Part shown: positions 1 to 64,000 of the stretch, in pieces
Position numbering within the stretch: position 1 is the first letter of the stretch
How the letters are laid out: every line of letters begins with the position of its first letter
DNA from: Candidatus Sulfotelmatobacter sp.
GTDB lineage: Bacteria > Verrucomicrobiota > Verrucomicrobiia > Limisphaerales > UBA11358
Direction of reading: 5' to 3'
DNA length: 64,000 nucleotides
Assembly (NCBI GenBank): GCA_035485115.1
Contig: DATHOG010000219.1
Location: 5,075 to 69,074 of the forward strand
Made by a program: the position numbers and the translations under genes
Notes under the pieces: model-generated
Databases searched by the model: none
Seen by the model: the letters and a program-made list of their open reading frames with translations, nothing else
What the model was told of the DNA's origin: nothing

Positions 1-91
1 GTGCGCGCCGCCCTTGGCCAGACACACGACGGCGCGCACGGAGTGACGCGCCCTACCTGCCTCATCTGTGCCGAAGTTGTTGGGATTTGCC

Positions 92-490
92 TTACGAAGC
101 TGAAACTTTCACAAGCAGTTCGCTTTTTTCGTTCGTGAGGATATCAAACCGCGGCAAATCGCGCCGGGCGGGACCTTCCGTCACCTTGCCGTCGGCGTCG
201 AAGGTCGAGCCATGGCACGGGCAGTAAAAAGTTTTATCCGCCTCGGCGTCGAGTTTGCATTTCCGATGCGTGCAGATGGATGAGATGGCAAAAAGGTTTG
301 CCCCGCGCCGCACGATGAAAAAACCGAGATCGCGGTAGCGGTCATAAACACCATCCTTCAAATATTGCGCAGCGGAACCGGCATTGATGGTTTTTTCTTC
401 ACCGGAAAAATTCGAACCGCCGGGTGTGGAGGCACACCCGGCGGCGAACGCCGCGCTCAAAAACAGAAAAGTGCGGCGGTTCACATGCAT
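92..490 (-). CDS. Rieske (2Fe-2S) domain protein, exported
   Basis: ORF 92..508; CTHRKC and CPCHGS cluster-binding boxes; N-terminal RRTFLFLSAAFAAGC signal/lipobox-like segment; ATG at 490 (MHVNRR) preferred to the TTG at 508. Confidence 0.8.
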   Translation of the reverse strand: MHVNRRTFLFLSAAFAAGCASTPGGSNFSGEEKTINAGSAAQYLKDGVYDRYRDLGFFIVRRGANLFAISSICTHRKCKLDAEADKTFYCPCHGSTFDADGKVTEGPARRDLPRFDILTNEKSELLVKVSAS

Positions 491-491
491 T

Positions 492-1379
492 TCAAAATTC
501 GAACACAAAGCTGGCCATGACGCCCCAATGCTGGTCTGCCCGGGCAGTGTTGTTCAAGGGAAAAACGAATATGACGCCCGGGCGCGGCTGGATGCCCCAG
601 ATCGTTTTGGTGTTCACGCGCAAACCGACGTCGCCGGTCAGGTTGGTCGCACGCTCATGATTTAATTCAGTTTCGCCTGAAAGTTCGGCGACGGGAATGA
701 TCTTTTCCACGCCGGGAATGGGCAGGGTTTTGTGCGGGATGTCATAACCGAACACGAATCCGTATTCAAAGGTGTTCAGGCCACCATCCGCATCCGGGCC
801 GGCCAGCATTGAAAGGCCGAGGATGGACTGGACGGTGAAGTTGCCGATCTTGGTGTCGTTGAAGATTTTTGGCACGTACTCGGCATCGTGACTCACGGTC
901 GAAGTCGTGGGGATGCCAATTTCAATGCCCGCACCGAAAGCGGTATCAAACAAGTTGTTTTTGGAAACGTATTGGAAAAAGGGAAAACGCGCGCCGATGT
1001 CAACGTTGTCCATGCCGGATGCCGTTTGGCCGCCCGCCACATCGCGCTCGTAAGGGGCCTCGAGTTCGAGCGTCAAGTTGCCAAATCCCCATTCGAGTTC
1101 GGGATGCACAATGTCGCCGTGGTCGCTGCCGCTGGCGGTGTGCAGGTAGTCGACGCGGAATTCGTGGCTCTCCAGATCCGAATCATCCACCACGAACGGC
1201 TCGGGATAAACGCCCTGGCCGTAGCTGCTGCGATGGTCAAGGCCGTTGAAAAGCCCGTAACGCGTGCTGGGCATATTGGTTGGGCTGGCCGTGCTGGCGG
1301 CCGTGTCATCCGCAAAGGTTTTACCGGTGGAAAGAACCGCAACCGCAACCGCGATACCCACGAAACAGATTTTCTTCAT
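492..1379 (-). CDS. Putative outer-membrane beta-barrel protein
   Basis: ORF 492..1397; signal peptide [23 protein letters not shown] from the internal ATG; alternating beta-strand-like sequence; C-terminal FVFEF typical of OM barrels. Confidence 0.55.
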
Positions 1380-1522
1380 CCGGCAAAGAGTATCCATCTG
1401 CCGTACCCGGCGCTGTCGCGCGGTTGCGAAAGATTAACGGCAGTTTGCAGTGCAAACAACCGGCAAAAATGAGCAAGCCAACCGCAGCGAAGGAAATTGT
1501 TTTTTGTAAAAATCCTGGTGTT

Positions 1523-2332
1523 ATGAAAAACAAAAAGGGATTCACGCTCATCGAGCTTCTCGTCGTCATCGCCATCATCGCGATCCTTGCCGCCATGCTT
1601 TTGCCCGCGCTGGCCAAGGCAAAGGAAAAGGCCCAACGCACCGCGTGTCTCGGCAACTGCCGGCAATGGGGCCTGTCGCTCGACATGTATCTGGACGACA
1701 ACAACCAGGTTTTTCCCGATTTCAGCATCGCCAACAACACCCCCGGCGCGCCAGGCGGCTATGACCAGGACAACATCCACTGGACCGACCTGGCCACGTT
1801 TGCCGCGGGCGGCTACGGCAACAGCGCGTGGTTCAATGCGCTGCCCCAATATGTCTCGCAAAAGCCGTTGTATCAATACGCGGCCAACCCGACGAATTTT
1901 GTGAACGGCAGAAATATCTTCACCTGCCCGGGCGCGGTCTTTCTGGCCGCGGACGGCGTTGACCCGATGGTACGGGTGGCGTTCAGCTACGGAATCAACT
2001 TTAAGGGTACCAACGGCGCGGTTCCCGCCAGCGCGCCGTTCAAGGCCACGGTCGTGCGGCATCCGTCCGCGTTCGTGTTTTATTCGGATGTGCGCGCGAA
2101 TTCCGGCGAGAAGCCGTTCTTTGGCGCGAACCCGCTGAACGATCTTGGCGCGGCGCGCGGTTCGCTGAACCACCTTTCGTCACGCCACAACGCCGGCGGG
2201 AACCTGACTTTTCTCGACGGGCATTCGACGTATTTCAAATACACTTATCTCGCCTATCAGGAAGGTACAAAAATCGGCGATCCGGCTGTGCCTGATGTGA
2301 ACTGGACTTACGACGGCACCGCTTCGCAATAA
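1523..2332 (+). CDS. Prepilin-type N-terminal cleavage/methylation domain protein with H-X9-DG motif (DUF1559-like)
   Basis: In-frame ATG at 1523 gives [30 protein letters not shown]; C-terminal [12 protein letters not shown] matches H-X9-DG; upstream part of ORF 1280..2332 looks non-coding. Confidence 0.85.
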
Positions 2333-2337
2333 GCCAA

Positions 2338-3306
2338 TCACCACAACCCGGCGAATTTGCCGCCGAAGTGAATCCATAACGGAATCGTCACCAGGCCGAT
2401 GATCGAGGTGCCGAGCGCCACTTGCAACGCGGTCCGCGCATCGCCGCCGTAATGCCTGGCGATGACAATGGGCAGCACGGCCGATGGCATGGCTCCCTGC
2501 AAAACCAGCACACGCTTCAATTCGATGGAGCACGGCAGAAATCTCGCCAGCAGCAAAAATAAAATTGGCAGCAGGCCGAGGCGAACCAGTGAAGCAACGG
2601 CCACGACGCGCAACATCCGGCCGCCGCGCGCTTCGTCCAGATGATCGGCCACGATCGCGCCGATGAGCAGCAGGGCCATTGGAATCGCGCTTTGACCCAG
2701 CCAGTGGATGGCCGTCAGCAACAGGTTGCCGGCAAATGCCAGCGGTATGGGCGGCGTGAACATGGTGCCGATAAAATTGAGCGCCAGCGCGAGCACCAGC
2801 GCGGCGAGCGGGGCGTTCAGGATTTTTCTCCAGCCACCGGCAAAACCGCCGCTCAAGGTGGCGACGCCCAGAATCCACATGGCCATTTCCGTGCCGACAT
2901 TGTGCACGAACAGCACGCCGGTCGTGCGGGTGTCAAATAGCGAGAGGCACAGCGGGATGACGAGGTAAGCGTAGTTTTGCAGGCCGGCGAGATAGGCAAA
3001 GGTCCGTTGTTCGGATTTGGTCTGCAGACCGGCCATCGGTGCGAACAGCCGCGCCAGACCGATGCCAACGGCGACCATGCCGAAGCCGACCAGCGGCGGC
3101 AGCAACAGGTTTTCCGGCTGGCGCAAGGCCGCGTTCCCGAGCACGGAGCCGAAGATGAGCGACGGCAGCAGCAAGTTGATGGTGAGGCGCATCAGGCTGG
3201 CGTCGGCGTCCGCCGTGAGCCAGCCGCGCCGGCGCAGCCACAGGCCGACACCCATCAGGCCGAACACCGGCAGCACCGCCGCCAGCACTGTGAGAAATTC
3301 ATTCAC
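2338..3306 (-). CDS. AEC (auxin efflux carrier) family transporter
   Basis: 322 aa polytopic membrane protein; N-terminus MNEFLTVLAAVLPVFGLMGVGLWLRR and overall ~10-TM layout typical of AEC/malonate-type permeases. Confidence 0.75.
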   Translation of the reverse strand: MNEFLTVLAAVLPVFGLMGVGLWLRRRGWLTADADASLMRLTINLLLPSLIFGSVLGNAALRQPENLLLPPLVGFGMVAVGIGLARLFAPMAGLQTKSEQRTFAYLAGLQNYAYLVIPLCLSLFDTRTTGVLFVHNVGTEMAMWILGVATLSGGFAGGWRKILNAPLAALVLALALNFIGTMFTPPIPLAFAGNLLLTAIHWLGQSAIPMALLLIGAIVADHLDEARGGRMLRVVAVASLVRLGLLPILFLLLARFLPCSIELKRVLVLQGAMPSAVLPIVIARHYGGDARTALQVALGTSIIGLVTIPLWIHFGGKFAGLW

Positions 3307-3395
3307 CGCGGAAATGAAACCAAATTTTCGCGAACCGCGAAATCAAACAAAAAATGCCGGACGATAATCGTCCGGCATCGTGGAGAACTTCAATT

Positions 3396-3578
3396 TCAGG
3401 ACTTCTTGCAGCACTTCGCGCAACCGGCCGCGTCGCCGCAGCATTTGGCGCACGTCGCGGGGTCCTTGCAGCAGCCGCCGTCGCACGCCGTGGCGGCCTT
3501 GCAGGATTTGCAGCTCGCACAACCCGTGTTGAACAACAGCCCGACGGCGCAGACCGCGCCGAGAATCAATAGTTTCAT
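3396..3578 (-). CDS. Small Cys-rich (metallothionein-like) lipoprotein
   Basis: 60 aa; lipobox LFNTG|C; mature 41 aa contains 12 Cys in CxxC/CC clusters; starts 3 nt after the CusA-like stop. Confidence 0.6.
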   Translation of the reverse strand: MKLLILGAVCAVGLLFNTGCASCKSCKAATACDGGCCKDPATCAKCCGDAAGCAKCCKKS

Positions 3579-3580
3579 TT

Positions 3581-6889
<3,309 letters not shown>

Positions 6890-7733
6890 CGATCAATAGG
6901 TTGCCGTGCGTGACCACCTTGTCGCCCTCGTCAAGCCCGTCGAGGACTTCGGCATATTCGTCGCCGATGCGGCCGAGTTTCACGACGCGCGATTCGTAAT
7001 GGCCGTCGCCATGATCCAAATAGGCCAGCGCATCATCGCCACGCAAAATCAAGGCGCTGCGCGGAACGGCGAGCACTTCAGGCGTGGCCGCCCGGATCTG
7101 CGACGCGGCCTGCAGGCCGCTGAAATACGCCTTGCCCGCAAAACCGGGCACTTCGACGGGTGTCTCCAATATCCGCGCTCGAAATTTTGTGCTGCCGCTG
7201 GCCTCATCGAAATTGCGGTCGGCAAAGGTTTGGGTGCCGTGCGATTGGAGTTGCGCCGGATAATTCTTCCCGGGCACGGACGACAGCGTGACCTCCATTT
7301 TTTGGTCGGACTTGAGCCATGGCAGGTCGCGGTCATAGACATCAAACACAAACCAGGTCGACGAGGACGAATTTTTTTCGATAGTACCCAGCACACGGAT
7401 CGTTCGCGTGACGGCGTGCTTCGCGACGATTTCCGACTGCACGTTGACGGCGGAAATGGACGTCTTGTTCAACGAGACGAGATTGGTATCGCTCATCGCC
7501 ATCGCGTCGCCCTCGTAAACCGGCACCAGGTCCATGCCGCAAATGGGGCATTTGCCCGGTTTGTCGGACTTGATCCAGGGGTGCATCGCGCTTTGGTAAT
7601 ACAAGATTTTACGCTCCCCTTTTGCGGGAGCAGCGGGAGACGAGGCTTTCGCCGGATGATTCTTGTAAAGCCAGATCCCGCCACCCGCCGCCAGCAGCAA
7701 AATGACCAGCAACAGTTTTGTTTTCATAACGGC

Positions 7734-7994
7734 TTAGGGTTTGGTGGCTTCGGCAGCCCCGCCACAGCAACCGGGCACGGAGGTCGAAGCCTTGGTTTCC
7801 ACGAACACCGGGACGAGCTTCATGCCGCAGATGGGGCAGTCGCCCGGCTTTTCGGCATGGACCGATGGATGCATTGGACAGGTGTAATAAAGCGGCTTGG
7901 CGGCGGTGTTGGCCGGGGCAACTTGACGACAGGCCACTCCGGCAAAGACGGCGACCAGCAAAACAGACAGGACAAAAATAATTTTCAGTTTCAT
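7734..7994 (-). CDS. Small exported heavy-metal-binding domain protein
   Basis: Internal ATG of ORF 7734..8183 gives an 86 aa protein with a signal peptide, YYTCPMHPSVHAEKPGDCPICGMKLVPV and a C-terminal GCCGG. Confidence 0.7.
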   Translation of the reverse strand: MKLKIIFVLSVLLVAVFAGVACRQVAPANTAAKPLYYTCPMHPSVHAEKPGDCPICGMKLVPVFVETKASTSVPGCCGGAAEATKP

Positions 7995-8148
7995 AAAATT
8001 TCTCGGGTTAAACTTTTCGTTAAGGACAAGCGTGAACGCGAAACAGCGCGGCGACGCAGACGGCGGGAGTTTTTGGGAGCTGAGCGGGTGGAGATTATTC
8101 CCGGGGCACAACGGCACCGGGCACACCACGGGCGTCAGCGGAGAAATC

Positions 8149-8475
8149 TCAGAGGAGCCGGACGCAATTGCGCGCAAAGACATGCGCCGACTGCGCGGTC
8201 AGAAAAATTGAAGAAGCGGGAGCAATCGAGGAAGTCCCGGCGACGGACCAAACCCAAACCACCGTCACCGGGACCGGGGACAAAATCTGTTGTGACGCGG
8301 CGGAGACCGTGGCATCGAACGGGGCACGCTCCGGCGCGGGAGCGGCCTTGCAGCACGGCATCGGACAATTAGCCATGGGGCAGCAGGCGGTTTTGCCCTG
8401 CGCCGGGATTTGCGCGGACACGGCCTGTGCCCAGATGAGCAACAGGCTGCAAACGATGGTCAACGCAATCTTCAT
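8149..8475 (-). CDS. Exported Cys/Met-motif protein (hypothetical, likely metal-related)
   Basis: Signal peptide MKIALTIVCSLLLIWAQAVSA; motif CCPMANCPMPCC; high third-position GC; first gene of the metal operon. Confidence 0.5.
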   Translation of the reverse strand: MKIALTIVCSLLLIWAQAVSAQIPAQGKTACCPMANCPMPCCKAAPAPERAPFDATVSAASQQILSPVPVTVVWVWSVAGTSSIAPASSIFLTAQSAHVFARNCVRLL

Positions 8476-8532
8476 GTCCTAGTTATCGCCCGGCGGGACG
8501 ATTCCCGCCGGACATATTTTGTTTTTTAACCG

Positions 8533-8808
8533 TCAATTTTTGTCGGCGGCGCGGATCTTGGAGATGTATTTATCCGGATTCTTGTCGAAATCTTTTTTGC
8601 AACCTTTGCAACAAAGCTTCACTTCCTGGTCTTTGTAAGTGAATACGTATGGTCCGCCCATGTCGCCGCCCAGTTTATCGCCGGACACGGGGCAGGTCGT
8701 GAGCTTGTCCGGCGTGGGGCTGGTGGCGGCGGAGGCATTGGTGTCCTCGGCGCGCAACGCGAGGCTGGCGGCGAGGAAGAGGGCGGCAATGATGGCTAAG
8801 GTTTTCAT
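8533..8808 (-). CDS. Exported YHS/TRASH-like metal-binding protein
   Basis: 91 aa with signal peptide; CPVSGDKL...KLCCKGCKKDFDKNPDKY resembles YHS/TRASH Cys motifs. Confidence 0.6.
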   Translation of the reverse strand: MKTLAIIAALFLAASLALRAEDTNASAATSPTPDKLTTCPVSGDKLGGDMGGPYVFTYKDQEVKLCCKGCKKDFDKNPDKYISKIRAADKN

Positions 8809-8841
8809 GGTGTGTTTTTGACCGAAACTGGCAAAAAGCGT

Positions 8842-9726
8842 TCAGCCTGCAAGCAAATTATTGCGGGAACGGGCGATTTCCGCCGCGTAACCCTCGCGAA
8901 AGGCTGGAAAAAGGAATCTATATTTCAATTCCGCGAGCAACTTTGCGTTGCTGATGCGTTTGTTGGTCACACCACGCTTGCGCCAGGTTTTTTCATCAGC
9001 GGCGATTTTTGGCGGCAGCGGTTTTTTCAATTCCGCCGCCAGCCATTCAAAAAACTTCAACTGCGACACCGGCTCGCAATCGATGGCGTTGTAAGCCTCG
9101 CCCGGCCGGCCATGTTCCAGGGCGGCGATGATGCAACCGACTACATCGTCGCGATGGATCATGTTGAGAAAACGTGCGCCATCGTTCTCGATGACAGCCT
9201 CGCCGCGCAAAAATTGTTTGAAGGCATGGCCGCGTTCCGGCCCGTAAATCCCCGCCACGCGCAAAACCACCGCGGGAAAACCTTTGTGGGCCGCTGACAG
9301 TAATAATTTTTCCGTTTCGACCAGAACCCGGGCGGTTTCCGCTTCCGGCTCGGTGGGTGATTCTTCATTCACGACCGATCCGTCGTTCTGGGCATAAACG
9401 CTGGTGCTGCTCGTATAGACAAACTTTTTTACCAGCGAACCGGCCAGCCAGGAAACCAAATTGCGATTTCCTTCCACATAAATCCGGCGGTAATCGTCCG
9501 CCCCGCCACCGCCGGACGCGGCGCAATTCACGACCCAGTCAAAATCACGCGGCAAGACGTTGAACGACATCAATTGCGAAATGTCTGCGAGCAGCGGCTT
9601 GATGCCGACGGCCTGCAATGCTTCCGGATTACTGCGCCGCATTCCAAATACTTCGTGTCCGCGCCGCTTCAATTCCACCGCCAGTGGAAGTCCGACATAA
9701 CCGCAGCCGACAACCAGAGCGCGCAT
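8842..9726 (-). CDS. NAD-dependent epimerase/dehydratase (SDR) family protein
   Basis: Internal ATG gives MRALVVGCGYVGLPLAVEL (Rossmann GxGxxG); extended-SDR-like body. Confidence 0.8.
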   Translation of the reverse strand: MRALVVGCGYVGLPLAVELKRRGHEVFGMRRSNPEALQAVGIKPLLADISQLMSFNVLPRDFDWVVNCAASGGGGADDYRRIYVEGNRNLVSWLAGSLVKKFVYTSSTSVYAQNDGSVVNEESPTEPEAETARVLVETEKLLLSAAHKGFPAVVLRVAGIYGPERGHAFKQFLRGEAVIENDGARFLNMIHRDDVVGCIIAALEHGRPGEAYNAIDCEPVSQLKFFEWLAAELKKPLPPKIAADEKTWRKRGVTNKRISNAKLLAELKYRFLFPAFREGYAAEIARSRNNLLAG

Positions 9727-9773
9727 TTTAGACCGGGTTAAGATAAGTGGTGGCCGTTTGTTTCCGATAATTT

Positions 9774-9809
9774 TCTCCCTCACCCCTGCCCTCTCCCGCT
9801 GGGAGAGGA
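9774..9809 (-). repeat. REP-like element copy 1 (CTCTCCCAGCGGGAGAGGG..AGGGGTGAGGGAGA family)
   Basis: Reverse complement matches copies at 52819-52868 and 62608-62657; contains hairpin CTCTCCC-NNN-GGGAGAG. Confidence 0.85.
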
Positions 9810-9817
9810 AGAAACGC

Positions 9818-10020
9818 TGAATCTACGCGCGCGATTTCAGAAGGCAAGAATTAAGCGGAAACAGGCGGAATGATGCGGTAAATCAAGGACTTACGAAGGT
9901 TATGGATGCGAAGGGGTGGTTTCACAAGGTCAGTGGCCTAAACAGGCTGGATTGAAATGGTTTATACCCATTTAGAAGAGGCTTGGCTGCACGTTTAAAG
10001 GTGCCTTTAAGGCAGCTTTT
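9818..10020 (+). repeat. Prophage left end with putative transposase-binding sites
   Basis: TGAATCTACGCGCGCGATTTCAGAAGG (9818-9844), GGTTTCACAAGGTC (9919-9932), ATTGAAATGGTTT (9951-9963), TTTAAAGGTGCCTTTAAGGCAGC (9994-10016); all recur inverted at the right end. Confidence 0.75.
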
Positions 10021-10463
10021 TTAGACCGTCCGGTACCCTTAAACATCTTCGCGGCCAGGGCCATCTCTGTCACCGGATCGGGAGACTTGGCCACAGGCAG
10101 CCGTCCGGCCATTAAGACCGCGTATTCGGCCAACGCGCGCGCAGATTTGGCCTCCTTATAGATTTCATCCCAGTGAATCTTGAAGTGGCTCTGGACCGCC
10201 TGGCCCAGATAGCCGGGCCGGTACCGGATCGCGCCGGTATTGCCCTGCTGAAGCACACCCATGATGACCTTGATGAAAATTTCCTTGTAGCGTTCGGGCG
10301 GCAAGGTCACGCCGCGCTCGTGAAGATATTCAGCCGGCCAAAGCACTACCAGCGCCAGCAACCGAGGCTTGTCTTTGTTGAAGTCCACGGCCTCGCCCAG
10401 GTAGAACTTACGCTGGATCAAATCCAGCAAGTCATCGGTCACCTGTTGTGAGGTCATTTGCAT
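9972..10463 (-). CDS. Phage protein, possible Mor-family middle/late transcription activator
   Basis: Last gene of the early operon, which is Mor's position in Mu. AIRYRPGYLGQAV..KIHWDEI and the C-terminal QPSLF resemble my recollection of Mu Mor (YIPRGQAL..RIWNDF..QPSLL). ATG at 10463 overlaps the upstream stop. Confidence 0.4.
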   Translation of the reverse strand: MQMTSQQVTDDLLDLIQRKFYLGEAVDFNKDKPRLLALVVLWPAEYLHERGVTLPPERYKEIFIKVIMGVLQQGNTGAIRYRPGYLGQAVQSHFKIHWDEIYKEAKSARALAEYAVLMAGRLPVAKSPDPVTEMALAAKMFKGTGRSKKAALKAPLNVQPSLF

Positions 10464-10663
10464 CAGTTTGAGGAAACGCGGACGGGCATGTAATAGAGAT
10501 TCGCGCCATTGTTTCGGCACCATCCGAGCGCAGCCTCGGCCGTGCCGAACTTCATGGTGCGTTCGCGATGCTTGCCGCCCTTTTCGACGATCAACATGGC
10601 GACCGGATTGCCCTCGTTGTAGAACATCGTTTTCGTCTGCCTGACAGGTGCCGGAAATTTCAT
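10463..10663 (-). CDS. Hypothetical phage protein (66 aa)
   Basis: ORF in the early-operon frame series, tightly packed with neighbours. Confidence 0.45.
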   Translation of the reverse strand: MKFPAPVRQTKTMFYNEGNPVAMLIVEKGGKHRERTMKFGTAEAALGWCRNNGANLYYMPVRVSSN

Positions 10664-10667
10664 AGCT

Positions 10668-11381
10668 TTAAAACGGGTTTGGCTTCGTCAATTCTTTCAC
10701 CTGGTCAGCTTCGGCCGGTGGCAATGATGCCAACAAATTACCGCCCGGCTTCTTACAATCTGCACAGTCACATGGCACGTTGGCTTTCGTCTTCATCTCA
10801 TGAAGCGTGTGGCCAGCGGCGACGCGGAAACCGAGCCGCGATTGTTTCCCACGGTAAATCCTCCCGCTGCCATTAAGACATGACGAAAGCGTGTAAACCA
10901 TCTGGTCCAACTGGCTTGGAAATTCCCGCATGGATTTAGTCTTAGCGTCCCATCTGTTGACCGGCTCGGCCGTCAAATCCATCAAGGTCATCCCGCGCCC
11001 CGGCCGGTCAATTTTCCACCAGCGGTTTTTATCCTCCATGATCTTTGTGATGTAGCCTTGAACGTCCTCGACATAAAGCTCCAAGCACGGCACCAGCTCC
11101 GTTAAAATCACATTGCGCAAAACCCGCGCCCGGTTGATGTAGAGATTGTCGGCCTCCTGGGCGGCCTTGATGTTCACGCCGAGCATGGCCTGCAATTCCT
11201 TCATCAGCTTCGTGCATTCTTCGATGCGCTCGATCTCGTCGGCGGTGGCAATTGGCCGGCCAATGATCTCGGAAAATTTAGACAGGCGAAATTCGCGGTC
11301 GCTCTGTTTCCAGCCGCGATCCTTGCAGACCTTGCCCCAGGTCTTCATGATGCTCGTGCGTTGGGCGGTGTTGATGGTCAT
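10668..11381 (-). CDS. Hypothetical phage protein, possibly GemA/gp16-like
   Basis: Internal ATG (MTINTAQ) overlaps the upstream stop (ATGA); position before the Mor-like gene as in Mu; weak resemblance only. Confidence 0.5.
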   Translation of the reverse strand: MTINTAQRTSIMKTWGKVCKDRGWKQSDREFRLSKFSEIIGRPIATADEIERIEECTKLMKELQAMLGVNIKAAQEADNLYINRARVLRNVILTELVPCLELYVEDVQGYITKIMEDKNRWWKIDRPGRGMTLMDLTAEPVNRWDAKTKSMREFPSQLDQMVYTLSSCLNGSGRIYRGKQSRLGFRVAAGHTLHEMKTKANVPCDCADCKKPGGNLLASLPPAEADQVKELTKPNPF

Positions 11382-11701
11382 GGTATTCCTATCAATAATT
11401 TTTTGCAGGTCGGACAATGCAGCCGTTTGATGTGGCCACGGCCGGTGATCTGGGCATTGTTTAAGAAGGCATCCAGATCGAATACAAAGCCACAATGCGA
11501 ACAGGTGTTTTTGATGACGACCTGGCAATCGGTCCAGGCAGAATCCTGCCGCCGGGAAATTTCTTTATCGCGGCGAAGCTGCAAAACTTCGAGTCGTTTC
11601 TCTAGGCGCTTGATAGCATGATGGAGCATACGGTCCGTTTCCCATGGCGAGTGGGTTTTCGCCGCATCAATTACCGTGGTGGTTGCCTCAAGCAATGTCA
11701 T
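11378..11701 (-). CDS. Zinc-ribbon phage protein
   Basis: CSHCG...CPTCKK pair; ATGA coupling at both ends. Confidence 0.5.
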   Translation of the reverse strand: MTLLEATTTVIDAAKTHSPWETDRMLHHAIKRLEKRLEVLQLRRDKEISRRQDSAWTDCQVVIKNTCSHCGFVFDLDAFLNNAQITGRGHIKRLHCPTCKKLLIGIP

Positions 11702-11967
11702 ATCTTCCCTCCGCAGCAACGGCACAAAATTACTGGCTTGGTAAAATGGTAACCACCGCCGCCATACCACTGCATTTTGCTGCCATCAGTTGCAATAGGC
11801 AGACCCATTTGATCCCGCATATAATTAATATCGCGGTCGACGGTCTTAGGGTTCACCTCAAGCATATCGGCCAAAGCCCGACCGGTGACATGCTTGCCAT
11901 CGCTCAAGGCCGCGCAAATCTTTTGCAGCCTCACCACGGTTGGACGATGCGACTTGTGCGAGTTCAT
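11698..11967 (-). CDS. HTH DNA-binding regulator (HTH_11/DeoR-N-like)
   Basis: VTGRALADMLEVNPKTVDRDINYMRDQMGLPI helix-turn-helix; ATGA overlap with the dnaB stop. Confidence 0.6.
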   Translation of the reverse strand: MNSHKSHRPTVVRLQKICAALSDGKHVTGRALADMLEVNPKTVDRDINYMRDQMGLPIATDGSKMQWYGGGGYHFTKPVILCRCCGGKI

Positions 11968-13412
11968 CTTGCCGGCACATCCTCCGCGCTGAATTTGCTG
12001 GCCTGCTCGAAGCGCGTAAACGGTTTCAGGAACGTCAGATCAACATCGCCGGTCGGGCCGTTGCGTTGCTTGCCGATCACCAGCGTCACGGCACAGCCAT
12101 CGTTTTCGCTGGCCTTCAGCTCGTCGTCGTTCACATCCGGCCGGTAAAGGAACGCCACCAGGTCAGCATCCTGTTCGATGCTGCCGGATTCGCGCAGGTC
12201 GCTCATGCGCGGTTTGCGGTTTTTTTCCTTCTCGATGTCGCGATTCAATTGCGCCAGCACAACGATTGGCACATTCAATTCCTTGGACAACGCCTTGATG
12301 CCGGAAGACACCTCCGCCACTTCCTGCTGACGATTCTCCTTGGCCTTTTTGCTCGTGCTGTGCATGAGCTGGAGGTAGTCCACCACGAAAAGCTTTATGC
12401 CATGCTGCTGATGCATCCGGCGCGCCCGCGCGCGAAACTGAAGGATGGATAAAGCCGGCGTGTCGTCGAAGTGCAGCGGGGCCGCGTTGATCTTGCCGGC
12501 CGCATTTTGTAGCTTCGGAAAATCCGTCTCTGTCATGAATCCGTCGCGGATATTCCGCAGGTTCACCTTCGCCAGCGAACAGATCATGCGCAGCACCAAA
12601 GACTCGGCCGTCATCTCCAGGCTGAAGATTCCCACCGGCAACTTGACGACCAATGCCACGTGTTCCGCGATCTGGGTGGCGACGCTCGTCTTCCCCATTG
12701 CCGGCCGCGCCGCAATGACGATCATTTCGCCGCCGTGCAAACCGTCCGTCATTTTATCCAGGTCATCGAAGCCCGTAGCGATGCCGCTGATCTCGCCCTG
12801 GCGCTGAAAATACATATCAATCTTGCCGATGGCTGCGTGCACGAGGTCGTTCGTCTTCAGCGACCGGCCGCCCACGCGGGCTTCGGCGATTCTAAAAAAC
12901 TCCTTTTCCGATTCATCCAACAGATCTTCCACTTCGCCTTCATTATCGAAGATGCGTCCAACGATGCCGGTGCAGGTGACCATCAGCCGGCGCAACAGGA
13001 ATTTATCCTTCAGCTTTTCGAGATAGAACGAACAATTGGCCGAGCTTGGCACCACATCCTGCAACTGGCTCAAATACGCGATGTCGCCGATCTGTTTCAG
13101 TAGATCACGATCCTTCAGATGCTGTTGCACCGTCATAATTTCGACCGGCGTGCGCGCCTCGAACATCGCCACGAGGGTTTCATAAACCGTTTGATGCCGC
13201 AGATCGTAGAACGCCAGCTTGCCGTCGTCCTTCAACGCCTCGATGCACAGCGCGATGCATTCGTTCGGATCGAGCAGGCAGCAACCGAGGACGCCCATCT
13301 CCATCTGAAGATCATGCGGCGGCAGCCGGTCCACAGTCGGCGTGACCGCCCGGTCGCCACGACGCCGGGCCTTTTTCAGATCAGCAATCGGATTGGAGAT
13401 TGAATCAATCAT
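11964..13412 (-). CDS. dnaB: Replicative DNA helicase DnaB (phage-encoded)
   Basis: 482 aa; N-terminal PPHDLQMEMGVLGCCLLDPNE; Walker A ARPAMGKTS; Walker B FVVDYLQLM; full DnaB N- and C-domains. Confidence 0.9.
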   Translation of the reverse strand: MIDSISNPIADLKKARRRGDRAVTPTVDRLPPHDLQMEMGVLGCCLLDPNECIALCIEALKDDGKLAFYDLRHQTVYETLVAMFEARTPVEIMTVQQHLKDRDLLKQIGDIAYLSQLQDVVPSSANCSFYLEKLKDKFLLRRLMVTCTGIVGRIFDNEGEVEDLLDESEKEFFRIAEARVGGRSLKTNDLVHAAIGKIDMYFQRQGEISGIATGFDDLDKMTDGLHGGEMIVIAARPAMGKTSVATQIAEHVALVVKLPVGIFSLEMTAESLVLRMICSLAKVNLRNIRDGFMTETDFPKLQNAAGKINAAPLHFDDTPALSILQFRARARRMHQQHGIKLFVVDYLQLMHSTSKKAKENRQQEVAEVSSGIKALSKELNVPIVVLAQLNRDIEKEKNRKPRMSDLRESGSIEQDADLVAFLYRPDVNDDELKASENDGCAVTLVIGKQRNGPTGDVDLTFLKPFTRFEQASKFSAEDVPAR

Positions 13413-13415
13413 AAA

Positions 13416-13781
13416 TCACCAGCTCACCAAATGCGGTTTGCCTGGCAGCGGCAGACCATAGGTTTGGATGAAAAACACGCGCAGATGGTCGGCGCTGGCG
13501 AAGCCATCCGCTTTAGCCAGGCGTTCCTGTTCTAATAATGAAAGCTTCCTGCCGCCAACGATGATGTCTTTCGGGGTGATCTGGATCGGCTGACAAGCCC
13601 GGCAAGCGGGCTGTTTCAAACATTGGCATTTGCTGGACCGCATTCCGGTGAAAAGGTTCAACGGATCGCCCTTCTCCGGCGGCAATGTTTTGCCGAAGAT
13701 GCGGATGGTGGATGTCTTCACGCCGCTTTGCACCATCGGCGCGAACCGAGCTTGAAAATTGAACGTGTTTTGTTTTCTCAT
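13416..13781 (-). CDS. ASCH-domain-like protein
   Basis: MRKQNTFNFQARFAPMVQSGVKTSTIR resembles the ASCH N-terminal motif; high GC3 in this frame; start uncertain (ATG 13781 or GTG 13808). Confidence 0.5.
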   Translation of the reverse strand: MRKQNTFNFQARFAPMVQSGVKTSTIRIFGKTLPPEKGDPLNLFTGMRSSKCQCLKQPACRACQPIQITPKDIIVGGRKLSLLEQERLAKADGFASADHLRVFFIQTYGLPLPGKPHLVSW

Positions 13782-14031
13782 AAATTTTGCTGTGCTTGTA
13801 TATGACACATTTGATCAGGTGTTGCTTTTCCATCCATTCAATGCAGTCTGCGACCTGGTATTCGTTCGGTACGAGTAACGGCCAACGGCGTTGCAACGCG
13901 ATACTGATTTGCACGGTTGAGAACCGGCCCGGCCAGCCGGCGACGAGCCGGCGGATCGCACCGGCCACGCCGCCCCGTTGGAACACGAGGTCGGCAATGG
14001 CTGCGATGCGTGCGTTTTCCCTTTCGCCCAT
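13513..14031 (-). CDS. Hypothetical phage protein; only the 5' ~230 nt look coding
   Basis: N-terminal ~80 aa have coding-like GC3. The remainder overlaps the ASCH gene out of frame with poor GC3. Confidence 0.35.
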   Translation of the reverse strand: MGERENARIAAIADLVFQRGGVAGAIRRLVAGWPGRFSTVQISIALQRRWPLLVPNEYQVADCIEWMEKQHLIKCVIYKHSKIYEKTKHVQFSSSVRADGAKRREDIHHPHLRQNIAAGEGRSVEPFHRNAVQQMPMFETARLPGLSADPDHPERHHRWRQEAFIIRTGTPG

Positions 14032-14044
14032 GTTGATGTCTGGA

Positions 14045-14716
14045 TCATTTCTTCTTGGTGAAAACCTTTGCCGCCGCGACTTGGAGTTCCACGAATTGGT
14101 CGATCCACTCGACCGCTTTCTTGGCGAAGGGATTTTTTTCCGGTATGCCGCCCGGACGTATTTGGAGGAAGTAGCGTTCCGCCATGCGGCTCGCGTTCGG
14201 TTTTAAAATTCCAAGATTTTCGATCTGGCATTTGCGGCCATTGGCAATGGTGCCAACCAGGCATGCGCATTCGCCCGTATAAGTCGAACCATTGACTTTG
14301 CCATCAACCAACGCCTTGCGCAGGAACTTAACTTCATCTGGAACGGTGAGGAGAATGGACCAGAGATCGTCGCGGCATTGAATGAACCATTGTTCAGGAA
14401 TTGCCTTGAACGATTTTTCGTCGAAGCTGCTGTTGTCGAAGCTGCTGTTGTCGAAGCGGCTGTTGTAGAAGCGGCTGTTGTCGAAGCGGCTGTTGTAGAA
14501 GCTGCTGTTGTCGAAGCGGCTGTTGTCGAAGCTGCTGTTGTCGAAGCGGCTGTTTTTGCAGTTCACTTCAATGCCAGAAAAATCCTTATCAGATAGATCT
14601 GCACATTCGAATTTCTGACCAGCCTCAACTGCGGCCTTGAACGCAATTTTCCAATCTGCTCCCTCCAGCGTGAACATCACTTTTTTGGTGATCCAGTTTT
14701 TAATCTCGAATTTCAT
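14045..14716 (-). CDS. Pentapeptide-repeat protein with C-terminal globular domain
   Basis: About 10 consecutive NS[RS]F[DY] pentapeptides, encoded by nine near-identical 15-nt DNA repeats; N- and C-terminal non-repeat domains. Confidence 0.85.
   Translation of the reverse strand: MKFEIKNWITKKVMFTLEGADWKIAFKAAVEAGQKFECADLSDKDFSGIEVNCKNSRFDNSSFDNSRFDNSSFYNSRFDNSRFYNSRFDNSSFDNSSFDEKSFKAIPEQWFIQCRDDLWSILLTVPDEVKFLRKALVDGKVNGSTYTGECACLVGTIANGRKCQIENLGILKPNASRMAERYFLQIRPGGIPEKNPFAKKAVEWIDQFVELQVAAAKVFTKKK
14421..14555. repeat. Nine tandem 15-nt repeats (TCGAAGCKGCTGTTG) inside the pentapeptide gene
   Basis: Direct reading: units at 14421, 14436, 14451 ... 14541 differ at only 1-2 positions. Confidence 0.95.
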
Positions 14717-14760
14717 TTTTTCTCCTGTTTGTTTTGGTTAATGGTTGATGGTGAAAATTT

Positions 14761-15240
14761 TTAGACCTTCGCTTTGGATTCATCCCACGCAATCTTGATG
14801 GACGATTTGGCGATTCCCTCTTTGTCCGTGGCCACACAGGCGGTGATGAATTTCGGCGCGAGTTCCTGACCGAAAACCGCAACCGCCCGCGCGCGAAATT
14901 TTTTGCCGCTGTCGAAAAGGTTCTCGAATTTTCTGACCGGCTTGAAAAACTCCAGCACTTTTCTGGTGTCTTGAATGGACATATTGATTTTTGCATGGCG
15001 CGGACTGCCGTACAAAAATTCACCCACGATCAAATCGGCTGTGAGGACAACCGGCACGATGCGGCTGCTACCTTGCGCGAGGAATTGACGCCCTTCGCGG
15101 TCCGCATCGTTCAGTTCCACCTGGTCACCATCAAGGCCGGCCTGCTGAAGGCGGGCCTCGATTTGCTTCAGCTCGGTTTTGAGCTTTTCCATCTGGTCGC
15201 GGATTTCCAGTCCACGATCCACGTCGGCCTTGATGCTCAT
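14761..15240 (-). CDS. Hypothetical phage protein with N-terminal coiled coil
   Basis: 159 aa; ATGA overlap with the upstream gene. It sits where Mu has gam, but I see no convincing similarity. Confidence 0.5.
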   Translation of the reverse strand: MSIKADVDRGLEIRDQMEKLKTELKQIEARLQQAGLDGDQVELNDADREGRQFLAQGSSRIVPVVLTADLIVGEFLYGSPRHAKINMSIQDTRKVLEFFKPVRKFENLFDSGKKFRARAVAVFGQELAPKFITACVATDKEGIAKSSIKIAWDESKAKV

Positions 15241-15455
15241 GACAACCTCCCCTGGAGAATGGCAATGCGGCGGTCGATCTTGTCCGCTGTCCGGGTGCCG
15301 GCGCGGTTGGCGCGTCTAAGGCAGGTTTCCGCCTTTCGTATCTCGCCGGAGAGCCGTTTCACTTCAGCAGTCCAGTCCAGGCAGACCTTGTGGCGGGCGG
15401 CGCGGAGGGTTTTTATCTCGTGCCGGATTTCCTTTTTCATGTTCAGTTCACTCAT
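15237..15455 (-). CDS. Hypothetical small coiled-coil phage protein
   Basis: 72 aa, packed in the operon. Confidence 0.45.
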   Translation of the reverse strand: MSELNMKKEIRHEIKTLRAARHKVCLDWTAEVKRLSGEIRKAETCLRRANRAGTRTADKIDRRIAILQGRLS

Positions 15456-15480
15456 ATTTCCTTTCGGGTTTTGTTGTTGG

Positions 15481-15681
15481 TTAAATGGTGTCGCCGCCGC
15501 ATGCGGACCAGCGGTTGTTTTCGGCGTCGATCAGTTTTTGAATCGCGTCCAGGGCATCGCTCGTGCCGCCGGCCTCGGCACAGGCGTCCTGGCGGCGGTT
15601 TAATTCGCGCAGTCGCCCGAGGTGCTGGCGTCGCGCGAGTTCGGCACGCTCAATGCCGGATTGAAATTCGGCCTGGCTCAT
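15481..15681 (-). CDS. Hypothetical small phage protein
   Basis: 66 aa, overlaps the upstream stop by 4 nt. Confidence 0.4.
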   Translation of the reverse strand: MSQAEFQSGIERAELARRQHLGRLRELNRRQDACAEAGGTSDALDAIQKLIDAENNRWSACGGDTI

Positions 15682-15893
15682 TGCACACCCCGCTTTTGCA
15701 GAATCACCGTGGCGGCGGCGTGGTTGATCTTGGCGGCGGCGACCTCGCTGAAATCTTCCGCCGTGGCCATGCGCTCGGCGGCCTCATGTTGCAGGTTGTC
15801 GAGAAACTGGCTCGGCTTGGAGTCCAGGTAACGGTACTGGTCCTGATATAATTTCAGGAACCGGCTTTTGATGACTTCGATTTCAGTGTTCAT
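15678..15893 (-). CDS. Hypothetical small phage protein
   Basis: Internal ATG (MNTEIEVIKSRF) of ORF 15678..16136, placed 3 nt after the upstream stop. Confidence 0.45.
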   Translation of the reverse strand: MNTEIEVIKSRFLKLYQDQYRYLDSKPSQFLDNLQHEAAERMATAEDFSEVAAAKINHAAATVILQKRGVQ

Positions 15894-15895
15894 GA

Positions 15896-16081
15896 TTATT
15901 TTGCGGTCGACCAAAGAAGACAGCAGCGCGTTGCGCTGTCGCGGAAACGGTACGGGCCTTTGAGCTTTGCGCCGGGCGGCAATTTCGGTTTGCGTTTGGT
16001 GCTGCCGAGGATGGAAAATTTCCCGTCGGCCGTGCGGATGGCAAAATAGTGTTTCGCCACGGTGAATAATTCGCGGGTCAT
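15896..16081 (-). CDS. Hypothetical small phage protein
   Basis: 61 aa, ATGA coupling. Confidence 0.4.
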   Translation of the reverse strand: MTRELFTVAKHYFAIRTADGKFSILGSTKRKPKLPPGAKLKGPYRFRDSATRCCLLWSTAK

Positions 16082-16326
16082 TTTTTCTCCTGTAGTTGGG
16101 GCAGTTCCGGGGTGGCGTTGGCCGCGACCAGCTCATGCATGGCTTTGAACCAATCCTTCGGCAATACGGCGCGACTCAATTTGCGCGGGACGAAGTTGCA
16201 GGACAGTTCACCGCATCGCGGGCAAGGCACGTTTTTTTGATCCGTGCGCTCATACGACATAAAAATGATGTCGTCGCACTTGCCATCGCAAAACCAATGG
16301 CCTTCGGATGGAGCTGGCAGGCCCAT
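16078..16326 (-). CDS. Zinc-ribbon phage protein
   Basis: CDGKC...CPRCG motifs; 82 aa. Confidence 0.5.
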   Translation of the reverse strand: MGLPAPSEGHWFCDGKCDDIIFMSYERTDQKNVPCPRCGELSCNFVPRKLSRAVLPKDWFKAMHELVAANATPELPQLQEKK

Positions 16327-16328
16327 AA

Positions 16329-17423
16329 TCAGCGCGGGGCGAATTTCTTGATGCGGTTCATCTCCAGCACGGATTTCTCAACGGCCCGTTCAACCTCAAC
16401 GAGCGTGGCTCCCGTGGATTTTGCCAGCCGTTTGGCCACGCGGTTGATCAGGCTGAAGTGACCAAATTCCGAGGCTGACCGGGCGATGATGTCCAAAGCC
16501 GCATCGCGGTCCTCGAACTGGTCGGCTTCAAAAAACAGGCCCGCGTCCTCGCTGTTGATCACGGTGATCTTGATCACCGCCCGCGTGCGCCGGTCCAGTT
16601 GATCCGCCTCGTCCGGGCAGTAGGCGTGCATGTTCTTGTCCGCAATCGGCGTGTTGGTGATGAACAGCACCAGCTTGGAGCGGTTCAGCAGATCGATGAA
16701 CAGGTTGAGCGCGTAGGTGCGCAGGAAGCGGCCCTCTTCCAGGAAGATCAGGTACGGCCGTTTTTGAAGGAAGTCCACGATCATATCTTCCACCGCCGGC
16801 ACCGAATCCAGCTTGATCTGGTCCTTGGTATCCGTCCCGCTGCCGTGCCTGGTCTGGCGGTACTCTTCGGGAATGCGGATTTTAAGACCGTCGCAAATAT
16901 CCTTCAGCACCACCGTCTTCGCACGCTGGCGCATGTCGCGGGATGACGGCCGCCACGAATCGCGGCAGTTCACCAGCCCCATCGTGAAATCATTTTTCAG
17001 CTCCTTCTGGAGATAGGGAAACAGCGTGCTCTTTGAAGCGCCGGTCGGGCCGATGTACTGGAAGCAACGCTCGGCCGTCTTCACGTTCTTCAGCGCACGC
17101 GCCATCTTGGCCGCACCCACGAAATAAGAGATCGGCTTGATGACCGTCTCCACCACCGAAAACTTTTCGCGCTTCTGGCGCGGCAGATCGTCCACGAACT
17201 CCGTAACATCGGCCATCAAGGTTTCAGGGTCGTTGATTTTGTTGAAGTAGCTCGTTGCGTCCTCATCCAGCGCATCCAGGATTTGCGAGAGCTTGCTCGG
17301 CGTGCCGATGGTCTCGTTCCCGAAATCGCGCACGAACTCGTTTTGATTGTCGCCGGACTCGGCCTTGAGCTTCAACAGCACCAGGCGTTGTTCGGGGTTC
17401 GGCTTCCAGTTATTTTTTGGCAT
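16329..17423 (-). CDS. MuB-like AAA+ ATPase (transposition target-capture protein)
   Basis: 364 aa immediately downstream of the transposase; Walker A GPTGASKST; Walker B YLIFLEEG; N-terminal HTH-like segment. Confidence 0.75.
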   Translation of the reverse strand: MPKNNWKPNPEQRLVLLKLKAESGDNQNEFVRDFGNETIGTPSKLSQILDALDEDATSYFNKINDPETLMADVTEFVDDLPRQKREKFSVVETVIKPISYFVGAAKMARALKNVKTAERCFQYIGPTGASKSTLFPYLQKELKNDFTMGLVNCRDSWRPSSRDMRQRAKTVVLKDICDGLKIRIPEEYRQTRHGSGTDTKDQIKLDSVPAVEDMIVDFLQKRPYLIFLEEGRFLRTYALNLFIDLLNRSKLVLFITNTPIADKNMHAYCPDEADQLDRRTRAVIKITVINSEDAGLFFEADQFEDRDAALDIIARSASEFGHFSLINRVAKRLAKSTGATLVEVERAVEKSVLEMNRIKKFAPR

Positions 17424-17447
17424 GTTCCTCCTTTTTTTGGTTGTCGG

Positions 17448-19634
17448 TTAAACGTCATCTTCGGACAAAATGTCTTGCAGGCAATCCGGCTCCGGCTCAA
17501 GCGCGGGCGGATTCTGTTGATTGGCTTTGGCGGTCGGTTTGATCGATGCCAGCCCTGCGCTCACGGCATTCCCGTTAAGAGTGCCTACGGCACCTGGCGC
17601 GTCGGTGACCACGATGAACTTCTTCAACTCGTCATTGTGCGCGCGCAGGGCATCCAGGCCGGTGCGTTCCGGCGCGGCCAGCTCCATCGCCACGGCCGTG
17701 GCGGCGGCGCGGGCCGCGTGCGTGTAGCGCAAGGCTTCGGCCAAAGCCTCGCGGTCCAGATACGCGGTGCGTCCGACCTGATACCAGGTGCCGAGAATGC
17801 GGCCGTCGCCGGAAGTGAGATGCAGGAACTGCGGATCGTTCCGGTGAAAATAGCAAAGCACCTTAGTCCCTGGCGCGAGCGGGTCGCCCGCGTGGCAGAA
17901 CGTTTTCGCTTCGCCGTCGATGTCGATCTTGATCTGGCCCTTGGCGGTCACGTATTCAACGCGCTCGTTGTGTTCGAGGAAGGTCTTGATGATGTCCGGC
18001 GAGCAACGGGTCCATTGATCGGCCGGCACGGCACGGATCAGCTCGGCGGCGCGTTCCACGGGCATCTGCATGCGCGGCTTCAACCATTGCGCGCCCGGCG
18101 GCAATGGATGCGGCGCGGTGTGGCTCGGCTGGCGTTTGCCATCGGCGTCGAGCCATTCCAGGACTTTGCCGAATCCCTCGATGTCATGTTCCGTGCGGAA
18201 ATTTTGATCCAGGCAAAACTGGCGGATGTACTTGTCAGATTCACCGTGCAAAACCGTGAGCGGATATTTCACATCGCCGCGTTTGTGTTCCGGCAACCGG
18301 TTGCGCATCTTCCAGATTTCCTTGCACTCCTTGATGCATGAATTGAGTTCAGCCGGCCGGATGCTGTAATGCGCGCCCGTCTGACCCGGCAGGAATGATC
18401 CTCGCGTATGCAGCAGGCGGTTGCCGGCTTCGTGGTCGCCCTTGCCACCGGAATTGCCCTTGGCCTTTTCCTTGTAGCCACGCGGACGGCTGGCGTTGCG
18501 GAAATCACCCTTCATGCTGTCGCCGATCATTGAGGTGTAGTGAACCTTGATCCGGTTGTTGAAGAGTTCGCCCAAGGCGAGCTTCACGGCCTCTTCGAGT
18601 GTCGCCGTGCCACGTTCAACGATCCAATGCACGAGATAGGGCGGCAGCGGATAAGTCTCCAGCAGTTGCGCCGCCAGCTCTTTCATCTGTTGCGCGCCCA
18701 GGTGCGAAGCCTTGCCTTCTTCGTCAATCGTTGCGGGATGCTTGACGTAGCCGAGGATCAAGCCCGTCGCCCGGTCGCGCGCCACGAGCAACCAAAGGTC
18801 TTCGGCCTCGCCGGTCGCTTCGTTGAAAACCAGCCAGTCCAATTTCACGTCGTCGAACGTGACGATTTCGAGAAAACGCAGATCACCCTTTTTACCGAGC
18901 ACGCCGGGCAATAGCGACCGGGCGGCGGATTCGCCTTCGTGCAACAAGGCGCGGACGGCCGGCGTGAAGCGGCCACGGCCCTTGATCTGGCGCAGGATAT
19001 TGTCGTAGCTCCAGCCAACGGGGAAAATTTCGCGGTTGCGATTTTTCCAGCCGGCTTCATAACCGGCGATGACGGCCTCGTTGCCCTGTTCATCTCTGCC
19101 GGTCTTCCATTGCCGTTTAAGGCTCAATAAAGCCTGCTTCTTGCCGTCGTTGCGTTTGTACTGGCCAAAGCGGATTTCGACCAGCTTAAGAAATTCCTCG
19201 GGCAATCCGGCTGTGCCCATCCGGAAGGATCGCCAGCAGGCGGGGGCTTTTGCGCAATTCACCAGGACCACCCAATCGCGCACCTTTGCCCAGGCATCAT
19301 ACTTTTGACGAAAGGTCGCCAGCTTCCAGTTCCAAGTTTTGTAAACCGCCAGCGCCTGCTTGCATGCCGCCTGGACGGAAAATTGATCCTTCACCAAACC
19401 CGCCACGTAATGGACGGCCCGCACCAGCGCCTTCAGCTCGCCCTGCAACTTCGCCGGCAAGGTGATGAGCAAATGTTCCTCGCCGAGGTAATGCGGCCGG
19501 GCATCACGCGTGGCCAGGTACTGCGAAACATTCGCCACCGGCTGAACCGCCGCCGCCAGACCAAGGCCGGCAAGCACGGACGTTTCACGTGGAACAATTG
19601 CGCCGCCGTTGGTTGTGGTGAGGTCGGAGATCAT
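17448..19634 (-). CDS. MuA-like DDE transposase
   Basis: 728 aa from the ATG at 19634 (ATGA overlap with the upstream ORF); rve-type core (FDDVKLD ... LLVARDRATG ... IVERGT) and a long C-terminal domain; followed by the MuB-like gene. Confidence 0.85.
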   Translation of the reverse strand: MISDLTTTNGGAIVPRETSVLAGLGLAAAVQPVANVSQYLATRDARPHYLGEEHLLITLPAKLQGELKALVRAVHYVAGLVKDQFSVQAACKQALAVYKTWNWKLATFRQKYDAWAKVRDWVVLVNCAKAPACWRSFRMGTAGLPEEFLKLVEIRFGQYKRNDGKKQALLSLKRQWKTGRDEQGNEAVIAGYEAGWKNRNREIFPVGWSYDNILRQIKGRGRFTPAVRALLHEGESAARSLLPGVLGKKGDLRFLEIVTFDDVKLDWLVFNEATGEAEDLWLLVARDRATGLILGYVKHPATIDEEGKASHLGAQQMKELAAQLLETYPLPPYLVHWIVERGTATLEEAVKLALGELFNNRIKVHYTSMIGDSMKGDFRNASRPRGYKEKAKGNSGGKGDHEAGNRLLHTRGSFLPGQTGAHYSIRPAELNSCIKECKEIWKMRNRLPEHKRGDVKYPLTVLHGESDKYIRQFCLDQNFRTEHDIEGFGKVLEWLDADGKRQPSHTAPHPLPPGAQWLKPRMQMPVERAAELIRAVPADQWTRCSPDIIKTFLEHNERVEYVTAKGQIKIDIDGEAKTFCHAGDPLAPGTKVLCYFHRNDPQFLHLTSGDGRILGTWYQVGRTAYLDREALAEALRYTHAARAAATAVAMELAAPERTGLDALRAHNDELKKFIVVTDAPGAVGTLNGNAVSAGLASIKPTAKANQQNPPALEPEPDCLQDILSEDDV

Positions 19635-19813
19635 GAATTTGAATGAACCGATTGGGTGCGATATGTCCGAACGTCGCAGGCGTAGTTTGAGCAGTTCATA
19701 TCGGACGAATCCTTGCGCTTGGTCCCTTTCTGGCCGCACGCCGGACATTTACCGCCCGATGAGAGCTTGAATTTTTCCAGAGGCTTTTTGCCATGCGTTA
19801 ACACCCTGCTCAC
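19631..19813 (-). CDS. Small zinc-ribbon protein
   Basis: 60 aa, CPACG...C..YAC. Confidence 0.45.
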   Translation of the reverse strand: MSRVLTHGKKPLEKFKLSSGGKCPACGQKGTKRKDSSDMNCSNYACDVRTYRTQSVHSNS

Positions 19814-20025
19814 TTGCCACCTCCACGGCGTTTGGAATTTTTTGGGATGTACGCCTCCAACTTTTTTTGAGCCTCGCGCAGAGAGGCGGCCAGTTCGAAG
19901 TCCTGGATCACGATGGCCCGCTCCTTCAGATTTTTCAAAAAGCGCGACCAGCCGGCGGCGTGGCGGGGAAACTGATCAGGAACACGCCAATACATTCCCG
20001 GCTTGAGCTTGGACAATTCTTTCAC
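19810..20025 (-). CDS. Small phage protein with UVR-like motif
   Basis: GTG at 20025 preceded by GGGAGG and overlapping the upstream TGA; FELAASLREAQKKL resembles a UvrB/C-type motif. Confidence 0.45.
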   Translation of the reverse strand: MKELSKLKPGMYWRVPDQFPRHAAGWSRFLKNLKERAIVIQDFELAASLREAQKKLEAYIPKNSKRRGGGK

Positions 20026-20705
20026 GACTGACCTCCCTTCCGTGCGGCCTTGATGCGCTTGAGAAAACCGGACAGTGTGTCGCAAGCATCGGCCAGTTTG
20101 TCCTGCACCTTTTCCGGCAACATCCCGCCGTTCTTCGCATCGGCCGCCTGATGCAGCCATTCAATGGTTTCCATCGCCGTTTCTTCCAGTTCGTTCAGCC
20201 GTTCCTGTTCGGCCTTCTCCGCCGCCTTAGCGCGCTGTTCCTTCGTAAGCCCCTTCGAGCCTTTGAGCTGGCCTTTGCCCCTCGGCTTTTCCGGGTCTTC
20301 CGGATCGGGCTGCTTGAACTCCATGAAGAGCTGCTGTTGGGTCTTGCCTTCGACGAGCTGCGCAATCTGGTCCGGCAATTTCCCCGTTTTGGCAAATGTC
20401 AGGAAATCTGATATTTGAAATTTGCCGGTTTCGCAGACGCCCGTCGCCAGGCGCATATAGGTCGCCACGGTTTCGTTGGAAATGTTCGGCAGGTTGGCCG
20501 CGAGCCACGGACGGAACTGCCCATGCGGGATGCTCTTGTCTTCCTTGCCGCGCGCTTTGATATGGTTCAGGAACATCCCCATCCAGACCGCGCGCTTCGT
20601 CGCGTCCGTGAAAAGGGAATGCACGCGCTCGAAATTTTCGAGCAGCATGTGTTTGGCCTCGTCATGCCACTTGGGCGCGACCTTTGATAATGATTTTTTG
20701 CTCAT
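20022..20705 (-). CDS. DUF3102-like phage protein
   Basis: IPHGQFRPWLAANLPNISNETVATYMRLA resembles the DUF3102 signature common in Mu-like early regions; acidic/basic coiled C-terminus. Confidence 0.65.
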   Translation of the reverse strand: MSKKSLSKVAPKWHDEAKHMLLENFERVHSLFTDATKRAVWMGMFLNHIKARGKEDKSIPHGQFRPWLAANLPNISNETVATYMRLATGVCETGKFQISDFLTFAKTGKLPDQIAQLVEGKTQQQLFMEFKQPDPEDPEKPRGKGQLKGSKGLTKEQRAKAAEKAEQERLNELEETAMETIEWLHQAADAKNGGMLPEKVQDKLADACDTLSGFLKRIKAARKGGQS

Positions 20706-20708
20706 GGT

Positions 20709-20954
20709 TTAACTTTTGATTCGTTCCACACTGACGAGATATTTTTCGTCTCCGATCTGGACCATGCGACGGCAGTTAGCTGCGCCCATTTTCTGGAGAT
20801 GCATTGCCAATGCGAAGGCGGCGATGTGGCCGGTTTTGAGTTCTTTGGCCAGCTCTTGCGTTTGAGCATCCAACTCGCCGCCACCAGCGCAGCCGTATTC
20901 GCATTCCACCTGGCCTTCGGGAAGCGGTTTGCCACATTTCCAGCAATTGCTCAT
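20709..20954 (-). CDS. Zinc-ribbon phage protein
   Basis: MSNCWKCGKPLPEGQVECEYGC. Confidence 0.5.
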   Translation of the reverse strand: MSNCWKCGKPLPEGQVECEYGCAGGGELDAQTQELAKELKTGHIAAFALAMHLQKMGAANCRRMVQIGDEKYLVSVERIKS

Positions 20955-21220
20955 AACAGCCTCCCTTCAAAACGACGGCGCAGAGAATCGATGATGTTGC
21001 GGTCCCCGCTATGGATGTCGGGCACGGTCTTGTCGTGCTCGTCTTCGATACGCTGCAAAAAAGTTTGTTCCTCCTCCTTCAACTCCATGATGAAAATGTC
21101 CTCATCACGAAGGATCGCCTTAACAAATTTCACCCGCGCGCGATCCTCATTGATCTGGCTGATGTGCCGGTTGCCGGCGCTGATGCCGGCTGCGATGCCT
21201 TTGGATTGGAAAGTTTTCAT
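20951..21220 (-). CDS. Hypothetical phage protein
   Basis: 89 aa; its ATG is embedded in the last unit of the intercistronic decamer element. Confidence 0.5.
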   Translation of the reverse strand: MKTFQSKGIAAGISAGNRHISQINEDRARVKFVKAILRDEDIFIMELKEEEQTFLQRIEDEHDKTVPDIHSGDRNIIDSLRRRFEGRLL

Positions 21221-21249
21221 CTGTGTTTATCTGTGTTCATCCGTGGTTA
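21217..21249 (-). repeat. Intercistronic decamer-triplet element, copy 1
   Basis: Read on the minus strand: TAACCACGGATGAACACAGATAAACACAGATGA, between the stop at 21247 and the start at 21220; near-identical to 40655-40690 on the plus strand. Confidence 0.8.
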
Positions 21250-21753
21250 AAGCATTCGGGACTTGAGCCATGCCTCGACACTGGCGGTGGTGAAGCTGCC
21301 CGTGTTGCCCCGGCCTTGCTTCGCTTCGTTGATGATCGAGAAACAACCGGTCGCGCTCAGCGCGCTCACATGCTGGCGGGTGCAATTCAAGCCGCTCGCC
21401 ACCTCCGTGCCCGCCAGAGCCTTTGGCTTGCCGGCCAGCTTGTACGGAAAGATCAAACGGAAAATCGGGTCCCAATTCTCACGATCCATCTGCCGCACAT
21501 AATTGGACTCGATCAAAAAGATGAGGCTGCGGATCAGCACCCGGTACTCCGGCCGTTCGCCGTCCGGATTGGTGGCGATGTTGAAGGCCACCACCAGGCG
21601 CAATTGGATCAGTTCCATGATGCGCTCGTTGCTCAAGCCGGATTCGCGCGAGGCCGCGTTCAGATCGCCCAGGGCAAGCTGCCGCGAACCGCGCATATCC
21701 CACGCGAGCTGAATCTCACGCGGCAACAGCGTCTTGATGGAAATAGTGGGCAT
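21247..21753 (-). CDS. Phage protein with C-terminal HTH-like segment
   Basis: 168 aa; LNCTRQHVSALSATGCF resembles an excisionase/MerR-type HTH. Confidence 0.5.
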   Translation of the reverse strand: MPTISIKTLLPREIQLAWDMRGSRQLALGDLNAASRESGLSNERIMELIQLRLVVAFNIATNPDGERPEYRVLIRSLIFLIESNYVRQMDRENWDPIFRLIFPYKLAGKPKALAGTEVASGLNCTRQHVSALSATGCFSIINEAKQGRGNTGSFTTASVEAWLKSRML

Positions 21754-21756
21754 AGG

Positions 21757-22026
21757 TCAGAGCGCGAGATAGACCAGGACAAAGCCGGTGAGGATGGCAC
21801 CCCCGCCCACGAGCGTGGCGATGATCAAACCATTGCGCCGGTCCGCATCCAGCTTGGCGATGCCGCTGGCGGTATCGTGAAACATCAGGTCGTCGTGTTC
21901 GTTGTTCATGGCTTGAGTTTGTTCGGTGAACGGATGGTTGATCGTCGGGAAATGGGGGCAGACTCCGGGAACGTGATTGGTTTGGCACCATCCGCAAAAA
22001 CCTCTGGCAAAGGAATGTGTTTTCAT
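21757..22026 (-). CDS. Small C-terminally membrane-anchored phage protein
   Basis: ATG at 22026 (MKTHSF); C-terminal TM LIIATLVGGGAILTGFVLVYLAL; Cys/His cluster CGWCQ..H..CPH. Confidence 0.45.
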   Translation of the reverse strand: MKTHSFARGFCGWCQTNHVPGVCPHFPTINHPFTEQTQAMNNEHDDLMFHDTASGIAKLDADRRNGLIIATLVGGGAILTGFVLVYLAL

Positions 22027-22046
22027 ATTTGGGTTAAGCGTCACGC

Positions 22047-22238
22047 TTACCAGCGGGGTTTCGAGTTCGGGTTGGCTTCGCGATTCAGCCGGCCAAATTT
22101 TTGGCGGATGAGTTCATGCAGCTCGGCCTTCTCGGCCACATCGAGCATTTCGTCCTCCTGAACATCATGCGTGAGCTGGTGCAGGGCCGTGGCCTTATCG
22201 GCGCGGCTGATGTCGAATTGGTAAACGTCCTTGGTCAT
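22047..22238 (-). CDS. Hypothetical small phage protein
   Basis: 63 aa, operon packing. Confidence 0.45.
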   Translation of the reverse strand: MTKDVYQFDISRADKATALHQLTHDVQEDEMLDVAEKAELHELIRQKFGRLNREANPNSKPRW

Positions 22239-22522
22239 CGGGAACCTCCCGCGTGGTTTGAAACGCCAGATTCAAGCATTGCCGGCGGAAGTTTGATGGG
22301 CGCAGTTTTTTCACGCTCGATCCGCCAGAGCTTTTCTAGTTCTGCCTTGAGAGCGCCGGCCGCATCACAGACGCAACCCGCTTTGCAGTTGGCATTGCCC
22401 AGGCCCGCGTCGGCATTGGTCTTCGCCCACTCCAAATAACCCTTCACATTGTCGAGTTGAAACTGCACGTTGCTGACGAAGTCCTCCAACGTGACTGGTT
22501 TTTGAATGTATTCCGTGCTCAT
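22235..22522 (-). CDS. Hypothetical phage protein
   Basis: 95 aa, ATGA coupling downstream. Confidence 0.5.
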   Translation of the reverse strand: MSTEYIQKPVTLEDFVSNVQFQLDNVKGYLEWAKTNADAGLGNANCKAGCVCDAAGALKAELEKLWRIEREKTAPIKLPPAMLESGVSNHAGGSR

Positions 22523-22527
22523 GATTT

Positions 22528-22752
22528 TTACTCCTTCGTTTTCTTCGTTACCTTGTTGTGAGAATTCCGGTCCCGTTCATGCCGTTCCCGGAACCGGTCG
22601 ATCTCGTTATCCGCAATCCCGAAAAAGTTTTTGCAGGCCACGGACAAGATCAGCACCGTCAGGGCGATCAGGATCGCCACCGTGGCGTAGAAGAGACCGC
22701 CATGCGGCGTGGCCGGCAGCGCGGGCAGATTGGCAGCGAGGAAGAATTTCAT
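22528..22752 (-). CDS. Small membrane phage protein
   Basis: TM GLFYATVAILIALTVLILSVA followed by a charged tail. Confidence 0.5.
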   Translation of the reverse strand: MKFFLAANLPALPATPHGGLFYATVAILIALTVLILSVACKNFFGIADNEIDRFRERHERDRNSHNKVTKKTKE

Positions 22753-22991
22753 GCGACCTCCTTTGGCGGAGCAATGGTGCGAAGATTATCCAGCCACCAA
22801 ATAATGACCGGGTATTCAGAGAGATCAGGCTGAACGGCAATTCCGCCCTCTTGACCCGCGAACTCAACCACGGTGCCGCGATAGGTTCGCAAATATCCGG
22901 AGCGGGTTTTAAGCGCATCCCATTCGACCCGCACCCCGATTTTAAGAAGCCGCCAATCTTTTATTTTTGCCGTATGGTGAAGAATGCTCAT
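22749..22991 (-). CDS. Hypothetical phage protein
   Basis: 80 aa, ATGA coupling on both sides. Confidence 0.5.
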   Translation of the reverse strand: MSILHHTAKIKDWRLLKIGVRVEWDALKTRSGYLRTYRGTVVEFAGQEGGIAVQPDLSEYPVIIWWLDNLRTIAPPKEVA

Positions 22992-23293
22992 TTTCCACCT
23001 CCTGTAATTTCTCCGCGTCTCTGCGTTTCGTTTTTAATGGTGACCGTCTGTAAAGACCCGGCGGGCGTCGTCGGCACAACAGGTGCCGCCGTTAAGCAGT
23101 GATATGAGGTCCGCCCGCCGGAAAATTGTTGATTGATCGCCGCGAGCCTGGCTTCCAAGGCCGGCAACGTGGCGGATTCCAGTTTGAATTCCTCAACTTC
23201 GAGACCGCCCCACGTGCGCTTGCGCTTGCCGCCGGGACCGCGCAGCGAATCGATCCGCCCGGAGAATTTTTCTTTGCCACGCGCAGCTTTCAT
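22988..23293 (-). CDS. Hypothetical basic phage protein
   Basis: Internal ATG (MKAARGKEKF) of ORF 22988..23461. The upstream part of that ORF is better explained by a different-frame micro-gene. Confidence 0.5.
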   Translation of the reverse strand: MKAARGKEKFSGRIDSLRGPGGKRKRTWGGLEVEEFKLESATLPALEARLAAINQQFSGGRTSYHCLTAAPVVPTTPAGSLQTVTIKNETQRRGEITGGGK

Positions 23294-23433
23294 TTCAAGC
23301 CCTCCGTAAGTGAATCCAATTGGCGCTCGCACAAATCCTCCAGCGCGTAGCCGCCGCACAATGCCGCCACCACGCCCACCAGGCACAGCAGCACAATCAC
23401 CGGCACAAAGATGAGGAAGTGGAGAAATTTCAT
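23290..23433 (-). CDS. 47-aa single-TM micro-protein (not in ORF track)
   Basis: Manual translation: MKFLHFLIFVPVIVLLCLVGVVAALCGGYALEDLCERQLDSLTEGLK; ATGA overlaps at both ends; high GC3. Confidence 0.45.
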   Translation of the reverse strand: MKFLHFLIFVPVIVLLCLVGVVAALCGGYALEDLCERQLDSLTEGLK

Positions 23434-23615
23434 GCGGCCTCCAATTCAATGGTGATGCCATGGCGCGCGAGTTTTTCCCGGATCGCGTTGCGGACGAATT
23501 TCGATTTATCCGAATCTTCGATGGCTATGCCCTGTTGTAACGGCACTTCAAACGTCTCCGGTATCCAGACCGTCAACATCGTGCTTTCGCTCTTTTTTAC
23601 CGTGCCTCGTTTCAT
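23430..23615 (-). CDS. Ribbon-helix-helix (CopG/Arc-like) regulator, first early gene (Ner/Cro analogue)
   Basis: MKRGTVKK..LTVWIPETFEVPL...KSKFVRNAIREKLARHGI; paralogous to the divergent gene at 23703. The ATG at 23615 leaves an 87-bp control region. Confidence 0.6.
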   Translation of the reverse strand: MKRGTVKKSESTMLTVWIPETFEVPLQQGIAIEDSDKSKFVRNAIREKLARHGITIELEAA

Positions 23616-23702
23616 ATGGACTGAATATAGACTGAGTCTAGACACCTTGGCAATAGTTTTTGTTTGTGCCGTTTTCATATTTGGGTGTATAGATTGGATG
23701 CG
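23616..23702. promoter_or_regulatory. Divergent control region (putative operators/promoters of the lysis-lysogeny switch)
   Basis: Between divergent RHH genes; overlapping palindromes TAGACTGAGTCTA (23628-23640) and GTCTAGAC (23636-23643); TATAGAYTG repeated at 23626 and 23688. Confidence 0.55.
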
Positions 23703-24047
23703 ATGCCGAACCAAAGAGCCGTCGGTCAAAAGCTACTCACCGTCCCTTGCGATGAAAAATTCATCGCGATGATCGATGATAATCTTGGGGTTTGTCGTTA
23801 TTCAAATCGTTCGCAGTTTGTACGGGATGCCATTAAGGAAAAATTGGAGGGCTATGGCATCACGGTTCCGGCGGAGTTGACCTTGTCGCCGGACCGGAAG
23901 GGCAAGGGTGGTCCCACCAAATATCCTGAACATCGGCCTTCATATTTTGTCATGAATGAAAAACCTAGTTCCGGTAAAACCGGGGCCACTGCGCAGAGTC
24001 TTCGCCGAAAGCAGAATGCGGCAAAGACTCATCATAGTAAGTCTTGA
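23703..24047 (+). CDS. Ribbon-helix-helix regulator, putative prophage repressor
   Basis: ATG at 23703 (MPNQRAVGQKLLTVPCDEKF..RSQFVRDAIKEKLEGYGITVP); divergent from the early operon; low-complexity C-terminal tail. Confidence 0.6.
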   Translation: MPNQRAVGQKLLTVPCDEKFIAMIDDNLGVCRYSNRSQFVRDAIKEKLEGYGITVPAELTLSPDRKGKGGPTKYPEHRPSYFVMNEKPSSGKTGATAQSLRRKQNAAKTHHSKS

Positions 24048-24234
24048 AATCGTATTTCTCCAAATCGGCCACGTCCTTTTTCATCCGCTGGATGAAATCT
24101 CGAAGTTCATTCCGGTCCATGCCCTCGATCAGTTCCCTCAATTCGTCATCCATAACATCAGTTGGTTGTGTCAGCGTCGCAGTTGGTTTGTACGCGGCCA
24201 TCATTACAGGCACCGTTGGACATCCGCTGTCCAT
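23965..24234 (-). CDS. Hypothetical acidic protein antisense between repressor and lipoprotein genes
   Basis: 89 aa, ATG start, helical acidic sequence; overlaps the repressor 3' end by 83 nt, so uncertain. Confidence 0.35.
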   Translation of the reverse strand: MDSGCPTVPVMMAAYKPTATLTQPTDVMDDELRELIEGMDRNELRDFIQRMKKDVADLEKYDFKTYYDESLPHSAFGEDSAQWPRFYRN

Positions 24235-24257
24235 GTGGACAATGTGAATAACTTTTT

Positions 24258-24794
24258 ATGAAGACCATCTTCGTCATTTGCGTGGCCGCGTTGCTGGCCG
24301 GCTGCTCGCAGAAACCTGATCCTCGCATGGCGGAGATCCAAACGCAGCTCGGGCTGCTGCAAGGCAGCATTGACGAAATGAAAACCCACCTGAACAGCCA
24401 GAGCAATTACATGAAGGGAATTTATGCCATCCAGACGAACATGTGCAATGTCATATCCAGCTATTCCAATCTCGATGCGGTTGGCCAATACGCCAGTGCT
24501 TTGGGCACCAACAATTTTAACGATTTACGGATGGATGTGGCAGAGGTTCGTTTGACGCTCCTCGAAAACCAGTTCTCCAACCTGTGTCTCACGATCAACG
24601 GCAAGGTTGCCGCTCATGCCATTCCCGTTTCATATTCCGGCCCGATGTCCGCTTACAGAAACGGAATCCCGGTTGATGTTTATCAACAGATCGTGGCCGA
24701 TGCCCAGCAAAGGCATCCCGGAGATTATCAGACCCAACAGTACGTCATCGAGGAACAGGTAACGTCTTATAAGTCTCTTCACAGTTTGCAATGA
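24258..24794 (+). CDS. Prophage lipoprotein
   Basis: MKTIFVICVAALLAGC lipobox; 178 aa; on the repressor-side transcript. Confidence 0.7.
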   Translation: MKTIFVICVAALLAGCSQKPDPRMAEIQTQLGLLQGSIDEMKTHLNSQSNYMKGIYAIQTNMCNVISSYSNLDAVGQYASALGTNNFNDLRMDVAEVRLTLLENQFSNLCLTINGKVAAHAIPVSYSGPMSAYRNGIPVDVYQQIVADAQQRHPGDYQTQQYVIEEQVTSYKSLHSLQ

Positions 24795-24880
24795 ACCCCG
24801 AAAAATTCACCTTCGTGGAATGGCTGCTCATCATCGAATGCATCTTCTTCATCGCCTGGGGCGGAATGCATCTGCATTGA
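24791..24880 (+). CDS. 29-aa hydrophobic micro-ORF (not in ORF track)
   Basis: ATGA overlap with the lipoprotein stop; MNPEKFTFVEWLLIIECIFFIAWGGMHLH; ends exactly where the palindrome array starts. Confidence 0.35.
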   Translation: MNPEKFTFVEWLLIIECIFFIAWGGMHLH

Positions 24881-25123
24881 GTGGCGAGCCGCCACGGGCA
24901 AAAGTCGGAGATTCCGACATTTCAAAAATCCGAAATTCGGAAATTTCAAATTGTGGGAAAACCACATTTTCAAAATACGGAAAATCCGAATTTTGAAATC
25001 CGCCATAATGGCGCTTTTGTTCCCACGCATGCGTGGGAAACTCAAAACGGCCAAATTGGCCGTTTTGAAATCGCCCGTGGCGGCTCGCCACATTTCAAAA
25101 ATATCTTGCCCGGCATCATGCCG
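24881..25123 (+). repeat. Array of ~10 different mini-palindromes separated by TTTCAAAA/TTTTGAAAT linkers
   Basis: Hairpins at 24881, 24904, 24929, 24953, 24978, 25001, 25021, 25048, 25077 and 25111 (stems 4-8 bp, loops 3-5 nt). The first (with 4 flanking nt, 24881-24899) and the ninth (25073-25091) are reverse complements. Confidence 0.9.
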
Positions 25124-25146
25124 CTGTGATTAAGTAGCGCGGCCAG

Positions 25147-25190
25147 CGGAGGTTGGTCCCGCCTGCGGGACCGAACCTCCGTTTTTGTTT
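25147..25190 (+). terminator. Rho-independent terminator of the repressor-side transcript
   Basis: CGGAGGTTGGTCCCG-CCTG-CGGGACCGAACCTCCG (about 15 bp stem, one bulge) followed by TTTTTGTTT. Confidence 0.8.
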
Positions 25191-25397
25191 CGGCACCTTC
25201 GCCGGGACAATTCTTTCCCTCCGCCATCCGTTAATTTCCCTAAAAGGTAGCCGCTCCGTTTTATTAATTCCGCACCCGTGTAGAGTGCGGGCGTATGAAG
25301 AACACCTAGGCGAAACCGAGCGGCGGCGGGTCCAACCTCCTTCCCGCCGTCGCTCTCCGCCTGGGCGTTCAAATCAACCAAACAAAATAATACGCCT

Positions 25398-26066
25398 ATG
25401 AAATTCAATAAATGGACTCTCGGCCTCGCCGCTGTCGCGGTGATGGCTTATACAACTGCCGCCAGGGCGCAAACCGGCATCGTAACCACGACCAACGCCA
25501 ACGGCGTTCCGGTCACGGTGACTTTGTCGCCGGCACAGATCGAAGCGGCTCTCGGTGTCCCCTCCGCAGCAACGGCATCGATGCCAGCCTTCAACACCAA
25601 CGGCCTCGACTTCACGAATGTGAATTACAAGGTCGGCACCGGCATGGAATATCTGCCGAGCGGCGGCGTATCGTCCTATATCGAGGGCGATGCGGATCTG
25701 TGGCACACGAAAATTGTGGATGTTGGCGTGGCGGGGAATGCCGCGCTGGCGAGTTCCAGTTCCGGCTTTCAGAGCGCGGCCATTGATCTGGAGCTGCTCA
25801 AAAACTTTTCCAACTTCCAGATCGCCGGGCAGGCCGGTGTGGGCGGCCGGTTTGAAGGCACCAGCGGGATCTACGGCGAGGAAAGCGCGGAGCTGAATTA
25901 CAACCTGGCCAAGGGCACCGGCTTTTCCTTCCTCGGCGCGCAAAGCTCCAGCGTGTTCACCTACGTTTTTGCCAAGGTCAGTTTGCAGGAAAGCGAAGGC
26001 ACCACCGCCGGCAAGAAAATCGAACTCGATAAATGTTTCTACGTCGGTGCCGGCCTCGCTTTCTAA
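25398..26066 (+). CDS. Prophage-encoded outer-membrane beta-barrel protein (moron)
   Basis: Signal peptide MKFNKWTLGLAAVAVMAYTTAARA; alternating strand pattern; C-terminal YVGAGLAF. Confidence 0.65.
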   Translation: MKFNKWTLGLAAVAVMAYTTAARAQTGIVTTTNANGVPVTVTLSPAQIEAALGVPSAATASMPAFNTNGLDFTNVNYKVGTGMEYLPSGGVSSYIEGDADLWHTKIVDVGVAGNAALASSSSGFQSAAIDLELLKNFSNFQIAGQAGVGGRFEGTSGIYGEESAELNYNLAKGTGFSFLGAQSSSVFTYVFAKVSLQESEGTTAGKKIELDKCFYVGAGLAF

Positions 26067-26187
26067 GCCGGCTGCCATTGAAGCAAATCTTTTATAAAAA
26101 AACGCGAGCAGATAGAACCCGGTTCCAAGTCATCCAAAGCCAGCGGCACAAAAAGCCTGGACGAAAAACTTGGGCTGAATTTTTGAA

Positions 26188-26691
26188 ATGAATCCCACCC
26201 GCGAACAGATCAATAACTTTCCCGAGTTGTTGCCCGGCGACATCCTGCTCTACGGAGGGAATGATCTGGTGAGCCGGTTGATCCAGTTCCGCACCTGGTC
26301 GGATGTTTCGCACATTGAAATTTACGTTGGAGGGGGTCGCTCGGTCGCCTCGCGCAACGGCATCGGCGTGAATGAATACCCGCTGCGGATCGCCGGGCTG
26401 CGCCGGGCGTATCGTCCGAAAACCGATTTCTGGCTGGATGCAAACTTCGATAAAGCCATGGCCTGGTTCCAGACCGTCAAAGGCACGCCGTATGGCTGGG
26501 CCGACCTCGCAAGATTCTACCTGATCGACATTCCGACCAGGGGTTTGATCTGTTCGGAGTTTGGCGATCTTTTTTTTCGCAATGGCGGCTTGCCGCTGTT
26601 CAATACGAATTACCCCGAAGGTGCCGTTTGTCCAGGTGATAACGAAAAAGTCTCGTCGCTGCTGCTGGCGCAGATCTGGAGTTGGAAATGA
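26188..26691 (+). CDS. Permuted papain-fold (YiiX/C92, NlpC/P60-like) peptidase, putative endolysin
   Basis: LLPGDILLYGG...SDVSHIEIYVG...GTPYGW...GLICSEF (His before Cys order); first gene of the late arm. Confidence 0.7.
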   Translation: MNPTREQINNFPELLPGDILLYGGNDLVSRLIQFRTWSDVSHIEIYVGGGRSVASRNGIGVNEYPLRIAGLRRAYRPKTDFWLDANFDKAMAWFQTVKGTPYGWADLARFYLIDIPTRGLICSEFGDLFFRNGGLPLFNTNYPEGAVCPGDNEKVSSLLLAQIWSWK

Positions 26692-26966
26692 AGCAACAAA
26701 TTTTACGTTACTGGCTGGCGATGAATGCGAGCGCGTTTGATGCGGCAGTGCATTCCTCGGTCGCATTCTTCGGCGTGGCCGGCGCGCACGCGGCGTTTGA
26801 TGCCGTCCCGGCGCTCAACCTTCAACAGTTCGCCGCCGTGTTCCTCATCACGTTCGGCCGCGCCATCCTCAATTACCTGGATGCAAATCCCCTGGAGAAA
26901 CTTTTCCCGGCGGACGGGCACCCGGACGCGCTCGACAAGATCAACGCCGAACTCGCCGCAAAATAA
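26688..26966 (+). CDS. Small membrane protein, possible holin
   Basis: ATGA overlap with the endolysin stop; two hydrophobic segments. Confidence 0.45.
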   Translation: MKQQILRYWLAMNASAFDAAVHSSVAFFGVAGAHAAFDAVPALNLQQFAAVFLITFGRAILNYLDANPLEKLFPADGHPDALDKINAELAAK

Positions 26967-26968
26967 TT

Positions 26969-27361
26969 ATGACGACCTTTGATGAATGGATGTTGGGCTT
27001 GGGGATCACCGGCACATTTTGCACGGTCGGTGCCATGATCATCGCCGTCATTGCGCTCAACAAAAAGACGTTGACCCAAATCTCGCCGCAGCCGCTCACG
27101 GTCCGATTGATCGAGGAGATGCACGATCAGTTCGCCAACAAAAAGGCATTCGATGACCTGGTCAAACACAACACCGAACGGCATGGCCAGATTTTCGCGG
27201 AGATTCGCCGCGTGGAAAAGGAACGGCGCGAAGACGTGGATGCCCGCTTCCTCCAGCTTGGAGAATCACGGAACGACACCATGGAGAAGCTGAACCAGCA
27301 GTTCCTTTACATCCGCGAAAACCTCGCGGCCATCAACCGCGAGATGCAAATCCGCAAATAG
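26969..27361 (+). CDS. N-terminal TM plus coiled-coil protein (DUF2730-like / spanin-like)
   Basis: TM LGLGITGTFCTVGAMIIAVIAL followed by a charged coiled coil; position before terminase as in Mu-like phages. Confidence 0.5.
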   Translation: MTTFDEWMLGLGITGTFCTVGAMIIAVIALNKKTLTQISPQPLTVRLIEEMHDQFANKKAFDDLVKHNTERHGQIFAEIRRVEKERREDVDARFLQLGESRNDTMEKLNQQFLYIRENLAAINREMQIRK

Positions 27362-27368
27362 GAATGAT

Positions 27369-27617
27369 ATGACTGCCCGCGAATTTCAGATTGCCAAAAA
27401 AATTCTCGACCGCCTGCACGCGCTGGATGGCGGGCAGGAGCATCATCTTGCCGTCCACGCGGCCATCGGCGGCTTGAATTTTTGTTCCGGCCAGGACTTT
27501 GACGAGGTGCTCACGGAACTCGATCGCCGCCGCTGGATCGTCGGCGTGAAATCCGAAAGCAAGGGTCTGCTCATCAGCATCAGCGACCTCGGCGAGTCCG
27601 CACGGAGGAAACTGTGA
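27369..27617 (+). CDS. Hypothetical phage protein
   Basis: 82 aa, operon packing. Confidence 0.45.
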   Translation: MTAREFQIAKKILDRLHALDGGQEHHLAVHAAIGGLNFCSGQDFDEVLTELDRRRWIVGVKSESKGLLISISDLGESARRKL

Positions 27618-28175
27618 ATGAGCGAATCAACAAAACCACGCGGGACGAATTCCGGCAAGCCGGAGACGGCCATGCAAAAGCTGAAGGATGTCTGGAAGCG
27701 TTTGCCCGAGGCCACGCAGGATTATTGGCGGGAGCAATTTTCCTCCTCGCGCAAACAAGCGGATTTGCGGGCGGAGCTGGCCAAGAAGCTAAGCATCAAA
27801 CTGCCGACCGATTCCAAGCTGACCCAATTCCGTGCCTGGCTGGACGAACAGGATCAACGCATGCTGATGGCCGGGAAGATCGAGGACCGCAAACAAGAGC
27901 TGCTGTCGGGAGGCATGACGCTGGAGCAGGCGCAGGACGTTTTGCTTTCCGAGGCTTCGGTCTGGGCGGCGGCGTCCAAGGATTTCAAGTTGGGGCTGAA
28001 AGTTTCGGGGCAGATTTCCAAGGCGGTGGTGACACGGCTGGATCAGGAGAAATTCAAGGAATCGCTGCGGACGAAAATTCAAGCCGGCCTCGACGCGATT
28101 TTGAAGGAAGCCAGCAACAATCCGGTGATCAAAGAGGCCGTGAAGAAAATCCAGGAGGCGACGGCCAAGGAATGA
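27618..28175 (+). CDS. Putative small terminase subunit (Mu gp27/DUF3486-like)
   Basis: 185 aa helical protein directly upstream of TerL with an ATGA overlap; assignment by position. Confidence 0.5.
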   Translation: MSESTKPRGTNSGKPETAMQKLKDVWKRLPEATQDYWREQFSSSRKQADLRAELAKKLSIKLPTDSKLTQFRAWLDEQDQRMLMAGKIEDRKQELLSGGMTLEQAQDVLLSEASVWAAASKDFKLGLKVSGQISKAVVTRLDQEKFKESLRTKIQAGLDAILKEASNNPVIKEAVKKIQEATAKE

Positions 28176-30223
28176 AATCCGCCCTTCAACATTTGCGCGA
28201 TGCCGGTTCATCGAAAAAAACGCACGCTCCTGACTGTGATTCGTTCCGCGATTTTCTGGACCATCACGCGAAGGTGGCCGACCGCAATGGCCTGGCGCAA
28301 CCATTCTCCATGCAGGGCAGGGCGCCGCTCGAATTCATCGCGGAGATCATCGACAAGGTTTTGCGGAACACATTGAACGGCGAGGTCGTGGAGATCGATG
28401 GTGTGATGTTCCGCAGCTATAAACTGAAAGGCGCGAGCCTCGCGGTCGGCGGCGGAGCGCAGTTCGGCAAAACAATTTTGGAATTGAACCTGATGGCCTA
28501 TGCGACGGCCATCAAGTTTGTCAGCGTCGGCAACTATCTTCCGGACAAACCCAAAGTCGAGGAGATCGTCGGCCAAAAATTCCGGCCCAACGTGCTCGAT
28601 GTTTATCCCTGGATGGCGGACATGATCCAGCTCGGCAAGGTGGAGAACGCGAGCGGCAAGACCATCGACCGCAAAGAGAGCTACACCGTCACGGACGGCA
28701 CGCGCAAGGCGTTCGGAAATTTCTGCGGCATGCACAAGCCGCCCACGAGCATCACCATCGACATCGCGCTCCTGGATGAGGTGGACGACATTCCGGACCG
28801 CAATATCGGTTACGTGGACGGCCGCATGACAAATTCGCCGATCCATCTGACCTGCTTCATCGGCACCCAGCGCGTGGCCGGCGCCGGCCAGAACGCCCGG
28901 CTCGCCGCGAGCAGTTTTCACGCGAAGATTTATTCGTGCCCGACTTGCGCGAAGGAATGGAACCTCGAGGAGAATTTCCCGCGCATCATCCGCAGCGCCG
29001 GCAAGCAACTGACAGCCGAGGCCGGGCACGATCGCGACGCGCATTATTATTGCGCCTGCCTGGAATGCGGCACGGAACTGGACCGCGACGGCGGCAAGTA
29101 CGTCGCCAAGCATCCGGAGCGTATCAAGGAAGCGAAGCTCGGCGTGCGCGTCTCGCAACTCAACATCAGCGCGATCAGCTTGCAGGAAATCGTCGGTGCC
29201 TGGTTTGCGGCCATGGCGGATCCGAGCGGCGAGGCCATGCAGGCATTTTATTGCGATCGCATCGGCATCCCGAACGCCGGCGCCGCGCAGCCGGTCACGC
29301 AAAAAGTTTTGGATGGCTGTCGCGCGCTCGGCCTGGCTGACAAGGTGGAAGCGTCCGAACCTTATGCCATGTCGCTCACGACCGGCCACGCCCCGCGCTT
29401 CGCCGGCATGGACACCGGGCCGCGTTGCTGGTTCTGGTGTGACGAGGTGCGCAGCGAATCTGTCAGCGGCCTGGTCTGGGCGGAACTCATCGCCAGCGGC
29501 AACACCACCACGCGCGTGCCGTTGCTGATGACCACGCTGGGAATCTCCTGCCTGTTCATCGATGCCGGCGGCGAACCGGACCTCACCAAACGCCTCGCGC
29601 TTTCGTTGAACGGCCTGGAAGGATTTGTTCCGCCCTCCATCCCGCGCAATGAGCTTTTGAAATCCCGGCTCTCCAATCTCGGGTTCGGCGTTTCGTGGGA
29701 TGGCGAGCGCGGCCGCTGGTCCGGCATCAAGTGTGCCGCGGTCCTGTTCACCAGCGGCGAGGCCAAGGGCATCGAGCAAACCATCGGGTTCACGCAGGAC
29801 GGCAAAATTTATCCGCTCATCAAATGCAACCGCGGTGAAAGCATCCAGACGGCCGTGAATGATTTTCTCACGCCGGCCGATGGCGTGCTGGAGTTGGTTG
29901 GTCCGTCCGATAAGAAATCGCCACGGCCGTTACCGCGTGCCCGGTTGCCGCATACTTATATTGGCGCCGGGGTCAGCCAGGCGTTGCTCGACGGCCATCT
30001 TTTGAACCTGCGCAAGGAGCGCGATGTGAAGACCGGCGAGGAAGATTGGATCGCTGGCGTGGAAAACCATCTTGGCCTGGCCAAGGTCTATGCCCGGCTG
30101 GCGGTCATCGCCGGCGGTCGCAAGCCGGTGAAGGTGGCCTTCGGCAAGGCTGCCGGGCTGACCACTGGTTACCACGCCGGAAGCCTCGGCATGGGCCGGC
30201 TGAAATCGGAGGTTTTCATATGA
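28172..30223 (+). CDS. Terminase large subunit (GpA-like)
   Basis: In-frame ATG at 28172 within ORF 27614..30223; Walker A GGGAQFGKT; Walker B IALLDEVDD; Zn-ribbon CPTC...CLECG. Confidence 0.85.
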   Translation: MKSALQHLRDAGSSKKTHAPDCDSFRDFLDHHAKVADRNGLAQPFSMQGRAPLEFIAEIIDKVLRNTLNGEVVEIDGVMFRSYKLKGASLAVGGGAQFGKTILELNLMAYATAIKFVSVGNYLPDKPKVEEIVGQKFRPNVLDVYPWMADMIQLGKVENASGKTIDRKESYTVTDGTRKAFGNFCGMHKPPTSITIDIALLDEVDDIPDRNIGYVDGRMTNSPIHLTCFIGTQRVAGAGQNARLAASSFHAKIYSCPTCAKEWNLEENFPRIIRSAGKQLTAEAGHDRDAHYYCACLECGTELDRDGGKYVAKHPERIKEAKLGVRVSQLNISAISLQEIVGAWFAAMADPSGEAMQAFYCDRIGIPNAGAAQPVTQKVLDGCRALGLADKVEASEPYAMSLTTGHAPRFAGMDTGPRCWFWCDEVRSESVSGLVWAELIASGNTTTRVPLLMTTLGISCLFIDAGGEPDLTKRLALSLNGLEGFVPPSIPRNELLKSRLSNLGFGVSWDGERGRWSGIKCAAVLFTSGEAKGIEQTIGFTQDGKIYPLIKCNRGESIQTAVNDFLTPADGVLELVGPSDKKSPRPLPRARLPHTYIGAGVSQALLDGHLLNLRKERDVKTGEEDWIAGVENHLGLAKVYARLAVIAGGRKPVKVAFGKAAGLTTGYHAGSLGMGRLKSEVFI

Positions 30224-30371
30224 GGTCAAACCATTTCAATTTTGCCCCTTCCGCCCCGATGTGTCGTCCCCCGGGGCAAAGGCGGCTGGAACTGGCCTTA
30301 AACGCCTTAAACGAGGCATATGGCTCTTTGGTCTGGAAGTGCCAAACTCAAATTTTGAGCGAGGTCAGACT

Positions 30372-32390
30372 ATGAATCCGACCGGCCAAAGCCATTTCAA
30401 CCAGGCTCGCATCGAATGGGCCATCCGTTTGAAGTATTCCCCCATGCCCCGGCTGGACATGGAAATCCTCGCCGGCCATCTCAACGAGTTTCGGATCGGC
30501 GAGTTCCGCACCATCGGCAAGATCTGGGAAGTGATGATGGAGCGCGACGGCGAACTGCTCGTCAATTCCGACAAGCGCAAGTCCGATGCCGCCGGCCTCG
30601 AATGGCAGATCGTCAGCGATGGATCCATTGACGGCGACCGCCACGCCGCTGCATTGCAATATTTTTACGACAACCTCACCGCCACCGAGGCGCTCGACCA
30701 GGACACCACCGGCGGCGTGGATGAACTCGTCTACCAGGTCATGTCCGCGCTGGATTACAAATACAGCACGCACGAGATGCTGTTGCGCGTGGACAACCCC
30801 GCCGCCCGCGAGGTCACCGCCGAATTTCGCCACACCCCGCTTTGGTTCATGGAAGCCCGGCGCGGTTATCTCGGTTACCTGAAACACATCTTCGATCTTT
30901 ATGGCCAGCCCTGCATCCAGGGCGAATGGCTCACCGCCGTCAATACCGGCTGGATGCGCCCGCTCTCCGTCGCCTTCGGCATGAAGATGTTCCCGTTGCG
31001 CGACTGGCTGCTGTTCTGCACGCGCTACGGCAGCGGCTTTTTGGATGGCGAGACGGATGCCACGCTTGGTACGCCGGAATGGGATGCGGCACTGGATGCG
31101 TTGAACACCATGGCCAATGACGGCGCCGTGCTGCACAACTCCGGCGTTAGTTTCAAATTCCTGGAGCAATCCGCCCGCAACCAGCTTCCGTTCCAGCCCA
31201 TCGTCGAGATGATCGACCGCCTTTACGCCAAGTGCTATCGGGGCATGGACATGGCCACCGGCTCCCGCGCCGGCAAAAGTTCCAACAGCAGCGGCGGCGA
31301 GGGCAAGTCAGTCGGTGCCAGCGTGCAAAAAGAGGAGTCCGGCATTTTCCTCATGCGCGATTCCAAATGGACCACCGGTGTGATGAATGAGCGCGTGGAC
31401 CGTCCGGTCATCCGTTATCTGTTCGGCCAGGAACCGCGCGCCTGGTTCGTCCTCATGCCGCCGCTCGATGACACCAGCGAGCAGGATCTGCAAAGTCTGA
31501 CCGGCCTCGTGCCGATGGGCTTCAAGGTCATGATGAAGGAAGTTTACAAGCGCTTCCGCTGGTCCGTGCCGGAAAAAGGCGAACCCTGCCTCGTACCGCC
31601 CGCGCCCATCGCGCCGCCCATGGCACCGCCTGCGGCTGCGCAAATCAAACCGGAAGATGAAGAGAATCCTTCAAAGCCCGGCGAGCAACCAGCGAAGCCG
31701 GGCGAACAGCCGGTCGCTGCCGCGCCGGTTCCGCCAGTGCCCGAGAAGAAACCCGCCGCAGTGGATGCCGCTGGCGAAGAAACCGATCCTCTGGTCCGCG
31801 ACAAGACCGACAACGATGTCGTGCCCACCGCCAGGGCCCGGACCGGCGAGCTGACCCCGATCGGCGCCGGCGCAGATCCCGCCACCTGGCCGGGCGCCAG
31901 CGGCCTCATGCCGGACACGCAAGTTGACTCCGCGAGCTTTTGGAGCCGCAGCGCCACCGTGCCGAAAGGTGCGGATGGCCAGATCTTGCCCATGCCCTCG
32001 CTCGGTTACTCGTTGCCGAATGAACGCTTCGAACGCCTCGCCCAACTCGGCCTCGGCAATTCCCGCGCCGCGCAGGCGCTCCGTAAAACCATCCGCGCCG
32101 CCCGCGTGGAGATTGAATCCGGTCCGCAGGCCACCGCGCTCACGAATGCGGCCGATGTCACCGCCCGCCTGGCGGATGAGTTGCACGCCACGATCGCGCC
32201 CGTTCTCAAACGCCTGGAGAAAATCGCCGCGCTGAAGGATCCCGCGATGCAACACCATCTTCTTGAAAAATTGATCTCTGATTTCCCCGCGCTTTCCGAA
32301 GCCATCAAGGCCGATGAAACCTTCCAGGACCAGCTCACGCCCGAACTCCTGAAAAATTTCATGGCCGGACTCAAAACCAAAAAAGTATGA
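30372..32390 (+). CDS. Portal protein (Mu gp29/DUF935-like) with long C-terminal extension
   Basis: GAGG-N7-ATG at 30372; KIWEVMMERDGELLVNSDKRKSDAAGLEWQIV typical of DUF935; Pro-rich linker from about residue 400 and a ~250 aa helical tail. Confidence 0.8.
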   Translation: MNPTGQSHFNQARIEWAIRLKYSPMPRLDMEILAGHLNEFRIGEFRTIGKIWEVMMERDGELLVNSDKRKSDAAGLEWQIVSDGSIDGDRHAAALQYFYDNLTATEALDQDTTGGVDELVYQVMSALDYKYSTHEMLLRVDNPAAREVTAEFRHTPLWFMEARRGYLGYLKHIFDLYGQPCIQGEWLTAVNTGWMRPLSVAFGMKMFPLRDWLLFCTRYGSGFLDGETDATLGTPEWDAALDALNTMANDGAVLHNSGVSFKFLEQSARNQLPFQPIVEMIDRLYAKCYRGMDMATGSRAGKSSNSSGGEGKSVGASVQKEESGIFLMRDSKWTTGVMNERVDRPVIRYLFGQEPRAWFVLMPPLDDTSEQDLQSLTGLVPMGFKVMMKEVYKRFRWSVPEKGEPCLVPPAPIAPPMAPPAAAQIKPEDEENPSKPGEQPAKPGEQPVAAAPVPPVPEKKPAAVDAAGEETDPLVRDKTDNDVVPTARARTGELTPIGAGADPATWPGASGLMPDTQVDSASFWSRSATVPKGADGQILPMPSLGYSLPNERFERLAQLGLGNSRAAQALRKTIRAARVEIESGPQATALTNAADVTARLADELHATIAPVLKRLEKIAALKDPAMQHHLLEKLISDFPALSEAIKADETFQDQLTPELLKNFMAGLKTKKV

Positions 32391-33703
32391 ATATTTTACT
32401 GATCGACGATTCTGTGTTTGCCCTGGACAACAGTGCCGCCGCGGCCGCCGTCATCGAATCCCTCCGCACCGTCTCGCGCGAGGGTGACAATTATCTCATC
32501 GCCCTGGACAACGATGCGGGCATTGATGACGACGGCTGGTGTCTCGTCGCCCCCTTCGGCGAACATCTCAAGGTCCGGCAATATCGCGATGCCGGAGCGG
32601 TCAAGGAACAGACCTTCATCCAGGTGCTGGACAACGACTCCGCCGATGCGCTCGTCAACAGCGAGAATTCTTTCTTCAGCAAACTCAAACGCGCCATCGT
32701 CGGCATTCCGATTTACAAGGGTCATGGCGATTTGAATGACGTGGACGCCAAGGCGATCGGGAACACGAGCGAGAAGATCAAGCTCGGCGTCATCGACAAG
32801 ATCCGGAAATCCCCACGCGGCATCGAGGCGCACTTCGCCCTGGACAACGACGGCGCGAAGGCCGTGGCCGAGGGCTGGAAATTTCCGAGCTGCTTCTGGC
32901 TCGTCATGCCCTCCGGCACGCGCGCCCTGGCGAACAGCATCAACGCCATCGTGGCCAAGCCCTTCAAACTTTTGAGCGTCGCCCTGACGCCCTTCCCAAA
33001 CATTTCCGGCGTGGAGTCCCTGGCGAATGCCAGACCGACCGAACCCGCCGTGACCGCTGCGGTGGCGGCCATCACCGAACCACAAACAAACAACCACATG
33101 AAACAAATCCTCATCGGGTGGCTCGCCGCACAAGGTATCGCCCTTGCGAACGACGCCACGGACCAGGCGGTCTTCGACGCCTTCAACAAAGAGATGCTCA
33201 CTCGCAGCACGAGCGTCGCCGCGTTGGGCAACGAAAAGACCACCCTCAACACAACCATCGGCACGCTGACCACGGATCGCGACACGCAAAAACGCCGCGC
33301 CGATGAAGCTGCCACCGCGCTCGGCAATGAGCAGACCGCGCACAAGGGTTTGCGCAAGACCGCCGCCTCGCTCGTCGTGGATGCCGCCGTCCGTCTCGGC
33401 ATCAAGACCGTCGCCGAACGCGATGCGGCCATCACCGCCTTGGAGAACAGCACCAAGTTCCAGGAAGATGCCGACGCGCTGCTCAAGACCGCGCCCGTCC
33501 GCAAGACCACCACCAACGGCCTCGATGTCACCGGCAAGCAATCCGCCGCCCTCGGCAATGAAGCCCAGGCGTTGCAGAACGAATACCAGCAGGCGTTCGC
33601 CGCCGAACTCATCGCCGCCGGCCAGGACCCGATCAAGGCGCACCGCAACATCATGACGCTGCCGAAGTATTCCGGCCTCGCCTGCAAGCTGGTGCCGAAA
33701 TAA
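32387..33703 (+). CDS. Mu I-like head maturation protease / scaffold fusion
   Basis: CLVAPFGEHLK...VLDNDSADALV...IPIYKGH resembles the Mu protease I family; helical Ala/Thr-rich C-terminal half resembles scaffold. Confidence 0.7.
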   Translation: MNILLIDDSVFALDNSAAAAAVIESLRTVSREGDNYLIALDNDAGIDDDGWCLVAPFGEHLKVRQYRDAGAVKEQTFIQVLDNDSADALVNSENSFFSKLKRAIVGIPIYKGHGDLNDVDAKAIGNTSEKIKLGVIDKIRKSPRGIEAHFALDNDGAKAVAEGWKFPSCFWLVMPSGTRALANSINAIVAKPFKLLSVALTPFPNISGVESLANARPTEPAVTAAVAAITEPQTNNHMKQILIGWLAAQGIALANDATDQAVFDAFNKEMLTRSTSVAALGNEKTTLNTTIGTLTTDRDTQKRRADEAATALGNEQTAHKGLRKTAASLVVDAAVRLGIKTVAERDAAITALENSTKFQEDADALLKTAPVRKTTTNGLDVTGKQSAALGNEAQALQNEYQQAFAAELIAAGQDPIKAHRNIMTLPKYSGLACKLVPK

Positions 33704-33738
33704 TCCCGGACCAACCGCAACCAAAAAATTAAATCACC

Positions 33739-34161
33739 ATGAAATCATTTACCTTGCTGTTGCTCGCCGCCGATCCAGCGGCCGGCAACGGTCCCGCCAA
33801 AACGCCTCCCGCCAAAACGCCGACCATCGAGGAGCTGCAAGCGCAACTCGATGCCGCCAATGCCAAACTGGCCGATGCCTCCGCCGCCGATGCCGCGCGC
33901 ATCGAGGTGGAAAAAGCCATCGCCGAAAAAACCAGCAAGGGGCTGACGCGCGAACAGGCCATCGCCGTCATCCGCCGGCAGAAGGAACATGATGAGGCGC
34001 AGGAAGCCTTCTGGGCCAAGCGCCGGCCCGCCGTCATCGCCATCTTGAAAAAGTATGACGACACCGTCGAGCAACGCAAGAAGCTCAACACCACGTTAAA
34101 CACCAATATCTCGCCCGAAGAGATCGCCGCGGCCCAGAAGGCCATGACCGCGTCGAAGTAA
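33739..34161 (+). CDS. Hypothetical head-module protein (helical, scaffold-like)
   Basis: 140 aa, Ala/Glu/Lys-rich helices, between protease and capsid genes. Confidence 0.45.
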   Translation: MKSFTLLLLAADPAAGNGPAKTPPAKTPTIEELQAQLDAANAKLADASAADAARIEVEKAIAEKTSKGLTREQAIAVIRRQKEHDEAQEAFWAKRRPAVIAILKKYDDTVEQRKKLNTTLNTNISPEEIAAAQKAMTASK

Positions 34162-34193
34162 CCACCAGGCCATAACCGAAAACAAAACTCCAA

Positions 34194-34769
34194 ATGAAAA
34201 AATTGAAAATTGTTTCCGCGATGCTGCTTGGCACGCTCTTCGCGACGATCGACCGCCTGTTCCGTCCCGCTTCCGCCGTTCCCCTGGCTAATGCCCTCGG
34301 CCTATGGGGAGCCAAGGCCGAAACGCTGCTGCTCGATCCCGCATCCGCGTACAACTCCGGCAACGTCTGGCCCGGCCGCAACCTGCTCGTGCAGCGTGGC
34401 GCCACCGGTTACCAGTACGGCGACCTCTCCGGCGGCGTGAACCGTCCGCTTGGTGTCACGTTGGATGCCCCGTACAGCGCCTCCGATCCGTTCGAGATCC
34501 ACATCCTCGGTGCGCATCCGGGATTGTTCATCGGCATCGCGACTGGCGCGGTGACCATTGATCACCTGCTCGTGTCGGCAGCGGCCGGCAAGGTTGCAGA
34601 CATCACCACGCTCGGCAACGGCACCTATTGGGTCGTTGGCAAGGCACAGGCGACCATCGCGGCCAACAACTCCACCATGGAGATCAGCTACACACCCTGT
34701 CTGCCGTACCAGATCACTGTCAGCAATGGCGGCGGTACCTACGCGCTCACCGCCCCGACCGGTTCCTAA
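34194..34769 (+). CDS. Hypothetical head-module protein (possible decoration/cement protein)
   Basis: 191 aa directly upstream of the capsid gene; assignment by position only. Confidence 0.4.
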   Translation: MKKLKIVSAMLLGTLFATIDRLFRPASAVPLANALGLWGAKAETLLLDPASAYNSGNVWPGRNLLVQRGATGYQYGDLSGGVNRPLGVTLDAPYSASDPFEIHILGAHPGLFIGIATGAVTIDHLLVSAAAGKVADITTLGNGTYWVVGKAQATIAANNSTMEISYTPCLPYQITVSNGGGTYALTAPTGS

Positions 34770-34804
34770 CCAACCCTTAAACCGAAACTTAACTGACCAA
34801 TAAA

Positions 34805-35866
34805 ATGAAAACTACCGAAACACCGGTTGAACAACGCAGCCCGCACAATCAGGTGATTTACCGGGCGGCCATCATGGCGGCCGTCGCCAGCATGGGCATG
34901 GCCCTGTCCAACGACCTCAACTCCACGCCCTCCGGCGGAATCATGCTGGCCAACGATTCCATCCTCCGGACCGCCGTGCCGATCGAGGAACTCACCCTGT
35001 TCGCCGCGAGCTATGACTCGATGGTCGGCAACGGCCTGGTCAAGCTGCGCGATTTCATCGCGCCGCCCCGCCCGACCAGCAGCCGCATCTTCCGGCTCAC
35101 CAGCTACAACGAAAACGAGCCGTGGGAAACCGTGGATTACACCAAGGTCAAACGCGGCCTGCTTGGCGACTTCATGGAAGTCCGCCAGCGCACCGCCAGC
35201 AAATCCGATCAACAGGGTTTCAACCGTGGTCTCACGGTGATTCTCGATCGCGACGAGCTGAAGGACAAACCCGAGTGGCAGCAGATGCACACCAAATGGC
35301 TCATCGACCTGTTGAACCGCGCCTCCATCCTGGAAGCGATGGCTCTCTTCACGGCCTCCGCCATCAATGCCAACACCACCTGGGACAGCGCCAGCAACCC
35401 GGATCTGGATCTGCGCAGCCGCATCCTGACCTTGTCCGACACAACGGGCTTCTACCCGACCAATGTCGCTTACGGCGACAAGGCCCACCTCAAGCGCCAG
35501 AACGCCTACGAATCCGAGCTGAACGCCGGCGCGCTCGCCCGTTCCAGCGCCTACAGCGAGGTGGAACTTGCCTCCGCCCTCGGCGTCGGCAATGTCCTCA
35601 TCAACGCCGAGCGTTATCAGAACACCGCCACGGCCAAACAGGAAATCATCGGCCAGAACGTCTTGCTATTCACCGGCATGAAGGACGCCGGCCCCATGGA
35701 TCCGTCCAACATCGTCCGCCACGTCTTCAACGGCAACCTTGGCGGCGGCGATTACGCGGTCTACCTCACCGACCTCGGTGTGAAGAAAATCGCGCTCACC
35801 GTCGAGAACTACGAGCTGATCCACGCCCAGCACACCAGCGGCATCCAGCAGCTCGCCATCAACTGA
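34805..35866 (+). CDS. Major capsid protein (presumed HK97 fold)
   Basis: 353 aa, position after protease/scaffold, size and composition typical; no motif-level proof. Confidence 0.6.
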   Translation: MKTTETPVEQRSPHNQVIYRAAIMAAVASMGMALSNDLNSTPSGGIMLANDSILRTAVPIEELTLFAASYDSMVGNGLVKLRDFIAPPRPTSSRIFRLTSYNENEPWETVDYTKVKRGLLGDFMEVRQRTASKSDQQGFNRGLTVILDRDELKDKPEWQQMHTKWLIDLLNRASILEAMALFTASAINANTTWDSASNPDLDLRSRILTLSDTTGFYPTNVAYGDKAHLKRQNAYESELNAGALARSSAYSEVELASALGVGNVLINAERYQNTATAKQEIIGQNVLLFTGMKDAGPMDPSNIVRHVFNGNLGGGDYAVYLTDLGVKKIALTVENYELIHAQHTSGIQQLAIN

Positions 35867-35934
35867 ACGCCCCGGCGGCGTGGCCGGTCGTGCCACGCCG
35901 CCAAAGCAAAAACGCAATTTAAATAAAATCAAAA

Positions 35935-36654
35935 ATGAAAACTGAATTATTCATCCTGGCTGCGCTTCTCTTATCCGTGGTCGCAACCTCACTGTTTATC
36001 CGCTGGAAAAACCGGCAGGCCAGCAAGTCACACTATGTGCGGCACTGGTACAAAACTCCATTCCGCGAAGTCTATTCGCAGACCTTCCGTTTGTGGCTGG
36101 CCAGCGTGATCAACTGTCACATCGTCCGCCGTCTTGAGCGGCCCACGATTGCTGCCAGCCTCGGCTGCTTGCTGGTTGCAACCCTGTTGCTGCTTGCCCC
36201 GCCGGCCTCGGCACAAGGCATCGGCACCTACGTTAATACCCGGCCAGTCACGTTGTTCTCCGGCTGGGTCACCAACGGGCAGGCGCTGGTCCCTAACTCG
36301 GTGTTCACCAACTTCCTGAATTATTCCGGATTCCACCGGATCGGGTTGTGGGCGTCCACCACGTTCACCAACCCCGTCAACGTCGCCGGCTCCAATGTGT
36401 CGCTGCAATTCGACTTCGGACCCGGCCAGGGCAATGGTTATTCAAACTCCGTGTTTGGGACCAATTACCCGTTCACCACCACCGAACCGTTGCAATGGTT
36501 CCTGCCGATCAACACCAATGCGATGTTGCTGACCAACATTGATTGGAATTTTTCGGACAGCGTGCAGTTCTGGCGGTTCACCCAGGAAACCAACTCCACC
36601 AGCGGCGGCCACAACGGCTTCTACCTGCAATTGGACGCAACAGTCACCCCGTGA
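35935..36654 (+). CDS. Membrane/secreted hypothetical protein inserted in the head module
   Basis: Two N-terminal hydrophobic segments (second ends ..APPASAQG); Asn/Thr-rich beta-like body; followed by a strong hairpin. Confidence 0.5.
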   Translation: MKTELFILAALLLSVVATSLFIRWKNRQASKSHYVRHWYKTPFREVYSQTFRLWLASVINCHIVRRLERPTIAASLGCLLVATLLLLAPPASAQGIGTYVNTRPVTLFSGWVTNGQALVPNSVFTNFLNYSGFHRIGLWASTTFTNPVNVAGSNVSLQFDFGPGQGNGYSNSVFGTNYPFTTTEPLQWFLPINTNAMLLTNIDWNFSDSVQFWRFTQETNSTSGGHNGFYLQLDATVTP

Positions 36655-36660
36655 CGCAAC

Positions 36661-36729
36661 GCCGGCGCCGGTCCGCAAGGACCGGCGCCGGTCCCTAAAT
36701 CGTAAATCTAAAATCGTAAATCATAAATC
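36661..36729 (+). repeat. 13-bp-stem hairpin followed by five NTAAATC heptamer repeats
   Basis: CCGGCGCCGGTCC-GCAA-GGACCGGCGCCGG (36662-36691), then CTAAATC GTAAATC TAAAATC GTAAATC ATAAATC (36695-36729). Confidence 0.85.
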
Positions 36730-36735
36730 CCTGGC

Positions 36736-37200
36736 ATGCCCTGGAACACCATAGACACCGAATCGATCATCAACTCGTTGACCCCGGTTGAGCAGTCCAT
36801 CTTGCAAAACATCCAGGGCTTTGCCACCGGCCTGCAGGACAAGATCGCCACTACGATCTTGCGCGTCCGTTCCAAGATCAAGGCCGGCGGCAATCCGCTC
36901 GATGGCTCCAACCCGCTCACCGTGCCTGATTCCCTGGCCGAGGAAGTCATCGCCATCGCCCGGTGGCGCTTCCTCTCCGATTTTCCCGGACTCAAATCAC
37001 TCAAGACCAAGGAGCGCGAACAGGCCAGCAAAGACGCCGAGGACATGCTTAACGAGATCAGCAGCAACAAACCCAACCGCCCGCGCACCGAACTGCCATT
37101 GGTCCCGGACACCGCTGCCTCGCCCGTCAACGCCGTGGGCATCGCGCGTCGCGGCCGCCGGCTCGAAACCGGTTCATTCGATAAAATCGGCGAAACCTGA
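36736..37200 (+). CDS. Head-tail connector-like protein (Mu gp36/DUF1320-like)
   Basis: 154 aa; position after capsid; weak resemblance only. Confidence 0.45.
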   Translation: MPWNTIDTESIINSLTPVEQSILQNIQGFATGLQDKIATTILRVRSKIKAGGNPLDGSNPLTVPDSLAEEVIAIARWRFLSDFPGLKSLKTKEREQASKDAEDMLNEISSNKPNRPRTELPLVPDTAASPVNAVGIARRGRRLETGSFDKIGET

Positions 37201-37952
37201 TGAGCGCCACCCTACAACTTCCGGCCGCATCGCAAAAGGCCCTCGCCGGCTCGCTGCAAAAGTATTCCGGCAGCCTTGGTGCTGACTGGGTGCAGCAGGC
37301 GCTCGACCGCATTTTAAGCGGCCTGAAAAGCGCGTTAAACCCAGCCGATGAATCACGAAGTGATGGCACCACGGCCGAGACCGGCGCTTCGCCGTCCACC
37401 GTGCGCGCCGATGTTGTTTCGGATCTGCTCAACAATTTCAAGGATGGCCAGGCCATCGCCGAGACGCTCAACCTCGATTTCAAGATCAGCACCGCGCTCG
37501 ATGTCGCCGGCGGCGCCGGGCGCTTTGTCCAGGCGCAATCCGACGTGGATGAATATCCCGCCTGGGCGCTCTCCCGGATGTATGCTCGCAATGTGCCGCG
37601 TGGCTTCAAGGCCGGCCCCAAGGGCGCCATTATACCAGTGCCGGATGACGATTGGCCCTCACGCTGGGAAGAGGCGGGCAATGCTTGCGGCGATGACGAT
37701 TGGTTGCCGTGGGATGGCGATAGCCAGACAGGTCGAGGCATTGCGCTGAAATCCTCCGGGATCTGGGAACAGCTCGGCAGCCTGCGCGATGACTCGCTCG
37801 GCAATGCGTTTCCACCGTTCGCTTTCAACAGCGGCTTCGACGTGGACGGCGTGCCTTACAAAGAATGCGTCGAACTCGGTTTGCTGGATGACGGCGACAA
37901 GCCGGAACCAGCGGACGTGGATCTAAACAAACTCTTTTCCCCGATCGCATGA
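37200..37952 (+). CDS. Hypothetical virion-module protein
   Basis: 250 aa, ATGA-type coupling on both sides. Confidence 0.5.
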   Translation: MSATLQLPAASQKALAGSLQKYSGSLGADWVQQALDRILSGLKSALNPADESRSDGTTAETGASPSTVRADVVSDLLNNFKDGQAIAETLNLDFKISTALDVAGGAGRFVQAQSDVDEYPAWALSRMYARNVPRGFKAGPKGAIIPVPDDDWPSRWEEAGNACGDDDWLPWDGDSQTGRGIALKSSGIWEQLGSLRDDSLGNAFPPFAFNSGFDVDGVPYKECVELGLLDDGDKPEPADVDLNKLFSPIA

Positions 37953-38575
37953 ATGTCACGCCCGCCATCACGATCACGGACAACGTCACGCCCGAACTGG
38001 AGAAGCTCATCGCGAAGACGAAGCCCGATCAGCTCGCCCGCATCGCGCGGCAGCCGCTGGAAACGTTCACGCGCGTTCACCTGGCTTCGAACGGACGCAA
38101 TAAAAAAGGCTGGCCCTCGACCGGCTTCTGGGAATCCGCCTCGCGCGCGACCACGGCCACCGCGACCGGCGGGGCGGTGGAGATCTCCATCAACAAGCTC
38201 GGCGTGCGCCAGCGCGTGCTCGGCGGCCACATCGGCCCGGTGAACGCCAAGGCCCTCGCCATTCCGATCTCGCCCGTCAGCTACGGCCATCTTCCGCGCG
38301 AGTTCCCCGGCCTCTTCATCATCAACACGCCCAAGGGCGGTTACCTGGTCCAATACGGCGAGACCACGACCACGAACGCGAAGGGCGCGACCCGCACCCA
38401 CGGCATCGGCCACGCCGGCGGCGGCAACTCCCAATCGCGTCAACGTGCTACGTTGAATTTCCTTTTCAAACTCGTCGCCGGCGTGGACCAGGCTCCGGAC
38501 CCGACCGCCGTCCCGTCCGCCGATGAATTCACCGAAGTCGCCATGAGCGCGATCCATAGGAGTCTTGCGTCATGA
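37949..38575 (+). CDS. Virion morphogenesis / tail-completion-like protein
   Basis: 208 aa; weak resemblance to Mu G / HK97 gp10-like proteins; position. Confidence 0.45.
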   Translation: MNVTPAITITDNVTPELEKLIAKTKPDQLARIARQPLETFTRVHLASNGRNKKGWPSTGFWESASRATTATATGGAVEISINKLGVRQRVLGGHIGPVNAKALAIPISPVSYGHLPREFPGLFIINTPKGGYLVQYGETTTTNAKGATRTHGIGHAGGGNSQSRQRATLNFLFKLVAGVDQAPDPTAVPSADEFTEVAMSAIHRSLAS

Positions 38576-38588
38576 AAAATAATTGCCC

Positions 38589-39353
38589 ATGGCGGCTCGC
38601 CATATGATCAATCTCGAACAGATCCAGGAAGACATCTTCGCGCTGCTCATGTCGTTGCCGGCGCTGGCCACCGTCAATGTGGTGCTCGAACGCAAGTTCA
38701 TCGCCAACCAGGAAGTGCAGATGGATGCCGTCTGGCAGACCCCCCGCAACGGCGCGGCCGGCAACGGCATCCTGATCGAGATGCCCGATGTGGAAGTGAA
38801 GTCGGACAACGTCTCCGGTCCGCCGCAAGTGGTGCTGCTGAAATTTGTTTTGTTCCAAAACGGCGATGCCGCGCTCCTGCCGAAAGTCGGCGGCGGCTTC
38901 TACGCCGAGCAGCTCGAGCAAACCGTGCTCGATGCGCTGCACCTGCAGAGCTTCGGCGCGCTCGGCACCCTCCGCGCCGTGGGCAAATTCTCCACGCCCG
39001 CCCGCGACTACGATTTCCTGAACGCCCGCCGCCTCACGCTCCGCCTGGAACCGCTCGCCACGAAACAGACGCCCCGCACCGCGCCAATCACCGCCAACCT
39101 GGCGGCTGGTAATTGTTCCCTCGCCTGCGCGACGCCTGGCGTGAAGATCTATTTTACCTTGGACGGAAGTTTTCCCGCGAACAACGAGGTTGCTGTCCTG
39201 CTGCTGCCACAAGGCAACGTCGCCGCCCCGGTTAATAATTCGAGCAAACCCTACATCGCCCCGTTCGCCGTCACCAGCGGCCAGGTCATACGGGCGGCCG
39301 CCTACATCCCCGGCATGAACCCCGGCGAAATCCTCAACTCAACTGTCCCTTAA
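38589..39353 (+). CDS. Neck/tail-terminator-like protein with C-terminal Ig-like (chitobiase C-terminal type) domain
   Basis: C-terminal VKIYFTLDGSFP...KPYIAPFAVTSGQVIRAAAYIPGMNPGEI matches the CHB_HEX_C-like Ig motif; start ATG 38589 or 38604. Confidence 0.5.
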   Translation: MAARHMINLEQIQEDIFALLMSLPALATVNVVLERKFIANQEVQMDAVWQTPRNGAAGNGILIEMPDVEVKSDNVSGPPQVVLLKFVLFQNGDAALLPKVGGGFYAEQLEQTVLDALHLQSFGALGTLRAVGKFSTPARDYDFLNARRLTLRLEPLATKQTPRTAPITANLAAGNCSLACATPGVKIYFTLDGSFPANNEVAVLLLPQGNVAAPVNNSSKPYIAPFAVTSGQVIRAAAYIPGMNPGEILNSTVP

Positions 39354-39357
39354 CAAA

Positions 39358-39645
39358 ATGCATATTATGGTATCCATCGAAAAATTTACGCCTGTGATGA
39401 TTCAGCTTCCGGCAATAGATCTCCCGATTGTTGGCCTTGAGCCAGGCATGAAGCTCGTAGGTCACAACCTTCCGACCAATCACATGACATTGCCTGTTTG
39501 TCTCATCGAATTTAACGGCTATGTGCGCGAACACGTTTTGTTTCGCGTAAGCCAAGGCTACGAGCCCTCCATAATTCCAGAACGCATCGCTTGCCTTACC
39601 AAGTTGGAAAAATTCGATCCCGAAACCGCCCTTAACCAATCCTAA
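39358..39645 (+). CDS. Low-GC orphan ORF (moron) in the tail module
   Basis: 95 aa, ATG 5 nt after the upstream stop; visibly lower GC than its neighbours. The competing minus-strand ORF needs a TTG start. Confidence 0.5.
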   Translation: MHIMVSIEKFTPVMIQLPAIDLPIVGLEPGMKLVGHNLPTNHMTLPVCLIEFNGYVREHVLFRVSQGYEPSIIPERIACLTKLEKFDPETALNQS

Positions 39646-39658
39646 ATCCTAAATACCT

Positions 39659-40657
39659 ATGAGCGCCCAAACAGTTTACAGCGGCCCCGGCAAGGTCCGG
39701 TCCACCATCGCCACCAATCCCTACAACTTCCACGCCGAAGGCGAGAACGGCAAAGTGGATCTGAAGATCCTGGAGAAGCGCGACCAGCGCAGCACCGGCA
39801 CATTCGGCTACATCCGCAGCACGCTCGCCGACCAGATGGCCGAGCTGACGCTGACGCCATTCGATTCCTGGGCGCTGTTGCCGGCCTTGTTTCCCACCTA
39901 TCTCGGCGTCACCACCGGCAGCAACACCGGCGCCCTCGTCATCGGCACCCGCCCGCACGATTACGCCGCCGGCTCCGTCAGCGGCAAGGCCGTCACCACC
40001 GTCTGGACGCCGGACGGACGGCTCTACACGCTGGCGCGGTCTGCCATCGTCCAGCATCCCGGCATGAAGCTTGGCGTCGGCCAGCCGCTCTTTGATGCCA
40101 TGAAGATCGCCGGGCTCTGGGACGCCGCCGATGCGCCTGGCGGCACTGCCGCCAATTTCCTGACCAATACTGAAAGCGGTTCCTCCGATCCGGATACCGT
40201 TGGCTTCACGCCCGATTTCGTCAACGGCCATTGGACCGGGGCCTGGGCCGCGCTCACCGGCTTCACCGCCATGGAAGTGGAGGACTTCTGGCAGCTCCAG
40301 GTGCAGGCCAAGTATTCCACCCTCACCATCCAGAAACTCTCGCGCCACCTGAAGCTGGATTCCGTCGAGTTCATGATCAAGGGCCGGCTCGCCGGACCCA
40401 CGCACACGCAGATCCTCGCCAAGATCCTCGCGCACACCCTCGGCGGCGCGTTGGGCGAAGGCACCGCGGCGGATCTCATCCTCACCGGGCCCGGCAGCAA
40501 GACCGTCACCCTGAAGGATTGCGAAATCTTCCTGGACAACAGCGGTTTTGAATTCGGCGGAACAAAATTGGGCACCGGCGAAGTCGCCTTCGTCAGCCGC
40601 ATCGATTTCAGCGGCTCACCGGATGCCCCGCAACCCGCGCTGATTTTCTCTGCTTAA
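39659..40657 (+). CDS. Putative major tail tube protein
   Basis: 332 aa, position after neck genes and before chaperone-sized ORFs; no sheath-sized gene present. Confidence 0.5.
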   Translation: MSAQTVYSGPGKVRSTIATNPYNFHAEGENGKVDLKILEKRDQRSTGTFGYIRSTLADQMAELTLTPFDSWALLPALFPTYLGVTTGSNTGALVIGTRPHDYAAGSVSGKAVTTVWTPDGRLYTLARSAIVQHPGMKLGVGQPLFDAMKIAGLWDAADAPGGTAANFLTNTESGSSDPDTVGFTPDFVNGHWTGAWAALTGFTAMEVEDFWQLQVQAKYSTLTIQKLSRHLKLDSVEFMIKGRLAGPTHTQILAKILAHTLGGALGEGTAADLILTGPGSKTVTLKDCEIFLDNSGFEFGGTKLGTGEVAFVSRIDFSGSPDAPQPALIFSA

Positions 40658-40690
40658 ACCACGGATGAACACGGATGAACACGGATAAAA
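40655..40690 (+). repeat. Intercistronic decamer-triplet element, copy 2
   Basis: TAAACCACGGATGAACACGGATGAACACGGATAAAA starting at the tube-gene stop; contains mini-ORF MNTDEHG. Confidence 0.8.
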
Positions 40691-40715
40691 AACAACCATT
40701 AACCACCTCTAAAAT

Positions 40716-40985
40716 ATGATCACCAAAACAACCATCGTCTGCGACGGATGCAAACAGCCCGTTGATAAAGATCACCCGGCCCTCATCGAACTCGCTCCGA
40801 CCGGCGCCGGCGTGTTCCTTAAACAAACCATCGGCCAGGGCGATAAGACCGCCGTGATCGAGCATCGCATCATCAACGCGGTCCATCTGCACAACCCGCA
40901 ATGCTTCGCCGTCTATTGCGAGAATATCGTCGCCACCGCGCTCACGGCGGACAAAATCGAGTCGGGAACCGAAGTCGAAGCCTGA
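40716..40985 (+). CDS. Hypothetical tail-module protein (chaperone-sized)
   Basis: 89 aa; CDGC..C..C motif. Confidence 0.45.
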   Translation: MITKTTIVCDGCKQPVDKDHPALIELAPTGAGVFLKQTIGQGDKTAVIEHRIINAVHLHNPQCFAVYCENIVATALTADKIESGTEVEA

Positions 40986-41009
40986 TAATTAACGCGTCGA
41001 GTTTCGACT

Positions 41010-41423
41010 ATGCTCGTGAATTGGAAAATACCCGGCTCCTCCGCCGGCTGGACGTTGCTCTTCGATGAAACGAAGGGCGACGCCAACGAGAAATTCCTTT
41101 TCCAGTTCGCCGATTCCGTCATGAAGATCCCCGGCTACGGCGCCCCGAACACCGCCAAGCTGCCCATGGCCAACACCAACGGGAGCACCCCGTTCAAATG
41201 GACCAGCACCTATGGATCTGCCGATCTGGCCCTGGCCGCCATGGCCACCCTGCGCACCGCGTTCAAAGGCATCACCGTCCATCTCCAGTTGATCCAGGGC
41301 GGTACCACCTTGTATCTCCCGAACGCCAACCTCACCGGCAGCTCGCACGATGTCCAGGGCGCAAGCTGCACCCACGAGCTGAAGTTTGAAACCGACGACA
41401 TAACCACCACCGAACCAGCGTGA
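41010..41423 (+). CDS. Hypothetical tail-module protein
   Basis: 137 aa. Confidence 0.45.
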   Translation: MLVNWKIPGSSAGWTLLFDETKGDANEKFLFQFADSVMKIPGYGAPNTAKLPMANTNGSTPFKWTSTYGSADLALAAMATLRTAFKGITVHLQLIQGGTTLYLPNANLTGSSHDVQGASCTHELKFETDDITTTEPA

Positions 41424-41527
41424 CGCTGGACCCAAGTATGAAAAACAAAATTCATCCTGCTGATAAAAAAATTATCTGCCACCGCGTCCGGTATCTCAAT
41501 GAACGCCGCCGTGATGTTGCTAAAGCA

Positions 41528-41695
41528 ATGAAAGTATCAATGGCCGTCATTTCAATGGCCCTGTCCGGTTGCGCATGGCAACCGAACGGGTGGAACGGGA
41601 CGATTTACACGGACCCACGCTTCCATGTGCAGACATACGCGGTCGGCATTAGCGGCGCAATACCGCCGTGGCCCTGGTGGAAAAAACAAAACTAA
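41528..41695 (+). CDS. Small lipoprotein (55 aa)
   Basis: Internal ATG of ORF 41420..41695 gives MKVSMAVISMALSGC (lipobox) ...PPWPWWKKQN. Confidence 0.4.
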   Translation: MKVSMAVISMALSGCAWQPNGWNGTIYTDPRFHVQTYAVGISGAIPPWPWWKKQN

Positions 41696-41699
41696 AAAT

Positions 41700-42566
41700 A
41701 TGAAAACCGCCTCTGCGATCCTCTGCGTTCTCTGCATCTCTGCGTTTAATTCCGCCTTCGGGATCACTCCATTCGTGGGCCAGTTTAAAAATGCCGACGG
41801 CTCGGCCATGACCAACCCGTTCACCATGCAGGCCTGGCCGCAGACCTTCACCTGGACCGTCAACGGCACCAACATCATCTACGGCGGCATCCTCATCACC
41901 AACGTGCCAAACAGCAGCGGCTTTTTCACAAATTCATTTTACGCCAACGGCTTCCGCCTCTTCGTCCCCGCGTACAACTCCTATCTGTTCGGCTATCTGC
42001 CGGACACCACGCAAGTCGTCAACCTCGCGCTGTGCTTGAGCAATGCCCCCGCCACCGCGCAGGGTCTCTCGCAATACGGCCTCATCACCAACTGGCTCGG
42101 CTATGCGCCGGTGCCGCCCACGTGGGCCGGCGTCACCAACGCCCTCGGCTACGCCCCGCCCACCAATACCTACGCCAATTTTACAAACATCCTCGGCTGG
42201 ACCCCGACCTACGCCGGCATCACGAACCTGATCGGCATCCCCGCCACCAATGGGGGACCGCTCGCCTATTCGCAACTGCCGTTCACGCCGCCCTCGAACA
42301 ACTATGTCGGCATTTCCAATGCCGTCGGTTTCGTGTTCGCCACCAACGGCGGTCCGCTCGCCTACTCGCAATTGCCGTACATCCCGCCGACGAACACCTA
42401 CGCCGGCATCAGCAACGTCCTCGGTTTCAACCTGGCCACGAACAATCCGCAGACGCTCATCTTTACCAACTTCACCATCTTGACCTTCACCACCAACAGC
42501 AGCGGCGGCGTGACCAATTTCACCTTCACCAACCTGATCGATACGCTCATTTATACGCATCCATGA
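41700..42566 (+). CDS. Tail-fibre-repeat protein
   Basis: Six ~14-30 aa repeats with core [AV]xx[AIV]LG[YWF]xP (ALGYAP, ILGWTP, LIGIPA, AVGFVFA, VLGFNLA). The N-terminal 'signal peptide' is encoded by a CTCTGCG-type DNA repeat, so the true start may be downstream. Confidence 0.55.
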   Translation: MKTASAILCVLCISAFNSAFGITPFVGQFKNADGSAMTNPFTMQAWPQTFTWTVNGTNIIYGGILITNVPNSSGFFTNSFYANGFRLFVPAYNSYLFGYLPDTTQVVNLALCLSNAPATAQGLSQYGLITNWLGYAPVPPTWAGVTNALGYAPPTNTYANFTNILGWTPTYAGITNLIGIPATNGGPLAYSQLPFTPPSNNYVGISNAVGFVFATNGGPLAYSQLPYIPPTNTYAGISNVLGFNLATNNPQTLIFTNFTILTFTTNSSGGVTNFTFTNLIDTLIYTHP

Positions 42567-45070
42567 AAAAGCTTTTTAAAAAAATGCCGGTCGGCACGGT
42601 CTTGGCCATCGTCTATTTGCTATCGGCTATGGCCGCTCCCGCGGCCACGGTCATCCACCAATTCCAAAACGGTTTCGGCCAAAGCACCACGCCGACCATT
42701 TCATTGACGCCGCTCACCGTGCCCCTGCAGCAAAGTAACACGCTCATCATCGGCGGCATGACCACGTTCCCCTGGCCGACCAACGGCCTGTCAACCGACA
42801 CGTGGGGCAATGTCACCTTCTTCGGCTGGACCAACAACGGCGTGAATTATCAATTCATCATCCCCTTGAGCGCCGGCACCTGGCAGGAAAACTGGCAGGG
42901 CTTTCCCGGTTCCCAGCAACTCACCGTGCCCAACAGCACCAACACTTTTTACGTCACCGACCTTTCCGCGCATAACATCATCCTGCAACCCGCGCCAATC
43001 ACCATCGCCACCAGCAACATCCTCGCCCTCATCGCCGCCAATGCCGACAGCAATGGTGCCGCCGCGGCGATCGGCACCACGACGGCGACAAGTTTTTCAA
43101 ATCAAGCAAACGCATACGCCGGCAACGGCAGCGCCCTGACACAACTGAATTGGAACAATATCACGGGCAAGGCACAGGTCTTGACCAACCAGGCCCCCGG
43201 CTACGTGTTCTCGAACCTGACCATTTTCGCCAATCCAAACTTCACCCCGGCCAACCAGCTAAACGACCTGTCGTTTACGAACTATGCGACCGGCGATATT
43301 CTGTCGTTTTATTTCCAAAAATCGCTCGGGGCAAATGGTAATCTCAACGGCTTCCAGGTTTCCTCCTACAATGCCGTCACCGGTAAATCCGCCGGCGTGT
43401 CGTTCTTTACCAACGGCACGATTCAACTGTTCGACTCGACCGGAGGCGGCATCATCATTTCAAACGGGATGATCATCGGCAACGGCGGCGGGTTGACCAG
43501 CGTGAACGCCGCGAGCCTGGGCGGGCTGCCGCCGAGCATCTTTGCGCTCACCAACCAGTTCATTGTCCTCAATACCAATCTGGTTAATTTCTGCGCCAGG
43601 CTGGCTGACAAATCTGCTCAAGACCGGGTGCTCGCGATGAGCATGGCCTTTGGAACCAATCTGCCGGCCAATTCTGATGTGGTGGCCTTTGACGCTTCTT
43701 ATAATTTTGTCACGAATGGCAACGGGAGTGGAATCTACGGGCACAGTTACTACGCATCCAACTTTGTCAGCGATTGGTTTGGCTGGGGTGCGCGGGCGAA
43801 CGGATCGCAGTTGTTCATGCCCATGGGAACCGAGTGCAGCAACTGCCTCATTGCCGTGGCGTTTGACCTGCCCTGCGACTCGACTCCGTTTACCGGCCTG
43901 GGTAATTTTCTGGCCGGGATTGTTAACACGAACACCTCCGACCAAATTGCTTTTTCGGTTGGGCGCGGAAACAACACGTCTATTTTTTCGTCCACCGGAA
44001 ACACGCAATTCGGAAATGCACACAGCAACTCACTTTCGCCAATGGTCGGAGTTGCTGGCGCTTATAGTTATGCCGCTTACTCGGATAAAGGAAGGGGTCG
44101 AATGCTCTTTTTCTTGCAGATCTCCAATCGCCAGGTGGTTGCCGCCTGTGACGGATTTCCTTCCGAAATGGGAGATGGAAACGGTAATACGCCTTCATTC
44201 ACTCCGTTGATTGTTGCTCCCGGCACCGGCACAAGTTCACTCAATACCTTCCTGCTTGGCGGCAGTATATCTGCTACCGCGGGCAGCAGTCAGAATTGCG
44301 GAAACATTCCGCTTCAAGCCAGGCTTTTCGCCGCCGGCTGCTTCCCAGGCATCGGGTTCACCACCAATTTCTACGACACTGTCATAACGGCATTTGCCAA
44401 GCTGGAGAAAAATCAAACCCTGACCCTCTGGCCGAACGATTCAAGGTCTGTGCCGGCAGTTTACACCATCCTTGGTGTCGATACGAACTGCCAGCCTTGG
44501 GTCACCGAGGCGGTCTTGTGGGCGGATGAGCATTTGTGGCAAAACCGCTCCGTCGGCGGCACGGCGCTGTCGGATATAATCGCCAATCCATTTGTGGTTT
44601 TTGGACACCTGCCACAGGGCGTCCGCCTGCGCGTGTTTTTGGACAATATGGGATGGAACGATATTTTTTTCGGGGCTTCGGCCGCGACGACGTTCTCAAG
44701 GCTCCAGACCGTCATCGCCCTATGCCAAACCAACGGGGCTTTTGAAATTGATTACTCTCCGCCGATGTACACCTCGACAACCAATTCCGCGTACAACACG
44801 ACATTTTCAAATAGCCTCGTAACTTTCGATGAGATGGTCAGAACCAGCAATCTGCCGGTCGTCAAACACCGCGGCGACCTGGCCGCCAATCAAGGCACGC
44901 TGAACAATCCGAATATTTTCGGAGACGGCCAGCACGCCTCCGGCATTTCGTTCTTCTATTTCAAGGCGCAGGCGGTTTATTACAAGGGAGAATATCCAAC
45001 CTTGAAACTGATGGATGGAAGCATCACCTACGGCGGCTTGTCCGGGGTCACCAACTTTTTTTTACAATGA
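42563..45070 (+). CDS. Large fibre-like protein with C-terminal SGNH/GDSL-type esterase domain
   Basis: ATGA start at 42563; GNGSALTQLNW and GNGGGLTSVNAASLGG fibre motifs; C-terminal blocks NDS, NRSVGG, GWND, DGQH in SGNH order. Confidence 0.6.
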   Translation: MKKLFKKMPVGTVLAIVYLLSAMAAPAATVIHQFQNGFGQSTTPTISLTPLTVPLQQSNTLIIGGMTTFPWPTNGLSTDTWGNVTFFGWTNNGVNYQFIIPLSAGTWQENWQGFPGSQQLTVPNSTNTFYVTDLSAHNIILQPAPITIATSNILALIAANADSNGAAAAIGTTTATSFSNQANAYAGNGSALTQLNWNNITGKAQVLTNQAPGYVFSNLTIFANPNFTPANQLNDLSFTNYATGDILSFYFQKSLGANGNLNGFQVSSYNAVTGKSAGVSFFTNGTIQLFDSTGGGIIISNGMIIGNGGGLTSVNAASLGGLPPSIFALTNQFIVLNTNLVNFCARLADKSAQDRVLAMSMAFGTNLPANSDVVAFDASYNFVTNGNGSGIYGHSYYASNFVSDWFGWGARANGSQLFMPMGTECSNCLIAVAFDLPCDSTPFTGLGNFLAGIVNTNTSDQIAFSVGRGNNTSIFSSTGNTQFGNAHSNSLSPMVGVAGAYSYAAYSDKGRGRMLFFLQISNRQVVAACDGFPSEMGDGNGNTPSFTPLIVAPGTGTSSLNTFLLGGSISATAGSSQNCGNIPLQARLFAAGCFPGIGFTTNFYDTVITAFAKLEKNQTLTLWPNDSRSVPAVYTILGVDTNCQPWVTEAVLWADEHLWQNRSVGGTALSDIIANPFVVFGHLPQGVRLRVFLDNMGWNDIFFGASAATTFSRLQTVIALCQTNGAFEIDYSPPMYTSTTNSAYNTTFSNSLVTFDEMVRTSNLPVVKHRGDLAANQGTLNNPNIFGDGQHASGISFFYFKAQAVYYKGEYPTLKLMDGSITYGGLSGVTNFFLQ

Positions 45071-45456
45071 CCCCGCGCCACCCATTCCGTTCGCTCCTTT
45101 GCATGGCGGCCATCATGGCCCTCTGCCTCTCTGCGTTGATCGGCGCCCCGCTGGTCAAACAATCCTCGCTCCTGATCACCAAACCGGCGGTGGTGGTACC
45201 GCCACCGCCGCCCGGCGTACTGCTGGCCTATAACACGATCAATGTCTACGAAGAAATCCTGTCCACCACCAACCTGACCACGCCACTCACCAACTGGACC
45301 GTGCTGGCCAGGTTCACGAACAATTTCCCCACGAGCTTCTACGCCACCAACGATCCAGCCAATCCGACCAAATTTTACGTGATCTGCCTGATGACCGATA
45401 ACGGCCTCGTTTTACCCACCAACGGCATCTGGCAGTTCGTCGTCACCACCAATTAA
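45067..45456 (+). CDS. Hypothetical exported protein
   Basis: 129 aa; hydrophobic N-terminus LLCMAAIMALCLSALIGAP; PPPPP linker. Confidence 0.45.
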   Translation: MTPRHPFRSLLCMAAIMALCLSALIGAPLVKQSSLLITKPAVVVPPPPPGVLLAYNTINVYEEILSTTNLTTPLTNWTVLARFTNNFPTSFYATNDPANPTKFYVICLMTDNGLVLPTNGIWQFVVTTN

Positions 45457-45460
45457 ATTT

Positions 45461-47005
45461 ATGGCCGATTCATCCTACAAAATCCAGATCATCTTCGACC
45501 TGATCAATCAGGGGAAGATTCCCGAGGCCAAGGCCGAATTGCAGCAACTCGCCGCCGGCACCGCAACCTTCACCGACAAAACCGATGAGCTTGGGGCCGC
45601 GCAAAAGAAAACCGCCGGGCTCGTGGATGAACACAATTCCAAAGGGCGGGCGCAATATCTTCTTTTTTCCGAGATGAACCGCATCTGCCCGAAACTCGGC
45701 GAAGCCATCCACATGGTCTTTGCTGGGCCGCTCGCACCGCTGCTCATCCTCACCGGCGCGATCGAGTACGCCCACGAACAGTTGAAGGAATTCAACGAGG
45801 AAATGGACAAAGCCGCCGAGAAAGCCGCCGAGGGGGATTTTCTGCCGAACATCGAGGACAAGCTCCGGGTATTGGGCGAAGCGGCCGCCGCCGCCCAGGC
45901 CTATGCCGATAACATCAGCAATGCCGCCACGAATGAGGATCACCTCATCAAGTCCTTGGATAATGAATTAAGCCGGCTGCAGGCCATCGAACGCGCCCGC
46001 GCCGCCCTGGACAGCGCCAAAAAGGAACTGGCCATCGCCCAAATTCAGCAACAGGAAGCCGCCGGTCAAATCACGCCCGAACAGGCGGCCGAGCAGCGCG
46101 CCAAGGTTGAAACTGATTTCATCCAGGATCAGGAAAAGAAAAAAGAGGCTGATCAGGATGCCCAAGTGGCGCGGTTCAACGCCAATATTAAAACACTTTC
46201 GGACCACCAGGCCGAACTCGACACCAATAAAGATTCCACCGCCGCGGCCGTGACCGCCCGCAAGGTGCATGAAGGGGAAGTGCAAATTGATCCGGCGGTA
46301 ATTGCAAAACAACAAGCCGAAGCCCAAAAAAGGCTGGACGCCGCCAATACCTTGGTGGATCAGGCCCGTTCCGAAGCGGACCAATATCGCGCCGCAAAAG
46401 ATTACAGCCTTTACGACCCGCACCACCAGCAGGAGCTTGACCAGGCGCAGGCGGATGCGCAAGCCGATGCTGACAAACAAAAAGGGGCGGTAAATTATTT
46501 TACATATCGGCAGCAGCAATATGACCAGGCCAATTCCCCCGCCGCCAAAGCCGCCGCCCAGGCCCAAGATGATGCGGCCAAGGCGGCCTTGGAGGCGGCG
46601 GATAAAAACCGCAGCGAGGTAAAAAACACCACTGAAAAACGTGATCAATACACGGCAGAAAACATCGGCGATCCGAACGATCCCGATTCGCCGCGCAACC
46701 AGGCGCGGGCCATCGCCGGCATCCAGGTCCAGACCAAGAATACGGAGGAGAATGCCCGCATCGAAAAACAATTCACCGCCGACGCCACCGCCATCCACGC
46801 GTTCGATGTCTCCAAACACTCTTCCCCGGAGACCATTCGCAAGGCGGCCCAGAACATCGCCGACCTTCAGCTCATCTTGAAGGACCATGCGGATGTGGTG
46901 AAGAACCTCGCTGACCTGGATCTGCCCGGCATTATGAAGGATGTCCAATCTGCGCTGGCGAAATTGCAACGCCAGAACGAAGCCAACGCCCGCGGCCCGC
47001 AATGA
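45461..47005 (+). CDS. Putative tape measure protein
   Basis: 514 aa, almost entirely Ala/Gln/Glu/Lys coiled coil with one hydrophobic segment; followed by large tail-tip genes. Confidence 0.6.
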   Translation: MADSSYKIQIIFDLINQGKIPEAKAELQQLAAGTATFTDKTDELGAAQKKTAGLVDEHNSKGRAQYLLFSEMNRICPKLGEAIHMVFAGPLAPLLILTGAIEYAHEQLKEFNEEMDKAAEKAAEGDFLPNIEDKLRVLGEAAAAAQAYADNISNAATNEDHLIKSLDNELSRLQAIERARAALDSAKKELAIAQIQQQEAAGQITPEQAAEQRAKVETDFIQDQEKKKEADQDAQVARFNANIKTLSDHQAELDTNKDSTAAAVTARKVHEGEVQIDPAVIAKQQAEAQKRLDAANTLVDQARSEADQYRAAKDYSLYDPHHQQELDQAQADAQADADKQKGAVNYFTYRQQQYDQANSPAAKAAAQAQDDAAKAALEAADKNRSEVKNTTEKRDQYTAENIGDPNDPDSPRNQARAIAGIQVQTKNTEENARIEKQFTADATAIHAFDVSKHSSPETIRKAAQNIADLQLILKDHADVVKNLADLDLPGIMKDVQSALAKLQRQNEANARGPQ

Positions 47006-49278
47006 CCTACGAAACCCTCCAATACGTAGACGCGACCGGCGCCACGCAAGAGGTGGCCATCCAGAATCTCACCCCGCAAGGCACGATCAGTCTGGAATGG
47101 AACCCGCGTTCGCTCGAGGCTTCGGAATTCGTCATCACCTTGCCGCAGGCTCCGGAGACACCGCTCGTCATCCCTTTTAAGTCGCGGTGTATTATTCGCG
47201 GATGCAGGGCATCTGCCAATGGTGCCAATAATTCCTTCTCCGCCGGCACAATTCTTTTTCAGGGTCGTCGCACGGATGTGGACGCCTCCAGCCGCGGTGG
47301 CGAAGTCTCCACGGTGATCAAGGTCTCCGACCTTTTTTGGGACCTTAAAAAACTCACGTACAAAATGGGCTGGAACGAGCCGACCGGCGGCACCATCACC
47401 GCCCCCGTTTACGGCATCGCCTACTTTGCGGACATCGTCATGTTCCAGCCGGACCAGCAAGGCCAGTTGCAGGCGGATGGCACCCACGCCGCCTACGCGC
47501 CCGCGCCGTTCGCCGGCGAACTGATCACCACCTGGCAGCAGCTCATGGCCATCGTCTATTACGCCATGAACTTCGGCGGCGCCGGCGCGGAGGCCGTGCA
47601 GGTGCAGATGAGCAACGTCGCCGAGTTCACCCCCAGCTATCGCAATACCGATACCGCCCGCAGCATCAAATGTCTGGAGGCCATCGTGAAATGCCTGCAA
47701 CCGCATCCGCAGGTCCGCAGCTTCATCGATCACACCACCACGCCGCCGACGTTACACTTTAGGGATATACCGCACAGTACACCCGTCAACCTGCCGTACA
47801 AGTCCACCGATCCGACCGGGCGCACCCAAAGCCATGAGGCCACGAACATCAAGCCGTTGCCCGACCTGAAGCCCGACCGCGTCAACATCAATTATAAAAT
47901 AAATGGCTCCTTGAACGGCTCGCCCGTGGTCAGCTTTGCCACCGATACCTATCCCGCCGCCGGCGGACCGTTTTTGCAGACCGAGGATTATTCCGTGGAC
48001 ATCAGCGGCCTGTCGCAACACATCACCAGCAAGAACTTTGTTTCCCACGCCTTCGATCCGACCAGCCTCGATCTCTGGCGGCTCAAGGTCGCCTCGCTCA
48101 AGGAAATTTCCGAGCACGGCCAGATCCCCAATGATGGAGCGGCCGGCGCGCTCACCTTCATCAACACCGCGCCCTACGATGCCGTGACCAATCCCAAGGG
48201 CATCCAGGTCTTTGACGCGGACCTGAACCCGGTGGATTACGAAGCCACCTTCATCTATTGGACGCCGCATTCCATCTACGCCTGGTTCACGCTCTCCGGC
48301 GGCGTGCCCGTGCAAGCCCGCAAGGCCACGGTCAAGGCATTTTTCAATTACGACAAAGTCAACCTCGTCACCGGCGATGTCGAGACCATCACCGAGCAGC
48401 AACATTCCTTTCACGTCCTCCTCACCAACGCTCCGACCGCCGAATATTTCATGGAGCAAACGGAGAATGATGGCGAAAGTGCGCCGCCCAACCTCGCCCA
48501 AAACATCTTCACCGAGCTGGCCGTGCTGCAATGGAAACTGAACCACAAGATCTGGCAGGCCGGCCCGGACCAGAACACGCCGCCGGCGTTTGTTTTCCCC
48601 GGCAACAACATCGTGAACCTGGTCGGCGGCGATCCCGCGTGGACCACCATGAACGCCGTGCCCGAGAACGTGACCATCCGCCTGCAGCGCGTCCTCATCG
48701 CCGGCGTCTGGACCCTGCTGGCGCATCAGACCATCGAGTGCGGGCCGATGAACCATCTGGAGCCAAGCTACTACGTGCAGCTCTGGAACATGTTCGCCAA
48801 CCGGAAAATCCGCCCCATCAATTCCGACCAGCGCCTCACCGGCTTGCCCGCCGGCGGCAACACGGATCTAAGCGCCACCGATGCCGCGGATAATTCGCAG
48901 CCCGCCCAGCCGGTTTACGGTTCGCAAATCGTCTGCGCCCCGGACGCGCAAAATACCGGCGTGACCGGCGGCGCCCAGATCACGTTTCAACTCAACGCCC
49001 CGACCGGCCAGATCCCCGTGTTCCAACAACCGACCGGCGGCGCCACCACGCGCACCACCGGCGTCATCGCGCCGGTTTACAGCGGGCTCGGGCCGCCCTC
49101 GGGCACGGCCGTGCCGCCCGCAACCTTGCCCACGCTGCCCGCGAATACTTATTACCGGGAATTCGATCAATACTATGACATGACCGGCGTCACCGCTTCG
49201 AAAGCGCCGGTGGTCTGGCTCTGCATCACGGCCGGCACCAGCACGTCGGCTGTCTGGTCCAATTTCAACCAGTGCTAA
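47002..49278 (+). CDS. Large tail-tip/hub-like protein
   Basis: 758 aa, ATGA coupling to the tape measure; position. Confidence 0.55.
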   Translation: MTYETLQYVDATGATQEVAIQNLTPQGTISLEWNPRSLEASEFVITLPQAPETPLVIPFKSRCIIRGCRASANGANNSFSAGTILFQGRRTDVDASSRGGEVSTVIKVSDLFWDLKKLTYKMGWNEPTGGTITAPVYGIAYFADIVMFQPDQQGQLQADGTHAAYAPAPFAGELITTWQQLMAIVYYAMNFGGAGAEAVQVQMSNVAEFTPSYRNTDTARSIKCLEAIVKCLQPHPQVRSFIDHTTTPPTLHFRDIPHSTPVNLPYKSTDPTGRTQSHEATNIKPLPDLKPDRVNINYKINGSLNGSPVVSFATDTYPAAGGPFLQTEDYSVDISGLSQHITSKNFVSHAFDPTSLDLWRLKVASLKEISEHGQIPNDGAAGALTFINTAPYDAVTNPKGIQVFDADLNPVDYEATFIYWTPHSIYAWFTLSGGVPVQARKATVKAFFNYDKVNLVTGDVETITEQQHSFHVLLTNAPTAEYFMEQTENDGESAPPNLAQNIFTELAVLQWKLNHKIWQAGPDQNTPPAFVFPGNNIVNLVGGDPAWTTMNAVPENVTIRLQRVLIAGVWTLLAHQTIECGPMNHLEPSYYVQLWNMFANRKIRPINSDQRLTGLPAGGNTDLSATDAADNSQPAQPVYGSQIVCAPDAQNTGVTGGAQITFQLNAPTGQIPVFQQPTGGATTRTTGVIAPVYSGLGPPSGTAVPPATLPTLPANTYYREFDQYYDMTGVTASKAPVVWLCITAGTSTSAVWSNFNQC

Positions 49279-49285
49279 ATCGATT

Positions 49286-52200
49286 ATGGGCAAATACGAT
49301 AAATGCTGTTGTTGCTCGGCCGGCGGCGTTTCCAACTACGTCCAGAACGTCACCAAGGTCCGCCCCGAGAACGATTCCGGCGGCGTCCACTACAGCGCCA
49401 ATCCGTTCCCGCGTTACAACACGGATTACTGGACGGAATTCGCGGGCAACACTTGCATCCCCGGCCAGTGCGGACCCTGGCTGATCGGCGGCGATAAAAA
49501 CGGCGTCAGCTCGCAAGCCGTGCAAGACGGCGTGGACGACATCGGCGTGACATTTGGTGTTGATCATAATATTTACGACATGCCGGCGGCTACGTCCGCC
49601 GGTTCATTGGTGCCCGGCACCACGTATAAGATCGCGACCGTGGGCACGACGGATTTTACCACCATCGGCGCGGCGGCCAACACGGTCGGCACCATCTTCA
49701 TCGCCAGCGCCGGCGGCAGCGGTACCGGCACGGCGCAGCAACAAGTGGATACCCGCGTGGCCAAACTGTTCGGCGGGCAGTGGATGTTCGTAAAAAAGAT
49801 GTTCCACGGCTGTCTTGGCTGGTCGAGCAACGACGCCTGTGCGCAAGACCCCAACATCGCTGCGGATCAAACGCATTACTTAACCTGCGGAATCGACGCA
49901 TCACTTTATATGAACGCGCCCGGCGAGGGCGGGATAGTCAATGAGTTCAATTCGACGGCGACCGGCGGCGTTACGGTGAATCCACAATCAGGAATTCTGA
50001 CCCACAACCTTTTGACCACGCAGACCAATTATGTGACGCTGTTAGATCAGCCGCGCGTAGAAGTAACCAATATATCTGGCGGCGCGGGAACAGAATGGGA
50101 CACCTCGGGGAATGTCACCGAAACTTGGTTGTCCGGGGCGACGACATGGATGGACGGCTACTGCGCTTCGGGCGTTTACTGCGGCGAGATCGGCACTCCT
50201 ACGCAATTCAACACGAACCCGGTTTCGCTCACCCCGCTGGGCGGAATCACGTTGCAGGCGGTGGTCGCGGCGTTCAATGCGGCGGTAATTGCCAATGGTG
50301 GAACGCAGCTGCCGGCCATCACCGACCCACAGAATTATAGCGGAAGCGGAACCATCCTATATACCACGCGCCAGACCACATTGAGCCTATCGTGGTCAAC
50401 GTCTGCCACCGAGTTCCAATGGAGTTATGATGAAAACGGAGCGACCAGGTCTGGCTTCAGCCCGGCAATCAGCGGGGAAAACAAATTCAGCGGCGCAATG
50501 ACGTTGTCGAACGCTTACACCAGCGCCGACTTCACCGGCGACATCTATGCCGCCGCAAATGCTTGGAACCTGACCGATTTCACATTGGCAAAGCTGCGCA
50601 CGGACGGGACGCTGGCGTTGGCCCCGCTCTGCTGTTACGACGAGGTACAGGGGGCTATATCACCCCTGGCGGGTTTCCGGCCGGTTACGATGGATGATTA
50701 TACCGGTTACGTTACCAACGACCAAAACGGGAACTCACCATGGACCACCAGCACCAACCCTCCGTCGCCTGGATGGACTTATGCGCCGTTCAACAACGAC
50801 AGCCAAGGCCAGCCTTATGACGGAGGCTCCAACCCCAACTGGAGCGGTCCCGCTGACTACAACGTGACCTGGCCGCAACGCGCATGGATTGACCCGAACA
50901 ATTACCTTTGGAAATATCCGAACGGAAGTTATGACCAGTCGATCGGCCCGCAGAGTGGTGGATTTACCGGCGGCGCAACGCTCATTACCGGCCTGCGCTC
51001 TGGCTCCATCATCTCGCACAACCCGGCCGGCTACGACCCGCACTTCTGGTTCAATTTCAAATCGTCGCTGTGCTTGGAGAATGATGACGACACCACATCA
51101 CTGTGGGATTATCAGATCGGCGGCCAGACACCCGGAGGCTTGCCGCCCGTGGCCCAGCGCTGGCTCGATGTCTGGGAGGCCTGTCCCTATCCCGCCGATG
51201 ATGCGGATGTCGGCTGTACTCCCACCGCCACTGGCGTGAGCGGCGTTTATCCCTTCGCCTTTTGGAATTACTCCGCCGGCACCGGCGTCTTCGGCAAATA
51301 CATTCAAGCCACCCAGAAATGGCCGGCGGTGAACTTTGGCCGGCCCTGCGGTCCGGATAAATATGCCGTGGATCAGACAACGGTTTGCTGCATTAACTCC
51401 GGAGATGTCACGAGCACGCTCGTCATCCAGGCCACAACCAATGCAAATCTGCCATTGGATATCGGCGGATTGGCGATCGGCAATACTGTGGCCATTAACG
51501 GCAGCGGCATTTACCAGATCACTGACCTCTCCTACGCTGGTGGCGGAATATTCAATTGCACCGTTGGCGCGCAGATCTCCGCATTGCCATCCGGCTTCTC
51601 CATGTCCAATGGCCAGGGCGATGACGATGCTAATGTCGTCGGCGCCTTGCGCTGGCCATCCGCCCCGTCCACCTGTGGCACGCCGCCGCCCAGCGGTCAG
51701 ACCGGCGTGTTTTTGGATTGGGCCTTTAACTATCGCGCCCAACAAACTGCCGTCACCTCGCCACCCGCATGGTACGCCGGCATCAGCGGCATCTTGAGCT
51801 GCAGCGTCGATCAATTTAATTACAACGGATCCTGCCCCACCATTGTCGGTATCGTGCCTCCGGGATCGCCCGAAACCTGGCGCAATGCCGTCTTTCACAA
51901 TTCACCCGCCAGCTTGCCAACCGATGATGTCTTCGGCGCGCACTGGCAGGCGGCAGTTTATCTGACCATGCCTGATCCATATAATCAGACACCATTTAAT
52001 CCCGTTTGCCCGCCCGGCGGCACCGAGGATTCACCCGCTCCCTCGTGGAATGAGGACGATGGCACCTGCCAGGGAGATTCCGGCATCAAGAAGTACTTTC
52101 CGCATCATCCGCTCGTCGCGGCATTGTCCACCATGCCCTTCGGCTCCTCATTGCCCGCTGGCGTGAAACTATATTTTGACAGCAGCAATACCTTTTCCCC

Positions 52201-52348
52201 GCCCAACTGGCCGAACGGCATATACAATTCGGGCAACGGCTTCACCTCGCTCTACACCGACTGGCTGTTCGCGCAAAGCGCCTGCGCCTGCATCAACGGC
52301 AGCGGCCGGTTCGGCGGGATATACGCAACCTTCGTCGCATGCACATAG
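49286..52348 (+). CDS. Giant tail-tip / host-specificity-like protein
   Basis: 1020 aa, last large late gene; N-terminal CCCC; Gly/Thr/Asn-rich beta-type sequence. Confidence 0.55.
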   Translation: MGKYDKCCCCSAGGVSNYVQNVTKVRPENDSGGVHYSANPFPRYNTDYWTEFAGNTCIPGQCGPWLIGGDKNGVSSQAVQDGVDDIGVTFGVDHNIYDMPAATSAGSLVPGTTYKIATVGTTDFTTIGAAANTVGTIFIASAGGSGTGTAQQQVDTRVAKLFGGQWMFVKKMFHGCLGWSSNDACAQDPNIAADQTHYLTCGIDASLYMNAPGEGGIVNEFNSTATGGVTVNPQSGILTHNLLTTQTNYVTLLDQPRVEVTNISGGAGTEWDTSGNVTETWLSGATTWMDGYCASGVYCGEIGTPTQFNTNPVSLTPLGGITLQAVVAAFNAAVIANGGTQLPAITDPQNYSGSGTILYTTRQTTLSLSWSTSATEFQWSYDENGATRSGFSPAISGENKFSGAMTLSNAYTSADFTGDIYAAANAWNLTDFTLAKLRTDGTLALAPLCCYDEVQGAISPLAGFRPVTMDDYTGYVTNDQNGNSPWTTSTNPPSPGWTYAPFNNDSQGQPYDGGSNPNWSGPADYNVTWPQRAWIDPNNYLWKYPNGSYDQSIGPQSGGFTGGATLITGLRSGSIISHNPAGYDPHFWFNFKSSLCLENDDDTTSLWDYQIGGQTPGGLPPVAQRWLDVWEACPYPADDADVGCTPTATGVSGVYPFAFWNYSAGTGVFGKYIQATQKWPAVNFGRPCGPDKYAVDQTTVCCINSGDVTSTLVIQATTNANLPLDIGGLAIGNTVAINGSGIYQITDLSYAGGGIFNCTVGAQISALPSGFSMSNGQGDDDANVVGALRWPSAPSTCGTPPPSGQTGVFLDWAFNYRAQQTAVTSPPAWYAGISGILSCSVDQFNYNGSCPTIVGIVPPGSPETWRNAVFHNSPASLPTDDVFGAHWQAAVYLTMPDPYNQTPFNPVCPPGGTEDSPAPSWNEDDGTCQGDSGIKKYFPHHPLVAALSTMPFGSSLPAGVKLYFDSSNTFSPPNWPNGIYNSGNGFTSLYTDWLFAQSACACINGSGRFGGIYATFVACT

Positions 52349-52365
52349 ACCTAACCCCCCGCCGC

Positions 52366-52602
52366 ATGGACGGCCCCAGCCATCGGACGCCGTCACCGCC
52401 CCTAAAACCGCAAGTGAAGCCCTTGGCGGCCGACGCCCCCACCATCACCGCCCGCCTGGCCGTCTGCCTGTCAAAGTGCGGGAGAAAGCCGGCACAACTC
52501 TGCGTGCTCCATTGCTGCGGCGCCCGGCCATTAAGTGAAGTGGCCACTTGGAAACTGCACAAATGCGGCAAGGGCTTTTGGCCCATCGAATCACTGCCAT
52601 GA
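52366..52602 (+). CDS. Possible small Cys-rich (zinc-finger-like) protein at the prophage right end
   Basis: High GC3 in this frame; CLSKCG...CVLHCCG...HKCGKG; start ATG 52339 or 52366. Confidence 0.3.
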   Translation: MDGPSHRTPSPPLKPQVKPLAADAPTITARLAVCLSKCGRKPAQLCVLHCCGARPLSEVATWKLHKCGKGFWPIESLP

Positions 52603-52622
52603 GCCAGCCGGCCGGCCGGATG

Positions 52623-52744
52623 GCTTTAAAGACGCCTTTACGGCACCTTTTAAGACTGCTAAAACGGGGGTGGCCACGGCCGATTTTTACCAGCGACCTT
52701 GTGAAACCATTTCAATTCCTTCTGAAACCAGCCGCGCTTTTACA
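52623..52744 (-). repeat. Prophage right end with putative transposase-binding sites
   Basis: Reverse complement reads TGTAAAAGCGCGGCTGGTTTCAGAAGGAATTGAAATGGTTTCACAAGGTC ... AAAAGGTGCCGTAAAGGCG; TGAAACCA occurs twice (52702, 52723). Confidence 0.75.
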
Positions 52745-52818
52745 ACGCTCCCAGCTTCTGACCAAAACCAGCGGCTGGATTGGAGAATATCGTAGTCAAT
52801 GAGAGAAATGCAAACATG

Positions 52819-52868
52819 GCTGTTCCCTCTCCCAGCGGGAGAGGGTTAGGGTGAGGGAGAGAGTGCGG
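52819..52868 (+). repeat. REP-like element copy 2
   Basis: GCTGTTCCCTCTCCCAGCGGGAGAGGGTTAGGGTGAGGGAGAGAGTGCGG; one mismatch (T/C) over 50 nt versus copy 3. Confidence 0.9.
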
Positions 52869-52901
52869 ATACATCTTATTTTAAAATGCTCTAGAGTATG
52901 T

Positions 52902-53693
52902 TCAATCGAGGCTTTTCAGAAAAGCCGCCAGCTCTTCGTCTTTGATCTTCAACGTGTGCTTGTCCTCGGGATAGACGCCTTTGCTGACTTCGTTTTGCAA
53001 CGCCTTGAACGCCTCCACGCGGAGACCTTGCACGCGCGCCTCTTCCTTGCCGATATTGCCGTACACCTTGGCGTGACGCGGGACGTGGCCGGGGTTCGTG
53101 CCGAGCACGTCGGTGGCGAAAAGATATTGCACCGTGCCGAGGCCGCTGCCCATCGAGATCAAAATCAATTTATCAAGACGCCGGTTGATCTCTTCGGCGA
53201 CCCGGGCGGGAACGATCTCGATCTCCACGCCGATCGCGCCGGCACCCTGATACGCCTTGGCCGCGTCAAAAACCTGCCGGGCCTCGGCGGCGGTCTTGCC
53301 GATCGCGCGCACGCCGCCGACCCAGGTTGCACGATACGGCACAAAACCGATGTGTCCGATGACGGGAATGTATTCCCGCGCCATCGCCTCGACGCATTTG
53401 ATGCTCAAGGCCGAATACACCGCGTCCGCGCCGGCATTCATCAGCCGGAAACCGGCGGAAACGGCTTGCTCCGGGCTCGCAGCACGCGGGTCATTGACGT
53501 TATGCGCGGCGATGATGAAAACGTCCGGCACCGCCGGCCGAATTGCCGCCAAATCTTCCTCCATGCACATGATCATCTCCACCCCGGCCTCGGCGCAGGC
53601 GCGCGCCTCGTTGAGGTTGCTCGTGCGGATTTCCGTGAACGTCCGCCCGCTTTTTTTGGCGGCAAACAAATCGTGGATGGTCAGTTTGGGCAT
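52902..53693 (-). CDS. 3-methyl-2-oxobutanoate hydroxymethyltransferase-like (PanB family) enzyme
   Basis: 263 aa; IPVIGHIGFVPY, GAGAIGVEIEIVPARVAEEI and ISMGSG blocks resemble PanB; N-terminus diverges from canonical PanB. Confidence 0.6.
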   Translation of the reverse strand: MPKLTIHDLFAAKKSGRTFTEIRTSNLNEARACAEAGVEMIMCMEEDLAAIRPAVPDVFIIAAHNVNDPRAASPEQAVSAGFRLMNAGADAVYSALSIKCVEAMAREYIPVIGHIGFVPYRATWVGGVRAIGKTAAEARQVFDAAKAYQGAGAIGVEIEIVPARVAEEINRRLDKLILISMGSGLGTVQYLFATDVLGTNPGHVPRHAKVYGNIGKEEARVQGLRVEAFKALQNEVSKGVYPEDKHTLKIKDEELAAFLKSLD

Positions 53694-53876
53694 ATCAAAA
53701 GGTATGCAGGAAAATCAGTCAGGTCGAAACGAAAGTGCGAGGGGCACGGCCGTTCTGCTCCCGGAGTGTGGCCGTCCCCGGCCACTGCAACGTTCAATTT
53801 ATGGAGGTTCTAAAATACTTGAGAGCGTTCGGTGGTTGTCTATCGCAGCGCCCGGGACGGGCGCACTCCTCCGCTT

Positions 53877-54809
53877 TCAATCCATCACCGCTGCGAAGCG
53901 CAGACCGCGCGTGCTGACGCGCAATTCCTTGAAACCAAATTCCTCCATCAAGGTCTCGAAGATCAGGACGCCGGTCAAAATCACGTCGGCGCGCAATTTT
54001 GGCAGGCCGATGATCTCCTTGCGTTCTTCCAACTGCAACCGCCACAGCTTTTTCCGGTGCGTCACAATTTGATCAAAACTCAATACCGTCCGCTCGATCT
54101 TTTCGCGGTCAAAACGGTCCAGTTTGCTTTCGATGCGCGCCAGGATGCTCGTCGTGCCGCCGGTGCCGACCAGAACGGCCGGCCCGCTCATTTGTTCCAT
54201 CACCGGCCCGAGCTGCGGCCGCACCTCGTGATGTAGAAAGTTTTTGAGCCAGTCGCGGCAGGCGTTGAATTCAGATTTTGTCGGCGGGTCGCCGTGCGGA
54301 AATTTTTCCATCAAGCGGACCGTGCCCAGGGGAAAACTGTGGGCAAAGCTTTTTTTATCGCCCCGGCCCAGGATGAATTCCGTGCTGCCGCCGCCGACAT
54401 CGAGCAGCAGCAAGGGATGTTTCGCCAGTTCGGAATCCGTGGCCACGCCTTGAAAGGCCCATTCCGCCTCGCGCGCGCCGGAGATGATCTCCGTTTTCAG
54501 GCCGGAGGCGCGTTCGATGGCGCCGGTGAGGTCCTTGGGATTCCGGGCATCGCGCGCCGCGCTGGTGGCGATGACCCGGACCGCGGCGGAATTCTTTTCG
54601 CGCGCGATTTCGGCAAACTCCCAGACCGCCTCCGCCGTGCGCGCGATCGGTTCGGGCTGAAGCTGCTGCGTATCGTAAAACCCCCGGCCGAGCCGCGTCT
54701 GCCGCGATTCCTCGTGGACGGGTGCGACGACCCGTCCCCGCACGTCGGCCACGAGCAACTTGACCGAATTCGTGCCGACATCGATAACCGCGCGGCGAAT
54801 GGCTTCCAT
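53877..54809 (-). CDS. Ppx/GppA family phosphatase
   Basis: Internal ATG gives MEAIRRAVIDVGTNSVKLLVADV; LLLDVGGGSTEF second ASKHA motif. Confidence 0.85.
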   Translation of the reverse strand: MEAIRRAVIDVGTNSVKLLVADVRGRVVAPVHEESRQTRLGRGFYDTQQLQPEPIARTAEAVWEFAEIAREKNSAAVRVIATSAARDARNPKDLTGAIERASGLKTEIISGAREAEWAFQGVATDSELAKHPLLLLDVGGGSTEFILGRGDKKSFAHSFPLGTVRLMEKFPHGDPPTKSEFNACRDWLKNFLHHEVRPQLGPVMEQMSGPAVLVGTGGTTSILARIESKLDRFDREKIERTVLSFDQIVTHRKKLWRLQLEERKEIIGLPKLRADVILTGVLIFETLMEEFGFKELRVSTRGLRFAAVMD

Positions 54810-54920
54810 CCTGTACCCAAAATAAGAAACCGCCCCATGGAAACCAAAGGCAAAATTGTGACATTTTGCGGCCCTCAATTTTTGCCAAAATTTGACCACC
54901 CGTCACATTTTTTGGTCGAA

Positions 54921-54960
54921 CTATTTCGAACTTATTCGAATTTATTCGAATTTATTTCAA
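54921..54960 (+). repeat. Four tandem decamers (YTATTYSAAN)
   Basis: CTATTTCGAA CTTATTCGAA TTTATTCGAA TTTATTTCAA. Confidence 0.85.
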
Positions 54961-55076
54961 TTCGGCAAAAGTCGTCAAACCCGGTAAAGCCTCTTTCTTG
55001 AAACCGCCCACTGCCCCGGGCCTCATGCCCCTATCAACAATCGCCCATCAACTCGTTTCCGGTTTGAGTTACCCTG

Positions 55077-55110
55077 ATTCACTCGGATTCACTCGGATTC
55101 ACTCGGATTC
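55077..55110 (+). repeat. Three and a half tandem decamers GATTCACTCG
   Basis: GATTCACTCG x3, then GATTCGG. Confidence 0.9.
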
Positions 55111-55690
55111 GGACCCCGTCAGATAGGCTGCCACCCTGTGGATTGGGTTCGTTTTTCTCAAAAACCCAATGTTTACGCGGAATAATTGGGTTCGTTTCGT
55201 AAAATACATGTTCGACCCACCGCCTCGCGCTGTCTCCATCAACTATCCCCCATCAACTCATTTCCGACTTAGCCGGTGGCCCCTCCAGAAGGAGCGTCCG
55301 GCAAGAACCTTGACGTCTTGATGGTTAAAAATTTTCCCGTTAAGCGCAAATAGCCGCCCATACGCGCAATTATCCGCAAATAGCCGCATATTTCGAAATC
55401 CGGGATGCGAAATTCAGCTGCCCCGCACCAGGTTGGTGCGGCTCGGACCGGGGCGAAATAGCTCGATTCGAGCCATCCCGCCCCAGCCCTTGCCGCGCCG
55501 TAGTTTTAACGAAGGCGGGTCGCGCCTTTCGGCGTTATGTCAAAGAACCACAACTCAAAGCTCCGCTATGCGGCTTTATGTTCACCACAGCGATAAACCA
55601 TAAGCTAACAAGGTGTACAATGTCAAGATGTATTGTAAACATTTTTGCGCGGATAAATCACCGCCTCTCGCCTTGGTATTTGAACTTTTC

Positions 55691-55725
55691 CTAAATCGCA
55701 AATCGTATATCGCAAATCTAATTTC
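55691..55725 (+). repeat. Five NNAAATC-type heptamer repeats upstream of the 55799 gene
   Basis: CTAAATC GCAAATC GTATATC GCAAATC TAATTTC; same family as 36695-36729 and 39636-39656. Confidence 0.8.
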
Positions 55726-55798
55726 AGCCGCCTGTCCGGCCCGGACCGTCCGCCATTGACAACCCTTGATGCGCCTTTCAAGATGCACCGTAATATTC

Positions 55799-56875
55799 AT
55801 GGGATATAAGCTGTACCGCCTGCTGGCCATTTTGATTTTTCTGGGTTTTTCCTGGGGTGCCCGGGCGCAAGTCCTTGAGCCGATCAGCATGGATTTCCAG
55901 ATCCAATTCCAACCCGTGGGTGATGATACCAACAGCCCGGAATTTTCCGGTCCGGCCTATTTTTCCAACGTCGTGCCCGACCCATACACGCCTTCGTTCT
56001 ATTATATCTTCGCCGTCACCGACACCCTGGAATTTTCCGAAGATCTTTACACCCGGCCGGCCGACATACTTTTTCTGAAAAAGGATAAACAGGGAGAAGT
56101 CTCGGTCATCACCACTTATACGAACTTCTCCGATTACACCGGCACGGGTGATTACTATTTCGATGCCTCCGTCCGGTTGACCAAACCACAGATATCCGCC
56201 CTTGTCTCCGGCGAACTTTATTTGCAGATCGATTTTCCGACCAACAGCTACCTCGGCCGGATTTTACCGTTTTCCTACGATGACAATGGTCATACCAATT
56301 ACGTGTACCTCGGTCCCCAGGCCTTTTTTGATTTTAAAACGCCCAATTACCGGCCCATTTCCATCGGCGTCACCTACATCACCGGCCGCACACCCTATGC
56401 GGATATCGATGTCAGCGGCGATGCTTCCCTTGATCCGTTTTATTTGCCCATGAGTTTCTCCTGGTCCATCTATCAAGGCCTGCGGGGGGGACCATTGCTC
56501 TTCAACCGGACCGGAACGAGCTGGCGCTACAACTTTGCCCCCGGCTATTACACCCTCAACTTACAGGCGCGCGACCGCTACGGCGCCGGCCAATGGGCTT
56601 ACACCACCATTGTCGTGGAAACAACCCAACAATCAGTCAACGACATGATTTCCAACGTCCAATCGGGAGCCTACGACAATCGAACCGCTCAAAAATTTGT
56701 CGCCATCCTTCAACAAGCCTCAAGTTATTTTGGTCAAAATAACTGGCAGGCCGGGTGCGCCCAATTGAAATTATTTGCCGGCTCGTTGAAACCAAGGCAG
56801 TTCCCGGCTTATATTTACGACTATCTGGTTATCAACACCCAAAACATCTGCGCCACCTTGGGGTATAAAAATTGA
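55799..56875 (+). CDS. Secreted hypothetical protein (lower GC)
   Basis: ATG at 55799: MGYKLYRLLAILIFLGFSWGARA signal peptide; Tyr/Asp/Thr-rich beta-type body. Confidence 0.55.
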   Translation: MGYKLYRLLAILIFLGFSWGARAQVLEPISMDFQIQFQPVGDDTNSPEFSGPAYFSNVVPDPYTPSFYYIFAVTDTLEFSEDLYTRPADILFLKKDKQGEVSVITTYTNFSDYTGTGDYYFDASVRLTKPQISALVSGELYLQIDFPTNSYLGRILPFSYDDNGHTNYVYLGPQAFFDFKTPNYRPISIGVTYITGRTPYADIDVSGDASLDPFYLPMSFSWSIYQGLRGGPLLFNRTGTSWRYNFAPGYYTLNLQARDRYGAGQWAYTTIVVETTQQSVNDMISNVQSGAYDNRTAQKFVAILQQASSYFGQNNWQAGCAQLKLFAGSLKPRQFPAYIYDYLVINTQNICATLGYKN

Positions 56876-56924
56876 AGCCAAGCCCGGCCATGACCCATAC
56901 CAGCCAGCCGACACCCATTCGCCT

Positions 56925-57149
56925 ATGAAACCACGAGACCTGTTCAAATTGGCCGTCCGCATCTTGGGACTGATATTTTTATATCACGGCTTGATGTCTG
57001 TGCCGGTCCTGTTTCAAGGCATCTACGGCAGCTTTCGCAACGCGATTGGCATGATCATCGCCGTCGGTTGGCCCCTTGTCGTCGCCGTCGCCCTGCTCGG
57101 CTTCGCGGCAAAATTCACCGACTTCTTTTATCCAAAATCGGAGGATTGA
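56925..57149 (+). CDS. Small two-TM membrane protein
   Basis: 74 aa with two clear hydrophobic helices. Confidence 0.45.
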   Translation: MKPRDLFKLAVRILGLIFLYHGLMSVPVLFQGIYGSFRNAIGMIIAVGWPLVVAVALLGFAAKFTDFFYPKSED

Positions 57150-57512
57150 TGCCCGTCCGGGGGAGTGTCCGACTCGGACCTCGCCGCCGCACACCACATT
57201 GGGAATTTTTAAGACACGCCTTGGAACGCGCCTCAGCCTCGGCGTGCCCCAACGGGGACCTCTGCAAAACCATTTGATCGACGTGTTGCGTTGGAAAAGC
57301 GGTAGAGGGCTACCGCAGTCCAAGACGCCAGCGCGTTGACGATGGTTCTCGAACTTCGCGAAGCGTCTTGGAGTGCGCCAGTCTTCTGGCGCTTTTTCGT
57401 CCGATACACGTGGGTCGTGTTCCGGCAAAATGCTGTAACTTTTGCAGAGATTTCTGAAAACGGTTGAACCATCTTTATACGTCCGGAACCAGATCGGTGA
57501 CTGGACAAATAA

Positions 57513-58691
57513 TCAGGGTTTCGGGACCAAACCCGCCGCCCCGACCACCATCATCTTGGGTGAGGGCGCGGCCTTGGCCGACCGTTGCTGGGTCGAATGC
57601 GTGAGGTCCAGCCGCTGGCGCATGGTCTGCTTGTTGATGCTGTATTGCATCGCGGTTTCCTCGGTGATGTCGCCGGCGAGAAAGGCTTTCAACAGGGATT
57701 GCTCGAAACTATGCCAGCCGCCCGTGGTGCCGGCCTCGATGATGTCGTGCAGGCGGCGGTTGTCGTTTTCGCCCAGTTCAATCGCCTCGCGCGTGCGCAG
57801 GCTGCTGCCCATGAACTCCGTGACCAGCAGGCGGCCGCCGGATATTTTAGGCACCAGCCGCTGGCCGACGACATAACGCAGGGAGCCGGCCAGGCGTTCG
57901 CGCACCAGCTGCTCCTCGTCCTTGCCGAAAAAGCCGAGGATGCGCTGGATCGTCTGGCTTCCGCTGATGGTGTGCAGGGTGGCGAAAACCAAATGGCCCG
58001 TCTCGCCCGCCGTGAGCGCGATCTCCATCGTCTCGCGGTCGCGGATTTCGCCGACCAAAATCACCTTCGGCGCCTGGCGCAGGGAAGAACGCAGGGCGTC
58101 CGGGAAACTGAAAAAATCGCGGCCAAGCTCGCGCTGGCTGAAGGTGGACTTCAACCGCGGATGCATGAATTCAATCGGATCCTCAAGCGTCACCACATGG
58201 ACCTTGTTCGAGAGGTTGATCTCGTTCAGCAACGCCGCGAGCGTCGTGGTCTTGCCGTTGCCCGTGCCGCCGGTGACGAACACCAGGCCGTTCCTTTCCT
58301 GGATGATATTTTTAAAAATCGGCGGCAGGTTGAGCGATTCGAGCGACGGCACCACCGGGGCCAGCCGGCGCATCACCATGGCCAGGCTCCCGCGTTGCTT
58401 GTAGATATTCACGCGGAAACGGCACGTGTCCACGAGGGCATAGCTGCAATCACACGCGCCGGTACGGCTCAAATCTTCCTGGAGCTTGGGATTGCCGCCG
58501 ATGATCACGCGCGCGAAGTCCTCGATGCGCGGGCCGGTCAACACCGGCTCGCCGAGCGACACCGTCTCCAATTGTCCGTGGACCTCCACCTGCGGCAGGC
58601 TGCCGGGTACGAACAACAGGTCGGAAATGTCCTGTTGGCTCTCGACCATCAGGCTCAACAGGCGGTTGAAGTCTTGGTTAAGTGTTTCCAT
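57513..58691 (-). CDS. pilT: Type IV pilus retraction ATPase PilT family
   Basis: Walker A GGTGNGKTTTLAALLNEIN; HVVTLEDPIEF; ALRSSLRQAPKVILVGEIRDRET; ~45 aa C-terminal extension. Confidence 0.85.
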   Translation of the reverse strand: METLNQDFNRLLSLMVESQQDISDLLFVPGSLPQVEVHGQLETVSLGEPVLTGPRIEDFARVIIGGNPKLQEDLSRTGACDCSYALVDTCRFRVNIYKQRGSLAMVMRRLAPVVPSLESLNLPPIFKNIIQERNGLVFVTGGTGNGKTTTLAALLNEINLSNKVHVVTLEDPIEFMHPRLKSTFSQRELGRDFFSFPDALRSSLRQAPKVILVGEIRDRETMEIALTAGETGHLVFATLHTISGSQTIQRILGFFGKDEEQLVRERLAGSLRYVVGQRLVPKISGGRLLVTEFMGSSLRTREAIELGENDNRRLHDIIEAGTTGGWHSFEQSLLKAFLAGDITEETAMQYSINKQTMRQRLDLTHSTQQRSAKAAPSPKMMVVGAAGLVPKP

Positions 58692-59151
58692 ACGTCAGAT
58701 TTTGTTGCGAAACCATACCCCCGATCGGGCCAAGTTCAAGCGGACCGGCCAAAAACCGTTTTCGGAATGCGTTCCTCTGCCTCCACGAACTGTCGGGCCA
58801 TGCTGCTCGAACAATTCACACCGTAAAATTTTACCGGCCCCGCCCAGATTGTCGAATTGAAAAACCCGCTCCGCAGTCAGTATCTGGCGAACAATCCCAA
58901 ATCGTAATCCTAATCATGGTAGGGCGGTCGCTGCCGCGCCGCCCAAACTTACCCCAACGGGGTAACGTCATCCAGCCCAGGGTTGATTCGAGCCGGACGG
59001 CGAGAATCTACCCTGGGTTACCGACAAAAAATTCCTTCAACCCTGAAGGTGGTTGAACCATCTTGATTTCCCACCAGCCGACATCAGGAAGCTCAAATAA
59101 CTTTTACTTTTTTCTATTGACCACGAGCCCCAATGAGCGACCCGTTTCCTC

Positions 59152-59688
59152 TCATTCAACTTTAATCTCAATTTCGTTGGAAACCACTTTGAACCAATCA
59201 CCGCCAATTCGCCGAAATTCTTTTTGAATCCTCACACGATATATCCCTTTTGCCTTAAAATCAAAAAGCTCACTTAGCGGATAAATTTGCCAGTCTGTCA
59301 TGCCTTCACCCGGCTTGAGTATCTTAGTAATAAGACTGCCACCAATGTCTTCGTGGTTATAAACTGTGTCTGCTGGTTTCGAATTTGTTTGTATGTCTTT
59401 TGCGGTAAAGTTGACGAAAACATCATAATTACTCCGGCAATACATGAAACCGATTGTAAGATTGTTGGTGCCAAGGTTTTTAATATTAATCGTTAACCCG
59501 TAACACCCGTTTGTCAGCTTGTTCGTGGCCGAAATGGATAGCGCGACACCTTGGTTCACCGGTCCCCACACTTGGTTGGTTTGCTCCTGGCTTGCGGGTT
59601 CAACGGCGCATGCTGTTTTCACATAAAATCCAAAGAGACAAACCACAATTATTGATAGCAACGATGACGCCGTCAGATAATTTTTCAT
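59152..59688 (-). CDS. Secreted hypothetical protein in an AT-rich islet
   Basis: Internal ATG MKNYLTASSLLSIIVVCLFGF; region visibly AT-richer than its surroundings. Confidence 0.5.
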   Translation of the reverse strand: MKNYLTASSLLSIIVVCLFGFYVKTACAVEPASQEQTNQVWGPVNQGVALSISATNKLTNGCYGLTINIKNLGTNNLTIGFMYCRSNYDVFVNFTAKDIQTNSKPADTVYNHEDIGGSLITKILKPGEGMTDWQIYPLSELFDFKAKGIYRVRIQKEFRRIGGDWFKVVSNEIEIKVE

Positions 59689-59775
59689 TAGGTTCAAGAG
59701 CTTTTTATCCAGGCTGCAAGCATATTGCGGCGAAAAGGGGCCCAATTACTGCACCTTTTCATTTATCCGCCGCCC

Positions 59776-60309
59776 CTACCCGCCGATCCGGTACGAAATC
59801 TTTTTCACCACGGATTTGCCAAAACTGTTCTGCAGCCGTTCCAGGATCTCCTTGCGACGGTAGCGGACGATTTCCGAGAGCCACGGGCTGCTGTCCACGT
59901 TCACAAACAGGGTGCCGTTGTGCAGATTGGCCGGCTGCGCATGGGCCGTGATCGAGGGATCGATCTGTGAATTCCAGACCTTGACGATCTCTGCATCGCC
60001 CCGGCGCGCATCCAGTTTAAGGTCCTTGAACAGTTGCGGAATCAAGTCGGCGGCGTGTTTCGCCTGGGTGGCCCGCGCCTTTTCCAGCGGCGCATAGTCC
60101 ACGCCCCGCCACTGCGCCAGCACCTGCCGCCGCGCGCGTCCGGAATTGTTCTTCGTCGCCACGGCGACAATAAACCACACCCGCCGCCCGCCTGCACGTG
60201 GAAATGGTGGTAGGGACGGTGCGCCGCGCCGTCCGCGACCGAGCGAAGTCGAGGTCGCAACGAACGTTAGAGAGGCGCGTTTCCCCATCCGCTTCCGGCG
60301 GTCCCGCAT
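59776..60309 (-). CDS. DUF721 (DciA-like) domain protein; start uncertain
   Basis: C-terminal 110 aa (IVKVWNSQIDPSITAHAQPANLHNGTLFVNVDSSPWLSEIVRYRRKEILERL) fit DUF721. The Arg-rich N-terminal ~55 aa may be non-coding (internal GTG starts possible). Confidence 0.6.
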   Translation of the reverse strand: MRDRRKRMGKRASLTFVATSTSLGRGRRGAPSLPPFPRAGGRRVWFIVAVATKNNSGRARRQVLAQWRGVDYAPLEKARATQAKHAADLIPQLFKDLKLDARRGDAEIVKVWNSQIDPSITAHAQPANLHNGTLFVNVDSSPWLSEIVRYRRKEILERLQNSFGKSVVKKISYRIGG

Positions 60310-60395
60310 GCGGGACCGGAGACAGCGCGATGTCCCTGCCCGTTACCGTGGAAAGAACATTGCGCCCGCGCCCGCCGCGCATAAACTTTCTCCTC

Positions 60396-61157
60396 ATGAA
60401 CGCCATCGTGCGCAGCGGACACCGGATTTCACTCCGGCTTGAGATTGCGTGCGAATTTGCCGCCGTCCGCACCGCCGTCACCCAGATCCACGCCTGGCTC
60501 GCCGAAAAGAAATTCCCCGAGGCCGAACTTGGCGCGTGGGAGCTGGCGCTCATCGAGGCCGGCAATAATGCGGTGAAATACGCGCCCGATTCCGCAAAAA
60601 ATCTGCCCGTCATCTTCGAGATCTCCGCCGGCGACCGTGATATCGAGGCGCGCGTGACGGACCATACCGCCGGTTTTGACTGGCCGGCTGAAATCAAATT
60701 GCCGGAGGCCGGCGCCGAACGCGGGCGCGGAATCTATCTGATGAAGTCGCTGACGGACGAAATTCTTTACCTCCGTTCGACCGGTAAAAACACGCTCATC
60801 CTGCGCCGGGCGCGGCCGGCGGCCACCGACATCCTGCCGGATGTCGCCCAACTCCAGCAAAAACTCGCCGACGCCGAAACGGCCCTGATGGACATGACCT
60901 CCGAACTGTCGACCAGCTATGAAAGTCTGGTCGCGCTGTTCCGTTACAGCTCCGAGCTGGGGGCGCAGACGGATGTGAAGGAATTTTCGCGGAGGCTTTT
61001 GGAAGATCTCGCGCAACTGGCCGAAGCCGACGGCGCGGTCCTGCGGCTGGTTTCCGCCGACGGTAAAAATTTGGAGACGCAGCTTGTCCTGCCGGAAACA
61101 AACCCCGTTCCGCTGCCGCCGGCCCTGCTGACCGACGATATTTTGAAATCGGTCTAG
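60396..61157 (+). CDS. RsbW/SpoIIAB-like anti-sigma Ser kinase domain plus N-terminal half of a GAF-like domain; ends at an in-frame TAG
   Basis: ELALIEAGNNAVKYAP and ERGRGIYLMKSL (HATPase_c_2 motifs); same frame as the next ORF. Confidence 0.6.
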   Translation: MNAIVRSGHRISLRLEIACEFAAVRTAVTQIHAWLAEKKFPEAELGAWELALIEAGNNAVKYAPDSAKNLPVIFEISAGDRDIEARVTDHTAGFDWPAEIKLPEAGAERGRGIYLMKSLTDEILYLRSTGKNTLILRRARPAATDILPDVAQLQQKLADAETALMDMTSELSTSYESLVALFRYSSELGAQTDVKEFSRRLLEDLAQLAEADGAVLRLVSADGKNLETQLVLPETNPVPLPPALLTDDILKSV

Positions 61158-62165
61158 GTGCGCGCGGCGCGTTCGCGGCAGGACATCTGGTTCAGCCCCG
61201 AGGAACCGATGGATAAAAACGACCCGTTGCGCGCGGTGATGCCGGTGGGCAACGGCGTCTGCCACGCGTTTTTTGTCGCGGACCAATTGGTCGGCACGGC
61301 GACGCTCGGGCGGCGGGCGGCGAACAAGCCGTTCACCGCCGCGCAGGTGAACCTGTTGCACACCTTCGTGGATTTTCTGGCGATCCAGCTCGTGAACGCC
61401 CGGTTGCTCGACGAGCGCACGATGTTGCGCGTGACGCGGCGCGAACTGGAGATCGCGGCGGACATCCAGCGTTCGCTGCTGCCGGCCACGCTGCCGGTTT
61501 GTAAACCGTTCGAGATTTCGGCGGGCTGCCAGAGCGCCTTGCAGGTCGGCGGTGACTTTTATGACGTGATCCCGGCGGGCGACGGCGCGGCGCTGGTCGT
61601 CATCGCGGACGTGATGGGCAAGGGCGTGCCGGCCGCGCTCTTCGCGGCGGTATTGCGCAGCACGCTGCGCTCGATGCCGCAGTTGTTTTCGCTGCCGGGT
61701 GAACTGCTCGCGGCGGCGAACCGGATCCTGCACGATGACTTGTCACGCGTGAACATGTTCATCACGGCGAAAGTGATCTTTTTGAACGCGCGCTGGGGAC
61801 GGATCATTGCGGCGAGCGCGGGGCATTGTCCGCTGCTGATTTCCGGCGCGCCCGAGAAGGACGGCCCGCGCAATTCCGGCCTGCCGCTCGGCATCGAGCC
61901 CAAGGTTTTTTATCCGCAAACCGTGCACACGCTCGCGCCCGGCACCGCCGCCATGCTGTTCACCGACGGCCTGAGCGAGACGCGCAACCCGGCGGGCGAA
62001 CAGCTTGGCGAGAAACGCTTGCAGCAGTTCCTGTCCGGGGCCGCGGACAAGGCGCAAAACGCGAATGAGGTGAAAGATTTTGTCCTGGAGCGCCTCGTGG
62101 AATTCCGCGGCGCCGCCGCGCTCACGGATGACCAGACTTTTGTGATAATCAGAAATCAGAAATGA
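61158..62165 (+). CDS. PP2C/SpoIIE-family phosphatase (with C-terminal half of the GAF-like domain)
   Basis: GGDFYDVIP, VVIADVMGKGVPAALFAAVLRS, FTDGLSE, TDDQTFVII; the ORF opens immediately after the TAG at 61155-61157. Confidence 0.8.
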   Translation: MRAARSRQDIWFSPEEPMDKNDPLRAVMPVGNGVCHAFFVADQLVGTATLGRRAANKPFTAAQVNLLHTFVDFLAIQLVNARLLDERTMLRVTRRELEIAADIQRSLLPATLPVCKPFEISAGCQSALQVGGDFYDVIPAGDGAALVVIADVMGKGVPAALFAAVLRSTLRSMPQLFSLPGELLAAANRILHDDLSRVNMFITAKVIFLNARWGRIIAASAGHCPLLISGAPEKDGPRNSGLPLGIEPKVFYPQTVHTLAPGTAAMLFTDGLSETRNPAGEQLGEKRLQQFLSGAADKAQNANEVKDFVLERLVEFRGAAALTDDQTFVIIRNQK

Positions 62166-62530
62166 ACCCGAAAAAAATCCTCGTGGCAGACGACGAAGTG
62201 TACATGCTCCGCCTTCTGGAAATGACCTTTAAAAAGGGCGGCTATGAAGTCATCAGCTGCCGCGACGGCAAGGAAGCGCTGACGCTGGCCGCCACCGCGC
62301 TGCCGCAGCTCATCGTGCTGGACGTGATGATGCCCGGACTGGACGGCCTCGGCGCATTGCGGCAGTTGAAGGAAAACCCCGCGACGAAGGAAATTCCCGT
62401 TGTCGTCCTGTCGGCCAAAGGTCATGCCCTGACGAAAGTGGAAGCCGAGGCCTCCGGCGCAGTTTTGTTCCTGGCCAAGCCATTCAGCCCGAACGAACTT
62501 TTGAGCGCCACGCAAAAAATCATCGGTTAA
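62162..62530 (+). CDS. CheY-like response regulator receiver protein
   Basis: ILVADDE...LIVLDVMMPGLDG...VLSAKG...KPF; ATGA overlap with the phosphatase stop. Confidence 0.9.
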   Translation: MNPKKILVADDEVYMLRLLEMTFKKGGYEVISCRDGKEALTLAATALPQLIVLDVMMPGLDGLGALRQLKENPATKEIPVVVLSAKGHALTKVEAEASGAVLFLAKPFSPNELLSATQKIIG

Positions 62531-62607
62531 GAATAATTGCCCTGTCTTGGCGAATTACAAACAGCCAGCGGCTCGAGTAATTCTCGTGAAGGTGAAATGT
62601 CCAACCG

Positions 62608-62657
62608 CTGTTCCCTCTCCCAGCGGGAGAGGGTTAGGGTGAGGGAGAGAGCGCGGC
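62608..62657 (+). repeat. REP-like element copy 3
   Basis: GCTGTTCCCTCTCCCAGCGGGAGAGGGTTAGGGTGAGGGAGAGAGCGCGG between convergent genes. Confidence 0.9.
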
Positions 62658-62677
62658 AACGAACATGATTACATGCT

Positions 62678-64000
62678 CTAAATAATTTTCGCCACAATTT
62701 CCCGCGCCTGCCGGATCAGATTCAAATCTTCCGCCAGGTTCCCGAAGCGCAATTTCATCGCTCCGCTTTGCTGCTGGCCGAGCAATTCTCCTGGTCCGCG
62801 CAATTTCAAATCCGCCTCGGAAATTTTGAAACCGTCGTTCGACTCCTCCAAAATTTTCAGGCGCGCCTGCGCCTCCCGGTCCTGCGCGTCGGAGATCAAG
62901 ATGCAAAAACTCTCATGCGCGCCGCGCCCGATGCGTCCGCGCAACTGGTGCAATTGTGCCAGCCCGAAATGCTCGGCGTTCTCGATGAGCATCACGGTGG
63001 CGTTCGGCACATCCACGCCGACCTCGATGAGCGAGGTGGCGACCAGCGCCTGGATCTTGTTCGCGCGGAAATCCGCCATCGTCTTTTCCTTGTCGATGGC
63101 CTTGATCCTTCCGTGCAGCAGCCCGGCTTGAAATCCATCCAGTGCGCGCCGCACATTTTCAAATTCCTTCGTCACGGCCTTGATGTCCTTGTCCGTGTCC
63201 GCAACCTCGACGCGCGGATAAACGATGTAGGCCTGTCGCCCGGCGGAAAGTTTTTCGCGGATAAACTCAAAGACCTTCGGCAGCTTTTCCGTGGTGCGGA
63301 CAAAGGTTTTTAATATCCCGCGGCCGGCCGGCATCTCATCGATCGTCGAGACATCCAGATCGCCGTAAAGCGTCAGGCCCAGCGTGCGCGGGATCGGCGT
63401 TGCCGTCATCACCAGCAGATGCGGATAATCTCCCTTCCGTACGAGCGTCTCGCGCTGGGTCACGCCAAACTTGTGCTGCTCGTCTATGATGACGAGGCCG
63501 AGCTTGGGCAGATCGAAGCCGCCCGTGAGCAATGCGTGCGTGCCAATGAATAATATTGGCGATTGGCGATTGGCGATTGGCGATTTTTCCAAAGTTTTTC
63601 GACTGGCGGTCTGCATTTCAACTTGAATCCCCAGCGGCTCGAACCATTTTGAAAAATTCCGGAAATGTTGTTCGGCCAGGATTTCGGTTGGCGCCATCAA
63701 TGCAACGTTGAAACCGCTTTCCAGGGCCATCAAGGCCGCGCAGGCCGCGACGGCGGTTTTTCCTGAGCCGACATCGCCCTGCAAAAGCCGTCGCATCGGA
63801 TGTTTGCCGCCCAGGTCCGCCCGGATTTCGCGGAGCACCGTCGTTTGGGCCTCCGTCAATTTGAAACCAAGTCCGGCGAGAAAGGGTTTCATCAAACGAT
63901 TGTCGCCGCCGCAGGGCAGCGCCTTCGCGGTCGCCTCGAATTTTTTCCGGCGCGACTGGATTTGGGTTTGCAGCTCCACGAATTCATCCAGCGCCAGCCG
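62678..64000 (-). CDS. recG: ATP-dependent DNA helicase RecG (3' part; runs off the window)
   Basis: LTEAQ...LLQGDVGSGKTAVA (motif I), DEQHKFG, MTATPIPRTL, QLRGRIGRG; reading frame open to position 64000. Confidence 0.9.
   Translation of the reverse strand, partial: RLALDEFVELQTQIQSRRKKFEATAKALPCGGDNRLMKPFLAGLGFKLTEAQTTVLREIRADLGGKHPMRRLLQGDVGSGKTAVAACAALMALESGFNVALMAPTEILAEQHFRNFSKWFEPLGIQVEMQTASRKTLEKSPIANRQSPILFIGTHALLTGGFDLPKLGLVIIDEQHKFGVTQRETLVRKGDYPHLLVMTATPIPRTLGLTLYGDLDVSTIDEMPAGRGILKTFVRTTEKLPKVFEFIREKLSAGRQAYIVYPRVEVADTDKDIKAVTKEFENVRRALDGFQAGLLHGRIKAIDKEKTMADFRANKIQALVATSLIEVGVDVPNATVMLIENAEHFGLAQLHQLRGRIGRGAHESFCILISDAQDREAQARLKILEESNDGFKISEADLKLRGPGELLGQQQSGAMKLRFGNLAEDLNLIRQAREIVAKII
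63555..63582. repeat. Four tandem heptamers (ATTGGCG) inside recG coding sequence
   Basis: ATTGGCG x4 on the plus strand, translated as SPIANRQSPI just before the conserved GTHAL motif. Confidence 0.9.

Follow-up and report, generated by a model that had tools for sequence, protein, structure and literature searches.

Escherichia phage Mu (Muvirus), the paradigm of transposable phages with a genome of 36.7 kb, has 5'-TG...CA-3' termini and several asymmetric transposase-site repeats, which on its left side lie at nt 6-27, ~113-135 and 151-174 (Mu sequence). Its transposase and ATPase genes, MuA and MuB, are located 1.3-4.3 kb inside the left end and read in the same direction as the late genes, and the conserved acidic residues of the transposase are D-D-E. 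For transposable phages, the proposed 'Saltoviridae', genome lengths of 36-39 kb are quoted and the target duplication is 5 bp in Mu and 6 bp in B3, a difference that sets a precedent for variable duplication length (PMC8705779). B3, D3112 and DMS3 are Pseudomonas siphoviruses that combine Mu-type transposition with a long non-contractile tail. Transposases partnered with an AAA+ ATPase are also found in Tn7 and CRISPR-associated transposons (TnsB/TnsC), and Tn7 itself inserts at a specific att site, where it duplicates 5 bp. Other phyla also have predicted transposable prophages, among them those of Leptospira (PMC8705779). The Leptospira prophages and Bacillus BalMu-1 place the Mu lifestyle beyond Proteobacteria by their transposase/ATPase pair, their ends and a short duplication; they were found via recognisable MuA and MuB similarity, whereas the lineage reported here is invisible to Pfam.

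The prophage described here lies in a 64-kb stretch of DNA (the window), where it is flanked by two host genes, panB and the gene for an SDR-family epimerase. It spans positions 9818-52744, begins with TG and finishes with CA, and with 42,927 bp it exceeds the range quoted above. We regard it as very probably a Mu-like transposable temperate tailed phage that was integrated by DDE-type transposition. An earlier note on this DNA had described a complete Mu-like transposable prophage, and exact ends, end-site repeats, a target duplication, MuA/MuB homology and a Mu-type portal support that description. A tblastn search against 50,697 deposited phages returned no match.

Termini and end-site repeats

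The features at both ends of the element and in the adjoining host DNA are the following:

9774..9808, plus strand: host REP-like element, left copy of an inverted pair, outside the prophage
9814..9817: left copy of the target duplication, ACGC, read from the sequence
9818..9844, plus strand: left terminus TG and candidate transposase site L1 (GATTTCAGAAGG, 9833-9844), from the start of homology and motif statistics
9855..9882, plus strand: L1-L2 spacer with three GCGGNAA repeats at intervals of 10-11 bp
9917..9931, plus strand: candidate subterminal site L2 (TGGTTTCACAAGGTC), forming an inverted repeat pair with the right end
9951..9963, plus strand: candidate site L3, a half-site (ATTGAAATGGTTT), from conservation
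52695..52729, minus strand: contiguous right-end sites R1 (GGTTTCAGAAGG, 52718-52729) and R2 (AATTGAAATGGTTTCACAAGGTC, 52695-52717), from motif and conservation
52730..52744, minus strand: right terminus ...GCGCTTTTACA with the final CA, where homology stops in relatives
52745..52748: right copy of the target duplication, ACGC, read from the sequence
52826..52860, minus strand: host REP-like element, inverted right copy of the pair, outside the prophage

The terminal sequences quoted in the earlier note were confirmed, the left end reading TGAATCTACGCGCGCGATTTCAGAAGG from 9818 and the reverse complement of the right end TGTAAAAGCGCGGCTGGTTTCAGAAGG from 52744, and the shared block claimed at equal offset, TTTCAGAAGG, occupies nt 18-27 of both ends. 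The motif TTTCASAAGG occurs in 4 copies in 64 kb, all of them inverted and within 130 nt of one or the other end, compared to 0.32 copies expected (0 of 100 shuffles reached 4). The other repeats that had been proposed are also present: the L3 sequence recurs at 52704-52716, the AAAGGTGCC..AAGGC block is found at ~9997-10013 and ~52633-52652, and GGTTTCACAAGGTC has its right copy at 52695-52708 as claimed, but its left copy lies at 9918-9931, one position off the claimed start.

The layout of the sites is asymmetric. The left end carries L1, a spacer of ~75 nt, L2 and L3, which correspond to nt 16-27, 100-113 and 134-146 of the element and are comparable in geometry to the Mu left sites given above, while R1 and R2 are contiguous at the right end, where an L3-type half-site precedes GGTTTCACAAGG. 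In all five left ends available GGTTTC in L2 and ATTGAAA in L3 are invariant, and the first 43 nt of the right end are nearly invariant in four right ends and conserved in relative L042 too. Phased CCGGAAA/CCGAATA repeats in relatives L018, L034 and L010 resemble the GCGGNAA repeats of the spacer, which possibly bind an accessory or DNA-bending protein. The termini and inverted repeated motifs match the transposable-phage type, and the motifs are candidate binding sites for the transposase.

Ends and insertion sites in related elements

Four further left ends and five further right ends of related elements were compared. Homology begins exactly at TG in the left ends L018, L010, L026 and L034, with differing preceding bases, and it stops exactly after CA in the right ends L016, L017, L032 and L042, beyond which unrelated DNA follows; the terminal A of this CA is conserved in 6/6 right ends. 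This loss of homology at TG and CA, with unrelated DNA beyond, shows that the ends are exact and that the elements occupy different insertion sites. All five right-end and four left-end flanks are different and belong to distinct relatives, not to copies of one phage, and the junction sequences of the relatives have no common core. The insertion locations include an intergenic REP region in the window, the interior of cas12b and a position 16 nt from a tRNA-Leu gene. Metagenome contigs also break at or few bases from the termini: contig L026 starts at the left-end TG, contig L045 ends 1 nt past the terminal CA, a JGI contig of 38,342 bp ends ~5 nt short of the right terminus, and L048 behaves likewise. 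Such breaks are expected given heterogeneous flanks, and they are suggestive of variable host DNA on the virion ends.

The claimed target duplication of ACGC is present directly outside both ends, but the five-base version AACGC does not hold, as the extra A (52744) is part of the phage's conserved terminal CA. A second insertion, on scaffold_4420_c1 (L032/L034), lies inside cas12b, and deletion of the prophage together with AAAA restores a reading frame of 1429 aa; only duplication lengths of 1 or 4 satisfy both the frame and the duplication. While the 4-bp match in the window alone has a chance expectation of 1/256, the length of four is based on both insertions, and judged from these sequences a lineage footprint of 4 bp rather than 5 bp is supported. 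It equals neither the 5 bp of Mu nor the 6 bp of B3.

Joining of the flanks recreates the palindrome GCTGGGAG-N11-CTCCCAGC, as had been noted before. The joined site is a 248-bp intergenic region, the dominant feature of which is the two inverted 35-nt REP-like copies with the insertion between them. The suggestion that a hairpin-forming site was the target over-reads this arrangement; no preference for hairpins is shown, because relatives are inserted in coding sequence and adjoining a tRNA gene.

Transposase, ATPase and early genes

The early genes read toward the left end:

9972..10463, minus strand: 163-aa gene at the left end, conserved in L010, L018, L026 and L029
11964..13412, minus strand: full-length DnaB-type replicative helicase within the early operon (Pfam, PHROG)
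14045..14716, minus strand: pentapeptide-repeat protein (Pfam Pentapeptide_3, E 4.7e-7)
16329..17423, minus strand: MuB-type P-loop ATPase of 364 aa, divergent, from transitive homology and Walker motifs
17448..19634, minus strand: MuA-like transposase of 728 aa, its true start being Met39 of a 766-codon ORF (phrog_310, hhalign, Foldseek)
20022..20705, minus strand: 227-aa gene that directly precedes the transposase gene and is conserved with it (tblastn, 19 related loci)

The earlier note had proposed MuA-like and MuB-like genes, and this claim is upheld by PHROGs, profile-profile and fold comparison, although Pfam gives 0 matches for the 728-aa transposase. The protein matches the MuA family phrog_310 with E 1.4e-9 (MuA itself 8.6e-199), and hhalign aligns it with MuA-type transposases over 430 columns with a probability of 96.5% and E 8e-10. 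Its AF2 model (pLDDT 74.6) has the RNase H-like order of strands and helices, and the best Foldseek match is the Mu transpososome (4FCY_A, E 1.4e-14), followed by TnsB (chains 8RDU, 8AA5, 7SVW, 9BW1 and 7PIK). The 728-aa protein is a MuA homologue, with homology over domains I-beta to II-beta, and as in Mu its gene is followed by that of an AAA_22/MuB-type ATPase. An AAA+ partner is shared with TnsB/TnsC as well; however, the element differs from Tn7 in having no TnsA, TniQ or TnsD and in being a complete tailed phage.

The transposase has three conserved acidic residues, of which the second is Glu rather than Asp and the third can be placed in two ways. In the alignment D261 corresponds to MuA D269 and E340 to MuA D336, and the third residue is either E402, which is invariant, or E389, as placed by hhalign, which is Q in one member. 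Even among sequences with as little as 22% identity D261, E340 and E402 do not vary, and the position of E340 is Glu in 28/28 sequences and likewise in a wider set. These three are the putative catalytic residues, and the conserved pattern is D-E-E compared to D-D-E in Mu. The putative transposase clade comprises 936 clusters at 50% identity (E<=1e-3), or 391 at E<=1e-30; the lineage is large and unannotated, and its transposase is missed by standard domain databases.

The neighboring gene encodes a divergent MuB-type ATPase, as established by a transitive link. The window protein has no direct Pfam or PHROG family match, and it shares 31-35% identity with its counterparts in L018 and L021, which match Pfam AAA_22 (E 4e-11), the L018 protein additionally matching the MuB family phrog_296 (E 2.7e-6). 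In hhalign it aligns to MuB with E 7e-4 and with the Walker motifs in register, and its profile matches VchTnsC weakly (E 0.15). The Walker A motif GPTGASKS and the Walker B motif LIFLEEG are non-canonical, with Ser in place of Gly before Lys and EE in place of DE. In contrast to Mu, neither transposase nor ATPase shows Pfam-level similarity, and their genes, located 6.5-9.8 kb inside the left end, read toward it and are divergent from the late genes.

Another difference from Mu is the DnaB helicase (Pfam DnaB_C E 1.5e-98 and DnaB E 1.8e-22; phrog_19 E 1.8e-102), which is also present in relative L019 with 72% identity. No Pfam match was found for the 227-aa gene and no Pfam or PHROG family match for the 163-aa gene. 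Gam is matched by no window protein in Pfam or PHROG, and relative L034 has a Gam-type protein (phrog_491, E 9e-10). The early operon of L034 likewise contains a pentapeptide gene.

Head, packaging and tail genes

The late genes are on the opposite strand:

28172..30223, plus strand: terminase large subunit, 683 aa (phrog_675 E 1.5e-38; Pfam GpA_ATPase E 7.5e-6)
30261..32390, plus strand: Mu-type portal protein (Portal_Mu/DUF935, PF06074, E 1.5e-39; phrog_113 E 9.7e-21)
32387..35866, plus strand: head genes, including proteins of 438, 191 and 353 aa (phrog_328, phrog_673, gene position)
36736..52602, plus strand: tail module, from gene calls
within 36736..52602, plus strand: tail genes for an adaptor-like protein (154 aa), a major-tail candidate (332 aa) and proteins of 89 and 137 aa, from gene calls
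within 36736..52602, plus strand: tape-measure region of 85+288+835 aa and distal proteins of 129, 514, 758 and 1020 aa

Of the Mu-type head module that had been claimed, the portal is demonstrated, but Mu F and protease I were not detected in this copy by Pfam; relatives L004 and L034 have a different portal, which is fused to Mu_F. The head genes at 32387..35866 have no Pfam match. The 438-aa protein is weakly protease-like (phrog_328, E 1.9e-4), the 191-aa protein weakly scaffold-like (phrog_673, E 9.5e-4), and the 353-aa protein is a capsid candidate by its position. The tail module has no PHROG or Pfam match except for phrog_195 (E 1.7e-3), and 71 homologues were found for the 758-aa distal protein. 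Gene order suggests a non-contractile tail, and it is by gene order that the element resembles B3, D3112 and DMS3, from which it differs by the absence of detectable sequence similarity, its 4-bp duplication and another host group. With Mu it shares the DUF935/Portal_Mu portal, the lack of an integrase and unrelated insertion sites with a short duplication, while the GpA-like terminase, the undetected sheath, Gam, Mu F and protease I, and the larger size set it apart.

Alternative explanations

Could a site-specific recombinase have placed an ordinary prophage at an att site, the terminal similarities being incidental? A short direct repeat does flank the element, and one relative lies 16 nt from tRNA-Leu, but no integrase or tyrosine or serine recombinase domain is present on any called gene, the repeat is just 4 bp long, the TG/CA ends are inverted repeats with repeated sites, and relatives with near-identical ends sit at unrelated sequences, one of them within coding sequence; the probability of this explanation is close to nil. 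Scarcely more credible is an artefact of assembly or binning in which a free phage was joined to a host contig. The sequence is MAG-derived, the taxon label of the record disagrees with the taxa of the relatives, and the right end is also where a different assembly of the phage breaks off. However, a related genome with an 81% identical epimerase has Ppx-panB-epimerase-YHS-CzcB-AcrB contiguous and without a prophage, the same genes as those flanking both junctions here, a 4-bp duplication brackets the element, and an independent ENA assembly has the same left junction. By gene order this related genome supplies the empty site for which the earlier note had asked, although its intergenic DNA is not alignable. 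Mu-type entry is supported by the ends, the differing sites in relatives, the 4-bp duplication, the MuA/MuB homology, the portal and the absence of an integrase.

A phage that entered by Mu-like transposition might nevertheless be a fixed, inactive remnant by now, e.g., with a dead ATPase or a crippled transposase, which we consider unlikely. The deviant Walker A (Ser before Lys) and Walker B (EE) motifs, the Glu at the second catalytic position and the split of the tape-measure region into three ORFs could be read as decay. Yet the L019 ATPase, which is 73% identical, shares the Walker variant, E340 does not vary in any member of the family and is thus a family trait and not a lesion, and two assemblies show the same division of the tape-measure region into three ORFs. 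Furthermore, every module consists of long, uninterrupted ORFs, neither the duplication nor the ends are damaged, and one of the assemblies breaks off at the right terminus. Present-day activity of the transposable prophage is putative.

Proposed mechanism and perspective

In the proposed mechanism, the 728-aa transposase would bind bipartite sites (ATTGAAATGG and TTTCASAAGG) and attach the 3' ends at TG...CA to the target at positions staggered by 4 bp, after which gap repair would generate the ACGC duplication. The MuB-type ATPase presumably delivers or selects the target DNA. By analogy to Mu, lytic growth may proceed via repeated replicative transposition and headful packaging, and the phage DnaB helicase may help to start replication at the transposition fork.

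All relatives with an organism name are from Verrucomicrobiota MAGs, with which the record label Ca. Sulfotelmatobacter (Acidobacteriota) is at odds. A PVC/Verrucomicrobiota host is presumed only from where the relatives occur. It is conceivable, though we hold it only tentatively and with the odds against it, that a large, hitherto unrecognised clade of Pfam-invisible MuA-like transposases with a D-E-E active site and a 4-bp stagger drives Verrucomicrobiota-specific transposable phages, some of which carry DnaB. If this is true, a phage-borne DnaB could begin replicative transposition without the restart/loader pathway of the host.

A MuA-Like Transposase and Its Partner Genes

The 42,927-bp element at 9818–52744 is a transposable phage by mechanism and homology, and an earlier note, which had described it from sequence alone as a Mu-like transposable prophage, was right in substance. 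Two adjoining genes form the core of its transposition module:

16329–17423 (−), ATPase, 364 aa, next to the transposase gene
17448–19748 (−), transposase ORF of 766 codons, annotated elsewhere from Met39 as a 728-aa protein (P0001)

The Pfam match of the transposase that the earlier note had proposed to look for was not obtained (0 matches), and PDB sequence searches with the transposase or with its family profile returned nothing relevant. The relationship to MuA is seen with other models: the transposase matches phrog_310 (E 1.4e-9), which is the MuA family, as MuA itself scores 8.6e-199 on it. When a 28-sequence alignment of the transposase family was compared by hhalign with one made of MuA plus five further transposases of Mu-like phages, the probability was 96.5% (E 8e-10), and the 430 aligned columns span MuA residues 93–556; only this six-member alignment worked, the comparison with the single MuA sequence being unusable (probability 0.5%). 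An AF2 model (pLDDT 74.6) shows an RNase H-like order of strands and helices followed by a beta-barrel, and its best Foldseek match is the Mu transpososome 4FCY (E 1.4e-14), with TnsB chains next. The MuA-like gene of the earlier note is thus borne out by phrog_310, profile–profile and Foldseek matches. In the profile alignment, D261 aligns with MuA D269 and E340 with MuA D336, and E340 is Glu in 28/28 family members and also in a wider set that extends to 22% identity. MuA E392 is aligned to E389, but one member has Gln there and the wider set does not conserve the position; K398 and E402 do not vary, and E402 is the likely third catalytic residue, so that the family appears, from the alignments, to use D-E-E. 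Directly upstream of the transposase gene lies a 227-aa gene (20022–20705, −), whose product was found in 19 of 26 related loci with the transposase (19 loci in all) and which may belong to the transposition module as its third component.

The ATPase has no direct family match and no Pfam match (0). BLASTP detected no similarity between it and the AAA_22 protein of the related locus L034, and the link was therefore made through two other related loci, L018 and L021, whose counterparts are 31–35% identical to it and match Pfam AAA_22 (E 4e-11); the one from L018 matches phrog_296, the MuB family, as well. A comparison of the ATPase with MuB by hhalign (E 7e-4) aligned the Walker A and B motifs, which read GPTGASKS and LIFLEEG in the window and GPTGGGKT and FDEGE in the relatives. 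Together, these matches uphold the MuB-like assignment.

Termini and End-Site Repeats

The termini are present in the window sequence as the earlier note had quoted them: from 9818 the left end is TGAATCTACGCGCGCGATTTCAGAAGG, and the right end, taken from 52744 as its reverse complement, is TGTAAAAGCGCGGCTGGTTTCAGAAGG, with TTTCAGAAGG at nt 18–27 in both. The internal end-site repeats were likewise all found, with one coordinate pair off by one (GGTTTCACAAGGTC is located at 9918–9931). Four copies of TTTCASAAGG are present in the 64-kb window, at 9835 and 9920 (+) and at 52697 and 52718 (−), where 0.32 copies are expected, and none of 100 shuffles gets to four; each of the copies found is no more than 130 nt from one of the two ends, and they are in inverted orientation. 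At the right end, the site candidate R1 (GGTTTCAGAAGG) is followed directly by AATTGAAATGGTTTCACAAGGTC, and because of this adjacency the motifs suggest a bipartite transposase site composed of ATTGAAATGG and TTTCASAAGG. The left end contains a terminal copy at nt 16–27, a gap of ~75 nt, a second copy at nt 100–113 and a half-site at nt 134–146, which is the same asymmetry as in Mu attL, whose sites fall at nt 6–27, ~113–135 and 151–174 of the Mu sequence. Between the first and second left-end sites, three GCGGNAA/CCGGAAA repeats are spaced 10–11 bp apart (9855–9882), and they are kept in position in the left ends of three related loci (L018, L034, L010). HU binds the L1–L2 spacer of Mu; by analogy, the spacer repeats might bind an accessory or bending protein.

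Related elements were used to judge how exact these ends are. A 21-mer from the right end, scanned against metagenome contigs, led to L016 and L017, in which similarity to the window runs to ...TTTTACA and stops, with unrelated DNA beyond; in L017 a tRNA-Leu gene lies 16 nt beyond the element's right end. Further ends came from loci fetched via transposase homologues and homologues of one tail protein: three right ends (L032, L045 and L042, the last with 5 kb of flank) and four left ends (L018, L010, L026 and L034). In every end compared, homology starts at TG and finishes at CA, while the base preceding TG is C, C, T or A and the base following CA is A, G, T, A, G or C. Terminal blocks and site motifs are conserved in these alignments, and the remainder of the end regions has diverged. 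Some contigs also stop at or near the termini: L026 starts at the left TG, L045 stops one base past CA, L048 stops within R1, and a 38,342-bp JGI contig of the same phage stops ~5 nt short of 52744. Such stops, as assemblers make at heterogeneous flanks, are suggestive but not proof. The left end of the relative L004 was not placeable, and three end sequences, used as exact patterns to scan IMG/VR, gave 0 matches.

Target-Site Duplication and Insertion Site

Taking TG at 9818 and CA at 52744 as the ends leaves ACGC as the flanking direct repeat (9814–9817 and 52745–52748). The earlier note had given ACGC, extendable to AACGC; the four bases hold and the fifth does not, the readings AACGC and ACGCT being different. 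A duplication of 5 or 6 bp (AACGC or AACGCT) was rejected, since the extra bases, the T of TG and the A of CA, are part of the conserved termini. As an independent test, the relative on scaffold_4420_c1 (L032/L034) sits within cas12b, its left flank ending in ...GCTACAAAA and its right flank starting with AAAATCATTGG. When the prophage plus k bases is deleted from this contig, a long ORF (1428–1430 aa) results only at k = 1, 4 or 7; the duplicated bases reach only k = 4, at which a 1429-aa ORF is restored. Since the ORF is restored and bases are duplicated only up to k = 4, a duplication length of 4 bp is supported by the contig sequences. The duplication is 5 bp in Mu and 6 bp in B3 (PMC8705779). 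The split cas12b (C2c1) is located at L034:18068–18937 and L032:16156–19579, and cas4-cas1 and cas2 come next; a transposable phage has thus split a CRISPR effector gene in scaffold_4420_c1.

In the window, the element is flanked by the following host genes:

8842–9726 (−), SDR-family epimerase, left flank
52902–53693 (−), panB, right flank
53877–54899 (−), Ppx/GppA, right flank, after panB

A contig with an 81%-identical epimerase carries, in order, DciA, Ppx, panB, a 134-bp gap, the epimerase, YHS, CzcB and AcrB, a neighbourhood matching that of the window but lacking the 43-kb insert. The intergenic DNA of this contig gave no alignment to that of the window, and therefore the empty site that the earlier note had proposed to look for is shown by gene order only, not by nucleotide alignment. 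Joining the flanks yields a 248-bp spacer with two inverted 35-nt REP-like copies and the insertion between them. The 8-bp palindrome reported in the earlier note is present in this spacer but lies outside the predicted minimum-energy fold, and a preference for hairpin-loop targets was rejected as having no support. The host REP-like palindromic element (…CCTCTCCCGCTGGGAGAGG…) has at least three copies (9774–9808, 52826–52860 and 62614–62632), two of which flank the insertion site in inverted orientation; the motif was not found in the loci that come with an organism name.

Early Operon, Head and Tail

The early genes all lie on the minus strand, from ~24.2 kb down to 9972, and the transposase and ATPase genes are therefore read toward the left end, divergent from the late genes, unlike in Mu. 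Two further genes of this operon are:

11964–13412 (−), full-length DnaB-type replicative helicase
14045–14716 (−), pentapeptide-repeat protein

Mu itself is not known to have a helicase. A phage DnaB is also present in the relative L019 and was undetected in the other related loci fetched; a gene for DciA lies in the host neighbourhood of a related genome. The pentapeptide-repeat protein could be a DNA mimic or have an anti-defence function. The early operon of a distant relative also contains a pentapeptide-repeat gene (L034:15476–16060), adjoining a Gam-like gene, and JGI and Logan contigs of the phage, which are independent assemblies, both break in the gene at 14045–14716 (window 14399–14525), which suggests a repeat or strain variation there. 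A 41-nt element, TAACCACGGATGAACACRGATRAACACRGATRAAAA, with tandem ACACRGATRA units occurs in the early operon (21214–21254, −) and after the 332-aa tail gene (40651–40691, +), in both cases right after a stop codon and just ahead of the next gene, and is possibly an intercistronic translation or regulatory signal. A second shared stretch of 28 nt (22020–22047 and 41417–41444) ends in ATGAAAA. The GC content of the element (57.7%) is the same as that of its flanks, no called gene has an integrase/recombinase domain, and tRNA and Rfam searches of the window found nothing.

The head module contains a terminase large subunit (phrog_675, E 1.5e-38; Pfam GpA_ATPase) and a Mu-type portal (Portal_Mu, E 1.5e-39), the DUF935 portal anticipated in the earlier note, along with weak matches to protease, scaffold and adaptor families; the Mu-type head module therein described thus stands for the portal, with protease and scaffold matches weak only. 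Most structural proteins have no Pfam match, and the genes from 37 kb on have essentially no family matches. Head modules are mosaic when the window (27614–35866) is compared with L004 and L034, whose transposases are 56–57% identical: the window combines the Portal_Mu portal with a GpA-like terminase, in L004 and L034 the portal is a Phage_portal+Mu_F fusion, and the terminase of L034 is of the Terminase_6N type. A 758-aa tail gene is common to all three. The tail genes are arranged as a 332-aa gene, small genes of 89 and 137 aa, the tape-measure region, and genes of 129, 514, 758 and 1020 aa. This order, with no sheath or baseplate-wedge match in the module, would fit a non-contractile tail; a single-sequence AF2 model of the 332-aa tail candidate was unusable (pLDDT 32). 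The tape-measure region (41438–45070, +) consists of three consecutive ORFs of 85, 288 and 835 aa in alternating frames, the last two overlapping by 4 nt; the split is the same in two assemblies, and one relative has a single 1063-aa gene.

Distribution and Host Label

In a library of 1.84 billion representatives, the transposase family comprises 936 clusters at E ≤ 1e-3 and 391 at E ≤ 1e-30. None of 106 close homologues has a Pfam domain, and neither does any of 10 members spread down the ranking (0/10). Among species-representative genomes, the family is found in eight contigs, seven of them labelled Verrucomicrobiota (Spartobacteria, Verrucomicrobiia, Opitutaceae, Rariglobus) and one only "bacterium." A tblastn search of the transposase against deposited phages gave no match, and the papers covered here mention only fragmentary "Mu-like" genes for Verrucomicrobia (PMC6920513; PMC11410982); the lineage may already have been described elsewhere. 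The proteins of the contig are deposited as "Candidatus Sulfotelmatobacter sp." (Acidobacteriota), and the organism-named phage relatives are all in Verrucomicrobiota MAGs; this discrepancy may reflect mis-binning or mislabelling.

Implications

The element departs from the textbook transposable phage in its 4-bp duplication, its apparent D-E-E active site, the orientation of its early operon, its size of 42.9 kb and its carried helicase. Phages that transpose strongly promote insertion mutations and rearrangements, and genetic tools in wide use come from them. For Verrucomicrobiota, an abundant group in soil, water and gut, few phages are known and few genetic tools exist. The transposition proteins of this lineage are invisible to standard domain models; searches by MuA/MuB similarity or by Pfam rve/Mu models miss it, and transposable phages are therefore undercounted. 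A MuA relative from nature that has Glu as its second catalytic residue and makes a 4-bp stagger would be a useful comparison for relating transpososome geometry to duplication length. The split cas12b shows that this phage lineage is able to knock out host defence genes by chance, and the exact ends together with the two-gene module are the minimum for attempting a mini-transposon for Verrucomicrobiota.

Follow-up and report, generated by a model that had tools for sequence, protein, structure and literature searches.

A prophage pentapeptide-repeat gene that joins a length-variable 15-nt tandem tract to a conserved orphan C-terminal domain

The window, by which we mean the whole 64-kb stretch of DNA analysed here, contains a prophage with genes for terminase, portal and protease on its plus strand and with an early operon, on the minus strand, that carries a transposase-like open reading frame (ORF) and a gene for a DnaB helicase. 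Two genes from DnaB, this operon encodes a protein of three modules: an N-terminal cap, a pentapeptide-repeat beta-helix and a helical C-terminal domain (Table 1). The ORF that the first-pass annotation had reported at this site is present on the minus strand, and its translation is the 223-aa product quoted there. One public gene call begins at Met14 and yields 210 aa; we favour the 223-aa form because an AGGAG site precedes its start codon and because residues 1-13 are homologous to the N-terminus of the family. A second assembly record holds an identical 223-aa product, likewise with nine repeat units. The protein is without an evident signal sequence, and no sigma-70-type promoter or terminator was found beside the gene on its own strand.

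Table 1. Features of the gene and its product, with positions in the window.
Feature	Position	Strand	Basis
Whole gene, three-module 223-aa protein	14045..14716, including the stop codon	-	ORF list and sequence
Shine-Dalgarno AGGAG	14722..14726	-	5 bases upstream of the ATG at 14716; read from the sequence
N-terminal cap, residues 1-34	14615..14716	-	beta-hairpin (E2-7/E13-18) and helix (H22-31) in the AlphaFold2 secondary structure
Pentapeptide-repeat beta-helix, residues 35-104	14405..14614	-	14 pentapeptides, about 3.5 coils; Pfam and Foldseek
Nine near-identical in-frame 15-nt units, residues 55-99	14420..14554	-	Tandem Repeats Finder, unit table and chance test
C-terminal helical 'CxC' domain, residues 105-223	14048..14404	-	AlphaFold2 model of the domain alone
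Invariant core G143-S-T-Y146-T-G148-E-C150-A-C152-L-V-G155-T156	14249..14290	-	invariant alignment columns

The transposase-like ORF of the operon, 766 aa long and 2.7 kb from the gene, matches phrog_310 ('transposase') over residues 97-334 with an E value of 1.4e-9, and has no Pfam match and no sequence match in the PDB. A 364-aa ORF at 16329-17423, considered as a MuB-type ATPase beside the transposase, gave no match to Pfam, PHROGs, PADLOC or the PDB. The nearby phrog_310 match, together with the terminase and portal genes on the opposite strand, bears out the earlier description of the gene as belonging to the early operon of a prophage. The host of this prophage is a Verrucomicrobiota MAG, as judged from a chromosomal protein in the flank with up to 88% identity to Limisphaerales/subdivision-3 MAGs.

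Tandem Repeats Finder detected a single array in the region, at 14420-14554, with a period of 15, 9.0 copies, 92% matches and a score of 228; the nine 15-nt units claimed on first pass are thus real, and only their coordinates (given as 14421-14555) were off by one base. Each unit reads AAC AGC [C/A]GC TTC [G/T]AC and encodes NS[RS]F[DY], the units differing from one another at just two sites (R/S and D/Y). A pattern spanning two units, AACAGCMGCTTCKACAACAGC, occurs eight times in the 64-kb window, always within the tract, and its expected count from 100 dinucleotide-preserving shuffles was none. When the degenerate units on either side are included, the helix region comprises 14 pentapeptides (residues 35-104). 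The register of the repeat is S(i-2)-[RS](i-1)-F(i)-[DY](i+1)-N(i+2), so that the inward-pointing positions are fixed and the two outward-pointing positions dimorphic, an assignment of inward and outward positions that follows the general description of the fold (PMC10886550). A diversity-generating retroelement was considered as well, with a template repeat as the only criterion examined, and was rejected, as no further copy of the unit exists outside the tract in the 64-kb window.

Comparison with Pfam gave a match to Pentapeptide_3 (PF13576) of 30.4 bits, above the gathering cut-off of 27, and sub-threshold matches to Pentapeptide (PF00805; 17.4 against 20.2) and Pentapeptide_4 (PF13599; 26.9 against 38). 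From a 45-sequence alignment, AlphaFold2 modelled the full protein with a pLDDT of 91.5 and a pTM of 0.78 as a cap (residues 1-34), a beta-helix (about 35-104) and a helical domain (105-220), the block-mean pLDDT over the beta-helix region being 85-95. Foldseek superposed the beta-helix on 2g0y (rmsd 1.2 A over 62 columns), AlbG (2xt2; 1.4 A over 62) and MfpA (2bm5; 1.6 A over 64), and the best viral matches were phage pentapeptide proteins. The first-pass annotation had read the run as a beta-helix of pentapeptide repeats centred on Phe and had named structure prediction as a check. That prediction gives a right-handed quadrilateral beta-helix of about 3.5 coils, and the reading is upheld by PF13576 above its cut-off, by the modelled fold and by the Foldseek superposition. 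The repeat register, the curated Pfam threshold and the predicted quadrilateral beta-helix agree in placing the protein in the pentapeptide-repeat family (Rfr fold). The cap is conserved across the family as MKFEIKNRWSG.V.F..E..S.K.A.EAAVK. In structural terms, the models show the gene to encode a predicted N-terminal cap, a short right-handed quadrilateral beta-helix and a helical C-terminal domain.

The C-terminal domain (119 aa) is helical and ends in a long helix (H196-220); modelled alone, it reached a pLDDT of 93.9 and a pTM of 0.84. Its core follows the pattern G..Y.G.C.C..GT...E. The residue E180 is likewise invariant in all three alignments that we built (A1, A2 and A3), R177 is fixed in A2, the domain alignment, with conservation of at least 90% in the other two, and D117, E128, P178, F183, I186 and W204 show little or no variation. 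Identity over the domain is 38-58% across phyla, and it is here, not on the beta-helix, that the strongest constraint in the family falls. The domain matched nothing in Pfam, PHROGs or PADLOC; against PDB chains phmmer gave no match and a profile search none at E<=10, and a Foldseek search of the PDB with the domain model gave a best E value of 2.7 at a probability of 0.06. NCBIfam returned only sub-threshold chance matches to it, the best with an E value of 0.0093 in one family member. The distinct Cys-containing C-terminal domain noticed on first pass is thus without a relative in Pfam, NCBIfam, PADLOC or the PDB, whether by sequence, profile or fold.

A search for homologues in other phages, which had been suggested on first pass, returned a large family. 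An exhaustive profile-free search found 1077 representative clusters (at 50% identity) at E<=1e-3 and 700 at E<=1e-10, most of them aligning over the C-terminal domain; a word-index search found 93 homologues, and 236 viral contigs in IMG/VR carry a relative. One strict peptide pattern was enough to recover 45 genome loci in nine phyla (Pseudomonadota, Verrucomicrobiota, Acidobacteriota, Planctomycetota, Bacteroidota, Gemmatimonadota, Bacillota, Actinomycetota and Cyanobacteriota), the carrier genomes including Variovorax guangxiensis DSM 27352, Sphingomonas fennica K101, Paenibacillus oryzisoli 1ZS3-15 and Nitrosovibrio sp. Nv6. The prophages that carry relatives belong to at least nine phyla, and the gene invariably sits in an early phage region for recombination and replication. 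They reside mostly in lambdoid-type temperate phages with integrases and RecT/ERF modules, not in Mu-like phages: one lies between YqaJ and RecT, another near ERF with a second pentapeptide gene close by, and others beside an exonuclease and ParB or downstream of DnaB and SSB. Clustering of the neighbours at about 85 loci revealed no conserved partner gene. The commonest neighbour families were the CI/LexA-type repressor, ERF, SSB, NinB, PDDEXK, YqaJ and DnaB, and the most frequent of all was found in nine loci. Since the relatives occur in diverse temperate phages and without a conserved partner, we take the link to Mu biology to be incidental.

Among isolated phages, a tblastn search with the window protein retrieved a single one, Bordetella phage vB_BaM-IFTN6, whose gp49 (UOK17382.1, annotated 'pentapeptide repeat family protein') is the only full-length relative from an isolated phage and is 34% identical over 96% of the query (E 2e-26). 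This protein has the same three modules and the same early-region position as the window protein, and differs from it in having canonical A[DN]L-type repeats. It is uncharacterised and belongs to a lambdoid-type phage with a repressor, RecET and Lar, in which the gene follows the repressor and lies near Ea22, HNH, RecET and Lar.

The first-pass annotation had regarded the 15-nt tract as a substrate for rapid length change and had proposed to look for repeat-number polymorphism among relatives; a comparison of alleles supports this view. We compared eleven allele pairs whose flanks are 98-100% identical and found that unit number differs in nine of them (29/18, 16/12, 18/14 in two pairs, 11/6 in three, 9/5 and 8/4), these copy numbers being soft in that they derive from short-read assemblies, which can collapse repeats. 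The two remaining pairs have equal unit numbers and a different R/S and D/Y/N pattern. In addition, the gene is open at a contig end, inside the pentapeptide tract, at 28 of 75 viral loci, which shows repeats at the DNA level to be a general trait of the family. In a set of 87 full-length relatives the tract spans 0 to 40 pentapeptides (median 12), with a charge of -1.07 to +0.63 per unit. As judged by the comparison of sequences, the tract is a hotspot of putative in-frame slippage and recombination, at which unit number and the R/S-D/Y mosaic change between near-identical alleles.

The codons of the tract point to a second process. At one locus (L006) the tract consists of 34 copies of AAC TCG MGC TTT KAC, against nine copies of AAC AGC MGC TTC KAC in the window. 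Both genes encode NSSFD, NSRFD and NSSFY units with the same R/S and D/Y dimorphism, and they use different fixed codons for Ser and Phe (AGC/TTC in the window and TCG/TTT in L006), the choice of codon being uniform within each gene. By this comparison the tract is subject to concerted evolution at the DNA level and to selection on the peptide. A face-specific period-4 order of the R/S-D/Y mosaic was rejected as a general feature: the query and most members lack it, and it reaches significance in P0009 (lag-4 match 0.94, p<0.001) and P0102 alone. Given that most members lack such an order, the surface pattern may be neutral and not a recognition code.

The tract also separates parts of the protein with different relationships. 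The 13 best matches to residues 1-54 of the query (74-87% identity) all carry an unrelated C-terminal domain, and the best matches to its C-terminal domain (59-75%) have caps that are 33-57% identical or unmatched. Four unrelated families of C-terminal domain are found on the scaffold of N-terminal cap and NSxF repeats among the hits. By this comparison the tract is the junction at which N-terminal caps and at least four unrelated C-terminal domains are exchanged. An allelic replacement of the C-terminal domain at one locus was looked for with P0019, a close relative in the N-terminal cap, which proved to sit in a different phage backbone.

We favour, tentatively, the reading that the gene encodes a stand-alone accessory factor of the early phase, serving host interaction or counter-defence, and not a DNA mimic of the Qnr/MfpA type that acts on gyrase. 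The conserved C-terminal domain would be an effector or anchor of fixed activity, whether binding or Cys-dependent chemistry, directed at something common to diverse hosts. The beta-helix would act as a rigid rod whose length and outward i-1 and i+1 residues could be quickly re-tuned by slippage or unequal recombination, and the rod re-tuned in this way might serve as a variable spacer or as a recognition surface. The first-pass annotation had also offered an anti-defence role, and this broader idea is plausible by analogy with published work on gene 24_60 of Vibrio phage 24. The product of 24_60 is a pentapeptide-repeat protein, and its hard-to-assemble repeats were resolved by PCR (bioRxiv 10.1101/2024.07.02.601686). 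Deletion of the gene leaves the phage with a high sensitivity to the RexAB-like Sucellos system; clustered changes in 24_60, namely Y112R with N110N/N115D, were present in six of six phages that escaped Sucellos (bioRxiv 10.1101/2024.07.02.601686). Compared through its published description only, 24_60 resembles the gene in the window as a phage gene for a pentapeptide protein with DNA repeats; genetics shows that it counters a host defence, and changes in its repeats alter its potency. It is, by this analogy, probably the closest functional precedent for a counter-defence role, and the tblastn search with the window protein retrieved no Vibrio phage.

A bolder extension of the counter-defence reading, which we consider rather unlikely in its full form, is that 15-nt tracts serve phages as a general recombination linker, which re-tunes the helix within a few generations and allows effector domains to be swapped, and that the CxC domain is a counter-defence effector of new fold that acts on a target shared by at least nine phyla. 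Pentapeptide-repeat proteins are annotated in thousands of phages and almost none has a known role. The present analysis defines a large subfamily in which a constant orphan domain, without structural relative in the PDB, is combined with a variable tandem-repeat helix at the junction of domain swaps. If the counter-defence role is true, the subfamily would be a second and much broader example of the class opened by 24_60, and would offer a simple picture of the way in which phages vary their binding modules when they have no dedicated mutagenesis system.

The C-terminal domain is about 50% identical across the nine phyla, which is unusually conserved for a counter-defence protein, and this conservation might point instead to a housekeeping task in the DNA metabolism of the phage. 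The protein might then be a Gam-like inhibitor of host exonuclease or an aid to ERF, RecT, SSB or DnaB, its C-terminal domain contacting a universally conserved component. Such a target would fit the high conservation of the domain across phyla, and the position of the gene two genes from DnaB in the window and the recurrence of YqaJ, RecT, ERF, SSB, a PDDEXK exonuclease, NinB and DnaB among the neighbours of its relatives speak for the same reading. However, no single neighbour is conserved, the top family occurring in 9 of about 85 loci, any early accessory gene would adjoin such modules, and a hypervariable design with exchangeable parts is seen more typically in genes of conflict than in helpers of replication, so that we regard a helper of DNA metabolism as unlikely.

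In a somewhat more doubtful proposal the gene would be a prophage defence or superinfection-exclusion gene, expressed in the lysogen, whose helix senses a component of an incoming phage and whose C-terminal domain is the effector. In vB_BaM-IFTN6 the gene is preceded, in the same orientation, by the repressor and by a TerB gene, and CI/LexA-type repressors lie upstream on the same strand at seven loci. Pentapeptide repeats are also found in defence proteins, as indicated by a weak match to HalA, by the HalA structure 9nyi and by the sensor repeats of bacterial NACHT proteins. The match to HalA, however, is confined to the repeats and scores 21 bits against a cut-off of 250, and a PADLOC search with the protein and seven of its neighbours returned no match at E<=0.01, that is, no defence model for either. 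The gene in the window, moreover, lies inside an early operon of lytic type, with the transposase module on one side of it and DnaB on the other, and is without a promoter or terminator of its own, and at two loci (L004 and L005) the gene sits within the recombination module.

The first-pass annotation had likened the protein to Qnr, MfpA and AlbG, as a mimic of B-DNA that would modulate gyrase, or another topoisomerase, for a gyrase-dependent Mu-like phage. The repeat part does share the quadrilateral beta-helix of these proteins (rmsd 1.4-1.6 A over 62-64 columns, with AlbG and MfpA among the superposed structures), and the window protein, like them, is likely cytoplasmic. In addition, the match to a Mu-type transposase is 2.7 kb away, the helix is mildly acidic (-3), 69 of the 87 full-length family members are net negative overall, and small phage inhibitors of gyrase, such as Igy and Gip, are known (PMC10886550). 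Gyrase-acting pentapeptide proteins are, however, dimeric solenoids, joined through C-terminal helices and with DNA-like polar surfaces (PMC10886550). In Qnr, MfpA and AlbG the solenoid is essentially the whole protein, of about 8-10 coils, whereas the window protein has about 3.5 coils in 70 of its 223 residues, a third of the chain, and in the place of the dimerising C-terminal helix it has a globular domain of 119 aa. The protein as a whole is basic (pI 8.65, net +4), so that an acidic, DNA-like surface of the Qnr type is not borne out by net charge (+4 for the whole, -3 for the helix), these figures being charge totals rather than a surface map; an acidic phage DNA mimic of the Ocr or ArdA type was likewise rejected on the net charge of +4. 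The protein reached 14.8 bits with the NCBIfam model for MfpA, whose cut-off is 360, and matched none of the Qnr models. Neither tract length (0-40 units) nor charge (-1.07 to +0.63 per unit) is conserved, the family lives mostly in non-Mu temperate phages, and the C-terminal domain, not the helix, is most constrained. On account of the short helix, the basic charge, the unconserved tract, the failed MfpA and Qnr models and the constraint on the C-terminal domain, we rate an action on gyrase as very unlikely, and this claim of the first-pass annotation is not supported.

A last reading, in which the 15-bp direct repeats function as DNA (origin iterons, or sites for a transposase or regulator) and coding is secondary, could appeal to nine direct repeats near a DnaB gene and to phage origins that sometimes lie within genes, lambda gene O being the established case, but we hold it to be extremely improbable, since relatives preserve the peptide unit under differing DNA units, unit number varies from 4 to about 40, the encoded helix is predicted to fold with high confidence and the repeats are found in phages with unrelated replication modules.

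The design of the protein favoured here as a factor for host interaction or counter-defence recurs in several known proteins. The DUF5758 proteins of phages (Mycobacterium phage 244 gp59 and those of Synechococcus phages B3 and B23) have a C-terminal domain, PF19062, that is unrelated to the CxC domain, and their metagenomic members P0037 and P0078 resemble the window protein in combining an N-terminal cap, a tract of NSxF-type or other pentapeptides and a C-terminal domain. The DUF5758 version occurs in 152 mycobacteriophage records; in the isolated phages the alignment covered the DUF5758 part alone, and their gene bears the annotation 'pentapeptide repeat protein'. A search of the literature on DUF5758 found no paper. 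Assemblers break within the tract and about a third of the genes are truncated in viral-contig databases, so that the abundance and repeat numbers of the family are systematically misreported. Outside phages, the SopA/NleL effectors and the F-box/U-box-pentapeptide proteins of giant viruses also join a pentapeptide part to a separate domain, to judge by PDB entry titles and BFVD names, a likeness of design only: their separate domains are ubiquitin-ligase domains, against an orphan C-terminal domain in the window protein, and there is no homology outside the repeats. As general background, the target-binding module of these effectors and giant-virus proteins is the beta-helix.

The putative transposase, whose PHROG match is to a family named 'transposase', had no counterpart in Pfam or PDB sequence searches, and its neighbour, which lies where MuB is expected, matched nothing in Pfam, PHROG, PADLOC or PDB. 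Judged from these sequence comparisons, the transposition module of this Verrucomicrobiota prophage, made up of the putative transposase and the 364-residue neighbour, appears to be very divergent. The Mu-type transposase match and a gene for a DnaB helicase share one early operon on the minus strand of the window. Because classical Mu depends on host replication proteins, it would be unusual for a transposable-type phage to encode a DnaB of its own. The two long ORFs directly downstream of the family gene share some 300 bases in different reading frames, and neither was matched in Pfam, PHROG or PADLOC.

Features of the window and of a related phage locus
Feature	Position	Strand	Remarks
DnaB-family replicative helicase, full	window 11964-13412	-	DnaB_C 329.7 bits, DnaB N-domain 79.8 bits
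Long ORF	window 13416-13808	-	directly downstream of family gene
Long ORF	window 13513-14031	-	directly downstream of family gene
72-aa ORF	window 14378-14596	+	opposite repeat tract; translation (VVEAA)n
364-aa ORF	window 16329-17423	-	adjoins putative transposase, at position expected for MuB
Putative transposase, 766 aa	window 17448-19748	-	phrog_310 sole match, E 1.4e-9
Paired pentapeptide-repeat genes of L005, a phage locus	7238-7810 and 10001-10618

Gene calls differ over window 14678-14716 (minus strand), at the start of the family gene: one public call begins at Met14 (P0001, 210 aa), but an AGGAG ribosome-binding site and homology of the N-cap both favour the 223-aa form (P0329). The 72-aa ORF was rejected as a gene, its translation being a shadow of the repeat tract.

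Among the relatives, the tract of P0009, a 288-aa metagenome protein, is an exact four-unit higher-order repeat (NSRFY NSSFD NSSFY NSSFY; lag-4 match 0.94) corresponding to one beta-helix coil, which would place Arg/Tyr and Asp in face-specific stripes along the rod. Some phages carry two pentapeptide-repeat genes near each other; neighbour clustering placed a second such gene directly upstream of the family member in seven loci. The pairs are either paralogues or one gene whose call was split at the repeats. In 28 of the 75 viral contigs (IMG/VR loci L007-L086) the contig end cuts the family gene within the pentapeptide tract. Viral databases therefore contain systematically shortened versions of these genes, and for genomes that are circular or permuted, this gene tends to be where the sequence is opened.

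Follow-up and report, generated by a model that had tools for sequence, protein, structure and literature searches.

INTRODUCTION

Clusters of REP palindromes, the BIMEs, occur in the 3′ untranslated and intercistronic regions of enterobacterial operons. Among bacteriophages, the sib retroregulator of lambda places an RNase III site in the 3′ region of int, and Mu has an internal activation sequence, which serves as an enhancer, as well as a strong gyrase site. REP dimers and tandem clusters have been described; the classical REP superfamilies, which come with a RAYT transposase, are defined by GTAG or CGTC tags (PMC3733652).

The locus described here belongs to a prophage of approximately 43 kb contained in the window, i.e. 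the whole stretch of 64,000 nucleotides that was analysed and to which coordinates refer unless another locus is named. The prophage encodes a Mu-type portal (Pfam, E 1.5e-39), a large terminase, a DnaB helicase and a transposase-like protein, the last with a weak match to PHROG 310 (E 1.4e-9). The neighbours of PilT, which are named Verrucomicrobiae, identify the host as a verrucomicrobium; the name Candidatus Sulfotelmatobacter, under which NCBI lists the MAG, seems unreliable.

At 24881-25123 the prophage carries an array of about 240 bases made of ten perfect small palindromes (H1-H10), which was recognized by inspection of the sequence. No known family that was tested accepts this array as a member. 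The reading that we prefer, with a probability of roughly 0.45, is that it is a lineage-specific palindrome cluster of BIME-like or terminator-like character, generated by tandem duplication, whose action, if there is any, is that of a 3′-end barrier and insulator.

RESULTS

Anatomy of the array

All ten hairpins of the original prediction were found, each in its place. H1 (24881-24895) is contained in the left outer 19-mer GTGGCGAGCCGCCACGGGC (24881-24899, plus strand), and H9 (25077-25091) in the right outer 19-mer (25073-25091, minus strand). The two 19-mers had been claimed to be exact reverse complements of each other, and the repeat analysis bore this out. The inner hairpins are H2 (24904-24918), H3 (24929-24941), H4 (24953-24965), H5 (24978-24988), H6 (25001-25013), H7 (25021-25038) and H8 (25044-25066). 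The last palindrome, H10 (CGGCA-TCA-TGCCG, 25111-25123, no strand assigned), has a folding energy of −6 kcal/mol.

H2 to H8 are included in a periodic core (24896-25087, no strand assigned) of eight 24-nt units (3 × 8). The spacing of 22-29 nt that had been proposed for the hairpins understated their regularity: the register is exactly 24 nt across all eight units, the period returned by Tandem Repeats Finder (TRF) is 24, and the centres of six hairpins are spaced by exactly 24 nt. There is also an 8-nt sub-period, with three 8-mers per unit (repeat family D2), of which one is an A/T-rich linker, while the other two make up a 16-nt GC-rich palindrome. The linkers (TTTCAAAA, TTTCAAAT, TTTGAAAT and similar sequences) are themselves palindromic about a central C or G and have the A/T-rich consensus ATTTSAAAW (TTTSAAAW as an 8-mer). 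Their predicted conservation was evident from six copies of ATTTCAAAA/TTTTGAAAT, with at most one mismatch, in 24919-25100.

Every hairpin is built as the same module, an A-run followed by a GC stem-loop and a T-run. The stems of H2 to H8 are all different, and the constant parts are the linkers of 8-9 nt and the 24-nt phase; identity between the units is only 69% (TRF). The GC content of the array is 47%, compared with 58% genome-wide.

An extra linker copy, ATTTCAAAA at 25092-25100 (plus strand), lies outside the inverted repeat, which speaks against simple insertion of a TIR-bounded element. A MITE was rejected on the same evidence: a 19-bp TIR is present, but there is no direct duplication at 24880/25092. 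A retron msr-msd locus would also have a bracketing inverted repeat, but no reverse-transcriptase match was found in the 10 flanking ORFs (Pfam, PHROGs). The array had been said to be neither a CRISPR nor an attC array, and the analysis agreed. The conserved part has only 8-9 nt, against the 24-48-nt repeats of CRISPR, and the 'spacers' are palindromes; the best score with the CRISPR-DR families of Rfam was 16.8 bits against a threshold of 48. Integron attC sites have 57-141 nt, whereas the array units have 24 nt and no ORFs between them. The 20 ORFs scanned with Pfam and PHROGs gave no match to cas or integrase families.

The array is the predicted 3′ tail of an operon

The array stands at the end of a plus-strand operon, whose first gene (23700-24047) encodes an RHH-type regulator. 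This gene is 51% identical over 65 aa (E 6e-18) to the RHH gene found at the same position in a related phage locus, L007; it had been missed by gene callers. Upstream of it is a divergent control region (23600-23700) with ATATRGACTGA repeats, from which the early genes run leftward and the RHH operon rightward. The following gene (24258-24794, plus strand) is an orphan moron encoding a 178-aa lipoprotein, which has a signal peptide with a LAGC lipobox. The lipoprotein had no Pfam or PHROG match, and its sole match among 5.8 billion protein clusters was itself. Then comes a micro-ORF (24791-24880, plus strand) for a 29-aa hydrophobic peptide, MNPEKFTFVEWLLIIECIFFIAWGGMHLH, which two assemblies list as a gene. 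The start codon of the micro-ORF shares bases with the stop of the lipoprotein gene (ATGA), the two are translationally coupled, and the TGA stop of the micro-ORF directly adjoins the start of the array at 24881.

Twenty nucleotides separate the end of the array from the strong intrinsic terminator of the RHH-lipoprotein-peptide operon (25145-25186, plus strand), a 17-bp GC-rich stem followed by T5 with an energy of −30.5 kcal/mol; on the minus strand the stem is not followed by a T-tract. Downstream is the leader/promoter region of the late operon (25187-25397, plus strand, about 210 nt), which could be aligned with the related loci L007, L094 and L097. The blocks GCACCTTCGC, CCCTAAAA and ACGAAAAATTCCGGC of this leader are common to relatives that have no array. 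The late operon contains genes for a secreted protein of 222 aa, small proteins, the terminase and the portal. The gene for the 222-aa protein comes first (25398-26066, plus strand) and has homologues at the same position in L007 (49%) and L097 (38%); no family match was found in Pfam or PHROGs. The operons on either side of the array are co-directional.

From the gene order, with a stop codon before it and a terminator after it, the array appears to be the 3′ untranslated tail of the RHH-lipoprotein-peptide operon. The place given in the original prediction, right after the micro-ORF stop (24880) and before the terminator (25145), was thus correct, and, judged by the layout, so was its position in the 3′ UTR of the lysogenic (RHH) transcript just ahead of the terminator. 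A type III toxin-antitoxin locus (toxI-like) was rejected on account of the low identity (69%) between units and the lack of a family match for the downstream 222-aa secreted protein.

We also considered that the array itself might code for protein. An 82-codon ORF (24881-25129), called as a gene by JGI, is open across it, in frame with the micro-ORF behind the TGA of the latter, and the period, a multiple of three, would yield an 8-residue repeat. This interpretation is scarcely credible: the array can be read through in four of the six frames, since stop codons are absent from the repeat unit, and perfect palindromes in the DNA are unexpected in coding sequence, as is a GC content of 47% instead of 58%. 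The ORF had no Pfam match, and the sole match in a word-indexed search of 5.8 billion clusters was a 58-aa NCBI call on the same contig. A second copy of the array was found neither in the window nor, by matches of the translation to another contig, in the protein collection.

Hairpin statistics, folding and strand symmetry

The array is real and statistically exceptional, far beyond chance. Perfect hairpins with a stem of 5 bp or more number 12, all distinct, whereas 2000 dinucleotide shuffles gave 2.75 ± 1.44 and never more than 8. When shuffling was confined to the variable 16 nt of each unit, the combined probability was about 1e-15. The hairpin density, 14 per 250 nt compared with a typical value of about 2, is the highest anywhere in the 64 kb, and its regular chain of hairpins is the longest within the 2.05 Mb of compared DNA.

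The fold check proposed with the original prediction revealed strong folding on both strands (z = −12.15 for the plus and −12.05 for the minus strand). In the minimum free energy fold of either strand the two 19-mers pair to form a closing helix of 19 + 4 bp around a seven-hairpin multiloop; the additional 4 bp take in the stop codon. When the units were aligned in register, 88.9% of the cells were paired, a value reached by none of 500 shuffles. In the between-unit covariation five of six stem pairs had changed on both sides and none on one side only, which no shuffle equalled. G-U pairs account for only two of approximately 90 predicted pairs, and changes to G-U between units were not seen. 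The hairpin energies range from −3 to −17.5 kcal/mol, each being equal on both strands; most stems have 4-6 bp and −3 to −8 kcal/mol, weaker than is usual for terminators. The scarcity of G-U pairs and the equal energies on both strands indicate that the complementarity belongs to the DNA duplex and not to a single RNA strand.

These observations bear on the possibility that the array specifies a regulatory RNA, either with a sib-like RNase III site in the closing helix of 19-23 bp or as an antisense partner of the 29-aa peptide in a type I toxin-antitoxin pair. The perfect 19-bp long-range helix that, with 4 bp involving the stop codon, is predicted to close the seven-hairpin multiloop would suit such a function, as would the hydrophobic nature of the peptide encoded by the adjacent ORF and the equally good folding of both strands. 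Nevertheless, we hold it to be decidedly unlikely. The near-absence of G-U pairs speaks against selection on RNA, no promoter-like site was found for an antisense RNA, and the micro-ORF is coupled to the lipoprotein gene, unlike known type I toxins. Neither was there an Rfam match: no family reached its gathering threshold in the whole window, and permissive thresholds applied to 24700-25450 returned only sub-threshold noise. A CsrA sponge was rejected as well, a hand count giving about five GGA per strand in 243 nt, compared with about four expected.

REP-like outer arms and recurring hairpins

The outer 19-mer GTGGCGAGCCGCCACGGGC was found in exact copy in more than 119 reference-genome stretches among the matches listed. 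Two Kiritimatiellia MAGs each accounted for dozens of these stretches, and in them the copies are often arranged in tandem with a spacing of 20-56 nt. Copies also occur in Verrucomicrobiia MAGs. Some copies sit directly on stop codons, but only 11 of 140 were located within 15 nt after an ORF of at least 80 codons, so that adjacency to stop codons is not general for the 19-mer family. The ends of GTGGCGAGCCGCCACGGGC carry neither the GTAG nor the CGTC tetranucleotide. In the 64-kb window there are the two copies in the array and one variant with two mismatches at 38585, and the 21 kb of host flank contain no copy. By its sequence distribution, GTGGCGAGCCGCCACGGGC behaves as a REP-like repeat of the PVC group, present in high copy number in other PVC genomes.

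H2 to H8 were not found repeated in any compared locus. H8 with its A4/T4 flanks reappears on its own, like a terminator hairpin, in three unrelated phage groups, H7 does so in two, and a terminator scan flagged two of the array units. The short-repeat vocabulary of the array (xxGAAAT, AAATCCG) is common in these genomes, often as heptamer repeats just upstream of start codons. The original prediction had dismissed an ordinary terminator or REP cluster; in view of the A-tract/hairpin/T-tract modules, the recurrence of H8 and the REP-like 19-mer, that dismissal was premature.

Occurrence of the array among related phages

As the lipoprotein has no homologues, the large terminase (TerL) was chosen as anchor for collecting related loci. 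Seven IMG/VR loci and 34 JGI metagenome loci, with TerL identities of 49-86%, were taken with up to 10 kb upstream of the anchor. Not one of these 7 + 34 loci had a linker cluster, a comparable hairpin density or significant blastn similarity to the array. The array is thus absent from the same position in about 40 TerL relatives, among them L007, which is syntenic for the 222-, 82- and 185-aa proteins, and L094, which is 83% identical in the terminase and 63% in an early protein. Both keep the layout of RHH gene, moron, terminator and late leader, with other small genes that lead straight to the terminator. A search of 24200-26100 for DNA similarity to cultured phages gave no match.

A covariance-model search for such arrays in related prophages had also been proposed. 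Outside the array, a model (R1) built from six units of the window alone matched only the units of the element L076 described below and a lookalike in the coding sequence of g227 (20390-20421 in the window, 2030-2061 in L094). The absence from relatives makes the array lineage-specific and dispensable for the phage group, which speaks against its having a central part in transposition, packaging or the control of late genes.

The four assemblies that carry the phage are identical in this region or have the same gene spacing, and no length polymorphism of the array was seen between them. Such uniqueness and uniformity would also be expected if the array were a by-product without function, i.e. 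a young expansion of microsatellite type with palindrome 'correction', or a selfish sequence of the REP type, that is tolerated in a 3′ UTR the phage can do without. The palindromes are all perfect, symmetric on both strands and show no decay, the building blocks belong to a short-repeat vocabulary found elsewhere in these genomes, and the outer arms are REP-like. What makes this explanation somewhat unlikely is that ten perfect stems, each different, would hardly arise in exact register and with preserved linkers in the absence of some constraint (the combined palindrome probability of about 1e-15 applies here too), and that the same design exists in the unrelated element L076.

Similarity to the prophage ends

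The original prediction linked the array to the ends of the prophage. The end-site consensus CCTTSTGAAAYCR has four perfect copies, which occur only at the prophage ends: 9832-9844 and 9917-9929 (minus strand) on the left, and 52697-52709 and 52718-52730 (plus strand) on the right. These copies define the real end sites of the prophage. The array contains one of the ten further matches with two mismatches (25061-25073, 11 of 13 positions), so the similarity that had been noted is literally there. Its proposed meaning did not stand: the window contains 14 matches to CCTTSTGAAAYCR (4 perfect + 10 with two mismatches) versus 10.2 expected, the shared core TGAAATCGC occurs at chance frequency (33 copies versus 31.6 expected), and the longer end motif GAAACCATTTCAAT has no match with up to three mismatches inside the array.

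It had been suggested that the array could be an internal transposition enhancer, a cluster of pseudo-ends or a decoy for the transposase of a Mu-like prophage. The 11/13 match, the PHROG 310 transposase-like protein and the Mu-type portal agree with this suggestion. We consider it very improbable, since the similarity to the end sites is at chance level and the array is missing from all related phages compared; in addition, it is situated at 35% of the prophage, about 1.2 kb from the early control region (23600-23700). Sequence comparison thus does not support assigning the array to the transposition machinery, and a tempting link to transposition control of the Mu type is removed. A gyrase site of the central type was rejected because of the same off-centre position, and a replication origin was judged unlikely for an array that belongs to a moron region, lies 11.5 kb away from the DnaB gene and is missing from relatives. 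No IHF site WATCAANNNNTTR was seen in the array by eye.

A similar array in an unrelated element

IMG/VR was scanned with a pattern of three linkers at 24-nt spacing, so that linker and period were selected for by the search. The returns were mostly A/T-rich contigs or perfect tandem repeats. The only match with variable palindromic spacers in a GC-rich contig (52% GC) was L076 (IMG/VR contig 3300001336_000114), a 13-kb element with a P4-type integrase, of which L087 is a second copy. A two-linker pattern gave nothing further among the matches listed, and relatives of L076 were not found in IMG/VR.

The array of L076 (positions 9839-9960 of that contig) consists of four different palindromes with ATTTGAAAA between them at a spacing of 24-25 nt, and begins on the stop codon of the portal gene, inside the late operon. 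A second array, of ACGT-centred palindromes, is located right after the terminase gene. The R1 model scored the L076 units at 21-27 bits. L076 and the prophage have no proteins in common. The two arrays are alike in their different palindromes, A/T linker, spacing of about 24 nt and start at a stop codon; variable palindromes and stop-codon anchoring had not been selected by the search. Unlike the window array, that of L076 is neither bracketed by an inverted repeat nor followed by a strong terminator.

One may ask whether the two arrays represent an undescribed class, namely periodic hairpin arrays of temperate mobile elements that are anchored at stop codons and in which the ATTTSAAAA linker and the 24-nt phase are selected while the stems are free. 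Arrays of this class might serve as platform for a widespread host factor, such as a binder of the RNase E or Hfq/ProQ type or a nucleoid protein, that would determine what becomes of the upstream message or keep operons insulated. We find this proposal doubtful and, on balance, unlikely.

We rate as similarly unlikely that the array works at the DNA level, where a dimeric phage or host protein would bind the linker AWTTTSAAAWT, present seven to eight times at a 24-bp phase, and form a nucleoprotein filament ahead of the late promoter, serving as silencer, insulator or decoy. The linkers are the conserved part, dyad-symmetric and exactly phased while the spacers vary; the array is 100-350 bp upstream of the conserved late leader; the strand symmetry suits duplex DNA, and L076 has the linker in common. 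A binding platform would leave the need for palindromic spacers unexplained, however, and a phase of 24 bp does not correspond to a whole number of helical turns. None of the promoters or operators of the prophage shows an enrichment of the linker, the repeat in the RHH control region is a different one (ATATRGACTGA), and the array is missing from relatives that share this late leader.

DISCUSSION

According to the preferred reading, a 3′-end palindrome cluster, a short A/T-rich repeat (8-nt words, 24-nt unit), of a type frequent in the phage group and in the host, would have undergone tandem duplication and so given rise to the array in situ. The arms of each unit would have been kept or made complementary at the DNA level, for instance by intrastrand template switching, and the whole array would have come to sit between inverted copies of the REP-like 19-mer. 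Any action would be exerted in cis on the operon transcript, of which the array would form the untranslated 3′ end. Each module could pause or weakly terminate RNA polymerase arriving from either side, the stacked hairpins or, alternatively, the 19-bp closing helix could block 3′-to-5′ exonucleases, and the array together with the terminator at 25145-25186 may insulate the lysogen-expressed operon from the late operon. We infer transcription, termination, stabilization and the origin by duplication from the sequence and its layout.

Several observations argue for this reading. The array starts at a stop codon and ends 20 nt before a −30 kcal/mol terminator, with the late leader downstream. Every hairpin has A-run and T-run flanks, H8 and H7 recur as terminator-like hairpins, and the outer 19-mer is an exact copy of a REP-like repeat of PVC genomes. 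The 24-nt and 8-nt periodicity and the abundance of related short A/T-rich repeats in the same genomes are consistent with duplication, whereas two G-U pairs in about 90, equal strand energies and the lack of one-sided changes point to symmetry imposed at the DNA level. That about 40 TerL relatives manage without the array is consistent with its being dispensable.

Other observations fit less well. A plain terminator or stabilizer requires neither a strict 24-nt register nor conserved linkers, and the strong downstream terminator should suffice, as it does in the relatives. Symmetry of the two strands is not expected from selection on one RNA strand, and with co-directional neighbours two-way termination has no obvious use. 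The REP membership of the 19-mer derives from other genomes, while the 21 kb of host flank in this one contain no copy, and the inner hairpins are not repeated in the compared DNA. Finally, a similar array in the unrelated L076, with its ATTTGAAAA linker at 24-nt spacing, hints at a specific shared function. The phase, the conserved linkers and the two-strand symmetry are unexplained by a 3′-barrier function alone, which keeps alive the interpretations of the array as a neutral product and as a binding platform.

If there is nothing more to the array than extra hairpins before a terminator, it is a local curiosity, which would still illustrate that elaborate structures can be assembled from short A/T-rich repeats and REP-like palindromes in the moron region of a prophage. 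Its interest would rise if arrays with stop-codon anchoring, conserved linkers and variable stems proved to form a class. Selection for such an inverted design would be the opposite of what REP, CRISPR and iteron arrays display, and would point to a factor that reads hairpin shape together with a short single-stranded or A/T-rich motif. The array, so far unique, is best filed as a variant of the extragenic palindrome/terminator clusters.

How it compares with the described systems can be summarized as follows. Like the internal activation sequence and the gyrase site of Mu, it is an internal non-coding element of a prophage of transposable type, but it has no significant similarity to the end sites, is neither central nor at the early operators, and is not conserved; an enhancer or pseudo-ends of the Mu type were rejected, as the matches were at chance level and relatives have no array. 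With lambda sib it has in common that it is a 3′ untranslated structure of a phage, whose long perfect helix might determine what happens to the upstream message; a sequence relation, or completion of the helix that depends on read-through, is absent.

The likeness to bidirectional or tandem terminators is closer. The A-run, GC stem-loop and T-run in each unit, the site at the end of an operon and the stand-alone occurrence of H8 elsewhere are all shared with them, and from their sequence the units appear to have the shape of intrinsic bidirectional terminators. The array departs from them in its weaker stems, its exact register, its co-directional neighbours and the strong terminator that follows anyway.

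BIMEs resemble the array in that it is extragenic, occupying the stretch between the stop codon (24880) and the terminator (25145), begins near a stop codon, and consists of GC-rich palindromes in a row with short conserved linkers. Moreover, its outer arms are copies of a palindromic repeat that is present in high copy number in related genomes, although the ends of GTGGCGAGCCGCCACGGGC carry neither of the tags of the classical superfamilies (PMC3733652). The difference lies in what is conserved: in BIMEs it is the palindromes, whereas in the array the seven inner stems (H2-H8) all differ, with no common REP sequence of the Y or Z type, and it is the linkers and the phase that have been kept.

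Prophage ends and their surroundings

Each end of the prophage is marked by a pair of perfect copies of CCTTSTGAAAYCR, four in all, and the two pairs are in inverted orientation: the copies at 9832-9844 and 9917-9929 lie on the minus strand, those at 52697-52709 and 52718-52730 on the plus strand. These copies are likely to be binding sites of the transposase. The end motif also recurs in near-perfect form (CAAACCATTTCAAT) at 30227-30240, in the short stretch that separates the terminase gene from the portal gene.

Immediately external to the ends, at 9778-9812 and 52820-52865, a REP-like hairpin of the host, CCCTCTCCC-GCT-GGGAGAGGG with the flank CTCCCTCACCC, is present on either side in opposite orientations, so that a host palindromic repeat brackets the prophage at both ends. 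Further out, the host flank contains a long non-coding stretch (54900-55720) dense in short tandem repeats (TCGAAYTTAT, four copies; GATTCACTCG, 3.5 copies; CGCAAATAGC-like, four copies).

Control region, start codons and coding sequences

The gene of the RHH regulator (23700-24047, plus strand), which is homologous to the RHH gene of the related phage L007, is missing from the public annotations; their call at this locus is an overlapping 89-aa ORF on the minus strand (23965-24234). Within the control region (23600-23700) an 11-nt motif, ATATRGACTGA, is repeated; these repeats are probably operators.

Tandem heptamer repeats (TAAATCG, AATCCTA, AAATCGC, AATCAGA, AATCGCC, AATCCGC) directly precede start codons in the prophage, the host flank and related phages alike. 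They were found in the window at 36696-36729, 39638-39659, 55693-55718, 62147-62163 and 63555-63585, in L007 at 378-420 and in locus L008 at 800-860. The heptamers may be arrays bound by a regulator, or they may represent a leader or translation-initiation feature shared across the clade.

Part of the coding sequence for the early 227-aa protein (…GKFQISDFLTFAK…, 20390-20421) resembles one unit of the palindrome array and scores 27.7 bits with R1, the covariance model built from the array units. The homologue in the related phage L094 also has an R1 score at the equivalent position (2030-2061). The likeness is probably a coincidence of KFQI/ATTTGAAAT words. Internal repeats occur in two other ORFs: nine copies of a 15-nt repeat (GTCGAAGCGGCTGTT) in an early minus-strand ORF (14420-14554), and 1.9 copies of a 96-nt repeat in the 1012-aa tail-region ORF (42242-42428).

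Repeats in other elements and genomes

L076, the unrelated 13-kb element with a P4-type integrase, has a second array directly 3′ of its terminase gene (8170-8270), whose five palindromes all differ and have ACGT/GACGTC at their centres. It also has an 8-nt repeat, AAACTGCM, in about 20 copies that precede a small gene (2130-2290). Tandem repeats of 24 nt (TTTGAAAGGGCAGCGCCCTTTGGG) are dispersed over contigs of a single giant-virus MAG, GVMAG-M-3300027759-32 (L010 5137-5280, L011 8205, L025 244, L033 2371-3173, L073 8442, L022 6741); the hairpin stems of these repeats differ by compensatory changes (GGGC/GCCC versus GGGT/ACCC).

The palindromic repeat GTGGCGAGCCGCCACGGGC(A) reaches high copy number, in many cases in tandem, in two MAGs of Kiritimatiellia (JBJEVW01, JAEDLN01). 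It is present also in Verrucomicrobiia and in some Clostridia and Alphaproteobacteria MAGs; the sites fall in loci L128-L246, examples being L184 1579-1765, L221 2165-2245 and L139 4115-4163. The repeat has no GTAG or CGTC tag and seems to represent a REP-like family that has not been described before.
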